64,000 nucleotides of DNA from an uncultured virus (IMG/VR IMGVR_UViG_3300009068_003844) (lineage: Duplodnaviria; Heunggongvirae; Uroviricota; Caudoviricetes), in the IMG/VR virus record IMGVR_UViG_3300009068_003844; one strand, written 5' to 3'. The position numbers and the translations under genes are program-made. The notes under the pieces are model-generated. The model did no database searches. It saw only the letters and a program-made list of their open reading frames with translations, and was not told the DNA's origin. Positions within the stretch are counted from its first letter, which is position 1, and each line of letters begins with the position of its first letter. Shown piece after piece: positions 1 through 64,000 of this stretch.

Positions 1-238
1 TACATCAACAAGTACGTCTACACTAACACCTACGCTAACATCAACAAGAACTCCTACATCAACAAGTACGTCTACACTAACACCTACGCTAACATCAACA
101 AGAACTCCTACATCAACAAGTACACCTACACTAACACCTACACTAACACCTACACTAACACCTACACTAACACCTACGCTAACATCAACAAGTACACCAA
201 CACTAACAAGTACACCTACACTAACACCTACGCCCACA
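1..238 (+). repeat. Thr/Ser/Pro coding tandem repeats (acactaacacct-type 12-mers, 54-nt duplicated unit)
   Basis: Visible tandem repeats encoding TPTL/TSTS. Similar PTQTST and PTST repeats at ~2048-2215. Confidence 0.9.
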
Positions 239-2776
239 TTATCTCCTAACCCTTTTAATAGTAATAATTTAGAATTTAATTTAAGAATAAACAGTTCTGC
301 CCGTTCAGAGTGGAATAAGGTAATTTCCACCAATAATGTTTATGATGTAGAAAGATTTCTTCCGGCAACCATAGTTCAAAATCCTCCTGAGACTTGGAAG
401 CAAACTTATGTTTCTGTTGAGTTGAATGTTTCTTATTCTGGAACGGCATTCCCAAAATCTACTGTGAGTGCAAGAGGAAAAGGATATGGTTCTTTAACGC
501 CATACAATAGAAAAATACCATTAAAGATAAAGTCAAATAATTTTATAAACGGAATAAATTCTGTAAAATATTTGGCATTAAATAATTCTTTGCAAGATGC
601 GTCTAAAATAAAACAACATATCATATACAAAATATTTAATGAGTATGGTATGCCCGCACCTAAAACAAACTTTTGCAGGCTTTTTATCAATGATCCCACA
701 TTAAAAATCACCAGCATAGACGGTAACATTGTTACCACAAATATAGAGCATTACCTTATAGAAGGAATGGGTGTTAAATTTATAGGATTAAGTGGAGTCT
801 CAGAAAATCAAGTCTTTTACGCTATATCAAACAGTTTAACTTCTACAACCTTTAAAGTTTCTTCAACAATCGGCGGAACGGAATTTTCTCTTCCATCAAT
901 AAGTTCTGATTTGGAATTTTCCATTGATTTCGGAGAGTACTTTGCGATAGAAGAATATAGAAATGTTTCTACGCTGGAAAGATTATTTGGACAAAATAAT
1001 ACACAACATTTATATGAAGTAAATATAACTACAAATCCATATGAATTTGTGGCAAATTCTATTGCCTATGATGTTGATTATGCTGATCCTAGTGTTTCTG
1101 GGCTAGGTGATCTTGAAAACTTTTTGAATAGAGTTCAATCATTCTCGTATGTGGAAGACTCGATCAAGAATCCACAAGGTTTAAGTTGGTATAATAATAT
1201 GTTAACTTGTGCACATATCGAACAGCTGATGAAGTATTGTGTTATAGAGCTTTATTGCGGCCACAATGATGGTTATGTTTCTTTTGGTAATAATAGCGTT
1301 TATCATAGCGACTCAAGTGGAAAATTTAGATTATTACCTTGGGGAGCAGACACGTACTTCGATGGATCAGGTTTAATTTTTGAGACTATGGGCTTTCAAT
1401 ACACACTTAATAATTCTTATTTCTTTGATCAATGTCTTTCTCATAGAGAAACTTTAGATATTTTTATATCTGAGTTGCTAAGCTTTCATAATTGGATACA
1501 AACATCAACATTTGAAGAGGATGACACAGTATTTAATGATATTTACAGTTATGTTAATTACGTGTATGACAAAAAAATAGCAAGTTTATTAAGTGATAAG
1601 AAAAATCCAATAGGAACAACACAACAGTCTATTTTAAATTCTAAAAATTTAATAATCACTTTCTTACAAAGTCGCCAAGGCGAGATAACAGAGTTTTTAA
1701 AGTGTCCAAACTTACCAAATAACTTTACGGCGGTTCAAGATGGTAATTTTGTTACTTTATCTTGGGATTGTGTTATATCCAATATTGGAAATGATAATAT
1801 CTCCAATGTTTCGTATCTTGTTTATTATGGATCTTATCCTTTAACGGATCCTTCCAAAGATTTAGGTTCTTGTATTATGTATGGCGCAATAAGTGAATGC
1901 ACAGTAACAATCGACCTAAGAAGCCTAACTTCCGATTACTCGGAAGGATTACAGTTTTTTATATTCCCCTATACTGCAGCTGAAGGTGGTGGTGCATATG
2001 TAAAATTACACACAGCATATTCTCGTCCCTTTTATTTACCACCTGCACCCACATCAACTCCCACACAAACATCAACTCCCACACAAACATCGACTCCCAC
2101 ACAAACATCGACTCCCACACAAACTAATCAAGATAATCAAGATGTGCCGACAACTTTGCCACCATACCCAACATCAACACCTACATCAACACCTACATCA
2201 ACACCTACATCAACACTGGGTCCTGGAATAATTCGAATAACGGAAGTCATGAGTTCAAGTGGAGCGGGTGGAACTGGAGACTGGTTCGAGTTGACAAATT
2301 TTGGAGGTTTGCCTGTTGATATTACTGGTTGGAAGATGGACGACGATTCATTCCTATACTCCAGTGCAGTATCACTTGTTCCTTATGGCGGATGGACAAC
2401 TATATCCGCAGGAGAATCAGTTGTTTGTATAGAAACTGCAACCCCGAATACGGCGGTTCCAGCATTCAAGAGTTTTTGGAGTTTAGGAAGTGGAGTAAAA
2501 ATTGCCACTTATTCTGGTAGTGGAGTAAGTTTCGGGGCCAATGGGGACGGAGTTGTAATATACAATTCAAGTCGATCAGAAGTTACAAGAGTGCCGCCAT
2601 TGCCGCTATCTAATTTTGCAGTAGCCACAACTGGGGTTACTTTCTATTGGCGGTATGACTCTAATGGAACTTTGATTTCGAATGCTGCTGGGACATTGAA
2701 TTCAAATGGAGTATTAGGTGCATACCGGTCAGCAGGGATTGGCAATATAGGTTCCCCAGGAATTTATTATCTATAA
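1..2776 (+). CDS. Large CotH-kinase-like protein with Thr/Pro-rich linkers and C-terminal lamin-tail-like domain (5' truncated by window)
   Basis: Frame is open from position 2 through TSTPTLTPT repeats into ORF 422-2776. CotH-like motifs: RGKG..K.P.KIK, LALNNSLQDAS, PAPKTNFCRLFIN, GHNDGY, FRLLPWGAD. LTD-like IRITEVM...DWFELTN...VDITGWKMDD. Confidence 0.75.
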   Translation, partial: TSTSTSTLTPTLTSTRTPTSTSTSTLTPTLTSTRTPTSTSTPTLTPTLTPTLTPTLTPTLTSTSTPTLTSTPTLTPTPTLSPNPFNSNNLEFNLRINSSARSEWNKVISTNNVYDVERFLPATIVQNPPETWKQTYVSVELNVSYSGTAFPKSTVSARGKGYGSLTPYNRKIPLKIKSNNFINGINSVKYLALNNSLQDASKIKQHIIYKIFNEYGMPAPKTNFCRLFINDPTLKITSIDGNIVTTNIEHYLIEGMGVKFIGLSGVSENQVFYAISNSLTSTTFKVSSTIGGTEFSLPSISSDLEFSIDFGEYFAIEEYRNVSTLERLFGQNNTQHLYEVNITTNPYEFVANSIAYDVDYADPSVSGLGDLENFLNRVQSFSYVEDSIKNPQGLSWYNNMLTCAHIEQLMKYCVIELYCGHNDGYVSFGNNSVYHSDSSGKFRLLPWGADTYFDGSGLIFETMGFQYTLNNSYFFDQCLSHRETLDIFISELLSFHNWIQTSTFEEDDTVFNDIYSYVNYVYDKKIASLLSDKKNPIGTTQQSILNSKNLIITFLQSRQGEITEFLKCPNLPNNFTAVQDGNFVTLSWDCVISNIGNDNISNVSYLVYYGSYPLTDPSKDLGSCIMYGAISECTVTIDLRSLTSDYSEGLQFFIFPYTAAEGGGAYVKLHTAYSRPFYLPPAPTSTPTQTSTPTQTSTPTQTSTPTQTNQDNQDVPTTLPPYPTSTPTSTPTSTPTSTLGPGIIRITEVMSSSGAGGTGDWFELTNFGGLPVDITGWKMDDDSFLYSSAVSLVPYGGWTTISAGESVVCIETATPNTAVPAFKSFWSLGSGVKIATYSGSGVSFGANGDGVVIYNSSRSEVTRVPPLPLSNFAVATTGVTFYWRYDSNGTLISNAAGTLNSNGVLGAYRSAGIGNIGSPGIYYL

Positions 2777-2839
2777 AGTAAAATACATTTATCACAAAAG
2801 GTAAAAATGGTATTTTTTGTAGTAAACTATATTAGTTAG

Positions 2840-3505
2840 ATGCAAAACAAAGTTTGTTTTTTAATACCATCAACTTCAAATAAGTGCGATTATAAAAGCG
2901 TAGAATCTTCTACTTTATATTCCGAGTACTATAAATCCATTAAAAAATTTGATATTGAAAAGTATAATTTTTTAATTGGATTTGATGGTGATGATATCTT
3001 TTACAAAAATAATTTAGAAGAACTGAAGAAGTTGCTTCCAAATAACTTTGATTATTTTTTTATAGATAATCCTAAAAAAAGTTATGTTGAAATAGTCAAT
3101 AAATTATCAATTATAGCTAAGAATTTCTACAATGCTGATTATCTTTTTGTGAATGGAGATGATCTCAATCTATCCAGATTAGATTTCATAGATTCTTTTA
3201 TTGAATACATTAACGCCAATAAACAGATAGGATTAGGTCATGCCCAAGACTGCTCTAGCGTCTATGGTATTTGCACCAACCCTTTTGTTAGCATGGAACA
3301 TGTCAACAGGTTAGGTTATTTTTATCCTAATGAAATCAAGAATTGGTATTGCGATGATTGGATTCATTTACTATATCAAAAATTAGATAAAGTTATAAAA
3401 ACAGAAGATTGCATAATAAAAAACAAAGTTATAGCAAGATATGATATTTTTAGTGTAAAAAATAGGTTAGATATTTTGGTTAATGAGGCATTTTCTAAGT
3501 TTTGA
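2840..3505 (+). CDS. Putative glycosyltransferase (GT-A fold-like)
   Basis: FLIPST N-terminus, IGFDGDD, YLFVNGDD (DxD-like), NWYCDDWI. Confidence 0.6.
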   Translation: MQNKVCFLIPSTSNKCDYKSVESSTLYSEYYKSIKKFDIEKYNFLIGFDGDDIFYKNNLEELKKLLPNNFDYFFIDNPKKSYVEIVNKLSIIAKNFYNADYLFVNGDDLNLSRLDFIDSFIEYINANKQIGLGHAQDCSSVYGICTNPFVSMEHVNRLGYFYPNEIKNWYCDDWIHLLYQKLDKVIKTEDCIIKNKVIARYDIFSVKNRLDILVNEAFSKF

Positions 3506-3661
3506 AATATATTCTGTGTTGTCATTTGTTTTTTTTTGAAAAAGTTTCTGGACTTTTTGTTTCTTTTGGGTACAGTTGACTGTTGTGACGATTGATCGTG
3601 TCAAGAGAGGTTAGAGTCTTATTGGGTTTCCCGCTGAAACGGAACCTTTTTAATCCTTTAA

Positions 3662-3680
3662 GTTTCTTTTTGGTACGGTT
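3662..3680 (+). promoter_or_regulatory. Phage motif GTTTCTTTTTGGTACGGTT (putative promoter)
   Basis: One of ~18 co-oriented copies. A variant copy lies at 3559-3577. Confidence 0.7.
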
Positions 3681-3745
3681 GTTGGTCGTGCGACAGTCCT
3701 CATGTGAGGCTGGCACAAAGAATAGTTTTTAAAAGAGGTGTAATT

Positions 3746-4024
3746 ATGGCTCGTCCTAAGAAGTATGTTCGTGGTCGTCGTGCTGGTAAGAAGAGTGTTG
3801 ATATGGAAACGTTCCTCACTACGGTTGCCAAGGTGGCTGCTGCTGGTGGTACGCAGTCGGAAGTTGCCGATAAACTCGGTCTGACCGCTGGTGCTGTCAG
3901 CCTGCGTTGCAAGGCTCTCCGTGATCGTGGTGTCAAGGTTCCGAAGTTCACCAAGGCTGGTACTGTCGGTCGCCGTATTGACGTTGCCGCCTGTAATGCT
4001 ATTCTGGCCGCTGCGGCTGGTTGA
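3746..4024 (+). CDS. Small basic helix-turn-helix DNA-binding protein
   Basis: TQSEVADKLGLTAGAVSLRCKALRDRGV; RBS GAGGTG before ATG 3746; paralog of 6902-7156. Confidence 0.75.
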   Translation: MARPKKYVRGRRAGKKSVDMETFLTTVAKVAAAGGTQSEVADKLGLTAGAVSLRCKALRDRGVKVPKFTKAGTVGRRIDVAACNAILAAAAG

Positions 4025-4031
4025 TCGTTAC

Positions 4032-4093
4032 AGCAGAGGTGGGGAGCCTGCAACAAGGTGGTTGTGGAACAGGTTCAATTCCTGTTATCTGCT
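4032..4093 (+). ncRNA. tRNA-like mini-structure (acceptor-like stem + T-arm, no D-arm)
   Basis: AGCAGA/TCTGCT closing stem, AACAGG-TTCAATT-CCTGTT T-arm, one central hairpin CTGCAAC/GTTGTGG. Confidence 0.45.
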
Positions 4094-4134
4094 TAAGACC
4101 CGCCCTAATCAATTTAGGGCGGGTCTTATCTTTT
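4094..4134 (+). terminator. Rho-independent terminator
   Basis: TAAGACCCGCCCTA / TAGGGCGGGTCTTA inverted repeat followed by T-rich tail. Confidence 0.75.
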
Positions 4135-4155
4135 AATAAATCAAATCGAGATTTT

Positions 4156-4605
4156 ATGCTTAGTGATAAAATAAAAGTATTTCAAAATTGCGCAGGAATT
4201 AATTTCGCAAAAGACGGGTATTTATCCCCGGCTCTTATCGCTGAATATACAGATTCTGAAATCAATGTATATTCAGCAGATTTTAATTCGCCTGATGATA
4301 AAGAAAAATTTGCCGACTTTATCAGATATCAGATAATTGAAAAACAACTTGTTGAGTATCTTTTTGTTGCTGAATCTTGGATGAGTCTTTATGAAAAAGA
4401 TGGATCTTTTGTTAAAAAGATAGAAGCAATAACAATGACTCACTGCAGCAAGTTTCTTCCATATGAAACAGGCTATTATTCGGAAATAGAAAGATTTTCC
4501 GAAGATACTGCTATTCTTAAAGAATGGGTTGAATTTGGTAAAACATATGGTAGTGAAGGTAATTTTTCTAATTTATTTCTTAAATGTTCTCACGAATGGA
4601 ATTGA
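4156..4605 (+). CDS. Hypothetical protein
   Basis: ORF; start moved to ATG 4156, downstream of the terminator. Confidence 0.6.
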   Translation: MLSDKIKVFQNCAGINFAKDGYLSPALIAEYTDSEINVYSADFNSPDDKEKFADFIRYQIIEKQLVEYLFVAESWMSLYEKDGSFVKKIEAITMTHCSKFLPYETGYYSEIERFSEDTAILKEWVEFGKTYGSEGNFSNLFLKCSHEWN

Positions 4606-4622
4606 ATAATAAAGGAATCATA

Positions 4623-5708
4623 ATGTCTGTGATCGAATCTGCCAATCTGTATTATAAAGAAGGCGCCAGCGACAAAGTTTATCACACCACCATTGAAGAT
4701 ATCAGCAGTGGATATGTTGTGAATTTTAGTTATGGACGCAGGGGAAGTGCCTTGAAAACAGGCAGTAAAACCCAAAGTCCAACTACTCTTGAAGATGCCA
4801 AGACTATTTTTAATAATCTTGTAAAGGAAAAAACGAGCAAGGGATATAGGTTTGTTGAAAATGCCAATCCCTCTGAAATTCCTGTTGTGAGTGATGATCT
4901 GCCTGATACTCCCAATGAGATACAGTGCGTTCTCTTAAATCCAATTAGTCAAGATGAAGCTGAAAAGCTTATTAATGATGATAATTGGGCTCTCCAACAT
5001 AAACTTGATGGTGTCCGGTTTATGTTGGGTAAGGAAAAGGATCAGTCTCCCCACGGAATTAATCGTAAGGGCAAAAGGATCAGCATTCCTACTGTGATTT
5101 GGAATGTTGTCACTAAGTTTGATGATAATTTCTTAGTTGATGGTGAACTGATTGGTGAGACTTTGCACGTTTTTGATATTCTCGAATATCGCAGTGAATG
5201 TCTTAGGAAGAAAAGTTTAATTGAGAGGATGAAATATCTCAAAACTTTGTTTAAGTACATTGAATCTGAGAATATTATTCATACTCCTCTTTATCTTGAA
5301 AAGAAAGACAAGCGTGAGGTTTATGACAGTTTGCTTAAAGAAAACAAAGAAGGAGTTGTCTTCAAGCATATTGATGCTCACTATAATATTGGTCGCCCTG
5401 CAAGTGGCGGAAACTATTTGAAGTACAAGTTTTATAGTACGTGTAGTTGTGTGGTTACCGAAATTAATAAAAAGCGTAGTGCTGCTATTGGTCTTTACAA
5501 GGGAAAGAAACTTGTGAAGGCCGGAAATGTAACCATTCCTGTTAATTTCGATGTACCGAATGTGGGTGAAATCGTAGAGGTAAAATACCTCTACGCCAGA
5601 AAGCAATCTGGTTCTCTATATCAACCTATTTATTTGGGTGTTAGGAATGACATCTCAAAAGAAGAGTGCCAGCAAACACAATTAAAGTTTAAAGCAGAAG
5701 AAGAATGA
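4623..5708 (+). CDS. WGR-domain ATP-dependent DNA ligase
   Basis: N-terminal WGR-like (SDKVY...YGRRGS...KEKTSKGY); ligase motifs HKLDGVR, LVDGEL, VFDIL, EGVVFK, YLKYK; OB-fold VEVKY. Confidence 0.85.
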   Translation: MSVIESANLYYKEGASDKVYHTTIEDISSGYVVNFSYGRRGSALKTGSKTQSPTTLEDAKTIFNNLVKEKTSKGYRFVENANPSEIPVVSDDLPDTPNEIQCVLLNPISQDEAEKLINDDNWALQHKLDGVRFMLGKEKDQSPHGINRKGKRISIPTVIWNVVTKFDDNFLVDGELIGETLHVFDILEYRSECLRKKSLIERMKYLKTLFKYIESENIIHTPLYLEKKDKREVYDSLLKENKEGVVFKHIDAHYNIGRPASGGNYLKYKFYSTCSCVVTEINKKRSAAIGLYKGKKLVKAGNVTIPVNFDVPNVGEIVEVKYLYARKQSGSLYQPIYLGVRNDISKEECQQTQLKFKAEEE

Positions 5709-5931
5709 TCAGTCTTTCTTCTTGAGGCTTTCATTCTCTATCTGCAGTTTTCTGATTTGGCTTTCAAGTTCGTTGATTCCTCTTATAATTCGGAGAATCT
5801 GATCCCTTTTCTCTTCTTCATATGTGTTTGTTGCGATTCTTTTTAGTTCGCTCATATCCTGTGGCAAAATAGCTGGCATATAATTCCTTTTTGTTAAAAA
5901 TCTTCCTAAAAATAAGATAGTAAAAACAAAA

Positions 5932-5949
5932 GTTTCTTTTTGGTACGTT
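5932..5949 (+). promoter_or_regulatory. Phage motif copy GTTTCTTTTTGGTACGTT
   Basis: Intergenic, 37 nt before 5986 start. Confidence 0.6.
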
Positions 5950-5985
5950 GAAGACTCGACCTCTCCACGGACGGAACCAATAATT

Positions 5986-6738
5986 GTGATATACAAAAAC
6001 AAAAGCAAAGCAATCAAAGAAACTGGCATTAGTTACTTGGGCAGCGTCAATATGACTGCCAAGCATTCTAAGGCATTTAAATATAACGAACTTACATATT
6101 CTTTGTATTTATCTCCTGCAAATACATCTGGATTTGAAGTTTGTGCAGGAAGAACAAAAGAATGCACAATTGCTTGCTTGCATGAATCTGGACTTAATCG
6201 CATAGATCATAAGCAGAATAATATCAATAAGTCTAGAATTGCAAAGACAAGGCTCTTTTTTCAAGAGCGTGATTATTTCATGAGTTGGATGATTGATGAA
6301 ATTGAATCAACAAGAAGTAAGGCTAAGAAACTTGGATATAATTTTAGTATAAGATTAAATAACACAAGTGATTTATCTCCTGAAATCTTTACGCTTGGAG
6401 ATAAGAATATTCTCGAGATATTTAGTGACTGCCAATTTTATGAGTACAGCAAGATCTATCGAAGAATTGCTTTAACTAAGAAATATCATAATTATGATCT
6501 AACTTTTTCATATAGTGGAAATAATATTGAAGAATGTCAAAAGGCAATCAATATTGATAATACTAGAGTGGCTGTGGTTTTTAAAGATAAGTTGCCTGAA
6601 AAGTTTATTGATCATGAGGTTATTAGCGGGGATGAATATGATATGCGTTATCATGATCCAAAAAACGTAATAATTGGTTTGAAATTCAAAAAGGTTAGAA
6701 ACGAAATCGATCTTAATAACAATTCTTTTGTTGTCTAA
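5986..6738 (+). CDS. Gp88-like phage protein
   Basis: LSPA...VC...C...CL, RLNNTSDL, QFYEYSK, YDLTFSYSG, GDEYDMRYHD are typical of the phage GP88 family. Confidence 0.7.
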   Translation: MIYKNKSKAIKETGISYLGSVNMTAKHSKAFKYNELTYSLYLSPANTSGFEVCAGRTKECTIACLHESGLNRIDHKQNNINKSRIAKTRLFFQERDYFMSWMIDEIESTRSKAKKLGYNFSIRLNNTSDLSPEIFTLGDKNILEIFSDCQFYEYSKIYRRIALTKKYHNYDLTFSYSGNNIEECQKAINIDNTRVAVVFKDKLPEKFIDHEVISGDEYDMRYHDPKNVIIGLKFKKVRNEIDLNNNSFVV

Positions 6739-6901
6739 ATATAAGTGTCCGCCACACACAACAGAAAAATCTCAAGAATCCACAGAAGAAAATTTTTTTC
6801 TAGATAGCCCCTTGTCTTTTGTTTTTTGTTGTGTATCGTTGATCTGAAGAGCATATCTGTGTGGTATGCGAAAGAACTAGAGACAAATGGAGGATTTCAC
6901 C

Positions 6902-7156
6902 ATGTCCAAGAAAACAGCCGGCGATAAGAGAACATACGTCACCATTGAGAATTTCCTCAGAGCGTATGAGAATCCTGCTTTTGGCTCTATTGGTGAAGTG
7001 GCAGACCATCTTGGCCTCAAGCCTAGTGCCGTGAGCCAAAGAGCTAGTAAGTTACGCCAGAAAGGTGTTGACCTTCGTAAGTTCAGTGGCAGTGGTCGCC
7101 CAAATGTTGTTGAAAAAGCAAACGAAATTCTGAAGCTGATTCGCAGCAAGAAGTAA
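6902..7156 (+). CDS. Small helix-turn-helix DNA-binding protein
   Basis: IGEVADHLGLKPSAVSQRASKLRQKGV; GGAGG RBS; paralog of 3746-4024. Confidence 0.75.
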   Translation: MSKKTAGDKRTYVTIENFLRAYENPAFGSIGEVADHLGLKPSAVSQRASKLRQKGVDLRKFSGSGRPNVVEKANEILKLIRSKK

Positions 7157-7178
7157 GTTTGTAAAATAACTGAAATCC

Positions 7179-7228
7179 AATCCCCCATTGGTCATCTTAA
7201 TTGCGACCAATGGGGGATTATTTTTTTT
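7179..7228 (+). terminator. Rho-independent terminator
   Basis: AATCCCCCATTGGTC / GACCAATGGGGGATT stem followed by a T run. Confidence 0.85.
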
Positions 7229-7296
7229 AGCATTGACAGATCACCATTATTTTTGGTATGCTCAAAGGTTTATTTGTTGCTCAAAGTCCCTGCCGT

Positions 7297-7315
7297 GTTT
7301 CTTTTTGGTACGGTT
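7297..7315 (+). promoter_or_regulatory. Phage motif copy GTTTCTTTTTGGTACGGTT
   Basis: Exact copy; a TTGACA-18-TATGCT sigma70-like site lies just upstream (7233-7262). Confidence 0.7.
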
Positions 7316-7457
7316 GTCCCCTGTCCCGACAAAGAGGAAAAAATGTCTACAACTACTGCCCCTGTAAAAACGCCAGTTAGAAGCCCCGATAAGACACCCA
7401 GCAGCGATCCTTTTAAGAGTCCGAAACCAACTGTGATGCCCGAACCAAAAAACTAAT

Positions 7458-8471
7458 ATGTATAATAATTCTTTGCATGTGAATCCTGGTATTAGAAATT
7501 TTTGGACTAATCTCAGGAAGAATGATTCTGAATTTCATGTATTCAAGAAAAATAGGAATCTAGTATATTTCGGTCACGATCTCAGTAAGAGTAGTTACGA
7601 GTTTGTTCAAGATAGAATGAACAATCTTGGGATCAAGTTTGACCATAATAATTTGACGATGAGTTTCCTTAAAGCCCTTGAAGTTGAAAAGGGCAAAGAA
7701 GAAGTTCTTAGGGATCTTGCAATCAAGGCAGTTTGTGAAGCATTTGAAATTCCAGAAGATTTGCTTGATGCGAGTCTCAATGATGATGAAAATATTGAAG
7801 TAAATAATACCGAAGAAAGCTTCCCTGAAAATGTAGATTATGATTCTCTTGATCAAAATATCAAAGATCTGATCAATAAAAGGATCTTGATCAATTCAAT
7901 TATCCAAGGTGCCAGCATTCATGCTTTTTATACAATGCACCATCTTGTGAAAAATGAATTGGATGAAGTATCCCCTGAATTGATTAAATTGTATGATGAA
8001 ATCAGTGTGGGTACAGTTTTTTCTTATTGGAAGATTGACTATTCAGCTATAGTTGATAAGATGGATCCTTCCATGCTGGTTCAGGGTAGTTCTAAGGTGG
8101 AATACGAAGAAGATTCAGATGAACCTTCTGTTGTTGCGGCCGCTAGAACATTTGCAGTTCTTTGCCAAGAATTAGTGAAGGGTGCAATTGAATGTATTGC
8201 ACTTCATGGTAGCAGAGATATTTCAGAAGAAGAACTCAAAATTGTTTATAGTTTTGCTGATAAAAGAAGCGATGAACCAAGATATATCCAAATTGGTTCA
8301 GAAGTTTGGCGTAAAATTCTTTGCCTGATCAAGCAGTATAGAGAAAATGAAAAGATTTCTCTTCCTGAGTTCATCATGAAAATCTGTGTTCTCGAGCCAA
8401 ATGATATTGAAAATTTCTTTGAGTTCTTTATGTCTGGTGAGAATGATAAAGCTATTGCCCTCCTAGATTGA
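7458..8471 (+). CDS. Hypothetical phage protein
   Basis: 337-aa ORF, no motif recognised. Confidence 0.7.
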   Translation: MYNNSLHVNPGIRNFWTNLRKNDSEFHVFKKNRNLVYFGHDLSKSSYEFVQDRMNNLGIKFDHNNLTMSFLKALEVEKGKEEVLRDLAIKAVCEAFEIPEDLLDASLNDDENIEVNNTEESFPENVDYDSLDQNIKDLINKRILINSIIQGASIHAFYTMHHLVKNELDEVSPELIKLYDEISVGTVFSYWKIDYSAIVDKMDPSMLVQGSSKVEYEEDSDEPSVVAAARTFAVLCQELVKGAIECIALHGSRDISEEELKIVYSFADKRSDEPRYIQIGSEVWRKILCLIKQYRENEKISLPEFIMKICVLEPNDIENFFEFFMSGENDKAIALLD

Positions 8472-8481
8472 TTTGAGGGAG

Positions 8482-8500
8482 GTTTCTTTTTGGTACGGTA
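8482..8500 (+). promoter_or_regulatory. Phage motif copy GTTTCTTTTTGGTACGGTA
   Basis: Intergenic, upstream of the rIIA-like gene. Confidence 0.7.
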
Positions 8501-8550
8501 GAATGTTGTCAGCGACGGACAAATAAAATTTTTACAAGGAGATCCATAAC

Positions 8551-10725
8551 ATGAAGATCAATACGAACGGTTCCAATCTCAAGACTAACAACTTTAATGC
8601 CGAATCCATTGAATTTGGAATTGGCGATGTTAGCACTATCATTGATATCCTCCGAAATAGGCTTTATGCAAATCCTATTCGGACTCTGACTCAGGAATAT
8701 CTTTGCAATGCACGGGATAGCCACCGTGATTCAGGCAATAGTGATACTCCGGTTTCTGTTACGCTTCCCACCAAGTTGGATAGCGTTCTTAAGATCAGGG
8801 ATTATGGTACTGGTCTTAGTCCGGAACGTGTCAAGGATGTTTTCGTCAATTATGGAAGCAGCACAAAACGTGCCGATAATGTCCAGACTGGTGGTTTCGG
8901 CATCGGAGCCAAAAGTGCATGGGCATACACCGATAGTTTTACCATTCTTAGTTACTACAATGGTAAGCTTCGTTCATATATTGCCCATACCGGCAAGAAT
9001 AGCAATGGTACTCTTGAACTCATTAGTGAGGATGACACCAATGAACCCAATGGTGTCGAAGTCCAGATTCCAATTCGTGAGTCCGATATTGAACAGTTTG
9101 TCTATGCTGTTTATCGCTGCACTTTCTTTTGGGATGTAAAGCCGGAATTGAAGGGAATCACCAAACTGGAGATTCCTGCTTCTTGGCTAGATTCTAGTAA
9201 GAATATTTCATTCAAGAACGGCAATTGGTTTATACTTCATAAGGATGATTTCATCAAGCGTCTTTTTGATTCTTATCACGCTGACATCTTTGTCCTTATT
9301 GATAAGATCCCATATAGCATCAATAAATTTGCATCTCATGAACTTTCTGCCAATGTAAATGCTCTCAGGAATTCTTCATATGCAACTCATATGAGTTTTG
9401 TTGAAGTTGATAACGGAATTCTTGAAATCAGTGCTACTCGTGAAAGTGTTAGCGACAAGGATGATAGCAAGAAGAAGGTAAATGATATTTGCGGTGAGGC
9501 CATCAAGAGTCTTGTATCTTGTGTTGATGATGAACTTGGCAAGGATTTTGCCACTATTGAAGAATATATCAAGTTCTACTTTAGTGTGAAGTGTATCTTT
9601 AACTTTGCATCACTTCCAACAAAGATTGAGTTTGCCTTCAAGAAGGATGGTTTTGATTATAAGTATAATAGCGGTCGTCTTGTTTCTACGAGTTTTGATG
9701 GTTGCCGTATCAATAAGTATCACCTCAAGCAACAGAAGACTCGAAGCGTATTGAAGATTGAGGAAAACCATCCTATTGAGATTGATCAAGCCTTGAAGTC
9801 TTGTTTTATTCTTGATGATGGTCGAAACCCAAGATATACTATCAAAGAAAAGATCAAGAAGTATTTTGCGGACAACCAGAGCGTTACTGCGGTATATTGC
9901 ATCGAAGGTTATAACACCGATCAGCAAAAGCGTTTTACGGAACATCTTGGTGCTAAATATATGCTTGATCTTCCCCACAACAGGGTGAGTTACAAGCAAA
10001 AGAGAGAGGCTGGCAAGATTAGTTATCGGGAGATTATGCTTAGTAGTGCCTACAGCAGCAAGAAATTGGCTTCTGGTACTAAGAAGGATGTTACTCTCGA
10101 TGAAATCGAAAGTTCATCTAGTGAATTCGTTGTCGTTCCTTTCTCGGGCGATGAAATGTATCACGATGAAACTTTTGAAGATAATGTCAAGTTTATCATC
10201 AATCACGGCAAATATACCGTGATCAAGTGTTCTAAGAAGGATTATGCCTTGATCGTTGGTTCTGCGGACAATGTTCATACTTACGAAGATGTAATTGAGA
10301 GTTTTCCTGATTATATCGAAGTGGATGATAAGGTTATTGAGAACTTTGTTTATCGTCAAGCAAGCAACACTCTTGATTTTATGAGGAAGTTCATTGATAG
10401 AGTCGAATGTCCCAAACTCAGGGAATACTTTGAAATCAAGGGTGGAATCAAGGAAACGGGTAGGCCTGCTGCTCGTGCGGATATCCCCGACCGTATCATC
10501 AGCCTCTACCCACAGTATGCCACAATTAATGGCAATCTTGATAAGATGAATAAATTGGAGAACGAAATCAACTCAAAGTATCCGCTTCTGAGGTGTATCT
10601 CGACCGGCATGAATTATGGTTATGGATATTATGGTCACGGTCATGATCGTGATGAGGCTGGTCGTAAGAATAGGGAAATGAATGATCTTGTATTCTATAT
10701 CAATAATAAGTCCAAGGTGAACTAA
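8551..10725 (+). CDS. rIIA: rIIA-like protein with N-terminal GHKL ATPase domain
   Basis: LYANPIRTLTQEYLCNARDSH, IRDYGTGLS, YGSSTK, GGFGIGAKS; followed by an rIIB-like gene. Confidence 0.8.
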   Translation: MKINTNGSNLKTNNFNAESIEFGIGDVSTIIDILRNRLYANPIRTLTQEYLCNARDSHRDSGNSDTPVSVTLPTKLDSVLKIRDYGTGLSPERVKDVFVNYGSSTKRADNVQTGGFGIGAKSAWAYTDSFTILSYYNGKLRSYIAHTGKNSNGTLELISEDDTNEPNGVEVQIPIRESDIEQFVYAVYRCTFFWDVKPELKGITKLEIPASWLDSSKNISFKNGNWFILHKDDFIKRLFDSYHADIFVLIDKIPYSINKFASHELSANVNALRNSSYATHMSFVEVDNGILEISATRESVSDKDDSKKKVNDICGEAIKSLVSCVDDELGKDFATIEEYIKFYFSVKCIFNFASLPTKIEFAFKKDGFDYKYNSGRLVSTSFDGCRINKYHLKQQKTRSVLKIEENHPIEIDQALKSCFILDDGRNPRYTIKEKIKKYFADNQSVTAVYCIEGYNTDQQKRFTEHLGAKYMLDLPHNRVSYKQKREAGKISYREIMLSSAYSSKKLASGTKKDVTLDEIESSSSEFVVVPFSGDEMYHDETFEDNVKFIINHGKYTVIKCSKKDYALIVGSADNVHTYEDVIESFPDYIEVDDKVIENFVYRQASNTLDFMRKFIDRVECPKLREYFEIKGGIKETGRPAARADIPDRIISLYPQYATINGNLDKMNKLENEINSKYPLLRCISTGMNYGYGYYGHGHDRDEAGRKNREMNDLVFYINNKSKVN

Positions 10726-10736
10726 GGAGATAAGCC

Positions 10737-11078
10737 GTGATCAAAGAAATATGGACAATCGTTTGTGGTGGAAGAAGCTTTGATAAGAACGATGAATTTT
10801 TTCAAACTAAACATACTTTTAGACTTGAAAAATATAAAGATAAAATCGAATGTGATATATTTAAGAACTACTACAAGGTCAAAGAAAATTTAATGTCCTT
10901 GATGAAGGAATTGAATGTCTTGGAGGATAGGATCAACGACAAATATCCGCTGATGCTGTGTGCGGGTATAAGCCCGAAAGGTTCCTTCCGGTACGGTATG
11001 ACACCAGAGCAGGTGGACGAGGAAAACGAAAAAATCCTAAAAGAATTGATCTTTTATATTAACTCTAAGAAATCATGA
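10737..11078 (+). CDS. Small protein resembling the C-terminus of the rIIA-like protein
   Basis: LEDRINDKYPLM..LIFYINSK versus rIIA LENEINSKYPLL..LVFYINNK. Confidence 0.6.
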   Translation: MIKEIWTIVCGGRSFDKNDEFFQTKHTFRLEKYKDKIECDIFKNYYKVKENLMSLMKELNVLEDRINDKYPLMLCAGISPKGSFRYGMTPEQVDEENEKILKELIFYINSKKS

Positions 11079-12400
11079 AATACTATCTTCTTTCCAATTC
11101 AATTGTTATAAATACTTCGGGTCAAACTTATACCATTAGCAATAATGACTATAGGTATGATAAGATTAAGACATACCTGAATGAAGGTAAGTTTGAATTG
11201 GTTGCGGATGCTATTAATCCTACCAAGAATCTCAATAAAGATGGTTTCACGGTTATTGATGGACTTGTCCATTATGGCAAGGATCCTATCCCGAGCATAT
11301 TGGGCAATCAGTTTCTTCTTTTCAAAGAAACAAGTTGGGTATTCAAAAGTCTTTTCAACTTCTGGTATAATCTAAAGAATAGGGTCGATGATCATGCTGC
11401 CTCTGAAATGATTCAGGCTCTTATTGAGAACAGTGCCTATCCTGTTACCGAGGATGGGTTCTATCTGATTTATTCAAACAACAATTCAGATCAGACAAAT
11501 AGTGTTTTGAATAAAAAGAATCAATCTGATTCTCATATTCATTTTTATAATATTGCTAATTGTCCCGAGAAATATTTCACAGCATTTAGCAATCGTAAAA
11601 ATCTTGATGAGGTTCTTGAAAGTGTTTTCGGATTTAGTGCTAAGAAACTCAAGAAACTTGCACTGCAGAATATTTTCAAGCCTGATAATAATTTCTTGGA
11701 CTATAGGTTTTTCTTTTTTGGAGAAGCCTTCAAGGATGCTCTTCATGCAGACAATCTTTATGAAGTTATTGAAAAGAATATCTTTAACGTTGACTTCGGA
11801 GATATTGCCGGCTATAGCGGTTTGAATAGTTTTATTAAAGATTACACAAGAGAAAAAGACGGATCTTACAACCAAAAGAAAATCCTTAATTTTCTCAAGA
11901 GTTCAACTCGTCAGGCCGCATTCATTGAAATCGGGGATCAATACCCAAGGTTGAAGGAAACCATTAACCTGGACGTTCAACAGGTTGGTCTTGTAAACAA
12001 CGCAGATGAAATCCTTAACTATCTTAACAAGGAAACTGCCAAGTTGCAGGATCCCGAATTCGATCTTAAAATCAAGGAAAATTTCCCTGACTTTTGGAGT
12101 CTCAATGAACATGAAGTTGACGATATGAGATTGTTGATGCCCAATACAAATTACGATCTCAAAGAGTGGACTAATATTATGCAGAACTGCATCCACGGTT
12201 ATGCTGACAATGTTTTGAAGGCCAAGACAGTTGTATTTGCAGTCATGGACAAGAATACCAATGAAATGATTTATAATGTTGAAGTTGCAAGAAAGAACAT
12301 TGTTCAGTTCAAGGCTCGTGGAAATAATGAGCCCAAAAAAGCAGATATGAAAAAGATTTGCAGCCTGTTAGCGGATCGTGGTCTGCTTTTCAAAGAGTGA
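11075..12400 (+). CDS. rIIB-like N-terminal region fused to a PcfJ-like C-terminal domain
   Basis: N-term YTISNND..DGLVHY..LFNFWYNL..YPVTEDG (rIIB-like); C-term MQNCIHGY..YNVEV..IVQFKARGN (PcfJ-like). Confidence 0.6.
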   Translation: MKYYLLSNSIVINTSGQTYTISNNDYRYDKIKTYLNEGKFELVADAINPTKNLNKDGFTVIDGLVHYGKDPIPSILGNQFLLFKETSWVFKSLFNFWYNLKNRVDDHAASEMIQALIENSAYPVTEDGFYLIYSNNNSDQTNSVLNKKNQSDSHIHFYNIANCPEKYFTAFSNRKNLDEVLESVFGFSAKKLKKLALQNIFKPDNNFLDYRFFFFGEAFKDALHADNLYEVIEKNIFNVDFGDIAGYSGLNSFIKDYTREKDGSYNQKKILNFLKSSTRQAAFIEIGDQYPRLKETINLDVQQVGLVNNADEILNYLNKETAKLQDPEFDLKIKENFPDFWSLNEHEVDDMRLLMPNTNYDLKEWTNIMQNCIHGYADNVLKAKTVVFAVMDKNTNEMIYNVEVARKNIVQFKARGNNEPKKADMKKICSLLADRGLLFKE

Positions 12401-13360
12401 TATATTAAATATAACAAGTTATATTCAGGTGATAAAATGAAAGTTTATGTAGTATTTGATTTCCCCGAAATTAAAGATGCTAATAGCGAGGACGCTACTT
12501 TTGCTATTGATAGTCTTAGTGGTGATTTGAAAGAATTTGCCAAGGATGGAGAATATGATTGGTATATTGATGATGCTACGGAGAATTAATGAAAACCACC
12601 GAATTAGAATTAACAAAAACTGAACTTCGTTATTTAGCCGACTTGGTTATCGGCAACATACAAGATGGTAATTATTGGGGCAATAAAGATCAATTTACCA
12701 AAAATCAAAACAAAGTTTTTTCCAAATTGTGTGAAATTGGTATTGAGTTTGGTCTCGATATAGACTCATGGGTGACTAGGGAGCATTATTAAAGTTAACA
12801 TAATGGCTAAAAAAAATAAAAAAAATAAACTCATGGAGGGCTCCAAAAAACAATTGGAGGCACTTAAAGCAAAATACGGTCATAGCATCAATCATGTTGA
12901 TGTTACCCTCCCAATGACTTACAACGAAGTCCAGAGTTATTTTGGGCCTCCATGCGAAGAATACGAGCCTCTATGCGGCTGTTGCCGTGCTTGGGTTGAA
13001 TGGCAAACCTCCGGCCAGAGAGTCACCATCACTTTGGATAGGGAGGAAGTTCTGAGAAGTATTAATCCTCTTATGATGGATTGATTAAACATATTAAATG
13101 TGCTACAATAAGCACATGCCAAAATACTATGTAAAATATAGAAATAAATCACTCATCACAGACCAATCAGATCCAGAAGAGGCAGCATATTGCCTTATTC
13201 TTATATTGGGTCCGCAATGGATATGCAGCCATTCAGACTACATTCATGTTGATGAACGTGGATTCAGAACAGAAGAAGCAGAAAATAAATTTGAATTTAC
13301 AAGTTTATTAGAAAAAGTTTATAGAAAAAGGTACCCAGAGTGATCTGGATACCTTTTTTT

Positions 13361-13615
13361 TTATTTATCTTCATCGCTTTTATAAACATTTTCTGCAAAT
13401 GGATTGTTTACTGCAACTACTTTAACGTTGTTGTCTCCTATTGTAAGCATTCTAAAACGCTTGATTAATTGGTCTCTATTTGGCTCATCCTTTAGAGCAA
13501 ATACAGCAATGTTTGAATTGCTTGGCCAAGGAATTTTTTTGTTTATTCTTGACACATAATAAACAAATGTTTCTTTATCCTTGCTTGAATCCACAATCTC
13601 TAAGTTATTGTTCAT
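13361..13615 (-). CDS. Hypothetical protein
   Basis: ORF with GGAGG RBS and upstream TAAATA. Confidence 0.6.
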   Translation of the reverse strand: MNNNLEIVDSSKDKETFVYYVSRINKKIPWPSNSNIAVFALKDEPNRDQLIKRFRMLTIGDNNVKVVAVNNPFAENVYKSDEDK

Positions 13616-13755
13616 CTTTACCTCCTTGATAAAAGTTTGAACTACATAGTATTTATCCTTCTGATAATAATTTTGAAATTTACTCTTTACTAAAATAAAA
13701 TTTTACACTATAATATTTGAAGAACTTTATTAATTTAAAAAGAAAGAAAGAAAAT

Positions 13756-14046
13756 ATGAGCAAAGTTAAACAGTGTTCACCATGTGGATATCAAGTATTA
13801 CTTGAACTTTTAAGTGCCCAAGAAATGCTTGGTACAAAGATTATTTTAAATGAAGCCTCTAAGACAATGCGGGATTTCCAGGCAATTGTATTGGCGGTTG
13901 GACCAATGCTTAAAGAAGATTACGGATTCAAGGTTGGCGACAGAGTATTGCTATCTGGCACTGGCGTACCCGTCCCAAATTATGATGATAGCGAAAGAGA
14001 TAAGGTTCTAATGGAACCGCAATCAATAAAAGCAGTTCTTTCTTGA
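13756..14046 (+). CDS. groES: GroES/Cpn10-like co-chaperonin
   Basis: PCGYQVLLE, IIL, AIVLAVGP, FKVGDRVLL, IKAVL. Confidence 0.75.
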   Translation: MSKVKQCSPCGYQVLLELLSAQEMLGTKIILNEASKTMRDFQAIVLAVGPMLKEDYGFKVGDRVLLSGTGVPVPNYDDSERDKVLMEPQSIKAVLS

Positions 14047-14106
14047 TTTTTGATTTAAAAAAGACTATATTAAACTTAACAATTCTTTTAAAAAAAGGAG
14101 TAAAAA

Positions 14107-14517
14107 ATGATTGATGTTTCTAATGTTAATGATGCGCTACCAATTTTAATGAAAGATGATTCAACGTTTGAATCACTTAAATCAGATTTCCCAGATATTC
14201 TTGCAGATTTAGTTACGTTTAGAACAAATCCAAACTGCAGTTGCAGAGGAAGAGTGGTCAAGTTCTTTACAACTAAATTAGAGGAGTCTCCAGGAGTACT
14301 TAACAAGTATATTAAAGACCCCAATTCTCTAAATACTGAGCTTCAAAAAATAAAAACTCAGAGAATTGACAATAATTACTCAGGTAGGATTTTGACTGTC
14401 AGTAAGGGAGATGAGGCTTGGAAGACTTTTGCACAAGAAATTACAAGTGGTGGGAAGTATTTCCGTGCATTTAGTGTTGTAGAAAATGGAGATTCACTAA
14501 AAGTATATTTTCTATGA
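14107..14517 (+). CDS. Hypothetical protein (NPNCSC motif)
   Basis: ORF with GGAG RBS. Confidence 0.6.
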   Translation: MIDVSNVNDALPILMKDDSTFESLKSDFPDILADLVTFRTNPNCSCRGRVVKFFTTKLEESPGVLNKYIKDPNSLNTELQKIKTQRIDNNYSGRILTVSKGDEAWKTFAQEITSGGKYFRAFSVVENGDSLKVYFL

Positions 14518-14801
14518 TTTTTTTAATCTATTTAATAACTTGTTTGGGAGTTGCTTATGGTTGGAGCGATACTGATGCAAGTGTTCCTTTTAGGAACATG
14601 GTGGCAAAAGTTCCATACATAAGAACAGCTTTGTTGTGTCACGAATGTAGTAGTTTTTGGATTAGTCTCTTTGTGAGTTTGTTTATTAATCCCCTCCAAG
14701 ATACCACATATCCAGGAGTGAGCAATATTTTTTCTGCTTTTTGTGGATTTTTCATAAATTTGTATTTTGTCAGAAAAAAAATAATTCCATACAAGGATTA
14801 A
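14514..14801 (+). CDS. Small membrane protein with CxxC..FW motif (DUF1360-like)
   Basis: Hydrophobic segments, LLCHECSSFWISL. Confidence 0.5.
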   Translation: MIFLIYLITCLGVAYGWSDTDASVPFRNMVAKVPYIRTALLCHECSSFWISLFVSLFINPLQDTTYPGVSNIFSAFCGFFINLYFVRKKIIPYKD

Positions 14802-14857
14802 TTTTTTCGTTTTAAATACCGATAGCATAAATATTATAAAGGAAAATTATAATATTT

Positions 14858-15454
14858 ATGCTGTCTTATTTTGAATTCTATAGCGAGCAAGGAAATCCAA
14901 TAGTACAAAAGGGGCTATTCAATAGAGCCACCAGTTTTAAATTATTGGATGAAGTAAATAAGCCGAAGCCCATATACGCCTCCAGGTGGATGATAAGAAG
15001 GGATATAGAGGCTGTTGCCGAAATAGCTTGTCGTGGTAAGGCCCAATCTGAAAAGAAGCGAATAAAGAAAGATTTGGAGGATTCTTTAAGCGATCCTAAT
15101 ATGCTCGGCTTGGTTTGTGAAGATAAAGATGGAGAAATAATAGGTTTTGTCATCTTTGCTTCAACAAATACATTTTATCAAATCTTGATTTTAAATACAA
15201 AAAAGGATGCAAAAAAAGTAATCGAAAGTTTACTCTCTAGAATATTCGAAAAACTAGGCAGCCAAGGCACCCCAAGACAAAAATGTAAAGTAGTTATAAA
15301 AGACAACAAAAATAGTCCATCTTGGTGGTATAAATTATTAAAGGATTATGGGTTCGACGGCAGAGAAGTAGGCGAGCAATGGATATTTATTTATTATAGT
15401 CAAAAAGGTTTTGGAGACGACTTTGCCCAAGGACTTATTGAAGACGATAGTTAA
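14858..15454 (+). CDS. GNAT/RimI-like acetyltransferase (divergent)
   Basis: RWMIRRDIEAVAEI, GLVCEDKDGEIIGFVIF, LLKDYGF. Confidence 0.55.
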   Translation: MLSYFEFYSEQGNPIVQKGLFNRATSFKLLDEVNKPKPIYASRWMIRRDIEAVAEIACRGKAQSEKKRIKKDLEDSLSDPNMLGLVCEDKDGEIIGFVIFASTNTFYQILILNTKKDAKKVIESLLSRIFEKLGSQGTPRQKCKVVIKDNKNSPSWWYKLLKDYGFDGREVGEQWIFIYYSQKGFGDDFAQGLIEDDS

Positions 15455-15461
15455 AGAAATC

Positions 15462-15480
15462 CTTTCCCTCCGGTACGGTT
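15462..15480 (+). promoter_or_regulatory. Phage motif copy CTTTCCCTCCGGTACGGTT
   Basis: Intergenic, 20 nt before 15500 start. Confidence 0.7.
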
Positions 15481-15499
15481 CCTGTTCAGGAGAGAAGCC

Positions 15500-16039
15500 G
15501 TGCAAATTCTAGAAAACTATAAATTCAAATCAAAGTCTGGCGAAGTCTTTGTTAAAGACTATTCATTTAACAAATTCGTGAAAGACTTCCCTGAATTCTC
15601 TGATTTACTACTCAGAATGAAAACTCATCTGAATAATGATCATAAATATTATCTTGTGGATCTAATCATTAAAGACCACAAGAAAAATCAAAAGACTTGT
15701 GTCGATGTTCGCTATCATGTTGATGGTGAATATGAAAGCAATAATCAATATTGTCTTTGGGTTAGCGGGCCAAATAGAACTTTGTTCCCTAAAGAACAAT
15801 TTAATTTAGAGGGTTTTCCAAGTTCGAGAGATGAGCAGAATAAATTTCTGGAGCTACTTCTAAAGGACAAAGAATCTTTTGAAGTGCCCGAGGAAACTTT
15901 TGTTGTATACTCCAGTAAAGATCCCCATAAAGGTGTTGTTTGCGAAAAGGATGGCCGACGAATCTTTGTGCGTTTAATGGCAACAGATTACATAAAGCCA
16001 AAGAATTTTATCAAGAAGAGTTTCTCTCAGGTACGGTAG
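15500..16039 (+). CDS. Possible 2OG-Fe(II) oxygenase-like protein
   Basis: YHVDG (HxD), distal PHKG and RIFVR arrangement. Confidence 0.4.
   Translation: MQILENYKFKSKSGEVFVKDYSFNKFVKDFPEFSDLLLRMKTHLNNDHKYYLVDLIIKDHKKNQKTCVDVRYHVDGEYESNNQYCLWVSGPNRTLFPKEQFNLEGFPSSRDEQNKFLELLLKDKESFEVPEETFVVYSSKDPHKGVVCEKDGRRIFVRLMATDYIKPKNFIKKSFSQVR
16020..16038 (+). promoter_or_regulatory. Phage motif copy GTTTCTCTCAGGTACGGTA
   Basis: At a gene end, before the next ORFs. Confidence 0.6.
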
Positions 16040-16250
16040 TCTCTTGTCAGAGAGACTCAAAAAACAATAGAGAGAAACATGAAAGATAAAGATTGGATCG
16101 ACCAGAAGGTTCTTGAAAAGGTCATTAAGAAGAATTACGTTAATAACAAGAATAGTTTTTGCAGCGAGTGCGGTGCGTATACAAAGGAAAAGGTTTGTAG
16201 GGATTGCCTTGTTGAAAATGAATACTTGGAGTATGTAAAGTAAAGTAATT

Positions 16251-16880
16251 ATGTACGATAGTTTTAAATATCTTTATCCGCCTCGCCCGGAAAATGCCCT
16301 GCCGCCGGATAGAATCCCGGTGTTTGAAAAGTCGGGGTATACTGGGCAATACAAGAAGAATGGCACTTGTAGCATCTTTGCAATCAATCATCCCAAAGAT
16401 TTTATTGCAATGACTCGCCACAATGATAACCATAAACAGTGGGAATTTTCCAACTATTTTAGGGATTGTTTCACAAAGTATCTTCCGGCCGATAAGTGGC
16501 ACGTTCTTGTTGGTGAAGTAATTCACAGCAAAACAACCAGCATCAAGGACACTGTTTATATCTTTGATATTATCGTCCATAACTCCGAAGAACTTTATGG
16601 AAAGACTTTTACTGAACGGCAGAATCTTCTGAGAGATATTTTCCATCCTGAAAATAAAAAAGAAGAATACAGCCACTTTGAAATTGAGCCAAGATTTTGG
16701 CTTGCAAAAAATATCGAAGAAGGTATCCTAGATCTCTTCAACAATATCAAAGATAAAGATGTTGATGAAGGCTTTGTGTTAAAAAAGAGAGATAGCGTCC
16801 TAAAGGATTGTGCTGGTCAAAAAAGCAATAATAGTTGGCAAATAAAATTCCGTCATCCTTCAAGGAAGTATAGGTTTTAA
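16251..16880 (+). CDS. Ligase/capping-enzyme-family nucleotidyltransferase domain protein
   Basis: QYKKNGT (KxNG motif I), LVGEV, IFDII, DEGFVLK, WQIKFR; no OB domain. Confidence 0.7.
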   Translation: MYDSFKYLYPPRPENALPPDRIPVFEKSGYTGQYKKNGTCSIFAINHPKDFIAMTRHNDNHKQWEFSNYFRDCFTKYLPADKWHVLVGEVIHSKTTSIKDTVYIFDIIVHNSEELYGKTFTERQNLLRDIFHPENKKEEYSHFEIEPRFWLAKNIEEGILDLFNNIKDKDVDEGFVLKKRDSVLKDCAGQKSNNSWQIKFRHPSRKYRF

Positions 16881-16881
16881 A

Positions 16882-17616
16882 ATGCTCGAGTTTTATAAGA
16901 ATAACGATATCAGGGAAACTCTCAAGAGTATCATTAGCGATAGGCAACTTATCAGTTCATTGTTCAGGAGTGTTCCCGAGCTTAATTCAATTGGCTTCTC
17001 TGTAACCAATGAATATGATGATAGCAATTACTACGATAGTGTAAGACTTGAAAGCGTCAATGGTTATTCTTGGAGTCCTTATGAAGATTGCTATGATGAT
17101 GAACTAGAGGATTATGATGGTGTAAGTAACAATCCTAGTGGTAAGAAGCTAGATAGGGAAATTGTACAGGCTTGTGCGAGTTTAATTGAAGAAGTAGGCA
17201 AAGATTTTGGATACGGAGATGAAAACTCTCTTCTAAGATCGGATTACACCTCGCCCAGTTATACAACTAAGCCCAATAGAGAATTTAATAGGTTTATTCT
17301 CGATCTTGCTGCCGGAAATAAGTTAGAGGATGAATCTGTTCTGGCTAAGATTGCATCAAAATTTGATCCAAAGTGGGCTTTATATTATGCCTTTGATCAT
17401 GGAAGGCTAAGTAAAGAAACTGAGGATAAGATCTTCCTTAAAAAGGGAAACATGAGGGAAGCCTATCTCTATAGTGTTCATGTTTTAAAGGATGTTCTTC
17501 CAAAGAACATTGAGGATTTTCATATTCTTAATTGTTTTGGAAAGAAAAAAGAATCCGAAGACAAGGAATATCTTAATAGTTATCTGGAGTTTAAAAAAAC
17601 ATTGGTGGTTGAATAA
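16882..17616 (+). CDS. Hypothetical protein
   Basis: 244-aa ORF; C-terminal AYLYSVHVLKDVLP resembles the helical repeat family in this window. Confidence 0.65.
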   Translation: MLEFYKNNDIRETLKSIISDRQLISSLFRSVPELNSIGFSVTNEYDDSNYYDSVRLESVNGYSWSPYEDCYDDELEDYDGVSNNPSGKKLDREIVQACASLIEEVGKDFGYGDENSLLRSDYTSPSYTTKPNREFNRFILDLAAGNKLEDESVLAKIASKFDPKWALYYAFDHGRLSKETEDKIFLKKGNMREAYLYSVHVLKDVLPKNIEDFHILNCFGKKKESEDKEYLNSYLEFKKTLVVE

Positions 17617-17969
17617 TTTTCAACCTTATCAAAAAATCTAACTTCTGCTAATTCTGATCCTACTACTTTTTTGTTTTCATATTCTTTACCTACAACTATA
17701 ATGTCTACTTGTTGATCATATAATAGTTTCCTCATCTCTTCTTCACTATCAAATATAAAGACATTATCCACGTATTTGATAGTGAGAAGAAATTCTTTTC
17801 TATTTTCTTCTTTATTAAAAGGTCTGTCTTTGCCTTTTAATAAAGAAACTCTTTGATCGCTGTCTATTCCAACAATCAATCTGTCTCCAAGACTCTTTGC
17901 ATATCTCATAAGCCTAATATGGCCTATATGCAAAATATCGTAGCATCCGTTAGTCCAGATTGTTTTCAT
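17580..17969 (-). CDS. RfaE domain II-like (heptose-1-P adenylyl/cytidylyltransferase)
   Basis: TNGCYDILHIGH, LIVGIDSD, KGKDRP, YSTT. Confidence 0.85.
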   Translation of the reverse strand: MKTIWTNGCYDILHIGHIRLMRYAKSLGDRLIVGIDSDQRVSLLKGKDRPFNKEENRKEFLLTIKYVDNVFIFDSEEEMRKLLYDQQVDIIVVGKEYENKKVVGSELAEVRFFDKVENYSTTNVFLNSR

Positions 17970-18706
17970 GGAGTTGATACTCCAAATTGACGGACTACCT
18001 TCAAAGAGCATTGATTTGCGAATCTTATGCTCTTTTCTATTTTATTAGTTTTTAGGTAGCCCACAACAAGGGCGGCAAGAAAAGTATCTCCTGCGCCGCA
18101 AACATCTCTAATTTCAACTTTCCTTGTTGGATATTTTTTTATTTTTTGTTTGTGGAAGTGTATTGCCCCATTCTCCCCGTCTGTAACTACTAGGTGGCAA
18201 CAGTCAGGGAATTTTAAGCCTTGAATGTTATTCAGGTATTCTTTTTGATTTACCTTCAAGAAGTCAATAAAGGATAAATCTTTTGGTTTTCTTTTTGTAT
18301 CCACGAACCTAACAGCACTGTTTTTGCATATAAGTTCTAAATCAGGTTCTTGTAAAAACCCTTTGTTATAATCTGATATTACTATTGCATCATATTTTTG
18401 ATGTTTGTATTTTTTAGTGTTTATTCTTTCGCAATTATCGTGAATATCTTCTCTAAAGACTATTGAGTTATATCTTGTATCAATAAATCTTCTTTTTATT
18501 ATCTTTTGTTTATTTGTTATTAAATCCACATCTGCAGAAGGCAATAAAGAAAGAATATTTCTAACGACATTTGCTGCCATGCCATCTGTCGAGTTCTTCT
18601 TTCCATTATTTTTAAAACACAATGCAGGAGCTTCTGGACATACTCTTTCGCATGTCCCGTAGATGTATTCATCAGAGCAGGATTCGCCAACTACTAATAT
18701 TCTCAT
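17966..18706 (-). CDS. RfaE domain I-like PfkB-family sugar (heptose-7-P) kinase
   Basis: ILVVGE, ERVCPEAP, ISDYNKG, DVCGAGDTF. Confidence 0.85.
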   Translation of the reverse strand: MRILVVGESCSDEYIYGTCERVCPEAPALCFKNNGKKNSTDGMAANVVRNILSLLPSADVDLITNKQKIIKRRFIDTRYNSIVFREDIHDNCERINTKKYKHQKYDAIVISDYNKGFLQEPDLELICKNSAVRFVDTKRKPKDLSFIDFLKVNQKEYLNNIQGLKFPDCCHLVVTDGENGAIHFHKQKIKKYPTRKVEIRDVCGAGDTFLAALVVGYLKTNKIEKSIRFANQCSLKVVRQFGVSTP

Positions 18707-18720
18707 ATCCCCATTTTTTG

Positions 18721-18748
18721 TTGACTATTTTATTATCCACAGTATAAT
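18721..18748 (+). promoter_or_regulatory. Sigma70-like promoter TTGACT-16-TATAAT
   Basis: Directly before ATG 18755. Similar sites at 20972-20999, 21698-21725 and 30332-30359. Confidence 0.55.
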
Positions 18749-18754
18749 AATAGT

Positions 18755-19099
18755 ATGAAATGCCCAATTTGTCAACAAAAGATGGATCTTGTAGTTACTA
18801 GTCACAAAAACAAACCTTTTGTAGATAACAATCTATATCCAAAAATGTGTTTTGCTTGCTATAGTGTTCCTAAAACACTAAAGCAGACTCTAGATAAAGA
18901 AGGAAATATAAAAGAACAAATAGAATTGGAATACTCTATAGAAAATCTACATTCAGCCCAAGAACTTTTTGATCAAGGTTCTGCTGATAATCTTAATCAA
19001 GCAAAAAAATCAGTGCAGAGTGTAAAAGCTTTGAATGTTTTAAAAGTAAAAAAAGAAACTAAGAAAGATAAACCAAAATTAGACTGCCACTTGATCTAA
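18755..19099 (+). CDS. Zinc-ribbon hypothetical protein
   Basis: CPIC...CFAC. Confidence 0.6.
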   Translation: MKCPICQQKMDLVVTSHKNKPFVDNNLYPKMCFACYSVPKTLKQTLDKEGNIKEQIELEYSIENLHSAQELFDQGSADNLNQAKKSVQSVKALNVLKVKKETKKDKPKLDCHLI

Positions 19100-20953
19100 G
19101 TGCTTATTAATTAGATTTTCTATTTTGGCATAGTCCGACATTCTATAGTCTGTATGCTTTTGGTTCATGCTCTTATTGTTATCGGGATGCAGATAATAAT
19201 CTTTCAATAATTTAGCTAATTCTTTTTGACCTTCGATTCCCTTTTTTTCATAAATTTCATTAAACATTCTGCTTATAGAGTCATGCCATAATTTACTTAC
19301 ATTTTCTTTACCAAGCATCTTGATCATTCTGAACATGTAATCAGATGGCCTGTCGCTTCGCCACCACGACTGTGGGTGTTCGTTAAGAAGTATCGCAGAA
19401 ACTGAGCCCATATTGAACACCAATCCAGCATCCAGGAACTCTTTCACCAGATATTCCATATTTTCTCGAGAATTTCTTGCTCGAAGATATTTGCTCCTAA
19501 ATACAGTATCAACTTCACTTGGAAGCAAGCCTTTAATGTTTTCTTTTCCGAGAATATTAAGTGTTTCTTTGATATTATCCGAATGAACAATCCAACCCAC
19601 AATCTCTGCTGGGTCTGTTTTTAATTTACTTATTAATTCAGTCCCTAATAGTTTTGCCATTTCTGTTTTATTTGTAGACCTTTGTATAATTCCAATTATA
19701 TGAACCACATTCATTTTAGTTAGATTGTTTTTACCAATAATATCCACCATTTGATATGTATCTAATTTTGTATCAAGCCTGCTATTTCCCGAATGCGACT
19801 TTGCTTTCGCCAGTGGCGGCGAATTAGCAATAAGATCATGAATTTGTGCTCCTACCAATTCACCCGTATGGTCAGCGACCATTTTCTTGATAGCAGGATT
19901 GTTGATATTTAATGAATCTATATTCCAAAGAAAATCACGTATATTAAATGCATCAAAATTAATATTTAAGTCCTTGATCATAGATGCTATCTTGAAAAAA
20001 TCATCTCTACGATACACTCCTGAGTTGTTGTTAATAATTTCCGCTAAATTCCGGCCTGATATATTTTTCTTTAGATCTTTATCTATTAATGGATTCAAAA
20101 ATGTGGAACTATCAAATTTTAACCTGATGTTATAACAACTGCTTGCTCCGTTTGCATATTTCTTTAAAAAGTCATAATATTTCACATCTAATTCTTCAAC
20201 ATGGTTGTCTTCAACATCCATAAATTGATGACTATCTTCTCCCTCATCTAAACAATTTACAAATTGATACACTGGTTTATCTTTATCATGGATAATATAA
20301 ATATTATTTCCTAAGTAGCTTTCATGATAATCTCCATCTGGTGCTGCGGTACACCATTGGGTCCCTTTACCATAACTGCATAATATTCTTTTTCTGGCTT
20401 TTATTTCATTTTCATCTTTTGGCAATCCGTGTTCTGTCCCACTTCCCAAAGCCGGTAGAAAATAAAGTTTTAAATCAGCGTCTGTGGCAACCAATTCTAT
20501 TAGCTTATCATCACCCTCTAGTGTCTCACCACTTTTTCTTAATTTTCTCTCTTGTCTATTGCTTATTTCTTGGGTTGATTTTATGTATTCTTCAACTTTT
20601 TCTTTGATTTCTTGTCCAACCTTAAACCAACCTTTAACTCCTATTTCACTTTTAGGCAATTTACCGCTATCAATCATTTTTTTGGCAACATTGATTGAAA
20701 TTTCCAAATCTTCTTTTCTGTATCTTTTTACGCTCCAATAACCCATTGAGAAACTAAACCAATTAAAGTTTTCAAGATTCTTTTCTTTTAAAACCTGAAT
20801 TATGATATCTTTAGGAGGAAATGACACTATCTGAGGATGAGCATCCAAATATCTTTTTTCTTCTGGTTTGGCGTATTTGACCAAATTAGCCAGGTACGTA
20901 TCAAAGTCGGAAGCTATATTTTCGTTTAAAAAGAACCAGTTCTTAAAATTCAT
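19079..20953 (-). CDS. Hypothetical phage protein, possible virion-internal protein
   Basis: 624 aa; N-term MNFKNWFFLNE; YGKGTQWCTAA motif; C-terminal helical repeats (LGKENI.KL); TAAATA just upstream. Confidence 0.7.
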   Translation of the reverse strand: MNFKNWFFLNENIASDFDTYLANLVKYAKPEEKRYLDAHPQIVSFPPKDIIIQVLKEKNLENFNWFSFSMGYWSVKRYRKEDLEISINVAKKMIDSGKLPKSEIGVKGWFKVGQEIKEKVEEYIKSTQEISNRQERKLRKSGETLEGDDKLIELVATDADLKLYFLPALGSGTEHGLPKDENEIKARKRILCSYGKGTQWCTAAPDGDYHESYLGNNIYIIHDKDKPVYQFVNCLDEGEDSHQFMDVEDNHVEELDVKYYDFLKKYANGASSCYNIRLKFDSSTFLNPLIDKDLKKNISGRNLAEIINNNSGVYRRDDFFKIASMIKDLNINFDAFNIRDFLWNIDSLNINNPAIKKMVADHTGELVGAQIHDLIANSPPLAKAKSHSGNSRLDTKLDTYQMVDIIGKNNLTKMNVVHIIGIIQRSTNKTEMAKLLGTELISKLKTDPAEIVGWIVHSDNIKETLNILGKENIKGLLPSEVDTVFRSKYLRARNSRENMEYLVKEFLDAGLVFNMGSVSAILLNEHPQSWWRSDRPSDYMFRMIKMLGKENVSKLWHDSISRMFNEIYEKKGIEGQKELAKLLKDYYLHPDNNKSMNQKHTDYRMSDYAKIENLINKHLDQVAV

Positions 20954-21282
20954 GATACTTTATTTAGATATTTGAGTCTGTTTTTATTTTCTGTATAATA
21001 GGGAGATGACCTACACAGAAAAAGAATACGAACTGGCGATGAGATATGTTAATGGGGACATAAACGATGTCCAGTTGAATTATTTAGCCGTTCAGGGCAA
21101 AACAACTGAAAAAAGAGTAAGAGAAATAGCCGAATATGTCAATTTCGTGAGTCCGTTTTTAATTGCATCTGGACTAATCTTGGCTTTTCTAGCTTTTCAC
21201 CTAGTCTTTTGTTTTCTATGTGTTGTTTTTAATTTCAAATAACTAATTTTTTCCGGGAAATCGTAGACGACCGGCAAACCGC

Positions 21283-21654
21283 TCAGTCTCTTATATTTTC
21301 GATATTAAATAGCCAGTTCTTAAAACTCTCTCTCCAATACATGGTGGATGCCATTGGGCTACTGAGAGTATAATCCATATTACGACCACTATTCTTTACA
21401 AATCCTAATTTTTTGTAGAATCTATTTAGAGCTTCTTTCTTGCCTTTATCTGCCTCTGGTCTGATCACAATAGGCTTATCAACTTCTTTTGCATAACTCT
21501 GCAACATTCTGATTATATCTGATCCAACTCCAGAGTTTTGTTTTTCCTCTGGTATTCTGATGGTCTCCAATTCGATGTTATGTTTTGCTTCAAATGCAGA
21601 AACATTAGCGAATGGGTATTTTTTATTTATTTTGTCCAAAATAAGATCTAGCAT
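21283..21654 (-). CDS. GNAT-family acetyltransferase
   Basis: IRIPEEKQNSGVGSDII (motif A), LNRFYKKLGF. Confidence 0.75.
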   Translation of the reverse strand: MLDLILDKINKKYPFANVSAFEAKHNIELETIRIPEEKQNSGVGSDIIRMLQSYAKEVDKPIVIRPEADKGKKEALNRFYKKLGFVKNSGRNMDYTLSSPMASTMYWRESFKNWLFNIENIRD

Positions 21655-21765
21655 AATATTATCTATCTTTTAATTCAAAAAAATCCAGAATTTTCTCTTG
21701 ACCCGGATTCTCTTTTTGCTACAATGCTCACTGTTCGAGGACGATTTTTAACCAAAGGAGTAGAT

Positions 21766-22146
21766 ATGATTAAGTTTCTTAGTTTTGTTTCTTGTTTAGT
21801 GGTTTGTGCTGGATCGTATGCCGGCCAGACAAGTATTGATAGCACCGATACATCAGTTTCGGTTCTCAGGACTGATAGCATTGCCTCTACAACTGCTACG
21901 CCAGTTGTAATCGCTAATTGCTGCAACAGTTGCAATAGTTGTAATGATGGTTGCATCAACAACTGTGATAGTTGCTGCAAGCGTGAAAGGGCTTTCAGCC
22001 GTTCCCGCACTCATACCGAGAACGTAACCTGCCAGAACTGCCAGCAGGTTAAAGAGTCGACGGATACCGTTGAGACTAGTCGCAAGCGACTCAATGGGAA
22101 TGTAATCAAGAGAAGTCGTAGCCGTACTTCCGTTTCGGTACGGTAA
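21766..22146 (+). CDS. Secreted Cys-rich protein
   Basis: Signal peptide MIKFLSFVSCLVVCAGSYAG; CCNSCNSCNDGC tract; GGAG RBS. Confidence 0.6.
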   Translation: MIKFLSFVSCLVVCAGSYAGQTSIDSTDTSVSVLRTDSIASTTATPVVIANCCNSCNSCNDGCINNCDSCCKRERAFSRSRTHTENVTCQNCQQVKESTDTVETSRKRLNGNVIKRSRSRTSVSVR

Positions 22147-22160
22147 CTGCTTGTCCCGCC

Positions 22161-22266
22161 ACCCCCTTGCTCGTGTCTCCCGTGTTCAACCCGCACGGTC
22201 AACGTAGCATATCACGGTTCTCCTGCACAACCAGATATGCCGAGACTCCGAGCAAGGGGGTTTTTT
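22161..22266 (+). ncRNA. GC-rich multibranch structured RNA / complex terminator
   Basis: ACCCCCTTGCTCG/CGAGCAAGGGGGT outer stem; inner GTCTC/GAGAC, CCGTG/CACGG, GCATATC/GATATGC; T tail. Confidence 0.55.
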
Positions 22267-23084
22267 ATTATAAAAAAATATGAGAGAATTAAATTCTGAG
22301 GACTTGAGTAAGTTCGCAACCAATAACGGCTTCATCATTAAAAAAAAAGATGAAGAATACGAACTTTATAGCAAAACAGAAGATAAGGTTCTGCTTTTCA
22401 AGAGTGTAAAAGAAGCATTTAGAAGAATCTCCGACGAAATTAATATTTTAAAGAAAACAAAAAATGTCCTACATTGATAACGATAAGGAAATCAAAGAGA
22501 CTATTCTCAAGTTGAATAGCCTATTTGAAGCAAATAAAGAAATTTATATCAATCAACTAGATCACAAGGCATATCTTAGTTCTGCTCTTTTCAAGATCAA
22601 GAATAATCTTGAAAGGCTAGTTAAGAATCCAAAGGACTTGCCAGAAGTTATTTTCAATTGCTTTGAAATCGCAAAGCCATTAACGCCATACTATAGCACC
22701 GACCTTGGTAAAAATAAAATTGATCAGCCATTAACCAACGAAGAAAAATTAGGTTTTCTTGAGAAGTTGGAAAAGTTTCAAGTCACGGATGAAATGAAAA
22801 ATAAATACAAGGAAACAGCAGATCAAGGAGGTTAATGTGAACTCTGATTACCGAGTAGTAAATATTGGTGAAATGCAAGACTATTTCATTATTCAAGAAG
22901 TTTACTATAATGATAATGAAGAAGTCGTTGGTTCATCAAATGCAAACCCCTGTGGAAATTCAGTTGAAGAACTGGTACAATTTGCCAATTGTATTTTAAA
23001 TGCAAGTAAAAAACCAGTCCTAAAACTGTAAAAAAGGGGATAAAGGTTTAAAGGTTGATTTTGGTTTGATTTAGGTTGATTTTT

Positions 23085-23361
23085 GGCCCAGTAGCTCAAT
23101 TGGATAAGAGCAACAGCCTTCGTGAAATAGGAGTGCTTAGAGAGAAATCTTTAATGTAGAATCGCTTAAATTCGGTGAAGGCTTAACTGCTAATACCGAG
23201 CCAAGCCTAAGCAATTAGGAAGGTGTAGAGACTTAACAGGCGACACCTAAAGTTGAAAGACAATGGTGAAGATAAAGTCCAGACCACAAACAGTAATGGT
23301 AGTGAAAACTATAGTGGTACCGCTAAGCTGTAGGTTCCAAGTTCGATCCTTGGCTGGGTCA
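23085..23361 (+). tRNA. tRNA-Arg(UCU) interrupted by a group I intron
   Basis: Exons 23085-23120 and 23323-23361 form a cloverleaf: GGCCCAG/CTGGGTC, ACAGC-CTTCTAA-GCTGT, T-loop TTCGATC. Confidence 0.9.
23121..23322 (+). ncRNA. Group I intron (202 nt) inserted after U34 of tRNA-Arg
   Basis: 5' exon ends in U, intron ends in G; core AAATTCGGTGAA, AATACCGAGC, GTAGAGACT, AAGATAAAGTCC. Confidence 0.9.
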
Positions 23362-23426
23362 TTTTGTTTTTTTGTTTTGTTTAGAAAAGTGCAAAGTATT
23401 TACTATTAATATTTTGTGCTAATTAT

Positions 23427-23567
23427 TCCGTGATAACTCAACGGTAGAGTGTTCGACTGTAAAAAGCCACTGAATTGAAGCTCAAAAAAGCTGGCAATTT
23501 ATGTTGGGTTCAATGCCCAAACAGTGGATTAATCGAATGGTTCTTGGTTCAAATCCAAGTCACGGAG
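23427..23567 (+). tRNA. tRNA-Asn(GUU) with a 69-nt insert in the anticodon
   Basis: TCCGTGA/TCACGGA acceptor, G73, D-arm ACTC/GAGT, stem TTCGA/TCGAA, T-arm CTTGG-TTCAAAT-CCAAG. Removing 23461-23529 restores CT-GTT-AA. Confidence 0.75.
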
Positions 23568-23606
23568 CTACAAGCTGGTTTGAATATAAAGAGCTACAAA
23601 CTTTGA

Positions 23607-24173
23607 TTAGTTTTTTCTATCGTGATAATCAACAACTTCTCTGCATAATTTAACAAACTCTTCTGAGCTTAAAGTATGTTTTGCTAAATTGACTTCCTTG
23701 AGAACAAGCTGACAGTTATTTAGAGTATTTTCTCCCCCCTTAGATCTTGGGATTATATGATCCAATTGATATGTTCTAGGTTTCATTAAATCAATTGGTT
23801 TTCCAGTTAATGAGCATGTTGGATTATCTCCAACCTTATCTAAAAAATCTTTAATTGTAAATTCCATGCCAGCATACTCCTTGTTAACTCTAGAGAATCC
23901 TTCTATCCTTATCTTCAGGTTTTTGTGCAATGTATGAATATGCCTATTCTTCGGAACAGGTTTGTAGTATTTATCATAAATAAAATTTTCAATCTTGCGA
24001 ATCAAAGGATGCTGTTTAGATCTGTTTGATTTACGTCTTTTGGCGTATTTTTCTTTTTGACCTTCACCACAATGATACGATATTGTTCCTTTTGAGCACT
24101 TGATCTCATCTTGGATTTTTTTATATGAATATCCCAATGCCCTTAATTCTAATATTTTATCTTTTACTTTCAT
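23607..24173 (-). CDS. Free-standing HNH endonuclease with N-terminal HTH
   Basis: LGYSYKKIQDEIKCSKGTISYH; LDHIIPRSKGGENTLNNCQLVLKEVNLAKH; TATAAATA upstream of ATG 24173. Confidence 0.85.
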   Translation of the reverse strand: MKVKDKILELRALGYSYKKIQDEIKCSKGTISYHCGEGQKEKYAKRRKSNRSKQHPLIRKIENFIYDKYYKPVPKNRHIHTLHKNLKIRIEGFSRVNKEYAGMEFTIKDFLDKVGDNPTCSLTGKPIDLMKPRTYQLDHIIPRSKGGENTLNNCQLVLKEVNLAKHTLSSEEFVKLCREVVDYHDRKN

Positions 24174-25969
24174 GACTTGAACCTTTAATATATTTATATA
24201 TATGCATTGAACCATAATTTTATAAATAAATTCAATCATGATGTAACTTTCTATTGACGAAACAAAAATTTCTGGTATGCTATTAGCACCCACTAACATT
24301 TTTCCAAGGAGGGAAAATGACACGATGCCTTTGTTTGATAGATGATAAATGGATTGAAAGACTTTCTCCAAAGTTTTCAGAAGAAGAAGAAAAAATCTTA
24401 GACGATTGCTCAAGTTCTAATGATGAGAATAGAACTAAGGTTATCAAAGACTTTAATGAAAGAGGATCTCGTCCTGCCTCTTTAGAAGATGTTAAAATAG
24501 CCCAAGAAGTCTACAGTAAGAATAAAGTAATTGGGGCAGAGTTAATCATTGCTAATATCATCCTCCCAGGTTTGCATGGAAGTATAAACTGTAAAGTTGG
24601 TAATGATTATAAAGTGATTAGGTTTTAATATAAGAAAAATTATGAAAACTCTAATAACAATAGAAGTTGAAAATGAAACAGGAAACCCTTCTATTGAGGA
24701 TATTAAATTGTTTGTCAATCAAATCATAGAAAGAGGATTCTTTGGCCCATTTGACATATACAATGTTCAATGAGCGGCATATCGCTAAGAGTTTTAAATG
24801 CAAACTCTAGTAAGAACTCTGAATCTTGAATATGATATTGTTGAGATTCATTATAATGAGTTTTTGAAAAATAAACCTTACTTGGTCAGAGTATTTAGTT
24901 ATAACAATACTGACCCCAGCGAAATAAGGCTGGACGAAAAAGAAGTAAAAAATTTATATCAAACTCTTAAAGAACACAACCTATTATGAACTTCAGAATA
25001 ACCAAAGAAATTCGTAATCATAAATACGACCATGATCCCAAGACCATTTATGGTATTAGGGATGCTGCTGGTGTTGATACAGACTTATCAGAGTGGAAAT
25101 TTATATACGGAGACAAGAAATGAACGAAAACGATAAATTACTTAAAGCAATTATTTTATTTATCACGATTATCATTATGATGTTGGCATTCATAATGACT
25201 TTTATTTCATACAAAATAAGTGAAGATGTAAAAAATATTAGATTGGATTTAGTTATGCTGAAGGGTGAAGTAAACTCTGAGATGGAAAAAAACAACCAAG
25301 GAGAAAAGAAATGAACAGAAGAAGTCTTATTAAATCTTTGTTGCCAACAATGGCTGGAATTTTAGTTTTTAAAAATTCATACGGTGCATATTTAAGAACT
25401 AAAGAACACCAGACAATATACAAAGGAAAAAATTTGTGTGTTATTTCTAAGTCTGAAATGCTAGAAAGAGCAAAAAAATTAAATATTTACATTCCATTTT
25501 GTAAGATGGATCATCATAAATCAAACATTATAGAAGAAATGAAATATTTTGTAGATCAATCACTGAGGTATAATTTTTACAATGATTTAGAAAAAAATAT
25601 TTATGGATGTTGTGAAGGAAGAAGATCAAAAAACGGCTCATTAGGGATATATTTTGCTGTAATTGCATCGCAATACGATTTTCTGCAAGATGATCGAACA
25701 CCGGCTTATTACTCGCAAGACCCTGGGTAGAAAAGTGACTAAATACAAAATTTGTAAATTTGTTGATGGTAACGGAAAAGAATGGTATCAAGTCAAGAAA
25801 AAGGGGTGGTTATTTTGGCGTTATTTGGATACATTTGAAAAAATTGGACTACGTTCTTATAGAGTTATTCTTAAACTTTCTAATGTAGAAGAAGCAAACA
25901 AATACATTGAAGGAGATAAATGGTTTGATAAATCAAATCAAATTAAAAAAGTAGAATGTTGGAATTATA

Positions 25970-26320
25970 ATGACTAAAAATCAACCTAAAACATGGTTCA
26001 TAGATTTTGATGGCACTCTTGTGACTCAAAAAAGCCACATGAGTTCAGAAGACTTTATTCTTTCAACTACAAAATCTTTCTTTGAAGAAATAGTAAAAGA
26101 AGAAGATTTTGTAATTATTACCACTGCACGAACTTGTGAAGACAAAGAAAGAATAGAAAAATTTCTTCAATATCACAACCTTAAATTTGATCTAATTGTT
26201 TGCGGAATTCCTACAGGCTCAAGAATTTTAATTAATGACAAAAAGCCAGACGGTACTTTAACTGCTTATGCTCATAATTTAGAAAGAGACAAGGGAATTG
26301 ATCTTTCCCTATTTATTTAA
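25970..26320 (+). CDS. HAD-superfamily hydrolase
   Basis: FIDFDGTL, IITTAR, RILINDK. Confidence 0.75.
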   Translation: MTKNQPKTWFIDFDGTLVTQKSHMSSEDFILSTTKSFFEEIVKEEDFVIITTARTCEDKERIEKFLQYHNLKFDLIVCGIPTGSRILINDKKPDGTLTAYAHNLERDKGIDLSLFI

Positions 26321-26989
26321 ATGATTGAATCATTTAAATATTTTTATATAATGATAATTGCTTACCTTTACATAGATTCTTGGGCAACTGCCTTTAGATT
26401 TAAAAAAATTTACAAAAGGCTTGAGAAATTAGAAAATGAAAATAGAATATAATGAAAACCCATTAGCAAGTAAAGTATTTCTTGACGATACTGAAAAACA
26501 GTTATTGTTTTGGAAATACAAATGGGACATGATTGGAGAAAGTGTTTCTTGGATTGAATTTGATATAAGAGAAAAAAAAGAAACTAATTTAGATAATATC
26601 CAAAATAAATTACGTGATATCTCTGAAAAATTTATCGAAACAAAATACGACGAAGAATCTATAAAATATTTTATAGAAGAACTACAAAGTAGTCATTGTG
26701 GAGATTGTGTTTATGAGCCTCAAACTTGTGCAAAATGCTATGCGGAAGAACATCTTGGAATAGATAGCACACCCAACTTAAAACATTGGGGAGGAACGGC
26801 ACGTAAGATCATGAGTGCATTTTCTAAGAACTCAACAATAGAACAGGCTATTGATATATTAAAAAATAAAAACTACGACTCAGATGAATATAAAAATTGG
26901 TCTAAAGAAACGGACATCGACAGGTGGAAGCAAGAAGATATTTGGGCTATTGAATACCTAGAATATTATAAAAAAGAGATATTAAAAAA

Positions 26990-27562
26990 ATGAAAATTAA
27001 ACCACTAAACAACATATTACAAGAGGTAAATAAAATGTTCAATCGCACTAGAATTATTAAAAGAATTTATCCCTCTGGATCTACTGGATATTTTATCCAA
27101 AAACAAAATCCATTATTTTTTTGGCTGTATAAAGATTGTCATTTCTATCCTATTACTCTTGATGAAGCTCAAAAAAATGAATATATATTTAAACCCTTTA
27201 AAAATAGGGTTGTAGAAGTTTATAAAAAAATCAAATTTAGAGTTGTCGAGCAGTACTACAGCAATGGAGAATTTCGTGGATTTTTTGTTCAACAAAAATA
27301 TCCTTTATTTTTCTGGTTGTGGAGTTTTGTTCAACAAAAAGATCCTTTATTTTTCTGGTTGTGGAGTTTTGTTCAACAAAAAGATCCTTTATTTTTCTGG
27401 TTGTGGAGAAACTGTCATGCTATTCGTTATGAAAATGCCGATGTTGCAAAAAATAATGTGACCTATTGGCATAATCGCTCAAAGGAAATTGTAAAAGAAC
27501 TTGCAGAAGCAAAGAAACTTTGTCATACTACCTATGAAGTTGTTTCTGATGTCAGACTATAA
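26990..27562 (+). CDS. Hypothetical protein with internal 14-aa tandem repeat
   Basis: FVQQK(Y/D)PLFFWLW x3. Confidence 0.6.
   Translation: MKIKPLNNILQEVNKMFNRTRIIKRIYPSGSTGYFIQKQNPLFFWLYKDCHFYPITLDEAQKNEYIFKPFKNRVVEVYKKIKFRVVEQYYSNGEFRGFFVQQKYPLFFWLWSFVQQKDPLFFWLWSFVQQKDPLFFWLWRNCHAIRYENADVAKNNVTYWHNRSKEIVKELAEAKKLCHTTYEVVSDVRL
27283..27408 (+). repeat. 3 x 42-bp tandem repeat
   Basis: TTTTGTTCAACAAAAA(T/G)ATCCTTTATTTTTCTGGTTGTGGAG, three near-identical copies. Confidence 0.95.
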
Positions 27563-27595
27563 ACGTATAACTTATAAATGAAATAGGAAATAAAA

Positions 27596-28195
27596 ATGAA
27601 AAATTTCAACGAATGGTTGGATAAAAATAAAAATAATCAGATGATTACACAGGAAATGAAAGATCATTTTGATAAACGAACAAAATACCATATAGATTTA
27701 GTAGGAAAATTTTGCAATAAAATTGCAGAGTATGATCCAAATAGGTTTTCTGAGCTAAAAGAACGAAAAAAGGTTCATGATGATAGTAAATTTGAAGAAC
27801 CAGAATATACTCCTTATCTTTTCATTTCTTGGCAATACAAGTGCAAAGATGATAATAAAGAATTTAAAGTGCCTCAAGAAATTTTAGATAAAATGTCAGA
27901 GGCTACTTTACATCATATAACAACCAATTCGCATCATCCTGAATATCATGGCCCAACAAAAACAGGGTTAATTAACAGAGAAAACCGTGATAAGCCACCC
28001 AAAGAAATAGTAGATGCAACAAAGATGCCAGACATTGATGTTGCAGAAATGTGTGCAGATTGGATGGCTATGTCAAAAGAAAAAGGTAGCAATCCCAAAG
28101 ATTGGGCAGATAAAAATGTTAATATAAGATGGAAGTTTACTGACAAGCAAAAAGATTTAATTTATGAAATTATTGAAAATAATTGGATTGAATAA
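27596..28195 (+). CDS. HD-like metal-dependent hydrolase (DUF5662-like)
   Basis: HIDLV, HDDSKF, HHITTNSHHPEY, EMCADW. Confidence 0.7.
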   Translation: MKNFNEWLDKNKNNQMITQEMKDHFDKRTKYHIDLVGKFCNKIAEYDPNRFSELKERKKVHDDSKFEEPEYTPYLFISWQYKCKDDNKEFKVPQEILDKMSEATLHHITTNSHHPEYHGPTKTGLINRENRDKPPKEIVDATKMPDIDVAEMCADWMAMSKEKGSNPKDWADKNVNIRWKFTDKQKDLIYEIIENNWIE

Positions 28196-28967
28196 AAAGT
28201 TTTAATTATGAATAAAGACGAAATTATTGAAGCGTTACATGAGATAATAAAAGCATACGGCGAAGATGAAGGATACATTCCAAAGAGAGTAGTAGACTTA
28301 TATAATAAGTATCATGTTCCTTGGGAGTTTGCTGAACAGTTGGATAAAAAATGAAAAAAATTGTATGGGGTTTTTTGTTAATATATATTGGGTTTTGTTT
28401 GTTTTGCTTGTTAACAAAACCAACAAATGTTGATTTTCCTCCAATTATGCCTATGTATGGAATGGAACTTGCGTTATTAATATCTTGGTTTTTTGGAATT
28501 TTTTGCATATTAGAGGGATGTAATCCCGAGGTTCATAATGATTTTGATGGTTTTGGATCTATCGTAGTTGCAGGACTATTTGCATCAATATTTACACTTC
28601 CAATAGTTTTGATGAATATAATTTGGGTTTTTGTATGGAGCAAACAATAAGAAGATCATTAAGATTTAACATTGGGCGAAAAAATGAAAAAATATCGAAT
28701 CATATAGTATCATTTTTGTTTTTAAGTTTTCCAGTAGTTTGTTTAGTTTGTGGAATAATGTCTTTGTTTGTTAATAATAAATACCCCATTTATTTTGCAC
28801 TATTTCCTATAGTTGAAGGAACAACATTCGTTTCAATATTGTATTTAATTTCTTTTTTGGAGAAAGGATAGTAACTAATGAAATATAAAATCTGTAAGTT
28901 TGTTGATGGCAACGGAAAAGAATTAAGTGAAACAATAGGCCTAAACACATTACTTTAGAGGAATAAC

Positions 28968-29876
28968 ATGGATGAAAAAATCAAAATCACCACAGAAGGT
29001 AAATCTGTGGTTGCTATTCATAAAAATAAAGTTATTCGCAAATGGGATACTTTTTTCTACTTTAGCACAAAACTAGTGCTTCAATCACTTTCTCGGCCTT
29101 GGCATGAAAAGCAATTAACTGAAGAAGAATTTAAATCTAAAAATCCTCTCTTTTCTTTTGTTGAAAAAGATGTTTTATCAAAAGTACATCGTGCCTACTT
29201 AATAAAAAATAATTACAGTTCTTTTAAAGAAGAATATGGAATAACCGCCTCTACCGCTAGAAAAATCATAAATTCAAAAATGAAGGAGATTTGGGTTGTA
29301 GACCCATATCTTTTTACAAAGTTTTGTTTTAATTTAAAAAGAAAACCAAGCGCCGATAAAGTTCATAGACTCAGTGAGACAGTAGATCTATTAAAGCAGG
29401 TTAAAATAAAAAATCATTTACCTTTGGTTTTTTATTTTGGAGTCAAAGAATCCGAACTACCTTCTTTATTTGGTGAAGATTCTTGGAAAGAAATTTCCAA
29501 AAACAGTGAGTATAGAAACCATGTTTTGTGCAAAAGAGTTTGTAATATTTCTGCTGACTCTTCTTTGCCGCAAAATAGGTTAGAGTATGCTAAAAGATTC
29601 AAAGAATTTAACAAAATAAAAAAAACCGGTGCCCTAGAAAAATTTTATTACGAAAGCAATTTTGAATTGATTTATATTGTTTGTAACATATTTAAAATAA
29701 AAGAAATAAAAGATATCTGTAGTTCAAAATGCTTTGGTTTGCCTCTATGGGGTCAAGTTAACTCTAGTGATCACTATAATTTATTTGTATGTATAAAAGA
29801 TTTCCTAGATCTAGCTAAGAAGCATAAATATAAATACGATATCAATTGGACGAGAGAACAATGGGAAAAACATTAA
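28968..29876 (+). CDS. Hypothetical protein
   Basis: 302-aa ORF with GAGG RBS. Confidence 0.65.
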   Translation: MDEKIKITTEGKSVVAIHKNKVIRKWDTFFYFSTKLVLQSLSRPWHEKQLTEEEFKSKNPLFSFVEKDVLSKVHRAYLIKNNYSSFKEEYGITASTARKIINSKMKEIWVVDPYLFTKFCFNLKRKPSADKVHRLSETVDLLKQVKIKNHLPLVFYFGVKESELPSLFGEDSWKEISKNSEYRNHVLCKRVCNISADSSLPQNRLEYAKRFKEFNKIKKTGALEKFYYESNFELIYIVCNIFKIKEIKDICSSKCFGLPLWGQVNSSDHYNLFVCIKDFLDLAKKHKYKYDINWTREQWEKH

Positions 29877-29889
29877 AAACCTCATAGAT

Positions 29890-30002
29890 GTGGCCAAAAT
29901 AACGGCCAAAGTGAATTTTCCCGCTCGGTACATTTATGGTAATTTTAAGCCAAAATACTAGAAAATTTCCCGCTCGGGAAAGTGGCCAAAATAACGGCCA
30001 AA
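29890..30002. repeat. Intergenic nested direct repeats (A-B-B-A order)
   Basis: GTGGCCAAAATAACGGCCAAA at 29890 and 29982; TTTCCCGCTCGG at 29917 and 29966. Confidence 0.9.
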
Positions 30003-30365
30003 TAATGGAGCTTGGAGCAAAAAATGAGTGACGTTCCTGAATTAGACCGTTTAATCGAAGAAAACGAAAATTTTCGATGCAATATGAAATGGCGTCGAAG
30101 AGACAGATCTTCTAAACTCTTTATGTTATTCATGATTTTACTTTTTCCAGTATATTTTTTTAATATTTTTATATTTGGTGTAGAAGTTGCATCGATATTA
30201 ATGGTTGTACTTTTTATTTTATCTCTTTCGCCATTAATTTACGAATGTTCACTTGATATATTTGAAGGTCTTCTTAAAGATAGTTATAAAAATATTGACA
30301 TGACTAAAAGGTATAATAGGAAGTGAAGATCTTTACAAAATAAAATTTTTGATTATACTCATCAT

Positions 30366-30465
30366 GGTGAATGTAGCGTAGTGGTAGCGTGAGGGAAGTT
30401 CCGAACTGCGACAGCAGAGTAGGCAAACAAATGCCCTTGTGGTGGTTCGATTCCACCCATTCGCC
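30366..30465 (+). ncRNA. tRNA-like RNA (8-bp His-type acceptor) with an expanded non-canonical anticodon region
   Basis: GGTGAATG/CATTCGCC, D-arm GCGT-AGTGGTA-GCGT, GAGGG/CCCTT enclosing 38 nt, T-arm GGTGG-TTCGATT-CCACC; promoter TTTACA-16-TATACT directly upstream. Confidence 0.7.
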
Positions 30466-30484
30466 CTGGCCAAAGAAAAAAACA

Positions 30485-30673
30485 ATGACCGAAAAATTTA
30501 CTGAATTCAAAGAAAGGCTATCTTCTATTGTTAAGGAAGAATATGCAAACGATTGGTTGCAAACCCCAAATAAAGCTTTTAACGGTAAAAAACCTATTGA
30601 TTTAGTGAATGAAGGAAATTTTGATCCTTTGTTTGAAATGCTGTATAGATTAGAGAGTGAAATACCGGGATAA
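30485..30673 (+). CDS. Stand-alone Xre/MbcA/ParS antitoxin C-terminal (DUF2384-like) domain
   Basis: ANDWLQTPNKAFNGKKPIDLV. Confidence 0.7.
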   Translation: MTEKFTEFKERLSSIVKEEYANDWLQTPNKAFNGKKPIDLVNEGNFDPLFEMLYRLESEIPG

Positions 30674-30733
30674 ACAAAAGCAGAACCAAAATGATATCTG
30701 ACTATCAAGTTGAAGCTGAAATAGAGTTGTGAG

Positions 30734-31612
30734 GTGAAAATGACTAGTTACTCAGAAAAATATCACCAGTTCATCTCAAACGTTACTTATGAGGATGTTG
30801 ATTGTTTCATTAAAAATGGAACTATGATTAATGGGGAAAAGCCCAACAATATTCAAAAGACAGCTTTGTTTTCAATTATTAAGACAGAACCATATTATGC
30901 TTACTGCTATGCTAGGGATGTAATTAAAGACCGGTGGATTGAAGTTGAAGAAATCATAAAGAATAGCCGTCCAGAATATATCCATCATTATGCCAAAGAT
31001 GTTATCAAGGGACGGTGGATTGAGTGCGAAGAGATTATCAAGAGTGATCCCCAGTATGCTTATCTTTATTCCAGAGATGTAATTAAAAATCGTTGGAATG
31101 AAGCAGAAGAGATTATTAAGACTGACCCATATTATGCCTATCTCTATGCTAGAGATATAATTAAAGATCGCTGGATTGAAGCAGAAAAAATTATTAAAAC
31201 TAGTCCTGCATATGTTTACTATTACACCAAAGATGTCCTAAAAGATAGATGGATTGAAGCTGAGAGGGTTTTAATCCACTATATGTATCTTTACGCCAAA
31301 GATATAATTAAAGGCAGATGGATCGAATCAGAAGGGATTATTAAAACTGATCCACGATATGCCTATTATTATGCTAGAGACGTAATCGAAGGTCGCTGGG
31401 TTGACGCAGAAGAAACCATAAAAACTAGTCCAGAGTATGCCTGTGGTTACGCTAAAGATGTAATTAAAGGAAGATGGATTGAAGCAGAAGAAGTCATCAA
31501 GACTAGTCCAGAATTTCTTTATCAATATGCAGTCGAAGTAATCAAAGGAAGATTATCAGAAGAACTTGAAAGTGTTTTTGAAACACTCGAGTTTCCTTCC
31601 GGTACGGTTTGA
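30734..31612 (+). CDS. Helical tandem-repeat protein (~25-aa repeats)
   Basis: About 9 repeats of PxYAYxYARDVIKxRWIEAEEIIKT. Confidence 0.8.
   Translation: MKMTSYSEKYHQFISNVTYEDVDCFIKNGTMINGEKPNNIQKTALFSIIKTEPYYAYCYARDVIKDRWIEVEEIIKNSRPEYIHHYAKDVIKGRWIECEEIIKSDPQYAYLYSRDVIKNRWNEAEEIIKTDPYYAYLYARDIIKDRWIEAEKIIKTSPAYVYYYTKDVLKDRWIEAERVLIHYMYLYAKDIIKGRWIESEGIIKTDPRYAYYYARDVIEGRWVDAEETIKTSPEYACGYAKDVIKGRWIEAEEVIKTSPEFLYQYAVEVIKGRLSEELESVFETLEFPSGTV
31591..31609 (+). promoter_or_regulatory. Phage motif copy GTTTCCTTCCGGTACGGTT
   Basis: At a gene end, before 31652. Confidence 0.7.
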
Positions 31613-31924
31613 GGGTAGCGAACCTCCCAAACCTCCCATTAAATAATTAATATGCCTAAATTTGAAATTACTATTGAGCGTGAAGTCCCTAGTGTTAGGG
31701 AACGTGCCACGATTGTGGTAATTGCAGATAGCGTAGAAGATATTAAAGATAACTTTGATCTCGATATGATTAATGATGATGATATTGAACTTGAGTGGGA
31801 AGAGGTTATGGAGGGTCACGGTGGATTTCCCTGTGATTATGATATTCATAGCATCGACCCCGTGGATGACTCAGTTGAGGCAGATATTGAACTAACTGAT
31901 TCTGACAAATAATAAAACAAACAA

Positions 31925-31943
31925 GTTTCCTTCCGGTACGGTT
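31925..31943 (+). promoter_or_regulatory. Phage motif copy GTTTCCTTCCGGTACGGTT, heading the tas-containing unit
   Basis: Intergenic, upstream of 31978 and 32375. Confidence 0.7.
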
Positions 31944-31977
31944 GAGAGTAGTCTCCATAAAACAAAAGAAACAAAAC

Positions 31978-32340
31978 ATGAAAACAGTTACTAAAAAGCA
32001 AGTAATGATTGGTAATTTGGAAGTTGTTGGTGACGTTCATCTTCTTGAGCAGTGTCACGGCTGCTTGAGTCTTAATTGGCAGGGAAATGTTGAACGTGTA
32101 TTGACGCCCACTACAACCAATACGTTCAACGTGCCTCCCGGCAAACGATGGTACGAGCCTATCGACAAGGGCGGAATCCCCCTGTATGGGTTTAACAAGT
32201 CGGGTAATGTAATTTGTTGTATGGTTCTTTTAGCCAAGGGTGAACAAGACCATAAGGGCAACAAGTACAATAGCGATGTTATTTTGGTTGCACCAGCCGA
32301 ACGAACAGATACTTGGGGCTGGGACGTTTTGCAGAAGTAG
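31978..32340 (+). CDS. Hypothetical protein upstream of the Tas-like gene
   Basis: ORF from ATG 31978. Confidence 0.6.
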   Translation: MKTVTKKQVMIGNLEVVGDVHLLEQCHGCLSLNWQGNVERVLTPTTTNTFNVPPGKRWYEPIDKGGIPLYGFNKSGNVICCMVLLAKGEQDHKGNKYNSDVILVAPAERTDTWGWDVLQK

Positions 32341-32374
32341 TGATCCCCATAATTTCATAGAAAGATAAAATAAT

Positions 32375-33298
32375 ATGTCAAAGGAAAGTGTAACAAAGAA
32401 GAAGTGTCCCACTTGCGGCAAGGGCATTTCAAGCAAGAAGATTGCAGATAGCCTAATGCCAGATAGCCTGACAAGTCTTGGGACTGTTGCTAGGCTCAAT
32501 AAAGATCTCACTAATAAGATTAAGACCCTCACCAAGGATGAAGTGAGGTATATTGTTGATTACTATTATATGATTCAAGAGAATCGTAAGCGAAGCACCA
32601 ATCAGATCACCGCTTTTGGCAAGGATAAAGAGCCTCATGAACTCTTTAGTTTCTTGAACGATCAAACAGAAGTTCTTGAAACTCAAATCAAACGGGCTAT
32701 GGATCACTGGACTGATAGTTTTTTGATTGCAAAGATTTTGAAGGATAAGGTTTACGGAATCGGTCCTGTGATTACTGCTGGTCTTGTTGCTCATATTGAC
32801 ATCAATAAGGCAAAGACCGCTGGTGCTATTTGGCGTTATGCTGGTCTCGATCCCACAAGTAAGTGGGAAAAGGGTCAAAAGCGTCCCTGGAACGCCAGCC
32901 TTAAAACCCTGTGCTGGAAGGTCGGGCAGAGTTTCATGAAGTTCTCTGGTAAGGAGGAGTGCTTCTATGGTAAGCTTTACAAGACCCAGAAGGAGTTTCT
33001 TGTAAAAAAGAACCTTGAAGGCGGATTCAAGGAACTTGCTGATTCTGTCTTGAATTCAAAGAACTTCAAGAACAAGGAAGTTATCGCTAAGTATAAGAGT
33101 GGAATTCTGCCAGATGGTCATGTGGATGCTATGGCAAGGCGTTGGGTGGTTAAGTTGTTCCTGAGTAATGTCCATGAACTTTGGTGCAAGGTTGAAGGAA
33201 TTGATTGCCCCAAGCCTTATGTCATGGCTCATTTGGGACACACCCATCATATCATTCAGCCAAATCTTTTGGATATTGATGAGTATTTGAAGAAGTAG
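32375..33298 (+). CDS. tasA: TIGR-associated Nop-domain protein (TasA-like; IS110 C-terminal-like, no nuclease domain)
   Basis: Coiled-coil region, then YGIGPVITAGLVAHIDINKAKTAGAIWRYAGLDP, WNASLKTLCWKVGQSF, YGKLY, HVDAMARRWVVKLFL. No RuvC DEDD, HNH or IS110 catalytic SG motif seen. Dual-spacer array nearby. Confidence 0.8.
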   Translation: MSKESVTKKKCPTCGKGISSKKIADSLMPDSLTSLGTVARLNKDLTNKIKTLTKDEVRYIVDYYYMIQENRKRSTNQITAFGKDKEPHELFSFLNDQTEVLETQIKRAMDHWTDSFLIAKILKDKVYGIGPVITAGLVAHIDINKAKTAGAIWRYAGLDPTSKWEKGQKRPWNASLKTLCWKVGQSFMKFSGKEECFYGKLYKTQKEFLVKKNLEGGFKELADSVLNSKNFKNKEVIAKYKSGILPDGHVDAMARRWVVKLFLSNVHELWCKVEGIDCPKPYVMAHLGHTHHIIQPNLLDIDEYLKK

Positions 33299-33304
33299 AA
33301 AAAC

Positions 33305-33472
33305 ATGAATTACTATATTGAAAAGCATGATATGGAAATTATCTTGGATGCTTTGGAAAATCTTGTAGAAGATATGAAACACGCTAAAGATAATGGTCAT
33401 TTTAACTACACATATAGTATTGAAGATGTTGATGCACTTTTTCAGAGTTTAGATAATAGTGGCTCAGAGTAA
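33305..33472 (+). CDS. Small acidic hypothetical protein (55 aa, below ORF-track cutoff)
   Basis: MNYYIEKHDMEIILDALENL..., starting 7 nt after the tas stop. Confidence 0.55.
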   Translation: MNYYIEKHDMEIILDALENLVEDMKHAKDNGHFNYTYSIEDVDALFQSLDNSGSE

Positions 33473-33518
33473 CAGATTATTGAAAAACTGTTTAAGTCAA
33501 TGTCCGGGTAAGTAAACA

Positions 33519-33833
33519 ATGAATAAAAAGTTAAATTTTTTTAAAGATTTCACTTTAGGCGATGTCCTAAACAGTATAAATGAAAAATTTTTAGTTGATA
33601 TGTCTAAAGATGAAGAAGAATACTTTCTCTGCCAAATAGAAATAGATAAAGTCGAACAGAATGATGTTGGAATTTTTGATGGAAAAAATTGTATGCGTTG
33701 TCTTTCCTCAAAAGATGTTCTTAAATTAATTGATCATAATGTTTTTAAGGTTATAAAAACAGATCCAAGTTCTGCTTATAATGTTGGAGTTGTTTTAACT
33801 TTTTATTCATTAAAACCTTATAGTTTTATTTGA
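33519..33833 (+). CDS. Hypothetical protein, paralog of 59799-60113
   Basis: Shared IEID..G(I/L)F.G..C...K(L/I)(I/L)DH..K(V/I)IK..YN(V/L)G..L.F...KP..FI. Confidence 0.65.
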   Translation: MNKKLNFFKDFTLGDVLNSINEKFLVDMSKDEEEYFLCQIEIDKVEQNDVGIFDGKNCMRCLSSKDVLKLIDHNVFKVIKTDPSSAYNVGVVLTFYSLKPYSFI

Positions 33834-34324
33834 TAAGTTAAAGTCTAGGTACGTGCAGTTTATTGAGAAGAAACATGGACACAGCAATTAGACTCGCAAA
33901 CAAACTCCGTGCATGGGCAACTAACGTCTTTGAAAACGGACCCGCATCTTTTAGGAAAAAAGCAGCAAAAATAATCTTTTCGTGCGACGAGTTTGTAAAA
34001 GAATACGATAGAAACATAGAACATCTCTTATCAAGTAGATTGTCAAATAAAGATGTAACAATCCACGAAGCCCACAAAATCATGCAACAAGCCCTTTTCC
34101 TTACCTTCACCTATGGTGAACTGCGGGGCTTGGAGTGTAATCTCCTACCGAAAGTCCTTAGATTGTGCGTAGAAGCCAATATAAAGGCTCCAGAAGGATG
34201 GCACGGTAGACTAATTGTACCTACTGGACTCAAAAACAAAGACGCCGAACGAGCAAAAATTTACAGGAAAAGATTTCTAGCCACGAAATAGCGACAAGAC
34301 CAACAAGGAGACTAAAAGATAATT

Positions 34325-34666
34325 ATGAAATCAAATTTTAAGGATGTTCTCAACACTTGCGTAACACAAAAAATTCAAAGAAAGTTAGATGGTTTTGTTT
34401 CGGGCGGCAAAATTATACACTTACAATTTCTCATCGGCCTAGATTCGTTTGTCGAGGTTGATATAAAAATGGATTTGACGGTACAAACCGATGAATACAA
34501 CGGCGAAGGTTATTGTTTCTACGAAATATACAATCTTCATATAGTAAGTAAGAAAGTTATAGGAAAAGACGTTGACGAAGATGTAATACTGGAAATGGCA
34601 GAGGATAGAATAACTCCCTTGCTGGAATACATGGATCCTGTAGAGGACGGGGCGTGTGATTTTTAA
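34325..34666 (+). CDS. Hypothetical protein
   Basis: ORF with GGAG RBS. Confidence 0.55.
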   Translation: MKSNFKDVLNTCVTQKIQRKLDGFVSGGKIIHLQFLIGLDSFVEVDIKMDLTVQTDEYNGEGYCFYEIYNLHIVSKKVIGKDVDEDVILEMAEDRITPLLEYMDPVEDGACDF

Positions 34667-34716
34667 ATCTTATTATTAGTCACAAAAATTTATAGGGACG
34701 AAAAAGTTACAAAGAA

Positions 34717-35184
34717 ATGAAATTAAATAAAATTTATTATACCGAAATGTGCGAGTGTGATTCATGCACCGCCTTCAGTTTACTCGGAGAGGATGCGTAC
34801 GACCCACAGCCTATAGTTAAATCTTCCAAAAAGCAAATCGATCAAATAAAAAAAGTTATATGTGAATGTTTTGACGTTGTTGATGAAAATGGAAATCGTG
34901 AAAAATGGAAGCACAAACCTTTTACCCCTAATCACATGATTGTTGATAACGTGGGTAATTTAGAAACCGATGGTACGCCCCTAGTGACAGTTGAATTAAT
35001 CAATAGTGGTTGTTACGATTCACCACTAGAAATTTATCTAAAAAATTCAAAAGGTAAATTAATGCTTTTTGAATTTATTGTAGGAGATTACTTACAGATA
35101 CCATCCCATTATTTCAAAATGAGTGTTAAAGAAATTGAAAAAGAATTGAAAAAGTGCATAATAATGCACACTTTTACTAAATGA
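34717..35184 (+). CDS. Hypothetical protein immediately upstream of the array
   Basis: ORF, CECDSC. Confidence 0.6.
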   Translation: MKLNKIYYTEMCECDSCTAFSLLGEDAYDPQPIVKSSKKQIDQIKKVICECFDVVDENGNREKWKHKPFTPNHMIVDNVGNLETDGTPLVTVELINSGCYDSPLEIYLKNSKGKLMLFEFIVGDYLQIPSHYFKMSVKEIEKELKKCIIMHTFTK

Positions 35185-35239
35185 TAATCAATAAGTTAAA
35201 GTCTGGGTATAGAGTTTTGAACAAGTTGAAAATTAACTG

Positions 35240-35914
35240 GAGTGAACCAGTGGCTGAGATTTTAACAAAAGTCAAGAGTGAACCAGTTTCCTTGATTTTA
35301 ACATGCGTCCATGAGTGAACCAGAAGCCCAGATTTTTTCATTTTGCCGGAGTGAACCAACCTGCTTGATTTTAACAAGGACGAGAAGTGAACCATTATTA
35401 ACGATTTTAACATGAACGTTGAGTGAGTCATCAGACTGGATTTTTACATACTGCCGGAGCGAACCAAGCCCGACGATTTCAACAAGGTAGTTAAGTGAAC
35501 CAATGTGAGAGATTTTACATGTATAGTGAGTGAATCACAAACGGCGATTTTAACACCGCATTCGAGTGAACCATATGTCCGGATTTAAACAGACCTCTGG
35601 AGTGAACCACAGTCGGGAATTTTAACAAATTTGGTGAGTGAACCATCATTCGATATTTTAACAAGGTAGTTGAGTGAACCAACCTGCTTGATTTTAACAT
35701 AGATGAAGAGTGAACCTAGCCCTTCGATTTTAACATAGTTGTCGAGTGAACCATAAAATCTGATTTTACATGCGTGAAGAGTGAACCTAGTGCCGGTATT
35801 TTAACAATGTGCGAGAGTGAACCAAATAAGAAGATTTAACATGATGGTTTAGTGAACCTAGCTGTGCGATTTTAACAATGTGCGAGAGTGAACCAAAACC
35901 CTCTGATTTTAATA
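35240..35914 (+). ncRNA. TIGR-like array: 19 units of ~36 nt with two alternating repeats and two ~9-nt spacers
   Basis: Unit = (G)AGTGAACCA - N8 - (G)ATTTTAACA - N8. Units start at 35240, 35276, 35313, 35349, 35385, 35421, 35457, 35493, 35528, 35564, 35600, 35636, 35672, 35708, 35744, 35779, 35815, 35850 and 35886. Strand inferred from flanking genes. Confidence 0.88.
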
Positions 35915-35941
35915 ACGAACAGGGTGTCCATAACAAGTAAA

Positions 35942-37261
35942 ATGAGAACAATCAAAATTAATAATGGCAAGAAAACAGCAACTATACAAGTTAATGGTTT
36001 CACAACCAAAGAACTTATAAACCAAATACATTTAGCTGAAAAGAAGAAAAAAGAATCAAAAATTAAGCACTATCAATACTTGAAAAGTGTTAGTGAGTCT
36101 GAGGACAAGAAAAGTTTAATTTTTAATTTTAGCAACAAAACAAATGTTAAATATTCTCTGATTGATAATAAGTTCTATGACGCAGAGACAAATACTCTTA
36201 TTAAAAATCCTAAGTCATGTATAAAATTTGCATCTGGCAATCTTTCTGGATTGGCGAGAGATAAAGATATTTATAAATTGTGCAAAGAAGAATGGATTCA
36301 GTTATTCTTCATTATCACCAGCCGTGAAGATTACTATGTACCTGATAGGAGCGATCTTTTTAGTATTTTAAATAATCCTGTGATTATGGGGGATTTTGAA
36401 AAATTTGCAAAGTGGGACTTTTTACAAAAAAATAAAGAAAAATTCCACCATCTAGAATTCGCACAAATCTATTTTGATTATAATATTAAAACTATAAGTG
36501 ATTTTAAAAAGTATAGCTTGGATTACTATATTGAAAAATTAGATACAATGGTTGCTGAATATAGTAGTGTTCCGGCTGATTATATGAGATTAGTCGATTA
36601 TGCAACTCTGGAACGGTGGTGCGAGGTTAAAAATGTAGATGTGATAAAGTATGCAATTGACAACTATAATCGGTTTCCAGATATGCACGATGAATATTTT
36701 AATATCTTAATAAAGATGGGTTATGACAAATTTAAATTAACAGATTATATTTGCAGGGGGTTGCCTAATCAGGGAATTGAAGATATTGAAGATGCATTAT
36801 CAATTCTTCATGATTATGCAAAAATGAACGTTCAAATGAAAAATGATTTTGATAAGTATCCAAGATATCTTAAAACACTTCATGATATAACTAGCAAAAA
36901 TTATGAGGTCTTAAAAAGTAGAACTTTTAAAAATAGGTTCTCTAAAGTTTGCAAAACTTTTAAAAAATATGAATATAAAAATGAAAGGTATAGCGTAATA
37001 GCCCCAGTTAAACACGAGGATTTAATTCAAGAAGGAATAAAGCTAAATCATTGCGTTGCAAGCTATGACGAAGATATCGCTAATAAGAATTCTACTATTT
37101 TGTTTTTAAGGTTAAACTCTGAAATTCAAAAACCACTAGTAACAATTGAAATTAAAAATAACAAAGTTGTTCAAGCAAAAGGCCACTCTAATTCTAATCC
37201 AAAGAATGAAGAAAAGATTTTCTTAGAAGAATATAAAAATTACCTTAAAGGTGTAAAATGA
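35942..37261 (+). CDS. PcfJ-domain protein
   Basis: DLIQEGIKLNHCVASY, ILFLR, LVTIEI, VVQAKGHSN; start moved to ATG 35942, after the array. Confidence 0.8.
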   Translation: MRTIKINNGKKTATIQVNGFTTKELINQIHLAEKKKKESKIKHYQYLKSVSESEDKKSLIFNFSNKTNVKYSLIDNKFYDAETNTLIKNPKSCIKFASGNLSGLARDKDIYKLCKEEWIQLFFIITSREDYYVPDRSDLFSILNNPVIMGDFEKFAKWDFLQKNKEKFHHLEFAQIYFDYNIKTISDFKKYSLDYYIEKLDTMVAEYSSVPADYMRLVDYATLERWCEVKNVDVIKYAIDNYNRFPDMHDEYFNILIKMGYDKFKLTDYICRGLPNQGIEDIEDALSILHDYAKMNVQMKNDFDKYPRYLKTLHDITSKNYEVLKSRTFKNRFSKVCKTFKKYEYKNERYSVIAPVKHEDLIQEGIKLNHCVASYDEDIANKNSTILFLRLNSEIQKPLVTIEIKNNKVVQAKGHSNSNPKNEEKIFLEEYKNYLKGVK

Positions 37262-37335
37262 ATGATAGTTATGCAGAAAAGTATTAGAAATTCTACTTGA
37301 AAAAAGTTTAAAAGTGTGTTAAAGTGAAAAACCAA

Positions 37336-37354
37336 GTTTCCCTCCGGTACGGTT
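37336..37354 (+). promoter_or_regulatory. Phage motif copy GTTTCCCTCCGGTACGGTT upstream of tRNA-Leu
   Basis: Intergenic, 60 nt before the tRNA. Confidence 0.7.
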
Positions 37355-37413
37355 GGAGGGAGTGACGATTGCTGGTTGTTCTTTGAAAATTTATTTGGGT
37401 TTGGTTTTAAAAA

Positions 37414-37700
37414 GCCAAAGTGGCGAAATAGGCAGACGCAAGGGACTTGATATTAAATTGAGTGCCTAAAAGGAAACTTTTAGAGCAGAACTGCTCAAAT
37501 TCGGTGAAGGCTTAACTGCTAATACCGAGCCAAGCCTGAGAAATCAGGAAGGTGTAGAGACTTGACGGGCAGCACCTAAAACTGAGAAGTTATGGTGAAG
37601 GTAAAGTCCAGACTACAAACCGCAAGGGTAGTGAAAACTATAGTGGTAAGAAAATCCCTCGGGATAACATCCTGTGCGGGTTCGACCCCCGCCTTTGGCA
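37414..37700 (+). tRNA. tRNA-Leu(UAA) interrupted by a group I intron
   Basis: Exons 37414-37448 and 37651-37700: GCCAAAG/CTTTGGC, AGGGA-CTTAAAA-TCCCT, long variable arm, T-loop TTCGACC. Confidence 0.92.
37449..37650 (+). ncRNA. Group I intron (202 nt) after U34 of tRNA-Leu
   Basis: U at 5' exon end, terminal G; core nearly identical to the tRNA-Arg intron. Confidence 0.9.
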
Positions 37701-37701
37701 T

Positions 37702-38160
37702 TTATTTTTTCTTGTTTTTACCACGAAAGTTTGGTGTCAAACCGTGGCAGTTGTAACAAAGAATTTCTAAATTAGAAAGCTCATTGTTTGAAGAATCTCC
37801 ATCTTTATGGTGAAGTTCTATTGGAATTAAATTCCCAAGCCAATGAGTATTCTTGCAATTCATGCATTTATGTTCAAAGATTTTTTCTCTAATTAACTTC
37901 TTTTTTAGTTTGAAACTTTGAGTGTTACTTCCTTTAACAAGATATGATTCAATTGGTTTTTTTGGTGGTAGAACAAACCCTTTAGACCATCCGTGACCCT
38001 TAAAGTGAGAAGTGTCTAAATTAAACTTCTTAATATATGCTTTTATTGTGGCGTAATTACCACCGGCAGCAACTAATTTTAATTTAAAAAGAACTTGTCT
38101 CACTGATGTTGAACTTTCAACAAGTTCTTTTAAAGTTTCATGTGTGTATGTGTATTTCAT
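37702..38160 (-). CDS. Free-standing HNH endonuclease
   Basis: KCMNC, IELHHKDGDSSNNELSNLEILCYNCH; stop codon abuts the tRNA-Leu 3' end. Confidence 0.88.
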   Translation of the reverse strand: MKYTYTHETLKELVESSTSVRQVLFKLKLVAAGGNYATIKAYIKKFNLDTSHFKGHGWSKGFVLPPKKPIESYLVKGSNTQSFKLKKKLIREKIFEHKCMNCKNTHWLGNLIPIELHHKDGDSSNNELSNLEILCYNCHGLTPNFRGKNKKK

Positions 38161-38226
38161 AAATTTAAAACTCTTTATACTATATATATAGTAGAGTTTT
38201 AAATTTTTATTCAACTAAAGGAAAAC

Positions 38227-38442
38227 ATGAAAAAAATCGTCAATAACAACAACAATCTAAAAATAAAAAAGATCGTTGGTTCCACCCTTTGCTTTTTGAT
38301 TTTATCTTCTGCTGTTATTGCAATTGCAGGTATTTGGGGTGGATTGACAGGAGAAATTGTTTGGCAATGTCTCCTTACATTTGGTGTTGTAGCAGGATCA
38401 TCAATTGCTTTGGGTGCTGCTACTGAAGTCTACTTTAAATAA
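38227..38442 (+). CDS. Small two-TM membrane protein
   Basis: Two hydrophobic segments. Confidence 0.6.
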   Translation: MKKIVNNNNNLKIKKIVGSTLCFLILSSAVIAIAGIWGGLTGEIVWQCLLTFGVVAGSSIALGAATEVYFK

Positions 38443-38446
38443 TATA

Positions 38447-38528
38447 GGTTGATTTCCCGAGTGGTCAAAGGGGTTTGACTGTAAATCAAATGCTATTAGC
38501 TTCGCAGGTTCGAATCCTGCATCAACCA
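38447..38528 (+). tRNA. tRNA-Tyr(GUA)
   Basis: GGTTGAT/ATCAACC, TTTGA-CTGTAAA-TCAAA, long variable arm, GCAGG-TTCGAAT-CCTGC. Confidence 0.93.
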
Positions 38529-39170
38529 GTTTATTTTTCCTCTGCCCTCTCCCTAGTGCCTCTCTCTCCCCACCGTTGGCCCTCTCCCGCCCGTTTCCCG
38601 CTTCTCCTTCCACAGACTCCATGAGCAGTCACAGTCACCTTTTTAAGAAGCTCTTTTAATGGAAAAAATGAAACCTATTGAAGTTGGATTTGATGGAAGT
38701 TTTCAGATATGGTCAAAACACTTACCATCTAAAACCATAGACATAAGACTGGCAGAGTCGCCAACATCTGAAAACTTTTCAGAATCACCGAATCCAAATT
38801 TTCAATTACCTAATACATTTTTATGGATCAGATCAGAAGATCCAAGGTTATTATACAGAAACAAGGATGGCACACTTTATAATGTTAATTTTGAATCTAT
38901 AGCAAAATCTGTTTGAATCAACCACTAAACAAGAAAGGACTTTTTGTTGTGAGTTCTGTTAAAGCCAGTAAGTCAGCAAGGGATTGGGTTGTTGCAACAT
39001 ATTGTGATTATGGTCAAGAGAATAAAAAGAGAGTTCTCAGACTTAGTTATAGTCTAAAATCAAGTAAGGGTGCTTGGGATAAACTCAAGAATTATTTCAG
39101 CAAGAATGGTTATCGTTGTTGGCAAGAGGATAAAAAGGGAAATATCCTAAACGACAGTAGGTCATAGACC

Positions 39171-39845
39171 ATGGAACATTTACAACAAAAATATTGTTTT
39201 TCATTATTAAAAAAATTCAATATTCCTATTGAAACAATAATAGATGTGGGAGTATTTATTGACACTCCTGTTTTGAGAAGTTTTTTCTCAGATAAAACTC
39301 ACATCTTATTTGAACCAATAGAAGAATTTCGGCCAATTATAGAAAATACATACAGAGATATTCAACACAAACTTTATAGTTTTCCTTTATATGAAGAAGA
39401 CTGTGAAGTGAAAATGAAAATTAGTCTTGATGAAAATAAAAAAATTAAACATTCAAGAATAACAAAAGAAGATTGTAAAAATTTTCGTGTAATGCAGGCT
39501 AAAAAGCTAGATTCAGTACTAAAAGACACCGATTTTAAAAAACCTTACTTTCTAAAATTAGATGTCGATGATGCCGAATTAGAAATATTAAAAGGTGCAG
39601 TTGAAACTCTAAAATACTGTTCTGTTATACAGATAGAGATGCACCCGAGAGATTTTCTGGAACGTTCTAATTTTATAGAACAACATGGTTTTAAATTGTT
39701 TGACATAGTGGATAATATTTACTATGAGGGACAATTAAGACAATTCGATATGTTTTTTGTAAAAAGAGATATTTTGATAGAATGTAATAGAGATTTCGAG
39801 AATATGAAACTATTTGATCCAAATTTGTGGAAATCATCTAGATGA
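39171..39845 (+). CDS. FkbM-family SAM methyltransferase
   Basis: IIDVGV, ILFEP, KKLDS, FLKLDVDDAELEILKGA. Confidence 0.8.
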   Translation: MEHLQQKYCFSLLKKFNIPIETIIDVGVFIDTPVLRSFFSDKTHILFEPIEEFRPIIENTYRDIQHKLYSFPLYEEDCEVKMKISLDENKKIKHSRITKEDCKNFRVMQAKKLDSVLKDTDFKKPYFLKLDVDDAELEILKGAVETLKYCSVIQIEMHPRDFLERSNFIEQHGFKLFDIVDNIYYEGQLRQFDMFFVKRDILIECNRDFENMKLFDPNLWKSSR

Positions 39846-40792
39846 TGTAGTATAATCCATCAAGGAAGATGGAGATAGTAATATGAAGTACGGAAACTGT
39901 CTTTTTGGTGCATTTGTTTTATTGTGGACTGAAAGAAAAAACAATCCAAGATTTATAGTTAGATGCAGACCAGAGACCAGAATCCCGCACTTTATGGTAA
40001 TTACCAAAGACTGTCTTTATCATTATAAAATGGTTAAAGATATTTTGCCTTGGCCATTATGCTATATTGTTTTCTTGGGAGAGTTTCAAAAACTTGAGCA
40101 CGATAAAGAATACTTATTTCAAAAAAGAATATGAAGTTTCTTGCGTATTCATTATTGAAAAAACAAACTTTAAAGGAATACAATAATGTCGTGGAATTAC
40201 CGTGTCATTAAAAAAGCAACCAAGATTCCTGGGGGAGGAATTGATATTACTTATACTGTGCATGATGTATATCATGATGAAAATCTAGACATTGTAAACA
40301 TTGGTAAAATATCACTTCCCGTGTCAGATAATGTCGAAGGATTAAAGCACAACTTGAAGAAAATGCTAGAGGCTTGTAAAAAGTCAGTTATTGACTATAA
40401 TACTGGGGAAGAAGTGAATTAACACTCACCTTTGAGTTGATCGCCAAGGGTAACGTCCTTGACCTCTGTTTCCCGTATTTAGGGTTTCAACGTCAGATAA
40501 TGGGGACGTTTTTAATATAAAGTTAAAGGTAGGAATATGAAAAAATATAAAAGTATTGAAGTTCACGAAGATACATTTTGCGATATCTGTGGGAACTCAT
40601 GCAAAGATAAATTGGGTAACTATGAAAGTGCATCCCTAAGTGCAGATTGGGGATATTCTAGTGGTAAAGATGGAACCAGATATGACATTGATCTATGCGA
40701 AAAATGTTTTGATGAAATAATAGAGTTCTTGAAAAGCAAGACATCTCCATCTATTTTTGCATAATTGAACCAACCTTTAATTTGAGGAAAAG

Positions 40793-41140
40793 ATGCCTTA
40801 CATATCAGAAGAAAATAGAAAGCTATTAGACAATTCAATCAGCACTATGGTTATGGCCTTGAAAAGAACCGTAGATGATGGTAATATATTTAGTAAAGAA
40901 CCATTAACTAATGAAGAAGTATTAAAACTTCTTGGAAATATAAACTATTGTTTCTCTAGAGTAGTTTCTAATGTGATGGGAGATGTCTCTTATACTAAAG
41001 TCGCCATGATCACCGGTGTATTAGACAATATAAAGCAAGAGTTTTATAGACGAGTAGCCGAAGATTATGAAGATCTAAAAATCAAGGAGAATGGAGACAT
41101 CCCTGAATATGAACGATATACTAACAGAAAAGATAAGTGA
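40793..41140 (+). CDS. Conserved phage hypothetical protein
   Basis: MPYI...GNINY...GVLDNIKQEFYRRVAEDYEDLKIKENGDI. Confidence 0.65.
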   Translation: MPYISEENRKLLDNSISTMVMALKRTVDDGNIFSKEPLTNEEVLKLLGNINYCFSRVVSNVMGDVSYTKVAMITGVLDNIKQEFYRRVAEDYEDLKIKENGDIPEYERYTNRKDK

Positions 41141-41430
41141 AAAGCCAGTCAGGATGATTGAAAAGGCTTGCTATTTCAATCAAATGAGGTCAGATGGAGA
41201 CACTTGGCGTATTCATGGCGTTGTGGATGGAACGGAATTGATGCCTAGTCGCCCAATCGGTTTCGATAAAGATAAAAATATATTCGAAACCAAGAACACA
41301 ATTTATAAGGTTGTGTCTTGGGGAACTATGACCAAGTGCATTGATGAAGAATTCTGGAAGCAAGTGGAACAGGACATTAAAGAGAGTAGGCAGCGAATTA
41401 ATAGTTACCAAAATTTAAAAAGGTTCAGTC

Positions 41431-42084
41431 TTGATCAAGATCATTAAAGAAATTGTTTCAAAAGAAACTCATTGCTATGTTGCCGTAAGCATGGGTGTCG
41501 ATAGCGTATCTTCTTTATTTTGGTTGAGAAGCAAGGGATACAACATTACTCCATTGCACTTTAATCATAATCTAAGAGAACAGAACCATGCCATGGAAAA
41601 TAAGTTCCATGAACTTTGTGGTAAATTAGGATTAAAGGGCATTGTGGGTAAGGGCCAAAATTTAAAAACAGAAAAAGATTGCAGGGAGGCCCGCTTAAAT
41701 TTTTATAAAGAGGTTGTGGATTACGAAGGTTATGTAATCACTGCTCATCATCTCAATGATTATGTGGAAAGCTATTTAATTAATTGTTTTCGTGGACAAC
41801 CCAATCACAATCCTTTTGAATTAATTAGCGAGTTCGATGGATTCAAGATCATCCATCCTTTTCTATTAAGTAAGAAAAAAGATTTTCAAGAGTACGTTGA
41901 CAGGAATAAATGGAATTGCTATACTGTGGAGGACGAAACCAATAAGGTTGTCAAAGGAAGCAGAAGAAATTGGATTCGTCAAACAATCATTCCAGAAATG
42001 AAAAAACAAAAGTTAAGTCTAGAAAAATATTGTTCAAGGAGAATTGAAAAAAACTTGAAGAATAAGACGGTAATTCTAGACTAG
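41431..42084 (+). CDS. tilS: tRNA(Ile)-lysidine synthetase-like, PP-loop domain only
   Basis: VAVSMGVDS, LHFNHNLR, EKDCREARLNF, ITAHHLNDYVESYL, SRRNWIRQTIIP; CAU tRNA starts 17 nt downstream. Confidence 0.85.
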   Translation: MIKIIKEIVSKETHCYVAVSMGVDSVSSLFWLRSKGYNITPLHFNHNLREQNHAMENKFHELCGKLGLKGIVGKGQNLKTEKDCREARLNFYKEVVDYEGYVITAHHLNDYVESYLINCFRGQPNHNPFELISEFDGFKIIHPFLLSKKKDFQEYVDRNKWNCYTVEDETNKVVKGSRRNWIRQTIIPEMKKQKLSLEKYCSRRIEKNLKNKTVILD

Positions 42085-42100
42085 CACAGTTGGTTAATTT

Positions 42101-42364
42101 CCGAAGGTAGCAAAACGGTTAATGCAACAAACTCATGAATTTTCGTGCCATACGATTGGAAACTTCGTATGGGATGTCGTCAAATTCGGTGAAACCTAAA
42201 TGCGTGAGCATATGGCAATGCCGAGCGAAGCCCGTAAGGGAACGTGTAGAGACTTAACGGCGACCACCTAAATCGTAAGATATGGTGAAGACAAAGTCCA
42301 AGGAGTGGTGAAAATCACACAAACTTGAATTTGTAGACTGTGGGTTCGAATCCCACCCTTCGGA
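42101..42364 (+). tRNA. tRNA(CAU), probably Ile2, interrupted by a group I intron
   Basis: Exons 42101-42136 and 42328-42364: CCGAAGG/CCTTCGG, ACAAA-CTCATAA-TTTGT, GTGGG-TTCGAAT-CCCAC. Ile2 inferred from adjacent tilS. Confidence 0.85.
42137..42327 (+). ncRNA. Compact group I intron (191 nt) after U36
   Basis: CAT^ exon end, terminal G; core AAATTCGGTGAA, AATGCCGAGC, GTAGAGACT, AAGACAAAGTCC. Confidence 0.88.
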
Positions 42365-42368
42365 CGTA

Positions 42369-42410
42369 ACACGAGGCTGCTTGACAATATCAAGCAGCCT
42401 CGTGTCTTTT
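42369..42410. terminator. Perfect 16-bp hairpin between the tRNA and the convergent HNH gene
   Basis: ACACGAGGCTGCTTGA-CAATA-TCAAGCAGCCTCGTGT. Confidence 0.8.
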
Positions 42411-43071
42411 AATAGCTCTTAAGCCATTTTCTCACTGCATTATCTGATACACCATATTTTTTGCCTACCTTTACAAAATTCATTTCAGACAAGTCTTTCT
42501 CAAGTTGTTCTTTGGAGGGCCGCTCTACTCTTCTAGAGTTTAAGCGATAACATTTATCGGAACAAAATTTTCTTTTGTGTTTATCGGGTTGATATTCTAC
42601 GCCGCATCGCTCGCAATTCATGGGTTTAAGAAGGTGCTGATTTACTTCGGTTTGATTGAATTGAACGAAATCATCCATTATTTTATTTGCATTTTCGGCC
42701 TCAAATTGTGGATGATGAATTTCCATATGACAATTCATGCACACCAAATCACACTTCTCCGCCTCCAGAACTAAAGACTTCCAAGACATATTTGAACATG
42801 CTCTAGAGTCAAGACCGTGTGATTTTTTCTTTGGATCTCTGTGATGAAAGGCCATGGCTGCATAGTTCTTTTTGTATCCACATACCTTACACGACATTCC
42901 CTTCATCTTCATTAATTGCATTTTTTTTGAAACGCCCCGTCTGTGCTGATTTTTGTAATTTTGATGTTTTGAATTACTTGATTTTAGTACGCATTCAGTA
43001 GAGCAAAACTTTCTTCTTGTTCCTTTAAGAGCTCGTCCACAAGAAGGACATAAATTATGATTTGATTTCAT
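42409..43071 (-). CDS. Free-standing HNH-like endonuclease with zinc-binding motifs and C-terminal HTH
   Basis: CKVCGY, AFHHRDP, EAEKCDLVCMNCHMEIH, two FCS..C motifs, VGKKYGVSDNAVRKW. Confidence 0.8.
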   Translation of the reverse strand: MKSNHNLCPSCGRALKGTRRKFCSTECVLKSSNSKHQNYKNQHRRGVSKKMQLMKMKGMSCKVCGYKKNYAAMAFHHRDPKKKSHGLDSRACSNMSWKSLVLEAEKCDLVCMNCHMEIHHPQFEAENANKIMDDFVQFNQTEVNQHLLKPMNCERCGVEYQPDKHKRKFCSDKCYRLNSRRVERPSKEQLEKDLSEMNFVKVGKKYGVSDNAVRKWLKSY

Positions 43072-43166
43072 AATTTATATAGTATTTAGCCCTCCATTTT
43101 ATGCGTTATATTATACTTGAAAAACTTACCACCCAAGCTATAATAAACTCATTAGAAAGCACAATT

Positions 43167-43643
43167 ATGTCTCAAAAAAAAATACAAACTGAAGAACCTG
43201 ATGAACACTGGTCTTTTTTAGATTTTAAAGATAAAGTTGTTTTGGATTTGGGTTGTGGCAAATTTTATTCATCAATATCCACCGCCCAGTGGTTTTTAAA
43301 TAAAGGCGCACTTAAGGTTATTGGTGTAGATTTAAGTAAAGAAAATATTGATAACGATAGGTTTGTATCTTATGCCAAGGCAATAAGATCCTCAAAAGAT
43401 CTGGAATATTTTTTAAAATATGAGCCAGAAGTAATTAAGTGTGATATAGAGGGCGCCGAGATATACTTTAGAGATATTCCCTCTTTGCCTTCTGTCAAGC
43501 AAATCGCTTTTGAGTATCACTGTCCTGCTACAAAGAAGGTTTGCGAAGAATCTTTCATAAGATGGGGCTTTGAAAACATAGTTCAATACCAACTTTTTAA
43601 CGAGAGTACGGACAGAATTGGAGTATACTATGCTTCCAAATAA
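43167..43643 (+). CDS. Class I SAM-dependent methyltransferase (FkbM-like)
   Basis: VVLDLGCG, VIGVD, VIKCDIEGAE. Confidence 0.75.
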   Translation: MSQKKIQTEEPDEHWSFLDFKDKVVLDLGCGKFYSSISTAQWFLNKGALKVIGVDLSKENIDNDRFVSYAKAIRSSKDLEYFLKYEPEVIKCDIEGAEIYFRDIPSLPSVKQIAFEYHCPATKKVCEESFIRWGFENIVQYQLFNESTDRIGVYYASK

Positions 43644-43907
43644 ATCAGTCTTGATCTTGTCTTCTTCTTTGGTTCTTGGCATCCTTTTTGTTTTCTTTTT
43701 GGAAACTAGGATATCTAGATCCACTATAGAAGAAAAACAAGCACTTTATCAAAGTGGTTTAAAAGAGGGCAAACTAGCCTTCTCTGCGAAAGAAAACATG
43801 TTTCCAATTGATGATAATATGGTTTATGCCAATTGCACAACCTTCTTAAAATCAAAAGAAGAAGTTGAAGGATTTATAGAGGGATATACTTCTTTTTCAA
43901 AATCTAA

Positions 43908-44615
43908 TTAATTTTTTATTATATCTTTGACTTCTATCTTTCCAAAGTAGGTATTGGGATCAGAGGCGTAATTGTTGGCCAAGTGATATGAATAGCACAA
44001 TTCGCTTATTTGATTGTTTTCTATTCTAACCATGGGAGTTTTACCTAATCCCCACATAGGATAAGAAGCAGCATTTTCTCTTGATGTATCTAGCTTGGTA
44101 AAATTTGGAGTTATGCTTTCTTTTAGTTGTTTCTTCGGCATAATCCAAAAAGCATGATATGGTTGTGATAAAGTCATGAAAGATTTACCATTAACTGATG
44201 TTGTATTAATTGATTGTTGACTGGTAATGTCAGTTACGAATTTCTTTCCATTGTGATGTTCAACTCTAATAAAAGATGGAACACGTCCCAATTTCCATAA
44301 TTCATCAAAATTTGATATGTATTCATTGAATGCATCGTAGGTCACCAACATATCATCTTCAACATACATAAAATAATCATAATTATCAATATTATCTATA
44401 AAGTGTTTTCTGTGCACCCATGTTAAATGATAAGGATGCTCTAAATTATGCACACATACTTTAGCGTTTAAATTTATATATTTATTAGAATCTACAATAA
44501 TATCAACATCCGCTTTGTAGGTAGCGTAATTATTCAATAATTGTTTTACGTAATCTATCCTTTTTTCAACATAGTGAAATGCAATGCAAACTAATATTTT
44601 AGATTTTACTTCCAT
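43908..44615 (-). CDS. Putative glycosyltransferase-like protein
   Basis: YDYFMYVEDD (DxD-like). Confidence 0.5.
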   Translation of the reverse strand: MEVKSKILVCIAFHYVEKRIDYVKQLLNNYATYKADVDIIVDSNKYINLNAKVCVHNLEHPYHLTWVHRKHFIDNIDNYDYFMYVEDDMLVTYDAFNEYISNFDELWKLGRVPSFIRVEHHNGKKFVTDITSQQSINTTSVNGKSFMTLSQPYHAFWIMPKKQLKESITPNFTKLDTSRENAASYPMWGLGKTPMVRIENNQISELCYSYHLANNYASDPNTYFGKIEVKDIIKN

Positions 44616-44670
44616 GTGTTTATGTATTATTTTATAAAATTTTTTAAAAACCATCAAACTTGCACCTAAA

Positions 44671-44689
44671 GTTTCTTTTTGGTACGGTC
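44671..44689 (+). promoter_or_regulatory. Phage motif copy GTTTCTTTTTGGTACGGTC
   Basis: Intergenic, before ATG 44729. Confidence 0.65.
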
Positions 44690-44728
44690 TGGTCTCAGCC
44701 TCCAACCAAAAATCAAAGGACTACAGAT

Positions 44729-45001
44729 ATGAAGATTGTTGCTGCTTTTATCCTGATGATCGTTGCTTGTGCTTCGGTTCACACTTCTTATGCTTCTGAT
44801 CCCATCAAGATTAGCGACTCTGATATTGATAAGATTCTTAAGGCAAAGGAAATTGTTCGGGGAATGGTGAATTATCCCGACACCCTTGTTTTTCATGAGT
44901 TCTCCACTAAGGTCAATGGCAATACTGTGACGCTCAAGTTTACTGCAAAGAACGCATATGGTGTTCCTGAGACTCACACCAAGGACATTAAGGTTGACTG
45001 A
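44729..45001 (+). CDS. Small secreted protein
   Basis: Signal peptide MKIVAAFILMIVACASVHTSYA; FTAKNAYG. Confidence 0.65.
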   Translation: MKIVAAFILMIVACASVHTSYASDPIKISDSDIDKILKAKEIVRGMVNYPDTLVFHEFSTKVNGNTVTLKFTAKNAYGVPETHTKDIKVD

Positions 45002-45043
45002 AGTCAACATAATTAACTCCCTACAAAATTAGCCCGCAAGATC

Positions 45044-45080
45044 CGCTAGGCCCATAGAGAAATTTATGGGCCTAGCGTTT
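45044..45080 (+). terminator. Stem-loop terminator
   Basis: CGCTAGGCCCATA / TATGGGCCTAGCG. Confidence 0.7.
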
Positions 45081-45097
45081 GGGCATTTATACCTATC

Positions 45098-45601
45098 ATG
45101 AAAATTGAAAAAGATTGGATTACAAAGGCTGGTCTTAGAGCCATTGTAATATTTAACCAAAATGGACAATATCGCTGTGGTTATGTGGGTGTAGAAAAAG
45201 ATAGCGGCTACTATGGGGTGGAAAACACTGATATTGATGAATACTTAACTGTTCATGGTGGTGTTACATTTTCCGGCCATTTAAACGGCCTGCCGGAAAA
45301 TATTTGGTGGATCGGTTATGATTGTGCCCACAGCGGCGATCTTGTTAAATGGACAGATTCTTGGTCAAAGGGAGTGGAACGCTCCTTGAAATACTGTGTA
45401 AAAGAATGTGAAAGCCTTGCACTTCAGCTTTCCTATATTCCAATGAAAAATTATTTTTATGCCATTAATATTTCAAAAGGCAAACTTCCAGAAGATATGC
45501 ACAAACAAATGCTTCTTCTTTCATTGGAAGCTCCCAATGGTTACTTTTTAAAAGATTACTTTGTAAAAGCTTACTTTCAATTTATTGGAGAAAAAGTTTG
45601 A
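45098..45601 (+). CDS. Conserved phage hypothetical protein
   Basis: RCGYVGV, VHGGVTFS, WWIGYDCAH. Confidence 0.7.
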   Translation: MKIEKDWITKAGLRAIVIFNQNGQYRCGYVGVEKDSGYYGVENTDIDEYLTVHGGVTFSGHLNGLPENIWWIGYDCAHSGDLVKWTDSWSKGVERSLKYCVKECESLALQLSYIPMKNYFYAINISKGKLPEDMHKQMLLLSLEAPNGYFLKDYFVKAYFQFIGEKV

Positions 45602-46353
45602 ACAAGAGAGTTGCTAAAACTTTTCATCAACTGATGAAAAACGGCTGGTCTCCAGTAAGTTACAAGCATCATCCGGAGCATATCAAGAAAGCAATAAGTC
45701 TTGCTCACTTTCGGCCTGCTGCCAAACAGTGCTTTGCAAATAGTCAAAAACTATTAACTGACCAGAATGTAATTGAACTATTGTATGCGGAAGGTATTGT
45801 GATTGGATTAAGTGGTATTTTTATTGAGCATGCTTGGGTAATAGATTCAAATGGTATCAATCATGATATTACTTTGGACCCTGCTCCTAAAATAATTTGC
45901 AATCAAATTTTTTCTACCAAAGAGGTTTACGCAAATATGGTGAAAACTGGTTGTTATACACCACTGGATCAAAATTGGCTTGATATTATGAAGACCGCAT
46001 GTTATTTTGGTGTTCCTACAAATCTTCCTCTAGAGGAAGTAGAAGAAAAAGTTAAAAATCAATTTCAATTTCTCAAAGATATGAACCAAAAAATAGTGAA
46101 GTAAAATGGAACACCTAAAAGACTTAAAGATTCTTCCTACCGATTATTTTGAGTATGGAGGACAAATTGAACGATGGAAAGATAAAACCAAAGACTATCC
46201 TGATTGTAGTCTTGGGTGCAAACATTTTGTAAAAAGTAATTCAAACAAAGATTCACTTGGCTATAATTGGGGAGTTTGCACTAATGCCAAAAGCCCAAGA
46301 AATGGATTATTAACATTTGAGCATATGGCTGGGTACGGTTGTTTTGAGAAGTA

Positions 46354-46372
46354 GTTTCCCTCCGGTACGGTT
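46354..46372 (+). promoter_or_regulatory. Phage motif copy GTTTCCCTCCGGTACGGTT
   Basis: Intergenic, before 46394. Confidence 0.7.
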
Positions 46373-46393
46373 TGAGACTGTGGGGACGCCAAA

Positions 46394-46834
46394 ATGAAAA
46401 TCATTTTCTTAGATGTTGATGGGGTTCTAAACACTCCAAAAACAATAAAAAAGTTTGGTTTTGATTTTATTGATAACATTCTTGTGGCTCTTGTCGCAAG
46501 AATTGTCAGAGAAACAGAAGCAAAAATTGTTCTTTCTTCAACTTGGAGAGTTCAAGAAAAAGATAAAAATATTGTTATTCAAGCACTCAGTCAACATGGA
46601 CTTGAACTTTTTGATTGCACTCCCGTAATTGAAAGGTCAGAAGGATGGACAGAAGGTGGATGGGTCAGGAGAAACGAAGAAATACAGGCATGGCTAAATA
46701 ACAATCAAGCACAAAAGTTTGCAATATTAGATGATTTTGATGATGCTTGTATTGAAGGAAGTTTTTTTCAAACCGATGAAAACATAGGATTGACCGTTCC
46801 GATTACAGAAAAAATTATTGAACACCTAAAATAA
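46394..46834 (+). CDS. HAD-domain protein (Swiss-army-knife RNA-repair type)
   Basis: IFLDVDGVLN, IVLSSTWR, EIQAWL, FAILDD. Confidence 0.8.
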   Translation: MKIIFLDVDGVLNTPKTIKKFGFDFIDNILVALVARIVRETEAKIVLSSTWRVQEKDKNIVIQALSQHGLELFDCTPVIERSEGWTEGGWVRRNEEIQAWLNNNQAQKFAILDDFDDACIEGSFFQTDENIGLTVPITEKIIEHLK

Positions 46835-47352
46835 TATTATGAAAAATCCAATGAAAAAGTCAGAAATTTTGGCGAGTCTTAAAAAGAATTATCCCAACAC
46901 TGGATTCATTACTATCTCTTATGAGGGAAGTGGAGATAGTTTCAATGATTTCTACGACTGCAACGCCTATGCTAAGTGTAGTTTGAAAAATCCTAAACTT
47001 TTGGATAGTTTTAGTGAAAAAGGCCGACCGCAAAGCGAAGACCTTGAAAATATAAGCAAAGATCTTCATGAGACTAAAAACATTCTGGATAGTTGTATTT
47101 GGAGTGTTCTTGAAAGTCATGATGAAGTGAATTTTAACAACGATGGTTGCGAGGGCGAAATTACATTTGATCTAGATAATGATAAGATCATTGTTTATAA
47201 TCGCTACCGTGTAACAGAAACAGTAGACTCTCCTGACTACGAATACAAGGCAGGTGATTTTGAATAATATAAATCTGGCTCGGCATCACCGCACAGGCTT
47301 CATTAACGCAAATTATCTTAACAACAATAATCACTCAACCAATAATTATAAA

Positions 47353-47994
47353 ATGAATAATACTAAGGCTGCCCCTAAACTCTCACCTAGTCAAGAAGCA
47401 CTTATAACCGCCCTCAATGAAGGAAAGCGAAACAAGGATCTTGAAAATATTATCCTTGAAGATGCTCAATGTTGTGTTGATTATGCGAGGTATATAATTA
47501 AGGGTCGTTGGCCGGAAGCAGAAGATGTTATCGTTAATGCCCCGATTAACACTAAGGTTCTTGGAGAAAAAGGTTGGGGGCGAACCAAGACATTAATCTA
47601 TGTTTATACCAACTTGATTAAAGATCGCTTCCATAAAGCAGAAGAAAAGATGACTATTGATAAGGGGTGGTGGGGACATAGTTACGCCTACACTAAACTT
47701 ATTATTAGGCTTAAGGGTGAAATTGTAGATTTTAATAAGCCCGGTATTGTTGTGTGGCTGATGGATGATATTAATAAGGGTAAAATTGGCAAGCGAATCA
47801 AGACTGAAAAGAAGTGGGAAATTCTCGATCAACTACATAAGAGAATTACCTTGTTCGCTTTTAGCCACCCAGGGGATCGTAATATTAAGAAATATGTCAA
47901 TGAGCAGAAAAAGGTCAAGCAATCTATGATGCTTGAACTTCGTCGGCAAGATAAGGATATGACTGTCGGACAGTTGATTGAAAAGTTGAAGTAA
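47353..47994 (+). CDS. Hypothetical protein with YARYIIKGRWPEAE helical repeat
   Basis: Same repeat as 30734-31612. Confidence 0.65.
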   Translation: MNNTKAAPKLSPSQEALITALNEGKRNKDLENIILEDAQCCVDYARYIIKGRWPEAEDVIVNAPINTKVLGEKGWGRTKTLIYVYTNLIKDRFHKAEEKMTIDKGWWGHSYAYTKLIIRLKGEIVDFNKPGIVVWLMDDINKGKIGKRIKTEKKWEILDQLHKRITLFAFSHPGDRNIKKYVNEQKKVKQSMMLELRRQDKDMTVGQLIEKLK

Positions 47995-48075
47995 TGGAAT
48001 ATCCTGACTTACAACCTTGGTTTGATAATCCATCTGATGAATATCATGAGTTGGTTTGTGTAGAAGAATTTCCAT

Positions 48076-48927
48076 ATGATGAATAAGCGTGGAACCACCC
48101 TTGTTGAACTGCTGGTTAGCATAACCATCATTGCAGTTTTATCTGGGCTGGTTCTCAGTGCTGTTCAAGCAACAAGAAAGTCTGCTGATTACGTTGTTCA
48201 TCTAAATTGGCTTAGACAGCGCAAATTAGATAATGCTCCTTATAGCAAAAAATTAAAAATAGTCTTTGTTGGCAACAGCCATACATACTTCTCCGATATT
48301 CCAGGAGTTATTGTTGAATTTGCAAAAACAGTGGGCGTAGATATACAAACTAAAGTGGTTGCTGTCGGGGGTCAATCTTTAGAGGGTCATTGGAGTGGCC
48401 CTGATGCTCAAAACGTAATAACAAGTGAATTGAGTAATTTTGTTGTATTGCAAGATATTAGTCAGCGACCATACACAGACCCGGATTTATATCAAGAATA
48501 TGTAAAGAAATTCTGTAGTCTAATTGACAATAAATCTGTTCCGATATTATACTTGGTTTGGGCACATAAAAGTAATTTATGGGCTCAGGGAAGTTTGACT
48601 TCACAACTAATTCAAGCTATGAAGGACAATACCTATAGCGAAGTTTGTTTTGTTGGCGAAGCATGGAAAATAGTTCGTAATGAAAAACCAGATCTTGAAT
48701 TATTTCTTGATGAAGTTCATGAAAATCCTACCGGGGCTTATTTGACAGCATGTGTTTTTCACAGTATAATTCATAGATTAGATCCAAAGGGATTGCCTTG
48801 TGAAGTTACTACTGAATCGGGGTCTACGGTTAGCGTTAGTCCTGAACTTGCAAATTATTTTCAAACAGTTGCTTGGCAAGTATCTGAAAAATACAGAAAA
48901 AAGTATAAAGCCTACTATCTAAAATGA
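48076..48927 (+). CDS. Prepilin-type N-terminal cleavage/methylation domain fused to an SGNH-like hydrolase
   Basis: KRGTTLVELLVSITIIAVLSGLVLSAVQATRKSA; FVGNSHT; VVLQD; DEVH. Confidence 0.75.
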   Translation: MMNKRGTTLVELLVSITIIAVLSGLVLSAVQATRKSADYVVHLNWLRQRKLDNAPYSKKLKIVFVGNSHTYFSDIPGVIVEFAKTVGVDIQTKVVAVGGQSLEGHWSGPDAQNVITSELSNFVVLQDISQRPYTDPDLYQEYVKKFCSLIDNKSVPILYLVWAHKSNLWAQGSLTSQLIQAMKDNTYSEVCFVGEAWKIVRNEKPDLELFLDEVHENPTGAYLTACVFHSIIHRLDPKGLPCEVTTESGSTVSVSPELANYFQTVAWQVSEKYRKKYKAYYLK

Positions 48928-49903
48928 AAACTAAGATCACCCTAAAAGATTATCTGATCAGTGTCAATTACTCAATTACTGATGGGGCTGAATTTCTTTG
49001 GGATTGTTATGGAGAAAATGCTTTCATAATCTCAAATGATAAGAAAAGGGGCAAAAATTTTATTTGCTCTACTGGTGTGGTTTTTGATGCTAACAAGCAA
49101 ACTGTTTATGAGATGACTGTTTGGGATTATGAAAAAAATGAACAATATCGTTGGATAAGTCCGAGATATTCAAAGAAGCATAGAGAAGAAGAAATAAAAA
49201 GAGGCTTTGTGGCAGGACAATCAATTGATAAGTTAAGTTTCATTGAAGTTGAAATAGAAAAAATACTGTCGAAAGCAAAAGAACTATGCCGCACAAAATC
49301 AGCAAAAAAGAAAAAATGCTAGGTTCTTTTGTTCCTGTAACAGGAGAGTTCTTGGATTTCGTAAAAAATAACACACATATTCAGTTAAAAAATAATCTAG
49401 ACCTTGAAAAAGTCTTAAATGCCTATAAGGCTTCTATAGTTAGAGGCATGGATTATGCTATAGTCGAATACTATGATAAATACAAAAAACCCAATCTCTT
49501 GTTCTTCGCTAGGGAGCATTTTAAACAAACGGTTTTGCGTCATTATTATAATTCTCTTAAATTATACAAGCCTCGTTTTAAGTGCCCTAAAAAATTAAAA
49601 AAAGATTCCAATTTTAAGAACCGCACTCACAGACTTTATCGAATCTTTGACTTGAAAAACAACAAAGATATTAGTGGAATTCGTATGTTTGAATATTGCA
49701 AAAAAACACTTCAAAGAAAGGTCGTTGTTCCAAACTAAAAATTAGTACCCGTATATACAACAATACTATCTTGTTGGTAACAAAAAAATAGTGGTCGATC
49801 ACTATACTGTTACTGGGTTGAGGTTATCGACAGCCAATAGAGTGTAAGTTAAATTTAATATACATTACGCAGTGGTCTACACGGAACTGCGATACTAATT
49901 TTT

Positions 49904-50674
49904 TTGGAAAATTTCACTATGTTAAGAACCAGATTCAATTACTGGACTTGTAGCAAATTTGCAAATTGGGTTAGAGGTGAAGATAAGCCTCTTGGACTCA
50001 CAATGGAAGGTTGGGAAGATTGGAGAAAGGAACAAGAGAACAAAAGACCGATTAGATATTATCTCTCCGATACTCTTCTTGGCAATCTTCAAGACTTTAT
50101 ATTTTACCCGTCAGATCTCTACAATTCCATAAAAACTTATTTAAATAATAGGTTTGTAGATAAGACTCATTATTTAAAGACCGGCCTAGAGCCAGGACAT
50201 TATCATGAAGTAGATGAAAAGATACTCTATGGTTTGTTTACTGAATTATCTGAATTTGTGGAAGATGAACTTTCTTGGATAAATTATCTAAGCAAAGATA
50301 AAAAAGAAAGAGGAAAATATAAGAGATCCGCAGAAGGCGGTATCGAATATCTTAATTGGGCGATGGGTCTTAAAAAAGATGAAGAAAATGGATACCAGAA
50401 AGAATATACTGAGGGTTACGGCGAGCCAACACCCCAAGCAGAATCTTCTAAAGAAATCTTAGAAATTTATAATTGGTGGAAAAACGTTAGACCATATCGT
50501 GAACATCCTCACGATATTAGCAAGTGGAGCGAAATCTGCGAGAGTAGGATAAAAGATAAAGAGATTATAAGAGAGAGTCTCGATAAACTCACAAGCATCG
50601 AAGAACAATATGATAAAGAAGATGAAGATATGATGATCAGATTAATCAAAATCAGAAAGAGCTTATGGACATGA
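49904..50674 (+). CDS. Conserved phage hypothetical protein
   Basis: EIYNWWKNVRP...EDEDMMIRLIKIRKSLWT. Confidence 0.7.
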   Translation: MENFTMLRTRFNYWTCSKFANWVRGEDKPLGLTMEGWEDWRKEQENKRPIRYYLSDTLLGNLQDFIFYPSDLYNSIKTYLNNRFVDKTHYLKTGLEPGHYHEVDEKILYGLFTELSEFVEDELSWINYLSKDKKERGKYKRSAEGGIEYLNWAMGLKKDEENGYQKEYTEGYGEPTPQAESSKEILEIYNWWKNVRPYREHPHDISKWSEICESRIKDKEIIRESLDKLTSIEEQYDKEDEDMMIRLIKIRKSLWT

Positions 50675-51552
50675 AATTCCATAAAGTTTTTATAACAATA
50701 TTTATAGGAATTCTATTTTATGTCTTCCTTGGAGTAATAATATACAATCAGAGAACAACAATATATAATCAGAAAAAAAATTACATTAAGTATAGAAACA
50801 TAATTAGTGATTTAGAATACCAGAATAAGAAACTAGAATATCAGAATGATAAATTAGTAAACCATATAGAAATCTTAAATAATAGAATCGTAATCTTATC
50901 GGTAAGATCTAATAAAGAAGAAAAAGCCAGGTAATATTATGCTTAAAGTTCGATTTCATTTGGGTGCTGGGGAGAATTATAAGCATTGGCAGATTCGCAA
51001 CATAATTACGAATTCAGTTGAATATCATGATCCCAATAAAGTTCAATTATTGCTTATGGGATGTACGTTAAAAAATGAATCAAAAACAGCAGAGAAAGTT
51101 TTTGCTAAACAAAAGAGGGATGTTTGCGGATGGGTGCAATGCAAAAACGTTGAGGTTTCATATAATTTTGTGAAACCCTCTGGACATAGACTTTTTTATG
51201 ATCCTAAAATCAGCCCCTACTGGCAATATAAAGATGATCCATCTAATCTCGATGGAATGGGATTTGAAAATTTGATTACATTAGGGCATCATATTTTTAT
51301 AGAAACAAAAAACTGAAAGAAAGTCATATGATTAACGGCTTTCTTTCAGTTATAGGTTGAATATTAGTGGACTCACTCAGAACGGGCCAGCACCCTTAGC
51401 CTCGCCCGAAAGTCGGCTCCACCGGCTGGCTCAATAACCGCAACCTTTTTTTGCTCTTTTTTATAACCCTAGGGCAACGCAATAAACTAATACCCCCATA
51501 CCACAGATTAGGGTTATTGCTATTCCCATTATAAAAAGAAAGAAATTATCCA

Positions 51553-51702
51553 TTAATCGAAATACCTCCCTAGACACAATATGCTAGGAACCCATATTCC
51601 AACAAAAATAGCTTGATTTTCATTTTTAAATAAAAACCATATGGTTACACTCAAAACAAAACTTAAAAATGCTGCTGTTATAAACAAATATCTACTTTTC
51701 AT
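51553..51702 (-). CDS. Small membrane protein (49 aa, below ORF-track cutoff)
   Basis: MKSRYLFITAAFLSFVLSVTIWF...AIFVGIWVPSIL; GGAG RBS. Confidence 0.55.
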   Translation of the reverse strand: MKSRYLFITAAFLSFVLSVTIWFLFKNENQAIFVGIWVPSILCLGRYFD

Positions 51703-51734
51703 TCTTTTTGTCTCCTTTTTTTAGTGGTAAAATC

Positions 51735-51917
51735 TCATCGAGTCTTTTTGACCCAAGGCTTGTTGTCAACTAACAATTCTTCTCTAACAATACTACAGTT
51801 CTTTGGGGCTTCCACGCCTATCCTTGCTCTATTTCCCTCGACACTTACAAGGGTAATCGTTACGTTTAATTCTGGGATGTGAATTTTTTCGCTTTCCTTG
51901 CGGCACAGCACTAGCAC
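51735..51917 (-). CDS. csrA: Carbon storage regulator CsrA-like RNA-binding protein
   Basis: MLVLCRKESEKIHI...ARIGVEAPKNCSIVREEL. Confidence 0.88.
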   Translation of the reverse strand: MLVLCRKESEKIHIPELNVTITLVSVEGNRARIGVEAPKNCSIVREELLVDNKPWVKKTR

Positions 51918-51993
51918 TGTATGTTCCTTTTGTTTTATTTTTAGAAAAATCAGACAACAAAAACAATATAGCAGGTCAGTCCAAAAGAGTCAA

Positions 51994-52012
51994 GTTTCTT
52001 TCGGGTACGGTT
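51994..52012 (+). promoter_or_regulatory. Phage motif copy GTTTCTTTCGGGTACGGTT
   Basis: Intergenic, before 52053. Confidence 0.7.
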
Positions 52013-52947
52013 GTTGGTAGGAACAGATTAAAACTTTTTTTAAGAGACTGATATGAAGTACGCTAAAATTACTGGTAATGGTGAATTTCCACTGGATATG
52101 CTCCGGTATGATACTGCATCCCCTGCCACAGAGGAAATGAGCAGTAAGATTGAGGGTACAATCAAGAACTACCAGCGTGGTTGGGAAGTCTACGTTAAAA
52201 GCGAAAGCAAGTTTCCTTGGACTGTGGGGCGTTGGGAAAGTTTTGGTTGCAAGATTGAAAGTATGCCCAAGAATTGGAGTACGGGATGTATTCGTTAATT
52301 ATTATTTCTGTATTATCTATTTTGTTTTCAATTGGCATTGCCTTGAGTCCAATTCCTTGGATTATATTTGGAATGATTGATCGTCTTATTCAAAGGTATT
52401 TGTAATGAATAATCTTGATATTGCCGAATACAAAAACAAAACCGATTGGTATTTTGAGAATGAATACAGCACACTTCCTCTTTATGAGATTCTGGCGAAT
52501 TATCCAGAGAGCATTTATGATGGAGTGGACAGCATCATAGAAGAAGCCCACGCAAAGGGCTTGCATTTTATTGAGACTGCCCGTATGCTCCGAGACTTTC
52601 TTGGAGAAATGTAATGAATGAACCTAATGTAAAAAGCCACGAATGCAATTGTGGAAGCGGTAAGATTAGCGAGTGGATCTACGATGGATATAATATTCCA
52701 TTGACTAAATGCTGTTCTAGTTGTAAAAAAGAAAAGTTGGGTAAATTTCGTACGGATATTATGAGTCAATATGACGCATATGAACCCATCGAACCGGAAT
52801 TTTGAATAGGTTAGGTAAGATGGGCAAAACAATTTATTCCACTTGCCAAAATTGATTCAATACACTACAGTATTCTGGTTCCCGGTATGGGGAGTTTGAT
52901 TAGGAGGAAACATATCATACCATATGTTTCATTTCATGGAGGTTAGT

Positions 52948-53355
52948 ATGAATCGTCTTGTTGCTGCTCTTTTTGTTTGTGTTCTGATTAGTGGTGTTGC
53001 TCACGCTCGTCCTCGACGCAGTTATAACACCTATAATACCCCGACTTATTCTGCCCCAAAGACATACAGTTATACTGGGGGAGATACCCCACGGCAATAT
53101 AGTTATACTTCTGAAACTCCAACCAGAAGTTATAGCGATACCAGTTCGGCTCAGGGTGTTGCCGAAATCATGGCTCGTACGGGCCGTGTTGGTCACTGGG
53201 GAGGCAACAGCGGGTATGAGGGTTGCGGGAGCGGTTCCTCCCAACAGGCCGCATACAACAACTGCTGCTATGCTAATAGCAACCTCACGACTGTTGACGT
53301 AGGTTATGCACAAGGCAATAATGGCAAATGGTATTGCTGCCGCCGTTATCGCTAA
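52948..53355 (+). CDS. Secreted protein, possible minimal CAP/SCP-like domain
   Basis: Signal peptide; GHWGG..YEGCG..NCCY..VGYAQG..WYCCRRY. Confidence 0.55.
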   Translation: MNRLVAALFVCVLISGVAHARPRRSYNTYNTPTYSAPKTYSYTGGDTPRQYSYTSETPTRSYSDTSSAQGVAEIMARTGRVGHWGGNSGYEGCGSGSSQQAAYNNCCYANSNLTTVDVGYAQGNNGKWYCCRRYR

Positions 53356-53372
53356 TCTAATTTATTGTTAAA

Positions 53373-53440
53373 AACCCTCCGCACGACACTCTAATAGGTT
53401 CGTGACCCTAATAGGTTCGTGCGGAGGGTTATTTTATTTT
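53373..53440 (+). terminator. Terminator hairpin with internal 14-nt direct repeat
   Basis: AACCCTCCGCACGA / TCGTGCGGAGGGTT; CTAATAGGTTCGTG occurs twice. Confidence 0.7.
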
Positions 53441-53442
53441 TT

Positions 53443-54057
53443 ATGAAAAAAATTATTACTATTTTGGGTGATGTTCACGGCAAATATAGACGTATGCACG
53501 AAATAATTCGTGAGAAAGATCGTCATGAATACATAGTCCAAATTGGCGACCTGGGTTTCGATTTTTCTACATTAGATAATGTCGATCCAAAAAAGTTTGT
53601 TATTGTCGGCGGTAATCACGATAACTATTCAAAAATAATTAATATTCCACATTATCTTGGCGACTATGGATACATGGTTAATTTCAACGGAATAGATTTT
53701 TTCTACTACCGTGGAGCATATAGTATTGATAAACAATACAGAACTATCGGAATTGATTGGTGGTCAGAAGAACAAGTGTCTGTTGAACAATTCATGAAGG
53801 CTAGGGAACTTTATAGAAGCATCAAGCCGGATATTATGCTCACGCATGATTGTCCGGAAACTATTTCTCCTTATTTGTTGGATCCACATACTCAGATGTA
53901 TCAAAATCAAACAGGATATTTCTTGCAAGAATTGTTTAATATTTACCAACCAAAAAGTTGGTATTTTGGACACTACCATAAGAGTTGGCAAATGACAGTC
54001 AATGGAACTAATTTTAGATGCTTAAATGAATTAGAAACTTGTAGTCTTGAAATATAA
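53443..54057 (+). CDS. Calcineurin-like metallophosphoesterase
   Basis: GDVHG, GDLG, GNHD, THDCP, FGHYH. Confidence 0.9.
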   Translation: MKKIITILGDVHGKYRRMHEIIREKDRHEYIVQIGDLGFDFSTLDNVDPKKFVIVGGNHDNYSKIINIPHYLGDYGYMVNFNGIDFFYYRGAYSIDKQYRTIGIDWWSEEQVSVEQFMKARELYRSIKPDIMLTHDCPETISPYLLDPHTQMYQNQTGYFLQELFNIYQPKSWYFGHYHKSWQMTVNGTNFRCLNELETCSLEI

Positions 54058-54078
54058 TCCCCCCTCCTTGCCCTCCTG

Positions 54079-54097
54079 GTTTCCCTGCGGTACGGTT
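54079..54097 (+). promoter_or_regulatory. Phage motif copy GTTTCCCTGCGGTACGGTT
   Basis: Intergenic, before 54137. Confidence 0.7.
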
Positions 54098-54136
54098 TGG
54101 TATCGGGTAGACTTCACAAATACAGGAGAAAAATAA

Positions 54137-54412
54137 ATGAGTGATATTACGATTCGTATGCCGGCTGGTGGTGTTAGTCTGCCAGATAATGCACAGTGGA
54201 CTAACCGTATTCAGATTCGCAGCGAAAGCAGCAATCGCATCTATATTGTTGCACAGAATAAGGAATCTGGTCGTTGGGGTTGTTCTTGCCCTGCATATTG
54301 TAGCCGCCGATATTGCAAGCATCTTTTGAACGGTTGTAATCTTGATCCTAGTGAGATTCACGGCAATACTGCCATTGCCGATAATCGTCCTAAGAACAAG
54401 AGGCTGAAGTAA
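54137..54412 (+). CDS. SWIM zinc-finger protein
   Basis: WGCSCP...CKHL. Confidence 0.7.
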   Translation: MSDITIRMPAGGVSLPDNAQWTNRIQIRSESSNRIYIVAQNKESGRWGCSCPAYCSRRYCKHLLNGCNLDPSEIHGNTAIADNRPKNKRLK

Positions 54413-54789
54413 TGTCTCACCCATATCATCACTCTATCAGTAGTGCTAAAAAGTGGGGAGGAATTCCCGCCGATTATCAGGCCATTCATGATTGGTTTGA
54501 TGAAAGCAAGAGTCATATGGCCGATATTCGCCATCGTGCTTTAAGGCATCATAGCGAAGGAATCTTTATGTGTGAAAAGATTTTCGGCATTACAATCACC
54601 AATAGTAACGGCAGAGAAATTCCTGTTCGTTTTATTGGTGAACAGCACGTTAAAGAAGATTTGGGATTTATCCCCACAGTTAGTGATTACTTTCGTGAAA
54701 TGAAGATCAAGAGTTGGATGACGGGAAATAGGGATTTTAAAGCCCCCACAGTCTTTGAAATGAAAGACGAAGAAGAAGTTTCAGTCTAA
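54412..54789 (+). CDS. Conserved hypothetical protein (DUF6915-like)
   Basis: HPYHHSISSAKKWGG, IHDWFDESK, RHRALRHH, EQHVKEDLG. Confidence 0.7.
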   Translation: MSHPYHHSISSAKKWGGIPADYQAIHDWFDESKSHMADIRHRALRHHSEGIFMCEKIFGITITNSNGREIPVRFIGEQHVKEDLGFIPTVSDYFREMKIKSWMTGNRDFKAPTVFEMKDEEEVSV

Positions 54790-56650
54790 CGCCCCAATGT
54801 CCTTACTAGGAGCCTAGGTTATGGAAAACAATTTCTGCGAACTAGGTGAAAAAATTCTTAAACTCATGGAAGAATACAACATGAAAGTTTATGATTTAGA
54901 ATTTATTAATGAACTAATTGAAAAGACTATTGAGCGTGACCTAAAAGAGTGCAGTTACTAAATTGTTAAGGATGATAACTAATGGAAACCAAGCACACTT
55001 ACACCGGCCAAAATTTCATTTTTCATTTAAAGGAAAATGGAGATAATCTTAACATTAGTTTAAGCAGCCATTATGTTCAACCTCCGATCACCAGAAATGA
55101 ACTAAAAGAACTGGCTAAATTTATTGATTCTTTTATTGTAGATGACAAAATTCAAGTAAATGAATAAAAAACTACTTGACAATTTCGTTGACCCAAAAAC
55201 CCTGCTGAAAGAAGCGGTGGAAAAAGATCTAAAAGAAATTGAAAAATTTCTAAAGAAAAAGATCCGTGTAGTTTATTTTGATTGGCATCTTGATAAAAAA
55301 GAGTTAAAATGTGTCAGGAAAATAAAAGATCATTTAATTCTTCTCAGTAAAAATCTTGACGGTGCAATAGAAAGAATAAAGTCTCAAACTTATCGTCATT
55401 ATTGTTTCCGTATTAAAACAGACCTGGATGTAGATGATCTAAGGGAGTTGTTAAGAGTTTTTGCACGAAATACTACAGAAACACTTATCAATCAAAAAAC
55501 TCAAGTAGAATGTTACGCCAATGACGATTCCCATCTAATAATTGAATGCCCAGATTAAAGTGCTTATAGAGTAATAATGACAACCACAGACATTTTGATT
55601 TTCATCATCAGTTATCTGATCGGCATTGTCTGCACAGTTGCGATTTTATCTAGAAATATTCAAAAAGAAATGAAACTACAAGATGAAATTAATAGTCTCT
55701 TATCTAAAAGAGTAGATATTCTTTCAGACCAATTAGATGCTCTTTATGAAATAGTCAAACTAGAATCAAAAAGATTAGATATTCACAACGAGGACAATGA
55801 TGATGCCAATTGGTGGAAAAAATAAACCCAATACATTAAATTTCTGACTCTATTATTCTCTTATGTAATTTGTTTATAATTTCTGAATAGAAATTTTCAT
55901 TGAACTTTTTATCGTTTTCTGCTCTAATCATGGCTTCATAGTGAATCACATTAAGGGAAAACGATCCAATTAAAAAAGAAACTAAAAAAATCACTAACAA
56001 TCTGTATTTCATTTTGTCCTCCAACTTATATACAGATATTTGATTTTATATTCTGTTAGGATTTGATTAAGAAAATAAAATGAAAAAAGAAATAGCAGAA
56101 AAGTGGGCCGAAGCATTACGATCTGGTGACTATACTCAGGGTAAAAATTATCTTAAAAGAACCGTAGAAGGTAAAACCTCCCACTGTTGTTTGGGCGTTC
56201 TTTGTGAAATTTACTATGAATCTAATAAAGAAGAAAATATCGAAGAATCTTTGATGTGGATTGGCGAGTTAAGCGATAAAGATAGCATTCATACTTTTGA
56301 CGGCAGCACTGGCGCTTTATCTAAAAAGGTTCGAAATTGGGCAGGAATCGGATCGGATATTGGATATGTCAAAAGCGATTTGCTTGGCAAAGCATACCTA
56401 ACTGAAATGAATGATGGTGAATATTCATTCAATGATATTGCTGATTTCATTGAAAAAAATATTGATAATTTGTAATAGGAGATATCTATGAAATTTCAAG
56501 AACTTCAAAAATTTTGTCTTGAACGTGGATATAATGTCAAGCGTGTTGAAAAGCATTATGAGTGGAAACGAAATATGGATTCATCTTGTGGTGTTGCCGA
56601 CACACTAATTGAAACACAGCGAGAAATTCTCAAAGACATAGAATACAGGG

Positions 56651-56863
56651 ATGTCAATGGAAGAAAGAATTAAAGATATCATCTTCAGCAAGTTTGACAA
56701 GGAAGTTAGCAAAGATACTAATCTTTCAGAATTAGTGGAAGATAGTTTCGCTAAAGTTGAAATGCTGTTTGCCATAGAAGAAGAATTAGGCAAGAGATTG
56801 ACCGAGGACGAAATTCTTCAGATAGAAAATATCGGGGATATTATAAACGTTTTCCAAAAGTAG
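56651..56863 (+). CDS. Acyl-carrier-protein-like
   Basis: EDSFAKVEMLFAIEEELG...IENIGDII (conserved DS serine). Confidence 0.7.
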   Translation: MSMEERIKDIIFSKFDKEVSKDTNLSELVEDSFAKVEMLFAIEEELGKRLTEDEILQIENIGDIINVFQK

Positions 56864-56869
56864 CCGGAA

Positions 56870-56888
56870 GTTTCCCTCCGGTACGGTT
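56870..56888 (+). promoter_or_regulatory. Phage motif copy GTTTCCCTCCGGTACGGTT
   Basis: Intergenic, 8 nt before ATG 56896. Confidence 0.7.
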
Positions 56889-57404
56889 TGAGGATATGGA
56901 AAACTCCGATTATATCCGGCTTAATCTGGAGCGGGTTAGTGATCTTGGCGATATGCTTGTCACTAAATCGAAAGAATTCTATGATACCGCAATATCAAAT
57001 CTTAAAATAGAATTAAGATTTGATACCGTTAGCAATTATCATGGATCTCCTTTGAATGAAGAAACTAATTGGGGCGGTTATAAGAAACATATACCAACGG
57101 GATATAACGGCTGGATCGGTAGTATTAGTTGTCTTGTAAATTCTAATCAAAATCCATATTGCCGTATAGGGCATCTCACCGACGCAGACCAGCATCTTTT
57201 TGGCTATAAAGGATTCAGGGGATTCCATACAGGTAGTGGTTGTCCCGGTCATAAATTCGGAAAATGTCCAATGAATATTGGATTCTATTTCTTTATGGAT
57301 GACTTTCCACTTTTGAAATCAAGATATGATAAGTGGAAGATATTGAGTAGTTTTGAAAAGAATAAAAATTGGGAAAATAATACACTTAATTACAAGCAAG
57401 GATT

Positions 57405-58097
57405 GTGAGTATGAGAATTAGAATTGATATGTATGTTTCAAGGAAGAATAAGCAAGCAGAAAATATTATTCTTAATGCTATTCCTTACAAATACGAAGCA
57501 GCACATAAGGCATGTGAATATGCTCGATACGTTCTGATGAAGCCTTGGCCCAAGGCTGAGAAAACAATTCTTCAATGTCCCCGAAGTAGTTATCTTTATG
57601 CTCGATATGTATTGAAAAAGCGTTGGCCGGAAGCAGAATCTATTATCGCAAAAGAAGCATATAGCAGTTACTCTTATTCAAGGTTTGTTATCAAGGGAAG
57701 GTTCAAACTCGCTGAGAATAATAAAGCAGAGGGATCTATTTTTAATCCCCGTTGGGATACTAATTATAGTTTTCTTTATGCAAAAAACATTTCAAAAGAA
57801 AGACTCAAAAAGTCAGTTGAAAATAAGATTGCTTGTTCAAGCAGGAATGTTGATTATGCAAAAACCTTCTTGAAAAATAGAAGGTGGAAGATGGCAGAAA
57901 AATGGATTTTAGACCAAGGATATACTAAGATACAAGAATATATGAAGATTCTTAAAGAAAAAGATAAGAAGGATTTTCACAAAAAAATATTGTTGAGTGC
58001 GATGGCAAAGCAGCAAAGTTATTATAATCCTGCTAAGTGCTGGATTGAAACTTATGGTCAAGATTTCTTGAAGGAGAATACTAGTGGGATTGGATAA
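57405..58097 (+). CDS. Helical repeat protein (YARYVLKKRWPEAE family)
   Basis: Repeats like those of 30734-31612. Confidence 0.7.
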   Translation: MSMRIRIDMYVSRKNKQAENIILNAIPYKYEAAHKACEYARYVLMKPWPKAEKTILQCPRSSYLYARYVLKKRWPEAESIIAKEAYSSYSYSRFVIKGRFKLAENNKAEGSIFNPRWDTNYSFLYAKNISKERLKKSVENKIACSSRNVDYAKTFLKNRRWKMAEKWILDQGYTKIQEYMKILKEKDKKDFHKKILLSAMAKQQSYYNPAKCWIETYGQDFLKENTSGIG

Positions 58098-58892
58098 TTA
58101 CTGGCAAATGGAAGATGGAAAGCCAGCAAACATTGATGGGGAATATAATGTTAGTGGCGGCATTTGTAGCGGTAATGGAAATCAAAGTTTTCGTGGCAAG
58201 GTCTACAATAGTTTTGTAGAAAAATTGACAGGAGTAAGTCTTTACTCAGACATTATTGAAGTTGATGATGTGATGAAAGTCGCAGACATTCTTCGCAATG
58301 TTGGGTATGGTAAGGCAAAGAAGTATTTTGAATATCCCATTGACGAAAAAGAGTACGAAGATTTCGTTGAAATGTGGATAGCACACGCTATGAATGGTCA
58401 TCGACTTGTAAGTTGGTACTAAAAAGAGAAATTAAAATGACAACCATTGCAGAATTTGACTCAACTAAGTTTGGTGGATATAATGATGCCCCTCCTAACC
58501 TGAGAGAAATCACAGAGAAAGAATGGGCCAGAAGTCCATATTTTAGCGTCCATAGTTTCTTCCATAAAGAATTTCGCCAATTCATAATTAAGAGTTTGTC
58601 TACTAGAGATGAAAAGACCGGTGAAATTCTTCATGAAGGCCGGGATACTTATCATGATTTCAATTTGTATTACATTGACGAACATCATGGATATGCTATT
58701 ACCAATGATTATTGGGAGGGTAAAGTTCGTGTATTTCATTTTGGTTGTGATCACAAATATCACGAACTGAGTTTCCAAGAATGTAATTACAGAGGTATTA
58801 AGCATCTTGGAAATTGTTGGCACGTTCATGAATGCAGTGAATGTGGCAATATTTATGGTTGCGATAGTAGCGACTAGGATCAAGAGGATCAA

Positions 58893-58911
58893 GTTTCCCT
58901 CTGGTACGGTT
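58893..58911 (+). promoter_or_regulatory. Phage motif copy GTTTCCCTCTGGTACGGTT
   Basis: Directly upstream of the tRNA-like RNA at 58935. Confidence 0.7.
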
Positions 58912-58934
58912 GTGGGTTGTCCTGAACAAATGTA

Positions 58935-59016
58935 GAACTATTCGCAGCCAACTGTCTTATTAACAGTTCCTTCTAATGGGCGGCCGGTAAGGAAGGGTTC
59001 GACTCCCTATGGTTCA
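58935..59016 (+). ncRNA. D-armless tRNA-like RNA with UAU in the anticodon-like loop
   Basis: GAACTAT/ATGGTTC-A acceptor, AACTGT-CTTATTA-ACAGTT arm, long CCTT/AAGG variable arm, AGGG-TTCGACT-CCCT T-arm. Confidence 0.55.
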
Positions 59017-59250
59017 ATTTGCTTGATTTGGTTAAATTAAATTAAATGCTTATCCCCTCTGAAATCACAAACTTGTTAGTCGAGGACGTTCTCAAGCCTT
59101 TCGTTTTATTGAGAGATAGGCTCAAAGAAATCCAAAGAGAAATCCAAAGAATTGAAACAAACCTTGACACAAATCTTGGCAAGGTTGTTGATCTAATCAG
59201 AGATAGTGAAAAACAACGAACTAAAATGCTGGATAGTTTCAGGAAAGAAA

Positions 59251-59562
59251 ATGGCTAAGAAAAGAAACTTTAGTGATATTTTTTCTCGCTATAAAACCTA
59301 TGACGATTCACACGGCAGGGGAAATGTAAAAGAGTGGAACCAAACTTTTACAGAAAAGATGAATCTTGATGAAGCCAGAAAGCAAATCAAGAATAATAAT
59401 CCTCTTTCTGTGATGGGTTTTAATGAAATGCCCACCATTGAAATGCTGAATAATTCGTATAGAAATCTAATGAAAATTCACCACCCAGATAGAGGTGGTG
59501 ATCCGATAGTTGCTAAAAAAATTATTGCAGCATATACTGTGCTTTCGGAACAACTTCGATAA
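59251..59562 (+). CDS. J-domain (DnaJ-like) protein
   Basis: YRNLMKIHHPDRGGD..IIAAYTVL. Confidence 0.8.
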   Translation: MAKKRNFSDIFSRYKTYDDSHGRGNVKEWNQTFTEKMNLDEARKQIKNNNPLSVMGFNEMPTIEMLNNSYRNLMKIHHPDRGGDPIVAKKIIAAYTVLSEQLR

Positions 59563-59798
59563 ACATTTTTAATAGAAATAATTCATGGTTGCCGAAGATT
59601 ATGTGCAACTTTGCAAAAGGTTGTTATCCTCTGGCGTAGGGGAGTCTTATTACTATGAATTATTTAAAACTGGTGTGAAGTTAAGTCTAGAACAGTCGAT
59701 ACATCTACAAATTGATCCTTCTCATACAACAATTGGTAGATTCATTGAAGAAATGAATGATCAAGTAGTAGCCATCAAAGGCAATTTTTATCTAAAAA

Positions 59799-60113
59799 AT
59801 GGCTAAAAATAAGGGCATAGATTGTTTTAGAGAAATTTCACTCAAAGAAATTCTGGAGCATTTTAATAACGATCATATTTTTATAGAAATTGATCATAAT
59901 GAAGATCGACTTTATAGCCCTTGCCATGACATAGAATATCATGATAGTGAATTAGGTCTTTTTTGGGGCGAAATGTGCGAACTAACAATGAGCCCAGATG
60001 ATAAAGTCAAGATACTAGACCACGATACTGTTAAGATAATCAAGAGCAAAAACGAGTATAATTTGGGTAAGATTTTAAGATTTTTTGTTTGTAAACCTCA
60101 CAGGTTTATTTAA
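59799..60113 (+). CDS. Hypothetical protein, paralog of 33519-33833
   Basis: See shared motifs listed for 33519. Confidence 0.65.
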   Translation: MAKNKGIDCFREISLKEILEHFNNDHIFIEIDHNEDRLYSPCHDIEYHDSELGLFWGEMCELTMSPDDKVKILDHDTVKIIKSKNEYNLGKILRFFVCKPHRFI

Positions 60114-61321
60114 AGAAAGGATAAATACAGTGAAGCTTAAAGCTGAAAAAGTAAAGGAAAACATGGATAAAAATGAGGCGGTTAGTATCAGTGACGACCA
60201 AGTTCTTAATTTGCTTTTCAAGCAGGTTGAAAAGCCAAAGAATTATTTCAAGATCAAGGTTGTAAATGTTTTCGGATATAACTATAGAATCAATATTTGG
60301 TCTAATATCGAAGAAGATGGATTGACCAAGTGTAAGATCTCCCACAGTTATTTTGTTCGTGTTGTGGATGATATTCTTACCATCTATCATTGATGATGAA
60401 TGAGAAATTTCACATATAACATAGAATTCAATCCAAAATTTGCATACTTGTATGCTCTCAATGTTTTGAAAGGATCATACTCCGGGGAAGATGAAGGGCT
60501 AGTCTTTTCATCAGTTTCCCCAAAGTATGCCTGTCTGTATGCTGTGAAGATCAAAAAAGACCGACTTTGCGATAGACTGCATAGTGAAATACTTTTGAGG
60601 ATGATTGAGAACACCTACAATAGTATGAACAAAAGATTTGTTAAAGCTTATATTGATTTTGTAACAAAAAATGAGTCAAAAGAACTTGAGTCTATCCTTT
60701 GCTATTCACCAGGTTATTCAAGTTCTTGGTCGGAAGAAAATATAGAAGAAATTAAATACTTCGTAACAGATGATTACTGTTGCGATATTGAAATTGATCA
60801 TAACAATGAGCCAGAGTGGAACGAATGTACGGCTGCAAATGGTACTGGTGCGAGGGTATCGGTCAGCGAAAGTCTTTCTGACATATTGTTTGGTGAATAT
60901 TACGATGAAATCGAGGAAAATTGCCATCAATATGACTACGAAGATGTCTATGATATCCCAACAGACGATGAAGCATGAGTATTCGTGAAGTTATTATCGA
61001 AACTGATAATGGTGAATTGTTCGGAGAAAATATTCTCGCAAGTTTTGTTTGCGATGTTGATTGCGAGTATATTCCTTACGAACCAGAAACAGAATATTCT
61101 CCAAAAGAAGGTGGATATACAGATATTTATGGATATACTTTTAAAATGACACTCTATAGTGCCGATGGAAAAAATGATCTCCTCGGTAGTTTTATAAAGT
61201 ATGAAAATCTTAGTGAAGAAAAGAAAAAAGAAATCAATAACTGGGTTGGTTGGTGGATTGAAGAATATTTCAAAAAAGAAGAAGATAGTTGGGATAGTTG
61301 GGATGAGTAATTTTTGGTAAA

Positions 61322-61340
61322 GTTTCCCTCCGGTACGGTT
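61322..61340 (+). promoter_or_regulatory. Phage motif copy GTTTCCCTCCGGTACGGTT
   Basis: Intergenic, upstream of the MoxR gene. Confidence 0.7.
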
Positions 61341-61404
61341 GACCAGTGCAGGTCGCCAAGGGTTATTGGCGATAATCTAATTTCCACTTTACAAGGGTTG
61401 AATA

Positions 61405-62463
61405 ATGAGCGACGGATTGAATCTTCATAAGAATCTTATCAACGGCCGAATCACTGATGTTGTTCGTCGTAATCGCAACATCAATCTTCCTATGATGATC
61501 TTTGGCCCTCCCGGCATTGGTAAGAGCGAACAGGTTCATCAGAGTCGTGATGGCGATGATGATATGATGATTGATCTTCGCCTTAATATCCTCGACAGTA
61601 TTGATCTTCGTGGACTCCCTATCATTCAGAAGAATGAAAAGGGGACTGCAACCCATGTTGAATGGGTTAGGCCAGAGTTCATCCCGTGGCAGGGTCGAGG
61701 AATTATCTTCCTTGATGAAATTAATACTGCTCCCCCATCAACTCAAAATGCGGCATTGCAGTTGGTTCTTGACCGCAAGGTTGGGCCTCACCATCTTGGC
61801 AAGGATTGGTATATTGTTGCTGCTGGTAATCGGGCAGAAGATAAGTGCCATGTTCATCCTCTTAGTGGAGCCCTTCTTGACCGATTTGCGGTCTATGATT
61901 ACACTCCAGATTATGATACTTGGGTTGATTGGGCAATCAAGAGCAATGTTCATGAGGATGTTATCGGCTTCATTAGTTGGAGGAAGGATTTGCTTCTCCA
62001 AGATCGAAGCGATGAATATAGCGTGAGTACGAATCCTCGTAGTTGGGGGTATGTCAGCAAGCATTTGTTTGCCGGTAGCAAGAATCTTGCCGATATTCGT
62101 GCCTGTGTCGGAAGTCCTGCTACTGAACTTCTGAGTTATCTTGATATTTGCAAGAATCTTCCCAACATGGAAGATCTTATTGCCGGAAAGAGTAAGTGGA
62201 AGGAAGATAACAAGAGGATCAGCGTCAGTTATGCTGTTGCTAATAATCTTGCAAGCACCTTGCTTTCTAGCAAGACTCCTGCTAAGATTCTTGATAACTG
62301 CATGAAGGTCGTAATTGATATTAGTCCTGAGCCGGGTGCGTTGTTTATTCGTCGTGTTCTGACCAATGATAAGATTCGTGATCTTTGCTACAAGAGCGAT
62401 ATGGTGAGTAAGTGGCTTGAAAAGAATCAGGAACTTATTTCCAGTAGCATGATGCTCGCATAA
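61405..62463 (+). CDS. MoxR-family AAA+ ATPase
   Basis: Walker A GPPGIGKS, DLRGLP, Walker B IIFLDEIN, VAAGNR, ALLDRF, NPRSW. Confidence 0.9.
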   Translation: MSDGLNLHKNLINGRITDVVRRNRNINLPMMIFGPPGIGKSEQVHQSRDGDDDMMIDLRLNILDSIDLRGLPIIQKNEKGTATHVEWVRPEFIPWQGRGIIFLDEINTAPPSTQNAALQLVLDRKVGPHHLGKDWYIVAAGNRAEDKCHVHPLSGALLDRFAVYDYTPDYDTWVDWAIKSNVHEDVIGFISWRKDLLLQDRSDEYSVSTNPRSWGYVSKHLFAGSKNLADIRACVGSPATELLSYLDICKNLPNMEDLIAGKSKWKEDNKRISVSYAVANNLASTLLSSKTPAKILDNCMKVVIDISPEPGALFIRRVLTNDKIRDLCYKSDMVSKWLEKNQELISSSMMLA

Positions 62464-62539
62464 AGGAGCAACATACTACAATGATGTCATTACTCGGAAT
62501 ACTGAGCGGAATAATCGAAATAATCAGGAAGAAATAACA

Positions 62540-63877
62540 ATGTCACAAGCACTTGCAAAAAAGAGTAAGGCTAAGAAGGAAGTAGTCGATCTATTCTCCA
62601 CAGTCACCAAAGAAGAACAGGATAGTTTCCGAAAGAAACTTGATGTTATTATCTTTGGATTCGCTCATCATTTTCCATTCTTTGGAAGTGTTAGTGAAAG
62701 GTGTCGATATAGTTTGACCAAGGATGATAATTTTATCCCTACCGCTGGTATTGATAAGAACGGCCATATCATCTTTAATCTCAATTTCGTCAATTCTCTT
62801 GACAATAAGCAATTCTTGTTTCTTGTTGCACATGAGATTGGTCACTTTATTTTTGAACATAGTTCAAGAATTATGAATCGAAATCATGTTCTGTGGAATA
62901 AGGCCGCAGACTATGCGATTAATCTTTTCTTGTATTATCAGTTTGGAAGCAAAGAGTATTTTCCAATCATTGATAAGATTTGCTTTGATAAGAATTGGGA
63001 TGTTAATTCATCTGAGAACAAGTATGACAAGATGAATGTTGAGCAAATCTACAATATCATTGAAAAGGAAGCCGATAAACTTCCAAAAATCAAGATTGAT
63101 ATTTTTATTGAATCGTTCGATGAAAATGAAGGCGAAGATAATCAAGATGGTGATGGTGATGGCAAGAAGTATGTAGATATTCGTGAGCGACGAGTTCCTC
63201 TTCCTAAGAAGAACGGTAAGAATAAGGAACAAATTAGTCGTGAAATGAAAGACTATGTACGTCGAGCAGTTTCGGACGCCTTCAACATCAGTAAGAGTCA
63301 GGGTTTGCTTCCTGCTGGTATGGAGCGTATGATTGTCAGTCATCTTCGTCCCAAGATTGATTGGCTTAGTAAGTTGCGTGAGAAACTCAGGTTTGGAACT
63401 GACCGTCTTGCCAAGGCCGATACTAATTGGAGTATGCCTAACAAGCGATTCCTTGATCGTGATTTCGTGTTCCCGAGTTATCACGGGCCTAATCAGCCTA
63501 AGATTGCATACGCCATTGATACAAGTGGCAGCATGAGTGAAGAAGATCTCAAAAATGCTATTTCGGAACTTGATGGTATCCGAAAGCAATTGAATGCTAA
63601 TATTTACTTTATGGACTGCGATGCAGATGTTTACACTGGTCGTTGGATTAATAGCAATCAACCCCTGCCTTGTTTGCAGGGTGGTGGCGGGACTGATTTC
63701 GTTCCGGTGTTCAAGCATCTTGTTGACAAAAAGATTCGCCCTGATTATTGTGTATTTTTCACAGATGGTTATGGGGAATTTGGAGAAGATCCTAAAAAGT
63801 TCAATACATTGTGGGTATTGACCAGTGATGTTAAGCCTCCTTTTGGTGATGTTATTCGATACAATGACTTACAGTAA
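62540..63877 (+). CDS. Metallopeptidase-like (HExxH) + VWA domain protein (DUF2201-like)
   Basis: VAHEIGH, WNKAADYAIN, AIDTSGSMS (MIDAS), GGGGTDF, FFTDGYG. Confidence 0.88.
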   Translation: MSQALAKKSKAKKEVVDLFSTVTKEEQDSFRKKLDVIIFGFAHHFPFFGSVSERCRYSLTKDDNFIPTAGIDKNGHIIFNLNFVNSLDNKQFLFLVAHEIGHFIFEHSSRIMNRNHVLWNKAADYAINLFLYYQFGSKEYFPIIDKICFDKNWDVNSSENKYDKMNVEQIYNIIEKEADKLPKIKIDIFIESFDENEGEDNQDGDGDGKKYVDIRERRVPLPKKNGKNKEQISREMKDYVRRAVSDAFNISKSQGLLPAGMERMIVSHLRPKIDWLSKLREKLRFGTDRLAKADTNWSMPNKRFLDRDFVFPSYHGPNQPKIAYAIDTSGSMSEEDLKNAISELDGIRKQLNANIYFMDCDADVYTGRWINSNQPLPCLQGGGGTDFVPVFKHLVDKKIRPDYCVFFTDGYGEFGEDPKKFNTLWVLTSDVKPPFGDVIRYNDLQ

Positions 63878-64000
63878 GGAAACAAAATGACTGATCCTCA
63901 TAATCCAGATGTTCAACCAGATATTCCATCTGTGATCGAATTAAGCAAAGAAGCTAAAGTTCAATTGCTATTGGAACAATCTAAGATTGTTGAATGGGAA

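Follow-up and report, generated by a model that had tools for sequence, protein, structure and literature searches.

Interrupted tRNA genes and HNH genes in the window

The window, a stretch of 64,000 nucleotides, belongs to a 251-kb lake phage record in which four tRNA genes have group I introns and five of the eight HNH genes abut tRNA genes. Among the 275 ORFs of the record, 10 lie at most 100 nt from a tRNA, and they include these five HNH genes (hypergeometric, 1e-6); the adjacency of HNH and tRNA genes is not due to chance. Three minus-strand HNH ORFs are found in the window (Table 1), where the preliminary description had placed them, with 38, 1 and 43 nt between the tRNA genes and their stops. 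As that description also held, their proteins differ, and HNH1, HNH2 and HNH3 share no BLASTP similarity. Outside the window, tRNA-Gln has the fourth group I intron and a convergent HNH gene, and tRNA-Lys is intron-less yet abutted by a convergent HNH gene. The three remaining HNH genes have no tRNA nearby, one of them being related at 35% to the enzymes of the Leu and Gln loci. A free-standing nuclease is found beside an ORF-less intron at the Leu, CAU and Gln loci, and not at Arg, Asn or Lys.

Table 1 Positions of the tRNA genes, inserts and neighbouring genes in the window
Feature	Position	Strand	Observations
tRNA-Arg(UCU), split by group I intron	23084..23362	+	ARAGORN with introns, RF00028, neighbour table; no adjacent HNH
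Group I intron in tRNA-Arg(UCU)	23121..23322	+	202 nt, after U34, ORF-less; RF00028 59.3 bits
tRNA-Asn(GUU), actual partner of HNH1	23427..23568	+	ARAGORN; closest viral HNH1 homologues abut tRNA-Asn(GUU)
Anticodon-loop insert of tRNA-Asn	23461..23529	+	69 nt; not group I (no Rfam match); fold z -2.9
HNH1	23607..24173	-	188 aa; N-terminal HTH-like part and HNH; convergent on tRNA-Asn
tRNA-Gly(UCC)	30367..30466	+	Insert of ~27 nt, boundaries uncertain; no HNH neighbour (ARAGORN, neighbour table)
tRNA-Leu(UAA), split by group I intron	37414..37700	+	Spliced exons with full conserved D-loop/anticodon sequence; ARAGORN
Group I intron in tRNA-Leu(UAA)	37449..37650	+	202 nt, after U34 (classical Leu position), ORF-less; RF00028 50.8 bits, P1 fold
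HNH2	37702..38160	-	152 aa; N-terminal helical part and CxxC...HH..G...N...LCxNCH nuclease; convergent; family tied to tRNA-Leu(UAA)
tRNA-Tyr(GUA)	38447..38528	+	Neighbour table
PP-loop ATPase, probably TilS-like (putative name)	41431..42084	+	Pfam ATP_bind_3 E 7e-26; directly upstream of CAU tRNA
tRNA-CAU (Ile2 or elongator Met), split by group I intron	42101..42365	+	RF00028, ARAGORN
Group I intron in tRNA-CAU	42137..42327	+	191 nt, after U36, ORF-less; RF00028 59.2 bits
Perfect 16-bp hairpin between CAU tRNA and HNH3 stop	42369..42405	.	Fold z -10.7; likely a two-way terminator
HNH3	42409..43071	-	220 aa; Cys-rich N-terminus, CxxC...FHH...CxNCH nuclease, second Cys cluster; convergent

Some automatic anticodon labels were wrong and anticodons were read by hand (L104/L319 = Leu, L075 = Ile(UAU), L090 = CAU). 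The relaxed ARAGORN output of 139 calls was mostly false: a tRNA-SeC call at the fourth intron was read instead as tRNA-Gln(UUG), and a tRNA-Ser call near the HNH gene at genome position 32604 disappeared once the default score was used. The TilS-like ATPase directly upstream of the CAU tRNA suggests that the latter is tRNA-Ile2. tRNA-Tyr is intron-less and has no HNH neighbour, as initially noted.

The inserts of the Arg, Leu, CAU and Gln genes exceed the Rfam RF00028 cut-off of 50 bits (68.6 bits for Gln) and are group I tRNA introns, predicted to be self-splicing. The first three are preceded by U, end in G and could form a P1 helix across the 5' splice site, and their excision gives back a 7-nt anticodon loop. 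The earlier remark that they have no ORF holds: at 191-202 nt, they are too short to hold a nuclease gene. The Arg intron shares 80% identity with the Leu intron and about 91% with that of Gln, whose identity to the CAU intron, like that of the other two, is 60-65%. The tRNA-Asn insert (69 nt) and the tRNA-Gly insert (27 nt) lack a group I core with terminal G, have no match to RF00028 and were ruled out as group I introns. The Asn insert folds into a closing stem and two hairpins, one with a T-loop-like sequence, and is tRNA-like, with no anticodon arm; no clear bulge-helix-bulge is evident in the fold. Neither RtcB nor a T4-type RNA ligase was found in the record (~50% complete), the control for the second search likewise giving no match.

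HNH1 scores above the Pfam cut-off for HNH and HNH_4, and its residues D138, H139, N153 and N162 are invariant among 10 aligned relatives. HNH2 matches HNH_3 below the cut-off, its motif being invariant among relatives; its Gln-linked relative has a weak PF01844 match, and no solved relative of HNH2 was found (best E 0.13). HNH3, which has a helical (HTH-like) C-terminus, has no Pfam match and no significant fold match; its model gives weak fold matches, with HNH/His-Me nucleases at the top (best E 0.15), and its putative HNH assignment is the least certain because it rests on the motif and these matches. No window nuclease has a GIY-YIG Pfam match, and Pfam, which is weak on these families, recovered among the 67 ORFs beside tRNAs only the one HNH gene already counted.

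The tRNA-Leu(UAA) nuclease family and its candidate site

The family of HNH2 was sampled as the 80 best viral and the 80 best bacterial homologues, ranked by similarity only. In this sample, 67 viral and 70 bacterial homologues are located at tRNA-Leu(UAA): inside its intron (27 viral, 57 bacterial), beside the intron (10 and 1) or beside an intron-less allele (30 and 12). The tree has weak support near HNH2, and orientations and intron entries are scattered among the loci. Seen from the tRNA genes, an HNH is adjacent or internal in 9 of 27 intron-bearing viral tRNA-Leu(UAA) genes and absent from the other 18. Canonical intron-less viral genes have a Leu-family HNH in 0 of 52 cases, a control that required a canonical anticodon stem and so left variant alleles out; a scan unbiased for this stem found an HNH at 2 of 84 intron-less genes.

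A site profile was built from the 82 exon junctions of nuclease-bearing introns, which themselves reach a median of 41.5 bits (leave-one-out). Alleles with an intron and a free nuclease score 37.6 bits (n = 8) and nuclease-free intron-less alleles 34.9 bits, with 57 of 82 viral ones at 30 bits or more. Intron-less alleles accompanied by a free nuclease score 8.6 bits, and only one of 26 viral ones, at 39 bits, reaches 30 (p = 2e-10). In the three resolved pairs with close nucleases, the intron-bearing alleles score 37.6, 37.6 and 27.8 bits versus 14.6, 13.4 and -5.7 for the intron-less ones. The spliced allele of the phage scores 44.3 bits; its record contains no uninterrupted Leu site above 5 bits, and a second, intron-less UAA tRNA scores -35.

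Judged by this profile, intron-less alleles beside the nuclease no longer carry the conserved D-loop/anticodon sequence, and the nuclease and an intact Leu(UAA) site appear nearly mutually exclusive. Since the nuclease family is intron-encoded in many genomes and the site is almost never uninterrupted beside the nuclease, the pattern suggests that the Leu nuclease targets the uninterrupted tRNA-Leu(UAA) gene, its own copy being protected by the intron here and by mutation elsewhere. This self-immunity signature names a candidate site of ~28 bp. The pair would fit collaborative homing well, and the case for the intron as a shield appears strong at this locus. Collaborative homing has been described for only a handful of phage protein genes, and its predicted next step, in which the nuclease moves into the intron, has been argued from these examples; in the Leu(UAA) family, the free, intron-adjacent and intron-encoded states each recur many times. 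The Leu target is a statistical profile and may partly mirror lineage, as phages whose tRNA-Leu genes are unusual may likewise be rich in nucleases.

Optional partnerships at the Asn, CAU and related loci

The preliminary description proposed three independent partnerships (Arg/Asn, Leu and CAU), in each of which the intron shields its own locus. A convergent HNH gene does lie at three of the four group I intron tRNAs of the record, and, within the same loci, 13 of 42 viral intron tRNAs have HNH neighbours versus 7 of 127 plain ones (p = 6e-5). The layout stands for Leu and CAU. Nevertheless, HNH1 abuts tRNA-Asn, and the Arg intron is 244 nt from it, behind that gene; HNH1 was rejected as its partner, and the Arg intron has no nuclease partner. 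The three best viral HNH1 homologues (62, 61 and 50%) abut tRNA-Asn(GUU). Among the 11 full-length viral homologues, four abut tRNA-Asn, three other tRNAs and four no tRNA; an alignment scan yielded one further full-length homologue, along with 79 matches that were weak or partial. HNH1 also lies behind tRNA-Asn in relatives that lack the insert. It is likely that HNH1 is aimed at anticodon-region DNA of the tRNA-Asn gene; a shielding role of the Asn insert is speculative.

HNH3 falls within a clade of 48 rows (support 95) whose members are most often partnered with CAU and include one that is intron-encoded. Over 80 loci, CAU-family nucleases lie beside intron-less CAU genes in 22 cases, beside an intron in one and inside an intron in one. 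The CAU genes give no exclusion signal, GA..TC being present in 4 of 24 HNH-adjacent versus 18 of 73 other genes, and the spliced CAU arm of the phage is not of the common type. HNH3 is likely aimed at anticodon-region DNA of the CAU tRNA gene, and the intron is a plausible shield at CAU and Gln. The early idea of anticodon-region targeting is retained in graded form, being supported by inference for Leu and likely for the Asn and CAU nucleases.

Relatives were compared through individual loci. In the related phage G001, introns interrupt the Leu, Lys and CAU genes and an insert the Asn gene, all without an HNH of their own; this insert (65 nt) is homologous to the 69-nt one, and the tRNA-Asn body around it is a different one. 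In run X6, a relative retains the 3' end of HNH1 along with the Asn insert, as partners would. In the contigs of four DNA runs, no allele is cleanly free of the nuclease or of the intron, and a joint that bypasses HNH1 has only 20 letters on one side. HNH presence varies by gain and loss among related phages. Introns and nucleases are in part independent in both directions, as seen in the 30 of 80 viral Leu-family nucleases beside intron-less genes and the 18 HNH-less genes among the 27 intron-bearing ones. Together with G001, the partnerless Arg intron, the 22 CAU-family loci and the HNH beside intron-less tRNA-Lys, these observations largely refute an obligate rule, and three strict partnerships are an unlikely explanation of the window.

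Probable homing nucleases with optional shields, and known systems

The gene layout, the linkage of families to anticodons and the near exclusion for Leu(UAA) are observed, and the HNH genes are probably tRNA-specific free-standing homing nucleases with optional intron shields. Each would act on a single type of tRNA gene. During mixed infection, the cognate tRNA gene of the other phage, if uninterrupted, would be nicked or cut by the enzyme around the D-loop/anticodon, and recombination repair would then transfer the donor's version of the locus, with its tRNA allele, its intron or insert and the neighbouring nuclease gene, to the recipient; the donor itself would have to be without an intact site. 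Cleavage, its exact position, splicing and homing are predicted steps. As for free-standing homing endonucleases, the HNH genes are optional, patchy among relatives and adjoin a conserved target gene. The shielding role does not extend to the Arg intron or to the Lys gene, which has no intron.

The HNH-type enzymes F-TflI, F-TflII as well as F-TflIV are known from phage T5. They are located in its tRNA cluster, and SegB of T4 cuts tRNA genes of related phages (PMC2330249). Both resemble the present genes as free-standing homing nucleases in phage tRNA regions. SegB, a GIY-YIG enzyme, reads a T-loop motif with no isotype preference or tie to introns in the accounts given (PMC2330249, PMC13096335), and free-standing enzymes often cut at a distance from their own gene (PMC2988022). 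The window nucleases could likewise recognise a feature common to tRNAs, such as the T-loop, or else a distant gene, tRNA loci being safe harbours and introns accumulating, without shielding, in recombination-prone loci. Relatives of the Lys-associated enzyme, which sit by Arg, CAU and Lys genes, and the three HNH genes without a tRNA neighbour would agree with this. Yet each family here tracks an anticodon, and a T-loop cutter would not be expected to be tied to one, to lie inside an anticodon intron, as at 84 of 160 loci, or to accompany loss of D-loop/anticodon sequence, whereas it is an interrupted or altered anticodon region that accompanies the Leu family. Such general recognition seems improbable.

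Homing with optional shields finds a close parallel in F-CphI of cyanophage S-PM2, which is blocked by an ORF-less psbA group I intron, as described for collaborative homing (PMC6083498). F-CphI is of the EndoVII type and targets a protein gene; here the HNH families are different, the target would be a tRNA gene, several loci are present in one genome, the partnership is optional and cleavage is predicted from sequence. The endonuclease of the tRNA-fMet intron is reportedly I-Ssp6803I, with a PD-(D/E)XK fold. This cyanobacterial enzyme (cited in PMC3984707) has another fold and tRNA and is intron-encoded and chromosomal, whereas the window genes are free-standing and viral. For phages, the same 2014 review states that protein genes were the sole known location of group I introns (PMC3984707). 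Bacterial tRNA group I introns, with 21 insertion types reported, are of the same kind and occupy, as here, the classical positions (Leu after U34, Ile2 after U36); those above ~400 nt may hold protein genes, and the main text of this survey of cellular genomes names no nuclease family (bioRxiv 10.1101/2020.01.27.920355). HNH genes also lie beside tRNA genes in horizontally moved arrays of mycobacteria and cyanobacteria, which they are proposed to spread (PMC6582537, PMC8421152); unlike here, the sections on these arrays describe no cognate anticodon, intron link or immunity pattern.

Lak megaphages have tRNA introns, one possibly encoding a tRNA (PMC6784885). These short, unexplained anticodon-loop inserts include a tRNA-like one, as in tRNA-Asn here; the passages on them describe no nuclease link, and the Asn insert differs in having no anticodon arm. 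A tentative and on balance doubtful extension, taken as one joint claim, is that large phages carry an anticodon-specific HNH panel and shield their own tRNA genes by group I introns, site mutations and tRNA-like inserts, the 69-nt Asn element being a non-ribozyme protective intron (removal route unspecified), and that the Leu enzyme also cuts host tRNA-Leu(UAA) genes, with phages thus acting as reservoir and vector both for the classical tRNA-Leu(UAA) intron and for the nuclease-bearing version of it found in bacterial chromosomes.

Phage competition could also be affected by small nucleases directed at a conserved tRNA gene. They might be kept for cutting intron-less tRNA genes of competitors or hosts, or for amplifying phage tRNA genes against tRNA-cleaving defences, with homing as a side effect, which would be compatible with homing nucleases bearing optional shields. 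A high-scoring site in the 57 of 82 nuclease-free viral genes, and its definition by exons of 57 bacterial chromosomal loci, imply that targets are common, and SegB is reported to drive tRNA gene amplification against Septu defence (PMC13096335). Nevertheless, the gain and loss among related phages and the scattered orientations and intron entries resemble selfish turnover, and benefit as the main cause is quite improbable. Finally, the HNH genes could be inactive relics left after homing fixation or after exit of the nuclease from an intron, as the nuclease-free introns of viral Leu loci would allow. A joint that skips the HNH3 interior in one relative, compatible with divergence or deletion, points the same way. 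Relics are nonetheless highly improbable, given that the frames are intact, that metal-binding and catalytic-type residues are invariant and that HNH3 has full-length relatives at 62-79% identity.

HNH genes and interrupted tRNA genes of the virus record

The virus record containing the window (G000; 251 kb, linear and about 50% complete according to CheckV) occurs in freshwater DNA runs and contains eight HNH genes. Five of them abut tRNA genes, all convergently: those for Leu, CAU and Gln, which bear group I introns, that for Asn, which bears a short insert, and an intron-less Lys gene. These five are found among only 10 tRNA-adjacent ORFs out of 275 (chance probability 1e-6), and this adjacency is not due to chance. 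The three HNH genes of the preliminary description are present in the window (HNH1, HNH2 and HNH3), and their products do differ, no relatedness among them being detected by BLASTP. HNH1 exceeds the Pfam cut-offs and HNH2 falls below its cut-off; HNH3 has no Pfam match and is assigned to the class from its motif and weak fold matches, with HNH nucleases leading. The neighbour table also agrees that the intron-less tRNA-Tyr has no HNH partner, and the same holds in the record for the intron-bearing Arg gene and for the Gly, Thr, Glu and second UAA tRNA genes. Three pairs of intron-bearing tRNA and HNH genes had been proposed (Arg/Asn, Leu and CAU): the last two hold as gene layouts, while HNH1 adjoins tRNA-Asn, whose insert is not group I, and the Arg intron is unpartnered. 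A fourth pair lies outside the window, where a convergent 227-aa HNH protein, 35% identical to HNH2, is encoded by a gene whose end overlaps tRNA-Gln by 25 nt. The Lys-linked HNH has relatives beside tRNA genes for Arg(UCU) and for CAU. Identity among the introns of the Arg, Leu and Gln genes is 80-91%, which points to a single intron lineage at the same position in three different anticodon loops.

A TATATA[AT] motif, possibly a phage promoter, lies at most 60 nt upstream of the start in 5/7 HNH genes checked (including HNH1, HNH2, HNH3 and the Gln-linked gene) versus 44/275 ORFs. The window also encodes a protein with a weak IS110-type transposase match (E 5e-4, just under the cut-off) and a protein made of repeats of about 25 residues, for which no credible family was found.

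Features of the record and of related loci (introns and inserts from ARAGORN with introns and Rfam)
Feature	Location	Description
HNH1	window 23607-24173 (-)	beside tRNA-Asn
HNH2	window 37702-38160 (-)	beside tRNA-Leu(UAA)
HNH3	window 42409-43071 (-)	beside tRNA-CAU
tRNA-Arg(UCU) group I intron	window 23121-23322	202 nt, after U34
Group I intron within tRNA-Leu(UAA)	window 37449-37650	202 nt, after U34
tRNA-CAU group I intron	window	191 nt, after U36
tRNA-Gln(UUG) and HNH	G000:C1:143622-144554 (L001:3622-4554)	group I intron (within genome 144281-144554), 202 nt, after U34
tRNA-Asn(GUU) insert	window 23461-23529	69 nt, not group I
tRNA-Gly(UCC) insert		about 27 nt, not group I
Lys-linked HNH	G000:C1:160810-161455 (L002)	203 aa, other family; convergent, overlaps intron-less tRNA-Lys(UUU) by 40 nt
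HNH genes without tRNA neighbour	G000:C1:32604-33332, 158128-158595, 111271-111633	
Second tRNA call with anticodon UAA	G000:C1:155187-155267	intron-less, unusual body; Leu target profile score of -35 bits
Anticodon-loop inserts like a tRNA without anticodon arm	window 23461-23529; G001:C1:105789-105926; L330, L477, L570	closing stem and T-arm
PP-loop protein gene	window 41431-42084	product probably TilS-like
IS110-type match	window 32375-33298	307 aa
Repeat protein	window 30734-31612	292 aa

The Leu(UAA) nuclease family and its predicted target

The relatives of HNH2 were studied through its best 80 viral and best 80 bacterial homologues, ranked by similarity. Among the bacterial ones, 57 lie inside the intron of tRNA-Leu(UAA), one beside an intron-bearing and 12 beside an intron-less gene of that type, the other three classes holding 2, 6 and 2; at the uncalled loci of the family, tRNA-Leu(UAA) was found at the match in 5/5. 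Since the family is encoded inside this intron, and since intron-encoded nucleases usually cut close to the insertion site of their own intron (PMC2988022), its target is most likely the uninterrupted tRNA-Leu(UAA) gene. Free, intron-adjacent and intron-encoded states interleave on the family tree, whose deep forks are weak. The closest viral relatives of HNH2 (55-57% identical) show the same layout in contigs with almost no other protein in common with this phage, as expected of a mobile cassette. A weapon benefiting the phage seems quite improbable as the main role of the nucleases.

Intron-encoded Leu-family nucleases (L271-L350, L431-L510) occupy one of two positions: 16 are in the 5' part of the intron in sense orientation, and 47 are in the P5/P6 region (41 antisense, 6 sense), 19 being unplaced. 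These two positions suggest that they entered the intron several times independently.

An enzyme cutting the uninterrupted gene is not expected to coexist with an intact site beside its own gene. A target motif set in advance from intron-bearing exons was present at 69/82 junctions with the nuclease inside the intron, at 5/8 with an intron and a free nuclease, in 39/82 nuclease-free intron-less viral genes, and in none of the 38 intron-less genes beside a nuclease (0/26 viral; p 1e-6; one more gene unparsed). Scored against a profile made from these 82 junctions, the first three classes had medians of 41.5, 37.6 and 34.9 bits and viral intron-less alleles beside a nuclease one of 8.6 bits, at least 30 bits being reached by 1/26 of the latter versus 57/82 nuclease-free genes (p 2e-10). 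Where close nucleases could be paired, the intron and intron-less alleles scored 37.6/14.6, 37.6/13.4 and 27.8/-5.7 bits. Leu nuclease and intact site are thus nearly mutually exclusive, a correlation from which lineage effects are only partly removed. That the HNH genes are mere relics appears highly improbable. The spliced allele of the phage scores 44.3 bits and a profile scan of its record found no uninterrupted site above 5 bits, so that the intron appears to be its sole visible shield.

These patterns are probably best explained by tRNA-specific homing. The HNH enzyme would nick or cut the uninterrupted tRNA gene of a rival, and repair off the donor would transfer the tRNA allele, the intron and the adjoining gene; the donor would be protected by intron, mutation or, possibly, a short insert, and recombination would now and then move the nuclease gene into the intron. 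The Leu pair may be likened to F-CphI and the psbA intron (PMC6083498), cutting by the Leu enzyme being predicted from sequence, and the intron-less loci resemble intronless homing. HNH genes close to tRNA arrays were already known (PMC6582537, PMC8421152). SegB-like action on a general tRNA feature or a distant target seems unlikely here. Membership in the SegB family was rejected, as there is no GIY-YIG domain and the Leu family is tied to one anticodon (PMC2330249, PMC13096335). The value of the Leu(UAA) family lies in the visibility of every stage of the intron-nuclease association and in a named, testable site.

Introns and HNH genes in other viral loci

In viruses, a scan for intron cores recovered more than 120 loci, of which 80 had complete flanks. 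After removal of duplicates and of genes less than 500 nt from a locus end, an HNH gene was found within 100 nt of 13/42 intron-bearing tRNAs versus 7/127 plain tRNAs of the same loci (p 6e-5), although the HNH profiles were iterated on ORFs including those of intron loci, a bias in favour of the latter. For Leu(UAA) only, the figures are 9/27 intron-bearing viral genes and, among canonical intron-less ones, 0/52 with a Leu-family and 1/52 with any HNH; a scan fixing only loop and T-arm gave 2/84 and 4/84 (500 nt of flank in 56/84 genes). Pfam, insensitive here, added nothing further on 67 neighbouring ORFs. An HNH gene is lacking at two thirds of the intron loci. An obligate partnership of three introns with three nucleases is improbable. 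On the whole, the observation in the preliminary description is partly confirmed and its interpretation partly supported. The 13 HNH genes lie upstream (5), downstream on the same strand (4), convergently (3) or inside (1), which makes the convergent arrangement a trait of this phage and no general rule.

The viral tRNA group I introns (L032-L111) interrupt Leu, Lys, Arg, Glu, Asn, Thr, Ser, Ile and CAU genes, the other loci of that scan apparently being introns in protein genes. In a 2014 review, phage group I introns were known in protein genes only (PMC3984707). For bacterial tRNA introns, 21 types have been catalogued, the long ones possibly containing genes (bioRxiv 10.1101/2020.01.27.920355); ORFs of this kind may be listed in the tables and supplements of that preprint. 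A literature search mostly confined to non-subscription journals returned no report of phage tRNA genes with group I introns and no HNH family linked to the tRNA-Leu(UAA) intron. Short non-group-I inserts, some perhaps decayed genes or false calls, have an HNH neighbour at 8/30 tRNA calls (L049, L353, L372, L380, L420, L477, L530, L332).

Partners of the Asn and CAU enzymes

HNH1 was rejected as partner of the Arg intron, its best viral homologues adjoining tRNA-Asn(GUU). The top two (62 and 61%) are convergent on insert-free genes of this type, a third (50%) directly follows one and another (35%) is convergent on one; the 11 full-length homologues have Asn (4), other tRNAs (3) or no tRNA (4) as neighbour. 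By this homology, the partner of HNH1 is tRNA-Asn. A GA..TC stem occurs in the spliced Asn allele of the phage and is absent from four intron-less Asn genes adjacent to HNH1 relatives, but since just 16/34 other Asn genes have it, this absence is a hint. The Asn insert folds like a tRNA without anticodon arm (fold z -2.9). The related phage G001 has the insert and lacks the nuclease; a relative in the DNA run X6 keeps the insert and the 3' end of HNH1, with the acceptor stem replaced. The insert is conserved and the surrounding tRNA body varies. A tRNA-like intron has been reported in Lak phages (PMC6784885).

HNH3 belongs to a 48-row clade (support 95 in a quick tree of 117 columns) in which CAU is the commonest partner. 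At 27-51% identity, the best 80 metagenomic homologues are all distant. Intron-less CAU genes are the neighbours of 22, one flanks an intron-bearing CAU gene and one lies inside an intron, 31 being beside other tRNAs, 21 with no tRNA called and 4 uncalled. Allele comparison gave no immunity signal for CAU genes. In G001, the CAU gene and intron are 88% identical, with no HNH3 behind. A PP-loop protein gene lies directly upstream of tRNA-CAU, a homologue in G001 being 12 kb from the matching tRNA; together with the intron position after U36, this location suggests that tRNA-CAU is Ile2 (bioRxiv 10.1101/2020.01.27.920355).

What the first reader, a model, noticed from the sequence alone, without database searches (positions are those of the whole stretch)
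23427..23567. tRNA-Asn with a 69-nt tRNA-like element nested in its anticodon
Seen in sequence: an otherwise canonical tRNA-Asn has a 69-nt insert (23461-23529) splitting GUU. It is too short for a group I or II intron, lacks their core motifs and does not end in G. It folds into CCACTG/CAGTGG (acceptor-like, followed by A), a central AATTG..AGCT/AGCT..CAATT hairpin and TTGGG-TTCAATG-CCCAA (T-arm-like). Inference: it could be a new mini-intron removed by tRNA-processing nucleases plus a ligase, a shield against host anticodon nucleases, or a decoy RNA. An alternative reading is CT-GTA-A with an intron at 37/38, but the acceptor stem and G73 are Asn-like.
Basis: partly seen in the sequence, partly recalled or inferred. 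Interest (0 to 1): 0.8.

Follow-up and report, generated by a model that had tools for sequence, protein, structure and literature searches.

The report
Tiny tRNA-shaped intron in phage tRNA-Asn
A large T4-like freshwater phage has its asparagine tRNA gene split inside the anticodon by a conserved 65-69-base insert that matches no known self-splicing or archaeal-type intron, so it probably needs a tRNA-splicing route not yet described in bacteria.

Summary
Window 23427-23567 is a tRNA-Asn(GUU) gene split between anticodon bases U35 and U36 by a 69-nt insert (23461-23529).

- **Family.** I found the same insert family (65-69 nt, same site) in six alleles from six contigs of T4-like freshwater phages.
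- **Exons.** All 126 of 126 stem cells pair, and 16 of 21 pairs changed on both sides. Joined at CUGU|UAA, the exons reproduce the anticodon arm of 82 uninterrupted phage tRNA-Asn genes. This settles the Asn reading and rejects the Tyr one.
- **Insert.** It is more conserved than the exons (96% against 72% identity, window against L022). It folds as a three-way junction: a closing stem, a hairpin and a T-arm-like hairpin with loop UUCAA.
- **What it is not.** It is not a group I intron, not a bulge-helix-bulge intron, not any Rfam ribozyme, and not a tRNA to tRNA finders.
- **Best reading.** A real, horizontally spreading mini-intron. It is probably cut out by tRNA end-processing nucleases, with RNase Z fitting the 3' border. 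The exons would be sealed by the phage's T4 Rnl1-type ligase, found in two of three records.
- **Open points.** The 5' cut is unexplained and no RNA data exist.

The scan noted similar inserts earlier in a Lak megaphage; they were first printed in 2019 and never explained.

The parts
23427..23460 (+). 5' exon of tRNA-Asn(GUU): acceptor 5' strand, D arm, anticodon stem 5' strand, and loop bases C32 U33 G34 U35
   Evidence: Rfam tRNA model 53.8 bits; ARAGORN with introns allowed; all stems stay paired and change in a compensated way across six alleles
23461..23466 (+). 5' linker of the insert (AAAAAG). Its form in six alleles is NNAAAG, with the last four bases invariant
   Evidence: Alignments. 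RNAalifold pairs its last AG with exon C32 U33, but all of these bases are invariant, so the pairing cannot be tested
23467..23472 (+). P1 5' strand (CCACTG), the closing 'acceptor-like' stem of the insert
   Evidence: Folds. All 6 pairs are invariant in 6 of 6 alleles, so there is no covariation for or against
23473..23499 (+). P2 hairpin: AATTG-A-AGCT, loop CAAAAA, AGCT-GG-CAATT. 'AAGCTCAAAAA' is invariant, and G residues 3' of the loop are kept in all six alleles
   Evidence: 2 of 9 pairs changed on both sides (both in L236, TT/AA to CC/GG), and 48 of 54 cells are paired. Sequences
23500..23503 (+). Junction between P2 and P3 (TATG), variable in length (4, 2 or 0 nt among alleles)
23504..23520 (+). 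P3, the T-arm-like hairpin: 5-bp stem TTGGG/CCCAA and 7-nt loop TTCAATG. The first five loop bases, UUCAA, are invariant
   Evidence: (28 of 30 cells paired, one G-C to G-U change). The best local match of the insert to a neighbouring tRNA is that tRNA's T arm, but this score is within the shuffle range
23521..23529 (+). Unpaired A (absent in 2 alleles), P1 3' strand CAGTGG (23522-23527), and 2-nt tail A+N (23528-23529) ending at the 3' border
   Evidence: The 3' border lies 2 nt after P1 in 6 of 6 alleles
23530..23567 (+). 3' exon: U36 A37 A38, anticodon stem 3' strand, variable loop, T arm, acceptor 3' strand, G73. No encoded CCA
   Evidence: 0 of 11 tRNA genes of this genome encode CCA
23607..24176 (-). 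Free-standing HNH endonuclease gene directly downstream, on the other strand (about 189 aa from the MKVKDK start; the open frame runs to 24413)
   Evidence: Pfam HNH_4 and HNH. The gene is full length in the window and L022 (85% identity). Only C-terminal remnants of 43 and 25 codons remain in L002 and L024
23084..23362 (+). Neighbouring tRNA-Arg(UCU) gene with a 202-nt group I intron. It serves as an internal control for what a group I tRNA intron looks like in this phage
   Evidence: Rfam RF00028 at 59.3 bits over 23110-23303; ARAGORN; 1 change across its roughly 280 nt between the window and L002; the intron is absent in L024

Best explanation
The 69-nt insert is a genuine mini-intron of a working phage tRNA-Asn(GUU) gene. 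It belongs to a small family (65-69 nt) that sits between anticodon bases U35 and U36 in several T4-like freshwater phages, and it has moved between diverged tRNA-Asn genes.

**How it probably works (inferred).** The RNA folds into a three-way junction. A closing stem stacks against a T-arm-like hairpin, copying the acceptor/T-arm half of a tRNA, which is the part read by tRNA end-processing enzymes. Host RNase Z-type cleavage one base after the closing stem (extended by a G.A apposition) would make exactly the 3' border. An RNase P-type cut, or a still unknown nuclease, would free the 5' side. The phage's T4 Rnl1-type RNA ligase, which seals broken anticodon loops, would join U35 to U36.

**Shown here**
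- the borders
- the conservation of the insert
- the integrity of the exons
- the decoupled histories of exons and insert
- the absence of known intron and ribozyme signatures

**Inferred, not shown**
- that the insert is spliced at all
- which enzymes do it

My odds: about 0.7 that the insert is removed to give a working tRNA, and about 0.3 for the specific RNase Z/P plus Rnl1 route.
For: **Borders and identity**
- L022 and L120 inserts end in A, so only CUGU|UAA gives a 7-nt loop with one anticodon (GUU) in all six alleles.
- The pattern AGCGGCTGT-N{0,30}-TAACCGCTAGGTT hit 82 viral loci, all with gap 0. These are uninterrupted tRNA-Asn genes, 52 distinct sequences.
- L022 and L120 exons match uninterrupted genes at 65 of 72 bases (80 of the 82 genes were used, 2 lay too close to a locus end).

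**Exons are kept functional**
- In the six alleles, 126 of 126 exon stem cells pair, and 16 of 21 pairs changed on both sides (on an alignment fitted to the model).
- The plain MAFFT alignment of four alleles gives 84 of 84 cells paired and 15 of 21 pairs changed on both sides.
- L120 and L236 share one exon type. Their exons differ at 4 of 72 bases. By my reading of the alignment, none of the four breaks a pair: one G.U to A-U change, position 26, and two T-loop bases. Their inserts match at only 54 of 65 bases.
- No second tRNA-Asn gene lies in the sequenced parts of G000 or G001.

**The insert is under constraint**
- Invariant in 6 of 6 alleles: AAAG of the linker, P1, AAGCUCAAAAA, UUCAA of the T-like loop, and the tail A.
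- Two compensatory pairs in P2 and one G-C to G.U change in P3.
- The insert model found L236, which was not in its training set, at 61 bits.

**The insert and exons have different histories**
- Window against L022: exons 52 of 72, insert 66 of 69. Window against L120: 49 of 72 against 60 of 65.
- The adjacent tRNA-Arg gene differs by 1 base in about 280 nt between the window and L002.

**The gene looks expressed**
- In G002 the interrupted gene has its own promoter-like site (TTGATT-16-TATAAT, 10 of 12) and a 16-bp terminator hairpin.

**Context for the proposed enzymes**
- 0 of 11 tRNA genes encode CCA.
- Two PolyA_pol-head (CCA-adding type) genes are present.
- T4 Rnl1 family PF09511 scores above its cut-off in G001 and G002.
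- The 3' border lies 2 nt after P1 in 6 of 6 alleles. The Lak megaphage introns printed in Table S6 of PMC6784885 end 1-2 nt after their nested acceptor stem (my reading of the printed sequences).
Against: - **No RNA evidence at all.** No listed run is on record as RNA.
- **The 5' cut is unexplained.** An RNase P cut at the inner stem would leave NNAAA(G) on the 5' exon, and nothing I found explains its exact removal.
- **The insert is not a tRNA to the tools.** Rfam's tRNA model gives nothing on it at E up to 10, and ARAGORN mitochondrial mode of 6 alleles.
- **P1 cannot be tested.** It never varies, so its pairing rests on thermodynamics only. Two P2 and one P3 positions lose pairing in some alleles.
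- **The ligase evidence is weak.** Rnl1 was not found in the window's own record, a fragment estimated about 50% complete. By general knowledge it is common in T4-like phages whether or not they carry this insert.
- **A recent selfish insertion is not excluded.** Phage tRNAs are often dispensable, so a recent insertion could leave the exons looking intact.
Confidence: 0.5

Rival explanations
1. Selfish insertion in a dispensable gene. The insert is a mobile DNA element, perhaps spread by the neighbouring HNH endonuclease, that knocks out a phage tRNA the phage can live without. It is never spliced.
For: - The insert's history is decoupled from that of the exons.
- An HNH endonuclease gene lies next to it in the window and L022, and decayed copies lie in L002 and L024.
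- No splicing signature of any known kind was found.
- Only 1 of 207 tRNAs in 116 other group-I-bearing phage loci has a short insert, and that one is an allele of this same family.
Against: - The exons show no decay: 126 of 126 stem cells pair.
- In the L120/L236 pair, which shares an exon type, exons differ at 4 of 72 tolerated positions while the inserts match at only 54 of 65.
- The insert itself keeps invariant blocks and shows compensatory change.
- The G002 allele keeps a promoter-like site and a terminator.
- There is no target-site duplication and only one copy per genome.
Confidence: 0.17
2. A new, very small self-splicing or self-cleaving RNA. The invariant blocks (AAAG, P1, AAGCUCAAAAA, UUCAA) would form a catalytic core that cuts both borders. 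The exons would then be rejoined by the RNA itself or by a ligase.
For: - Sequence conservation is stronger than the helices alone would need.
- The 5' exon ends in U, and the site lies inside the anticodon, as with group I tRNA introns in this same genome.
- Known bacterial and phage tRNA introns are self-splicing (general knowledge).
Against: - No Rfam ribozyme family matches at E up to 10.
- I could draw no hammerhead or HDV-like core by hand.
- 65 nt is far below any known self-splicing intron.
- Two separate cuts would be needed.
- The insert does not end in G.
Confidence: 0.1
3. The product is the insert, not the tRNA. The outer tRNA gene serves as a carrier that gets a small tRNA-shaped RNA transcribed and cut out by RNase P/Z, as happens with nested tRNA-like RNAs elsewhere. 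Alternatively, the unspliced RNA acts as a decoy for host tRNA-targeting nucleases.
For: - The insert is the best-conserved part of the locus across exon types.
- T-loop-like UUCAA and G residues that could mimic the tRNA elbow are invariant.
- The GUN-anticodon tRNAs are known nuclease targets (general knowledge, recalled).
Against: - This does not explain why the exons keep a perfect, compensated cloverleaf and an exact GU|U anticodon.
- No free-standing copy of the insert was found outside tRNA-Asn: 964 kb of phage DNA, IMG/VR pattern scans, and GTDB genomes.
Confidence: 0.1
4. A decayed remnant of a group I intron, left by an internal deletion from the kind of intron that splits four other tRNA genes of this phage.
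For: - Four of the 11 tRNA genes in this genome carry 191-202-nt group I introns in the anticodon loop.
- Their presence varies among relatives.
- The 5' exon ends in U.
Against: - Local alignment of the insert to each of the four introns scores at the mean of 300 shuffles; between 55 and 192 of 300 shuffles score as high.
- There is no RF00028 match on the insert.
- The insert is conserved and structured in six alleles, which a dead remnant would not be.
Confidence: 0.03

Closest known systems
'Enigmatic' tRNA introns of Lak megaphages (Devoto et al. 2019, Nat Microbiol, PMC6784885; I read passages of the text and Table S6)
   Same: - A short insert in the anticodon loop of a large-phage tRNA gene.
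- No Rfam hit.
- A nested tRNA-shaped element at the 3' end, with the 3' border 1-2 nt after its closing stem.
- Highly conserved sequence.
- Presence/absence variation among related tRNA genes.
   Different: - Lak introns are 79-141 nt and start with a small hairpin plus an A/U-rich spacer of about 27-30 nt. Here only a 6-nt linker precedes the nested element.
- One Lak nested element scores as a tRNA in Rfam. This one does not.
- The Lak borders lie at or near 36/37-37/38. Here the border is 35/36, inside the anticodon.
- The phage lineage differs: T4-like, 36% G+C, freshwater, against 26% G+C gut Lak phages.
- I ran no sequence comparison.
Group I introns in bacterial and phage tRNA anticodon loops (Rfam RF00028; four examples in this genome)
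   Same: - Sits inside the anticodon loop.
- The 5' exon ends in U.
- No open reading frame in the insert.
- Patchy distribution among relatives, and a free-standing HNH endonuclease gene close by.
   Different: - 65-69 nt against 191-202 nt.
- No catalytic core, and no terminal G.
- No sequence similarity to the resident group I introns.
Archaeal/eukaryal tRNA introns cut at a bulge-helix-bulge motif by the splicing endonuclease and joined by RtcB or Trl1
   Same: A short, protein-dependent (if my reading is right) intron in the anticodon region. A closing helix brings the two borders together.
   Different: - No 3-nt/4-bp/3-nt bulge-helix-bulge; the borders lie in a 10-nt/5-nt asymmetric internal loop.
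- No splicing endonuclease or RtcB gene in 0 of 3 phage records.
- The hosts of T4-like phages are bacteria, which lack that endonuclease (general knowledge).
tRNA-like RNAs released from longer transcripts by RNase P and RNase Z (for example mascRNA from MALAT1; recalled, no call)
   Same: An element of about 57-61 nt with an acceptor-like stem and a T arm, embedded in a longer RNA, and without encoded CCA.
   Different: Those are cut from the end of a long non-coding RNA and nothing is rejoined. Here the flanks are the two halves of a tRNA that must be ligated.
T4 anticodon-loop repair by Pnkp and RNA ligase 1 after PrrC cleavage (recalled)
   Same: A T4-type Rnl1 ligase (PF09511, present in G001 and G002) seals a break in a tRNA anticodon loop.
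   Different: In T4 this repairs host-inflicted damage to host tRNA-Lys. Here it would be a routine maturation step of a phage tRNA. This is untested.

Membership tests
tRNA (Rfam RF00005), outer gene | Cloverleaf scored by the covariance model above the gathering score | tested here: met
   53.8 bits against a gathering score of 29, with a 70-nt insertion in the anticodon loop. 126 of 126 exon stem cells pair in six alleles
tRNA-Asn(GUU) | Anticodon GUU after joining, discriminator G73, and likeness to uninterrupted tRNA-Asn genes | tested here: met
   CUGU|UAA in 6 of 6 alleles. G73 in 6 of 6. 82 uninterrupted phage genes share the joined arm. Best exon identity to an uninterrupted gene is 65 of 72
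Group I intron (RF00028) | Catalytic core P3-P9 detectable by the family model | tested here: not met
   No RF00028 match on the insert at E up to 10. The same model scores the neighbouring intron at 59.3 bits
Group I intron (RF00028) | Terminal G at the 3' end of the intron | tested here: not met
   The insert ends in U (4 alleles) or A (2 alleles)
Group I intron (RF00028) | U as the last base of the 5' exon | tested here: met
   U35 in 6 of 6 alleles
Bulge-helix-bulge (splicing-endonuclease) tRNA intron | Two 3-nt bulges holding the borders, separated by a 4-bp helix | tested here: not met
   Predicted folds place the borders in a 10-nt/5-nt internal loop between the anticodon stem and P1
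Bulge-helix-bulge (splicing-endonuclease) tRNA intron | Splicing endonuclease (PF01974) available | tested here: not met
   0 of 3 phage records; the control search rings in 4 archaea. The host genome is unknown, so the host side is not testable
Lak-megaphage 'enigmatic' tRNA introns | Anticodon-loop insert of a large-phage tRNA with a nested tRNA-shaped element at its 3' end, border 1-2 nt after that element's closing stem | tested here: met
   The border lies 2 nt after P1 in 6 of 6 alleles. For the Lak layout I read the sequences in Table S6
Lak-megaphage 'enigmatic' tRNA introns | 5' hairpin plus A/U-rich spacer before the nested element | tested here: not met
   Only the 6-nt linker NNAAAG precedes P1
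Lak-megaphage 'enigmatic' tRNA introns | Sequence homology to the Lak introns | not tested
   The Lak sequences were only read in the paper's supplement and were not held as loci. No alignment was run
Known small self-cleaving ribozymes (hammerhead, twister, pistol, hatchet, HDV-like and others in Rfam 15) | Match to a family covariance model | tested here: not met
   None at E up to 10 on the insert alone or on 22800-24000
tRNA / armless tRNA (the insert itself) | Called as a tRNA by a tRNA model or finder | tested here: not met
   No RF00005 match on the insert. ARAGORN mitochondrial modes of 6 alleles. Only a 6-bp closing stem next to a 5-bp/7-nt T-arm-like hairpin resembles tRNA

The most novel reading that the evidence does not exclude
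The 65-69-nt insert is a self-splicing RNA of a new class and by far the smallest known. Its invariant blocks (AAAG, CCACUG/CAGUGG, AAGCUCAAAAA, UUCAA) would form the active site. Nothing here excludes this, because no RNA or biochemical data exist and sequence conservation exceeds what the helices need. A less radical novel reading, which I rate at about 0.3, is a bacterial tRNA-splicing pathway built from RNase Z/P and a phage Rnl1 ligase.
Probability: 0.1. Interest if true: 0.95.

Novelty: new variant of a known kind. Interest (0 to 1): 0.68.

Why it matters
Textbook knowledge says bacterial and phage tRNA introns are self-splicing group I (rarely group II) introns, and that protein-made tRNA splicing belongs to archaea and eukaryotes.

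Short, non-group-I inserts in phage tRNA genes were noticed once, in Lak megaphages in 2019, and were left unexplained. This locus shows the same thing in an unrelated T4-like lineage. It also adds several pieces the earlier report lacked:
- exact borders, fixed by 82 uninterrupted homologues
- exon evolution that argues the gene still works
- a small, well-defined RNA that can be made and tested in a day

If the insert is removed by RNase Z/P plus Rnl1, that would be a third way to splice tRNA and a new routine job for the T4 RNA-repair ligase. If it removes itself, it would be a new ribozyme.

In either case it would mean that tRNA gene finders run in bacterial mode undercount phage tRNAs. 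Default ARAGORN missed this gene.

Tried and rejected
**Searches that found no further members**
- The GenBank phage collection (blastn, distant mode) matched only the group I intron part of 22900-23700. Nothing matched the tRNA-Asn gene or the insert.
- The first exact or over-strict patterns found nothing or only G001. Looser ones found the family.
- One search returned 95 loci, of which 3 are true members. One search returned 16 loci, of which 3 are true. The rest are unrelated coding DNA.
- GTDB genomes: 0 matches.
- The insert covariance model over 964 kb (all of G000 and G001, L022, L024 and L236, and 66 group-I-bearing viral loci) found only the known copies, plus two weak hits at E about 0.2. 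One is a terminator-like hairpin and one is an ordinary tRNA-Ile gene.

**RNA evidence**
- No RNA holder was listed for the stretch.
- I laid contigs of four DNA runs. X10 and X6 carry the L002/L024-type allele across the insert, and X4 carries the window-type 3' part. No contig joins across the insert. Most of the base-difference rows for the insert were cut from the output.

**Readings considered and dropped**
- Tyr(GUA) with a 37/38 intron: rejected.
- Deletion derivative of the resident group I introns: no similarity.
- Transposon-like element: one copy per genome, and I see no target duplication in the aligned borders.
- Hand searches for a hammerhead or HDV-like core, and for a linker/3'-exon pairing that would place an RNase P cut at the 5' border. 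None is conserved among the alleles.
- An alternative helix between exon CUGU and insert ACAG exists in all alleles. If used by RNase P it would direct a cut inside the exon, so I do not propose it.

**Other negative results**
- Phage-encoded RNase P RNA: 0 of 3 records.
- RtcB: 0 of 3.
- Rnl2 family: 0 of 3 above the cut-off.
- Literature: three full-text searches gave only Devoto et al. 2019 on non-group-I phage tRNA introns. I found no paper on this family.

Full report
**1. What is there**

The window lies on a 251,265-bp IMG/VR virus record (G000, minus strand, CheckV estimate about 50% complete). The record comes from freshwater metagenomes. Pfam places it among T4-like phages: Gp23 capsid, Gp20 portal carrying an intein, and the prohead protease.

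- Rfam's tRNA model matches the whole stretch at 53.8 bits with a 70-nt insertion in the anticodon loop.
- ARAGORN misses the gene in default mode.
- With introns allowed it calls tRNA-Asn(gtt) with a 69-nt intron at 23461-23529.

**2. Genome context**

With introns allowed, ARAGORN finds 11 tRNA genes in G000, and 6 of them are interrupted.
- Four carry 191-202-nt inserts: tRNA(UCA), tRNA(CAU), tRNA-Leu(UAA) and tRNA-Arg(UCU). The three that lie inside the window score as group I introns in Rfam at 59.3, 59.2 and 50.8 bits.
- Two carry short inserts: this one, and a 27-31-nt insert at 30367-30465.

So the phage offers an internal control for what a group I tRNA intron looks like, and the 69-nt insert is unlike it. 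It has no RF00028 match at E up to 10. Its local-alignment scores against each of the four introns sit at the shuffle mean. It has no terminal G. No other Rfam family matches either, including the self-cleaving ribozymes.

**3. Relatives**

Searches by a neighbouring protein and by DNA patterns gave five further alleles, all at the same place in a tRNA-Asn gene.

| Allele | Source | Found in calls |
|---|---|---|
| L002/L023 | G001, 323,267-bp virus record | 27-30 |
| L022 | 5,924-nt metagenome contig | 39, 40 |
| L024 | 10,190-nt metagenome contig | 39, 40 |
| L120/L228 | G002, 187,644-bp virus record | 53-55 |
| L236 | 13,351-bp contig, next to a T4-type portal gene | 59, 60, 70 |

- Contigs of two further public runs carry the L002/L024-type allele across the insert.
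- Nothing was found in GenBank phages or in GTDB genomes.
- There is only one copy per genome.

**4. Borders and identity**

In the window the border is ambiguous by one T, and the reading CT-GTA-A is possible. The other alleles settle it.
- L023 and L024 have CC in place of the window's AA after CTGT.
- L022 and L120 end the insert in A.
- Only CUGU|UAA gives a 7-nt loop and one anticodon, GUU, in all six.
- Independently, a pattern made of the two exon halves of the L022/L120/L236 arm with a 0-30-nt gap hit 82 viral loci, all with gap 0. These are uninterrupted tRNA-Asn(GUU) genes, 52 distinct sequences, with U1-A72 and G73 like the interrupted ones.

So the insert lies exactly between U35 and U36.

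**5. The exons behave like a working tRNA**

- On six alleles aligned to a covariance model, the four exon helices hold 21 pairs. Of these, 16 changed on both sides and 126 of 126 cells pair. That alignment leans towards the structure.
- The plain MAFFT alignment of four alleles gives 15 of 21 pairs changed on both sides and 84 of 84 cells paired.
- Sliding the partners by 1-3 columns drops pairing to 30-44%.
- The pair L120/L236 shares one exon type. Their exons differ at 4 of 72 bases. By my reading, none of the four breaks a pair: one G.U to A-U change, position 26, and two T-loop bases. Their inserts match at only 54 of 65 bases. This is the pattern expected if the interrupted gene stayed under selection.
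- In G002 the gene has its own promoter-like site and a strong terminator hairpin.
- No other tRNA-Asn gene lies in the sequenced parts of G000 or G001.

**6. The insert is constrained, and its history differs from that of the exons**

Invariant in six alleles:
- AAAG of the 6-nt linker
- the closing stem P1 (CCACUG/CAGUGG)
- AAGCUCAAAAA in P2
- UUCAA in the 7-nt loop of P3
- the A after P1

Variable parts:
- the first two linker bases
- the P2-P3 junction (4, 2 or 0 nt)
- the last loop bases of P3
- one unpaired A
- the last base of the insert

Structural support from covariation is thin. P1 never varies. P2 has two compensated pairs, both in L236. P3 has one G-C to G.U change. Three P2 pairs and one P3 pair lose pairing in one or two alleles each.

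Between exon types the insert is far more alike than the exons:
- Window against L022: 66 of 69 for the insert, 52 of 72 for the exons.
- Window against L120: 60 of 65 against 49 of 72.
- L022 and L120 exons are closer to uninterrupted genes (65 of 72) than to most other interrupted alleles.
- The tRNA-Arg gene 60 nt upstream differs by 1 base in about 280 nt between the window and L002.

The simplest account is that the insert has moved, or been copied by conversion, between diverged tRNA-Asn genes.

A free-standing HNH endonuclease gene lies right behind the tRNA in the window and in L022. It has decayed to 43- and 25-codon remnants in L002 and L024. This fits the usual gain-and-decay cycle of homing endonucleases. 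Its target is untested. G002 and L236 have no such neighbour.

**7. How it may be removed (inference)**

P3 is a 5-bp stem with a 7-nt loop starting UUCAA. Its 3' strand abuts the 3' strand of P1 with 0-1 nt between, as a T arm abuts the acceptor stem in tRNA. Acceptor plus T arm is the part read by RNase P, RNase Z and the CCA-adding enzyme (general knowledge).

Points that fit this route:
- If the G before P1 and the A after it are counted as a seventh, mismatched pair, the next base is a discriminator. The 3' border then falls exactly where RNase Z cuts, in 6 of 6 alleles.
- The Lak introns printed in Table S6 of PMC6784885 end in the same way, 1-2 nt after their nested acceptor stem (my reading).
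- None of the 11 tRNA genes here encodes CCA, and the phage has two CCA-adding-type genes. Its tRNAs therefore already depend on this kind of 3' processing.
- RNase P and RNase Z leave 3'-OH and 5'-phosphate ends. T4 Rnl1 joins such ends in anticodon loops, and PF09511 scores above its cut-off in G001 and G002.

Points that do not fit, or that weaken it:
- PF09511 was not found in the G000 fragment.
- RtcB and the archaeal splicing endonuclease are absent from all three records, as is an RNase P RNA gene.
- The main hole is the 5' side. An RNase P cut at P1 leaves NNAAA(G) on the 5' exon. I found no conserved pairing or rule that would place a cut at U35.
- The insert is not called a tRNA by Rfam or by ARAGORN in armless mode.

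**8. Known things it resembles**

- The nearest printed parallel is the 'enigmatic' introns of Lak megaphages (PMC6784885). An earlier agent of this scan also described these (e1-5959538), and that note led me to the paper.
- The present family differs from them in phage lineage, tRNA species, border position, size and 5' layout.
- Three full-text searches found no later explanation and no report of this family.

**9. Verdict**

This is a real, conserved, apparently mobile mini-intron of a kind noticed once before and never explained. The mechanism is still open, and the RNA is small enough to settle it quickly at the bench.

Noticed in passing
window 30367-30465: A second tRNA gene with a short insert (27 nt by ARAGORN, a 38-nt loop by Rfam, 38.2 bits). 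It has an extra 5' G opposite C73, as in tRNA-His, yet no GUG anticodon is visible, and ARAGORN's Gly(UCC) reading needs an A.G mismatch. It is 100% identical in G001, so the comparison gives no information.
   Followed up: partly
window 23084-23362, 37414-37700, 42101-42365: Three tRNA genes with ORF-less group I introns of about 190-200 nt in the anticodon loop (Arg-UCU, Leu-UAA, CAU). Their presence varies among close relatives: L024 has an intron-less tRNA-Arg and G001 an intron-less tRNA-Leu(UAA). Related introns were very abundant in the four freshwater runs laid (summed contig depth up to about 390).
   Followed up: partly
window 41431-42084 and 42101-42365: A PP-loop ATPase gene (Pfam ATP_bind_3, the TilS-type family) lies directly upstream of the intron-bearing tRNA(CAU). 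This suggests the tRNA is a lysidine-modified tRNA-Ile2 and not tRNA-Met.
   Followed up: no
window 23568-23606: The roughly 40 nt between the tRNA-Asn 3' end and the HNH stop codon exist only in the HNH-bearing alleles (window, L022). In L022 they read like a leftover T arm (..CTGGTTCGAATCT..), as if the endonuclease gene arrived together with a partial tRNA 3' duplication.
   Followed up: no
window 23427-23567 compared with L002, L022, L120: The tRNA-Asn exons are a mosaic among otherwise 97-99% identical phages: three acceptor-stem types, three T-stem types and three anticodon-stem types in different combinations. This makes the gene a recombination or diversification hot spot next to a homing-endonuclease gene.
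   Followed up: partly
G000:C1:144281-144554 (outside the window): A tRNA with anticodon UCA (reads UGA), itself split by a 202-nt group I intron. It could be a suppressor or a sign of UGA recoding. I did not test coding frames under another code.
   Followed up: no
G000:C1:11459-13966 (outside the window): The T4-type portal protein gene carries an intein (Pfam Intein_splicing, residues 115-331). This is another mobile element in a genome already rich in introns.
   Followed up: no

Follow-up and report, generated by a model that had tools for sequence, protein, structure and literature searches.

Dual-repeat TIGR-TasA systems (Faure et al. 2025, PMC12045711) are exemplified by FpTIGR, in which units of 36 nt consist of an edge repeat, a spacer A, a loop repeat and a spacer B. 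The locus studied here has the same unit layout and shares with FpTIGR a solo Nop-domain protein, carriage by a phage and box C/D-type pairing in both repeats. The repeats themselves differ, since they start with AG or AT and end with CCA or ACA here, rather than having the form UG...CCA as in FpTIGR. A further difference is that tasA and the array are 1.9 kb apart, with a variable block of genes between them, and that no terminator was found behind the array. The best match in both sequence and fold is SpTIGR-TasH of Salicola phage CGphi29 (PDB 9W04, 21KL), at 24% identity. Its repeats are similar, and position 9 of its spacers is likewise almost fixed, being mostly A where the present array has G; each of its spacers pairs over 8 bp (10.64898/2026.08.11.744272). 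SpTasH carries an HNH domain, which the TasA protein studied here lacks, and a Tyr/His pair can be aligned in the two. The locus is almost certainly a dual-repeat TIGR-TasA system, that is, a known kind.

The window (the whole stretch of 64,000 nt that was analysed) belongs to a 251-kb virus record. The record includes what we take, from reading the ORF list, to be a T4-like capsid protein, and a large, T4-like, aquatic phage is the best explanation. For the cluster of one of its genes the commonest known phylum is Planctomycetota, which is a weak hint as to the host.

Table 1. Features of the tasA-array region, in window coordinates
Feature	Position	Strand	Remarks
tasA	32375..33298	+	307-aa Nop-domain protein, predicted to lack a nuclease domain
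Variable small-ORF block	33299..35240	+	ORFs 33519-33833, 33863-34291, 34325-34666 and 34717-35184; between tasA and array
Dual-repeat TIGR array	35241..35895	+	18 complete units (~36 nt) plus closing edge
Unit 4	35350..35385	+	Same order in L045 (twice), L005 and L043
Unit 6	35422..35457	+	A/B-swapped in L037/L041/L042 with 0 changes in 16 variable bases
Unit 7	35458..35493	+	Recombinant that joins the A half of sister unit L005.5/L048.2 to the B half of unit 12
Unit 12	35637..35672	+	Widespread pairing of the shared B half: twice in L005, also in L048
Unit 13	35673..35708	+	Spacer A identical to that of unit 4
Unit 14	35709..35744	+	Spacer A paired with AGGTAGTT in L005/L048, as read directly from the sequences
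Units 16-18	35780..35886	+	Fixed 3′ block in window, L005 and L048
Degenerate unit 19	35887..35923	+	Like the terminal unit of L045 and L004 by visual comparison
PcfJ-like gene	35942..37261	+	PF14284, E 7.5e-25; directly behind the array

The array, its TasA protein and their surroundings

The edge repeat of the array is AGTGAACCA and the loop repeat ATTTTAACA. The three 35-nt units mentioned in a preliminary description of this DNA are units 8, 15 and 17, each with a loop shorter by one base, and its single 37-nt unit is unit 2. Spacers are 9 nt long, and the claim that their last position is almost always G was borne out by the count (30 of 36); G prevails at position 9 also in most of 108 arrays with the same edge repeat. 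Because SpTIGR has a near-fixed base at this place and pairs 8 bases per spacer, the G is most likely a near-fixed structural base rather than target sequence. Positions 2 and 7 can pair in all 19 edge repeats (G-C or G-T) and in 14 of the 15 nine-nt loops (T-A). Among 440 loops of other arrays, which are related and hence not independent, 281 showed Watson-Crick pairing at these positions, versus a shuffle mean of 187 and a maximum of 214. This pairing matches boxes D and C as described in PMC12045711. Degenerate unit 19 has a loop variant identical to that of L045.32; downstream of the array no terminator was found, and a promoter scan gave results at chance level. Among arrays sharing the edge repeat, a Tas match was present at 42 of the 80 loci with full flanks. 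Two other arrays deserve mention in their own right: G010:C1 has a short second array (275355-275560) that is preceded by a consensus TTGACA-17-TATAAT promoter and whose first unit is degenerate, carrying an AGGTAGT half in the A position, and L335 has at 157-400 an array of 18-nt period with halves near-identical in both registers, either TIGR-like or a simple repeat.

In phmmer comparisons TasA matched SpTasH at E 1.4e-16, the identity being the one given above, and TaTasR at E 8.6e-12. With its structural model (pLDDT 88.5), the ten top Foldseek hits were all TasH or TasR proteins, IS110-type recombinases ranking lower (E 0.009-0.045), and the match to PF02371 was partial, C-terminal and below cut-off (20.9 bits). 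Y282 and H289 align with the C-terminal processing pair Y289/H296 of SpTasH, and H289 is invariant in 112 sequences; a processing role of H296 is described in PMC13421893. The HNH residues N45, H54 and H58 of SpTasH fall on S31, R40 and D44 and are thus unmatched. About 50 residues precede the coiled coil, and the model has there no strand of three residues or more. As judged from sequence and model, TasA is nuclease-free, with HNH and RuvC absent before the coiled coil. The low-confidence N-terminus contains a lone CxxC motif (window 32405-32416), kept in L004 and L005, which may be what is left of a zinc-binding nuclease domain since lost.

The distance of 1.9 kb between tasA and the array is not a constant feature, as the two directly adjoin each other in L004, L040 and L047. 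The ORF block between them is missing in these three loci and replaced by other DNA in L005 and L043; within it no Pfam family scored over cut-off and no PHROG family was found. The PcfJ-like gene stands behind the array in the window only and is missing at that place in the sisters L005 and L048. In L005, a 74-nt piece of array units 1-3 (6355-6428) is joined into the middle of a 104-aa ORF at the start of the intervening block, 2.4 kb upstream of a main array that is without unit 2. Junctions of gene swapping thus fall at the edges of the array, as would fit a high level of recombination in this region.

Several other elements were noticed in the window. A 19-nt direct repeat, with only two copies in the genome (33833-33851 and 35191-35209), lies once 30 nt before the array and once before a 142-aa ORF, and is a candidate promoter or cassette boundary. 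A 22-nt intergenic motif with core TTTCCCTCCGGTACGGTT has seven copies, at 15463, 31592, 37337, 46355, 56871, 58894 and 61323; all are on the + strand, they are all the copies of the genome, and the motif, possibly a phage promoter or operator, also occurs in L004 and L005. Three tRNA genes, for Arg, Leu and Met (ARAGORN; 23084-23362, 37414-37700 and 42101-42365), have introns of about 190-200 nt, and two of these three interrupted genes match Rfam group I introns; ARAGORN also proposed that the tRNA-like genes at 23427-23568 and 30367-30466 are interrupted by short introns. An HNH endonuclease gene (37702-38214, - strand) lies directly behind tRNA-Leu, and the matching place in L005 is occupied by different DNA, in which a tRNA and a tmRNA-like sequence were recognised by eye. 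A 292-aa protein (30734-31612) is made of about eight 26-residue repeats with a period of 78 nt; several copies of this type of protein, for which no family scored over cut-off, are found near tasA in relatives.

Half-spacer reuse and unit histories in related arrays

The preliminary description held that half-spacers are reused with different partners, and three exact cases are indeed present: ACCTGCTT is spacer A of both unit 4 and unit 13, with partners differing at 4 of 8 positions, while AGGTAGTT is spacer B of units 7 and 12 and ATGTGCGA spacer B of units 16 and 18, with partners differing at 8 and 5 of 8 positions, respectively. For the 306 spacer pairs compared, 0.0054 exact same-register matches were expected, and none of 20000 simulations gave three or more. 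The near-copies that it also listed exist, but they are marginal with respect to chance (4 with two mismatches seen versus 1.4 expected, P=0.056).

The assembly was checked on contigs of four runs (X1-X4), not on raw reads. The whole stretch is found in one contig with 0 differences in each of X1-X3, which are possibly the source data; in X4, unflagged as source, three contig pieces (35053-35449, 35453-35707 and 35860-36200) also show 0 differences. That the duplicates are assembly artefacts, an eventuality raised in the preliminary description, could be argued from the use of contigs only and from the possible origin of the record in three of the runs. It is nevertheless extremely improbable, given that the sequence is identical across the contigs of all four, that the shared stretches are short (~20-30 nt) and that units 16-18 are present in two other records, L005 and L048.

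Twelve further loci have the same type of loop, hence a set of 13 comparable arrays, in which L037, L041, L042 and L044 differ so little as to be near-clonal and L340 is a repeat of L004. The 3′ block is common to the window, L005 and L048, and parts of the 5′ block are common to these three and L043, while the middles of the window, L005 and L048 arrays differ in order and content. Ends are therefore conserved and the middle is reshuffled, so that array change is not of the polar-only kind that had been envisaged as the opposite case.

Comparison of the window with L005 and L048 shows that 72 nt are missing from the window, with the break within the loop plus AGGT; unit 7 thereby joins the A half of a sister unit to the B half of unit 12. 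By this comparison it is clearly the product of a crossover between two units found in sister phages. The pairing seen in unit 12 is taken as the older one, because variants of it occur in the outgroups L040 and L047; that of unit 7 was seen only in the window. One clean deletion is not sufficient as a full explanation, since position 9 of unit 7 is A and not G, and the metagenomic contigs L005 and L048 could themselves contain chimeric units. L045.29, which differs by at most one change from the A of L045.22 and from the B of L045.16, is likely a second chimera. The other cases are less clear. Spacer B of unit 13 has four changes relative to that of unit 4, three relative to a variant of the latter and one relative to that of L004.17, and the unit may be either a re-pairing or a diverged copy of unit 4. 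Spacer B of unit 14 looks, in the window, like the AGGTAGTT half shifted by 3 nt. Units 16 and 18 have in common, besides their spacer B, an edge variant (CCT then AG), and are probably a duplicate whose A half changed. Among the three examples of half reuse originally put forward, only that of units 7 and 12 is a clear re-pairing. Broken, out-of-register units are present in sisters (L004.16, L005.6, L047.2 and L048.8), so that the recombination process is often imprecise. Arrays of the L004/L045 type are found at loose contig ends in three of the runs X1-X4, and the lineages therefore meet.

Swapped pairs and possible targets

Some units occur elsewhere with their halves exchanged. Unit 4 is A/B-swapped in L004 unit 8, with 1 change in 18, and the swapped form of unit 6 (Table 1) is found in L271 too, with 2 changes; in both cases the exchanged halves are each placed between proper edge and loop repeats. 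In the close set, swaps amount to four pairs in two families at ≤2 changes in 18, for a null mean of 0.005 pairs. The wide set (1264 units with loops of 7-11 nt from 88 loci, L282 being left out) gave 14 swapped pairs at ≤2 changes versus 0.48. Five of them come from the low-complexity array L335 and one is apparently mis-parsed, which leaves the unit-4 and unit-6 families plus one more. No exact cross-register half-only match, the expected intermediate of a stepwise swap, was found in the close clade.

From the published 8-nt 3′ overhang, the target is derived to be A followed by the reverse complement of B, and with this geometry a swapped unit addresses the same site. Cutting of the same site in vitro by a swapped guide (TasR), self-processing by dual-repeat Tas proteins and repression of transcription by TasA are described in PMC12045711, 10.64898/2026.09.09.750476 and PMC13421893. 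In-register crossovers cannot swap halves, and to swap them in steps would take several microhomology events, with intermediates left behind. Since swaps occur, in-register recombination cannot make them and intermediates are unseen, the swaps are most simply accounted for if both halves of a pair are written at once from a single target, in either orientation. We know of no acquisition protein for TIGR systems, and none was seen near the locus. In the three sources just cited, the way in which TIGR arrays gain and change spacers is stated to be unknown. A search for shifted, overlapping targets gave no more than its control, and the spacings between spacer changes agreed with a codon period in 5 of 8 cases across halves (in one of three geometries) and in 2 of 7 cases within halves.

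No target above background was found for the array guides in any geometry searched. Targeting of self or kin was rejected, as scanning of 133-164 pairs in 9+9 and 8+8 geometries with gaps revealed no exact match at gaps 0-3 in G000, G001, G002, G010 and the array loci; near matches were comparable to the re-paired control (10 versus 5.4 for one mismatch, 8+8, with duplicated loci). Scans for 18-nt targets gave 0 and 1 matches in viral sequences and 32 in genome contigs, about the chance expectation. A large group of these 32 is presumably one ribosomal-protein S12 site of marine Bacteroidota, a name given from the translation; no match fell in Planctomycetota. Scans for 16-nt targets gave at least 120, 13 and 11 scattered matches. 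In 3 of the 13, the 8+8 target of unit 6 is exact at a terminase site, and the L271 variant, set as a test beforehand, is exact at the homologous site of a fourth record in 1 of the 11. The terminase proteins concerned are 45% identical, the two patterns have 14 of 16 bases in common, and the family bearing them is very abundant (HTVC010P/P26218-like). In 11 candidate records, the other 161 guides were not enriched (33 versus ~30 at ≤2 mismatches and 431 versus 378 ± 20 at 3). The terminase site in small aquatic phages is thus a weak lead as target of unit 6. The candidates G005, G006 and G009 were discarded, no second guide being found at gap 0.

Routes of guide diversification and known systems

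The best explanation, which we regard as probable, is a TIGR-TasA system in which recombination between repeats is combined with pairs acquired from targets. By analogy with homologues, the array would be transcribed and cut in its edge repeats into 36-nt guides, probably by the Tyr/His pair of TasA itself, and each guide would lead a TasA dimer to a DNA site where spacer A is read on one strand and spacer B on the opposite one, probably over 8+8 bases. Without a nuclease, the likely outcome would be a transcription block on the DNA of another phage or of the host. The comparison of arrays shows that whole units are duplicated, lost and moved by ordinary recombination and slippage between repeats, and that halves are re-paired when a crossover falls within the loop and a small number of shared spacer bases, which accounts for half reuse. 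New spacer pairs would enter as a unit copied from a target, with the symmetric complex oriented either way; such copying of whole pairs would give mostly unique halves, pairs kept in distant relatives and two pairs swapped in the same register. The swap families of the close clade are only two.

It is unlikely that guides diversify mainly by combinatorial half-unit recombination, without acquisition from targets. The two chimeras, unit 7 and L045.29, speak for such a process, as do the between-family half-links at ≤1 change, 26 in register versus 12 cross-register with 8.9 expected (for exact links in the close clade, 4 versus 0, with 0.38 expected), and the exact half-only sharing in 16 of the 88 loci of the wide set (21 cases in register versus 2 cross-register among 12325 within-locus unit pairs, besides 25 whole-unit near-copies). 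However, the 219 units of the close clade reduce to 164 distinct pairs in 130 families with few half-links between them, 25 of the 34 unit pairs sharing one identical half have partners within three changes, and a number of pairs are still present in L271, where TasA has 63% identity; for these reasons half re-pairing, although real, is a secondary, minor route. It also supplies no new spacer sequence, since it makes no new 8-mers, and full swaps are found without intermediates. The idea of the preliminary description that guides diversify by half-unit recombination thus stands insofar as unit 7 and L045.29 attest the process, and fails as an account of the main source of guides, in view of the family number, the kept partners and the swaps. 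In a search that covered literature outside subscription journals, nothing on half re-pairing or natural swaps was found.

A quite conceivable alternative, compatible with the best explanation, is that re-paired units are neutral damage from repeat instability, guides without a target, and that only intact pairs are selected. The broken units of the sisters and the restriction of the unit-7 pairing to the window, when that of unit 12 is widespread, fit well with it; on the other hand, three genomes have kept both unit 16 and unit 18, two units with a half in common, and the AGCCCTTC/AGGTAGTT pairing is found in two. Halves could also be rewritten singly from a near-matching target, in a kind of primed updating whereby the retained half gets a new target-derived partner. 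The partners of ATGTGCGA (units 16 and 18) and AGGACGAG (L047.8) are seen nowhere else, and some halves seem to be displaced versions of others, by 2-3 nt, as this would have it, but the shifted-overlap test was not above control and duplication followed by small indels gives the same patterns, which renders it improbable. One may speculate, though we find it doubtful, that TIGR arrays have an acquisition route of their own, by which the two halves of a 16-bp site defined by Tas are copied into a new unit, time and again in the same register and with either orientation, that loop-repeat crossovers add combinatorial guides, and that unit 6 with its swapped and variant forms tracks a conserved terminase site of small aquatic phages, the natural target of a repressor-type TasA.

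The 13 clade arrays make it possible to separate documented recombination from swapped pairs that recombination does not readily make, and so bring, from a known kind of system, comparative evidence on the open question of TIGR acquisition; for finding natural targets and testing target-templated acquisition, the best queries are the units that are swapped or long conserved. With the transposases of IS110 elements, which use a bridge RNA, TasA has a Nop-type RNA-binding domain in common; an IS110 element was rejected, as the TasA model has no DEDD RuvC domain and the guides sit in an array. CRISPR-Cas is ruled out by the two repeats with 9-nt spacers, versus a single repeat and 25-36-nt spacers; no Rfam CRISPR repeat was found in the window and no cas family among the 15 neighbours scanned. 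In CRISPR arrays, as PMC12045711 also mentions, spacers are lost, duplicated and rearranged when repeats recombine, and here too internal units are deleted or duplicated through repeats. Unlike CRISPR arrays, the present one has no Cas1-Cas2 and no clear leader-polar order, and its two repeats per unit permit crossovers inside the guide, which would give rise to new A/B pairings.
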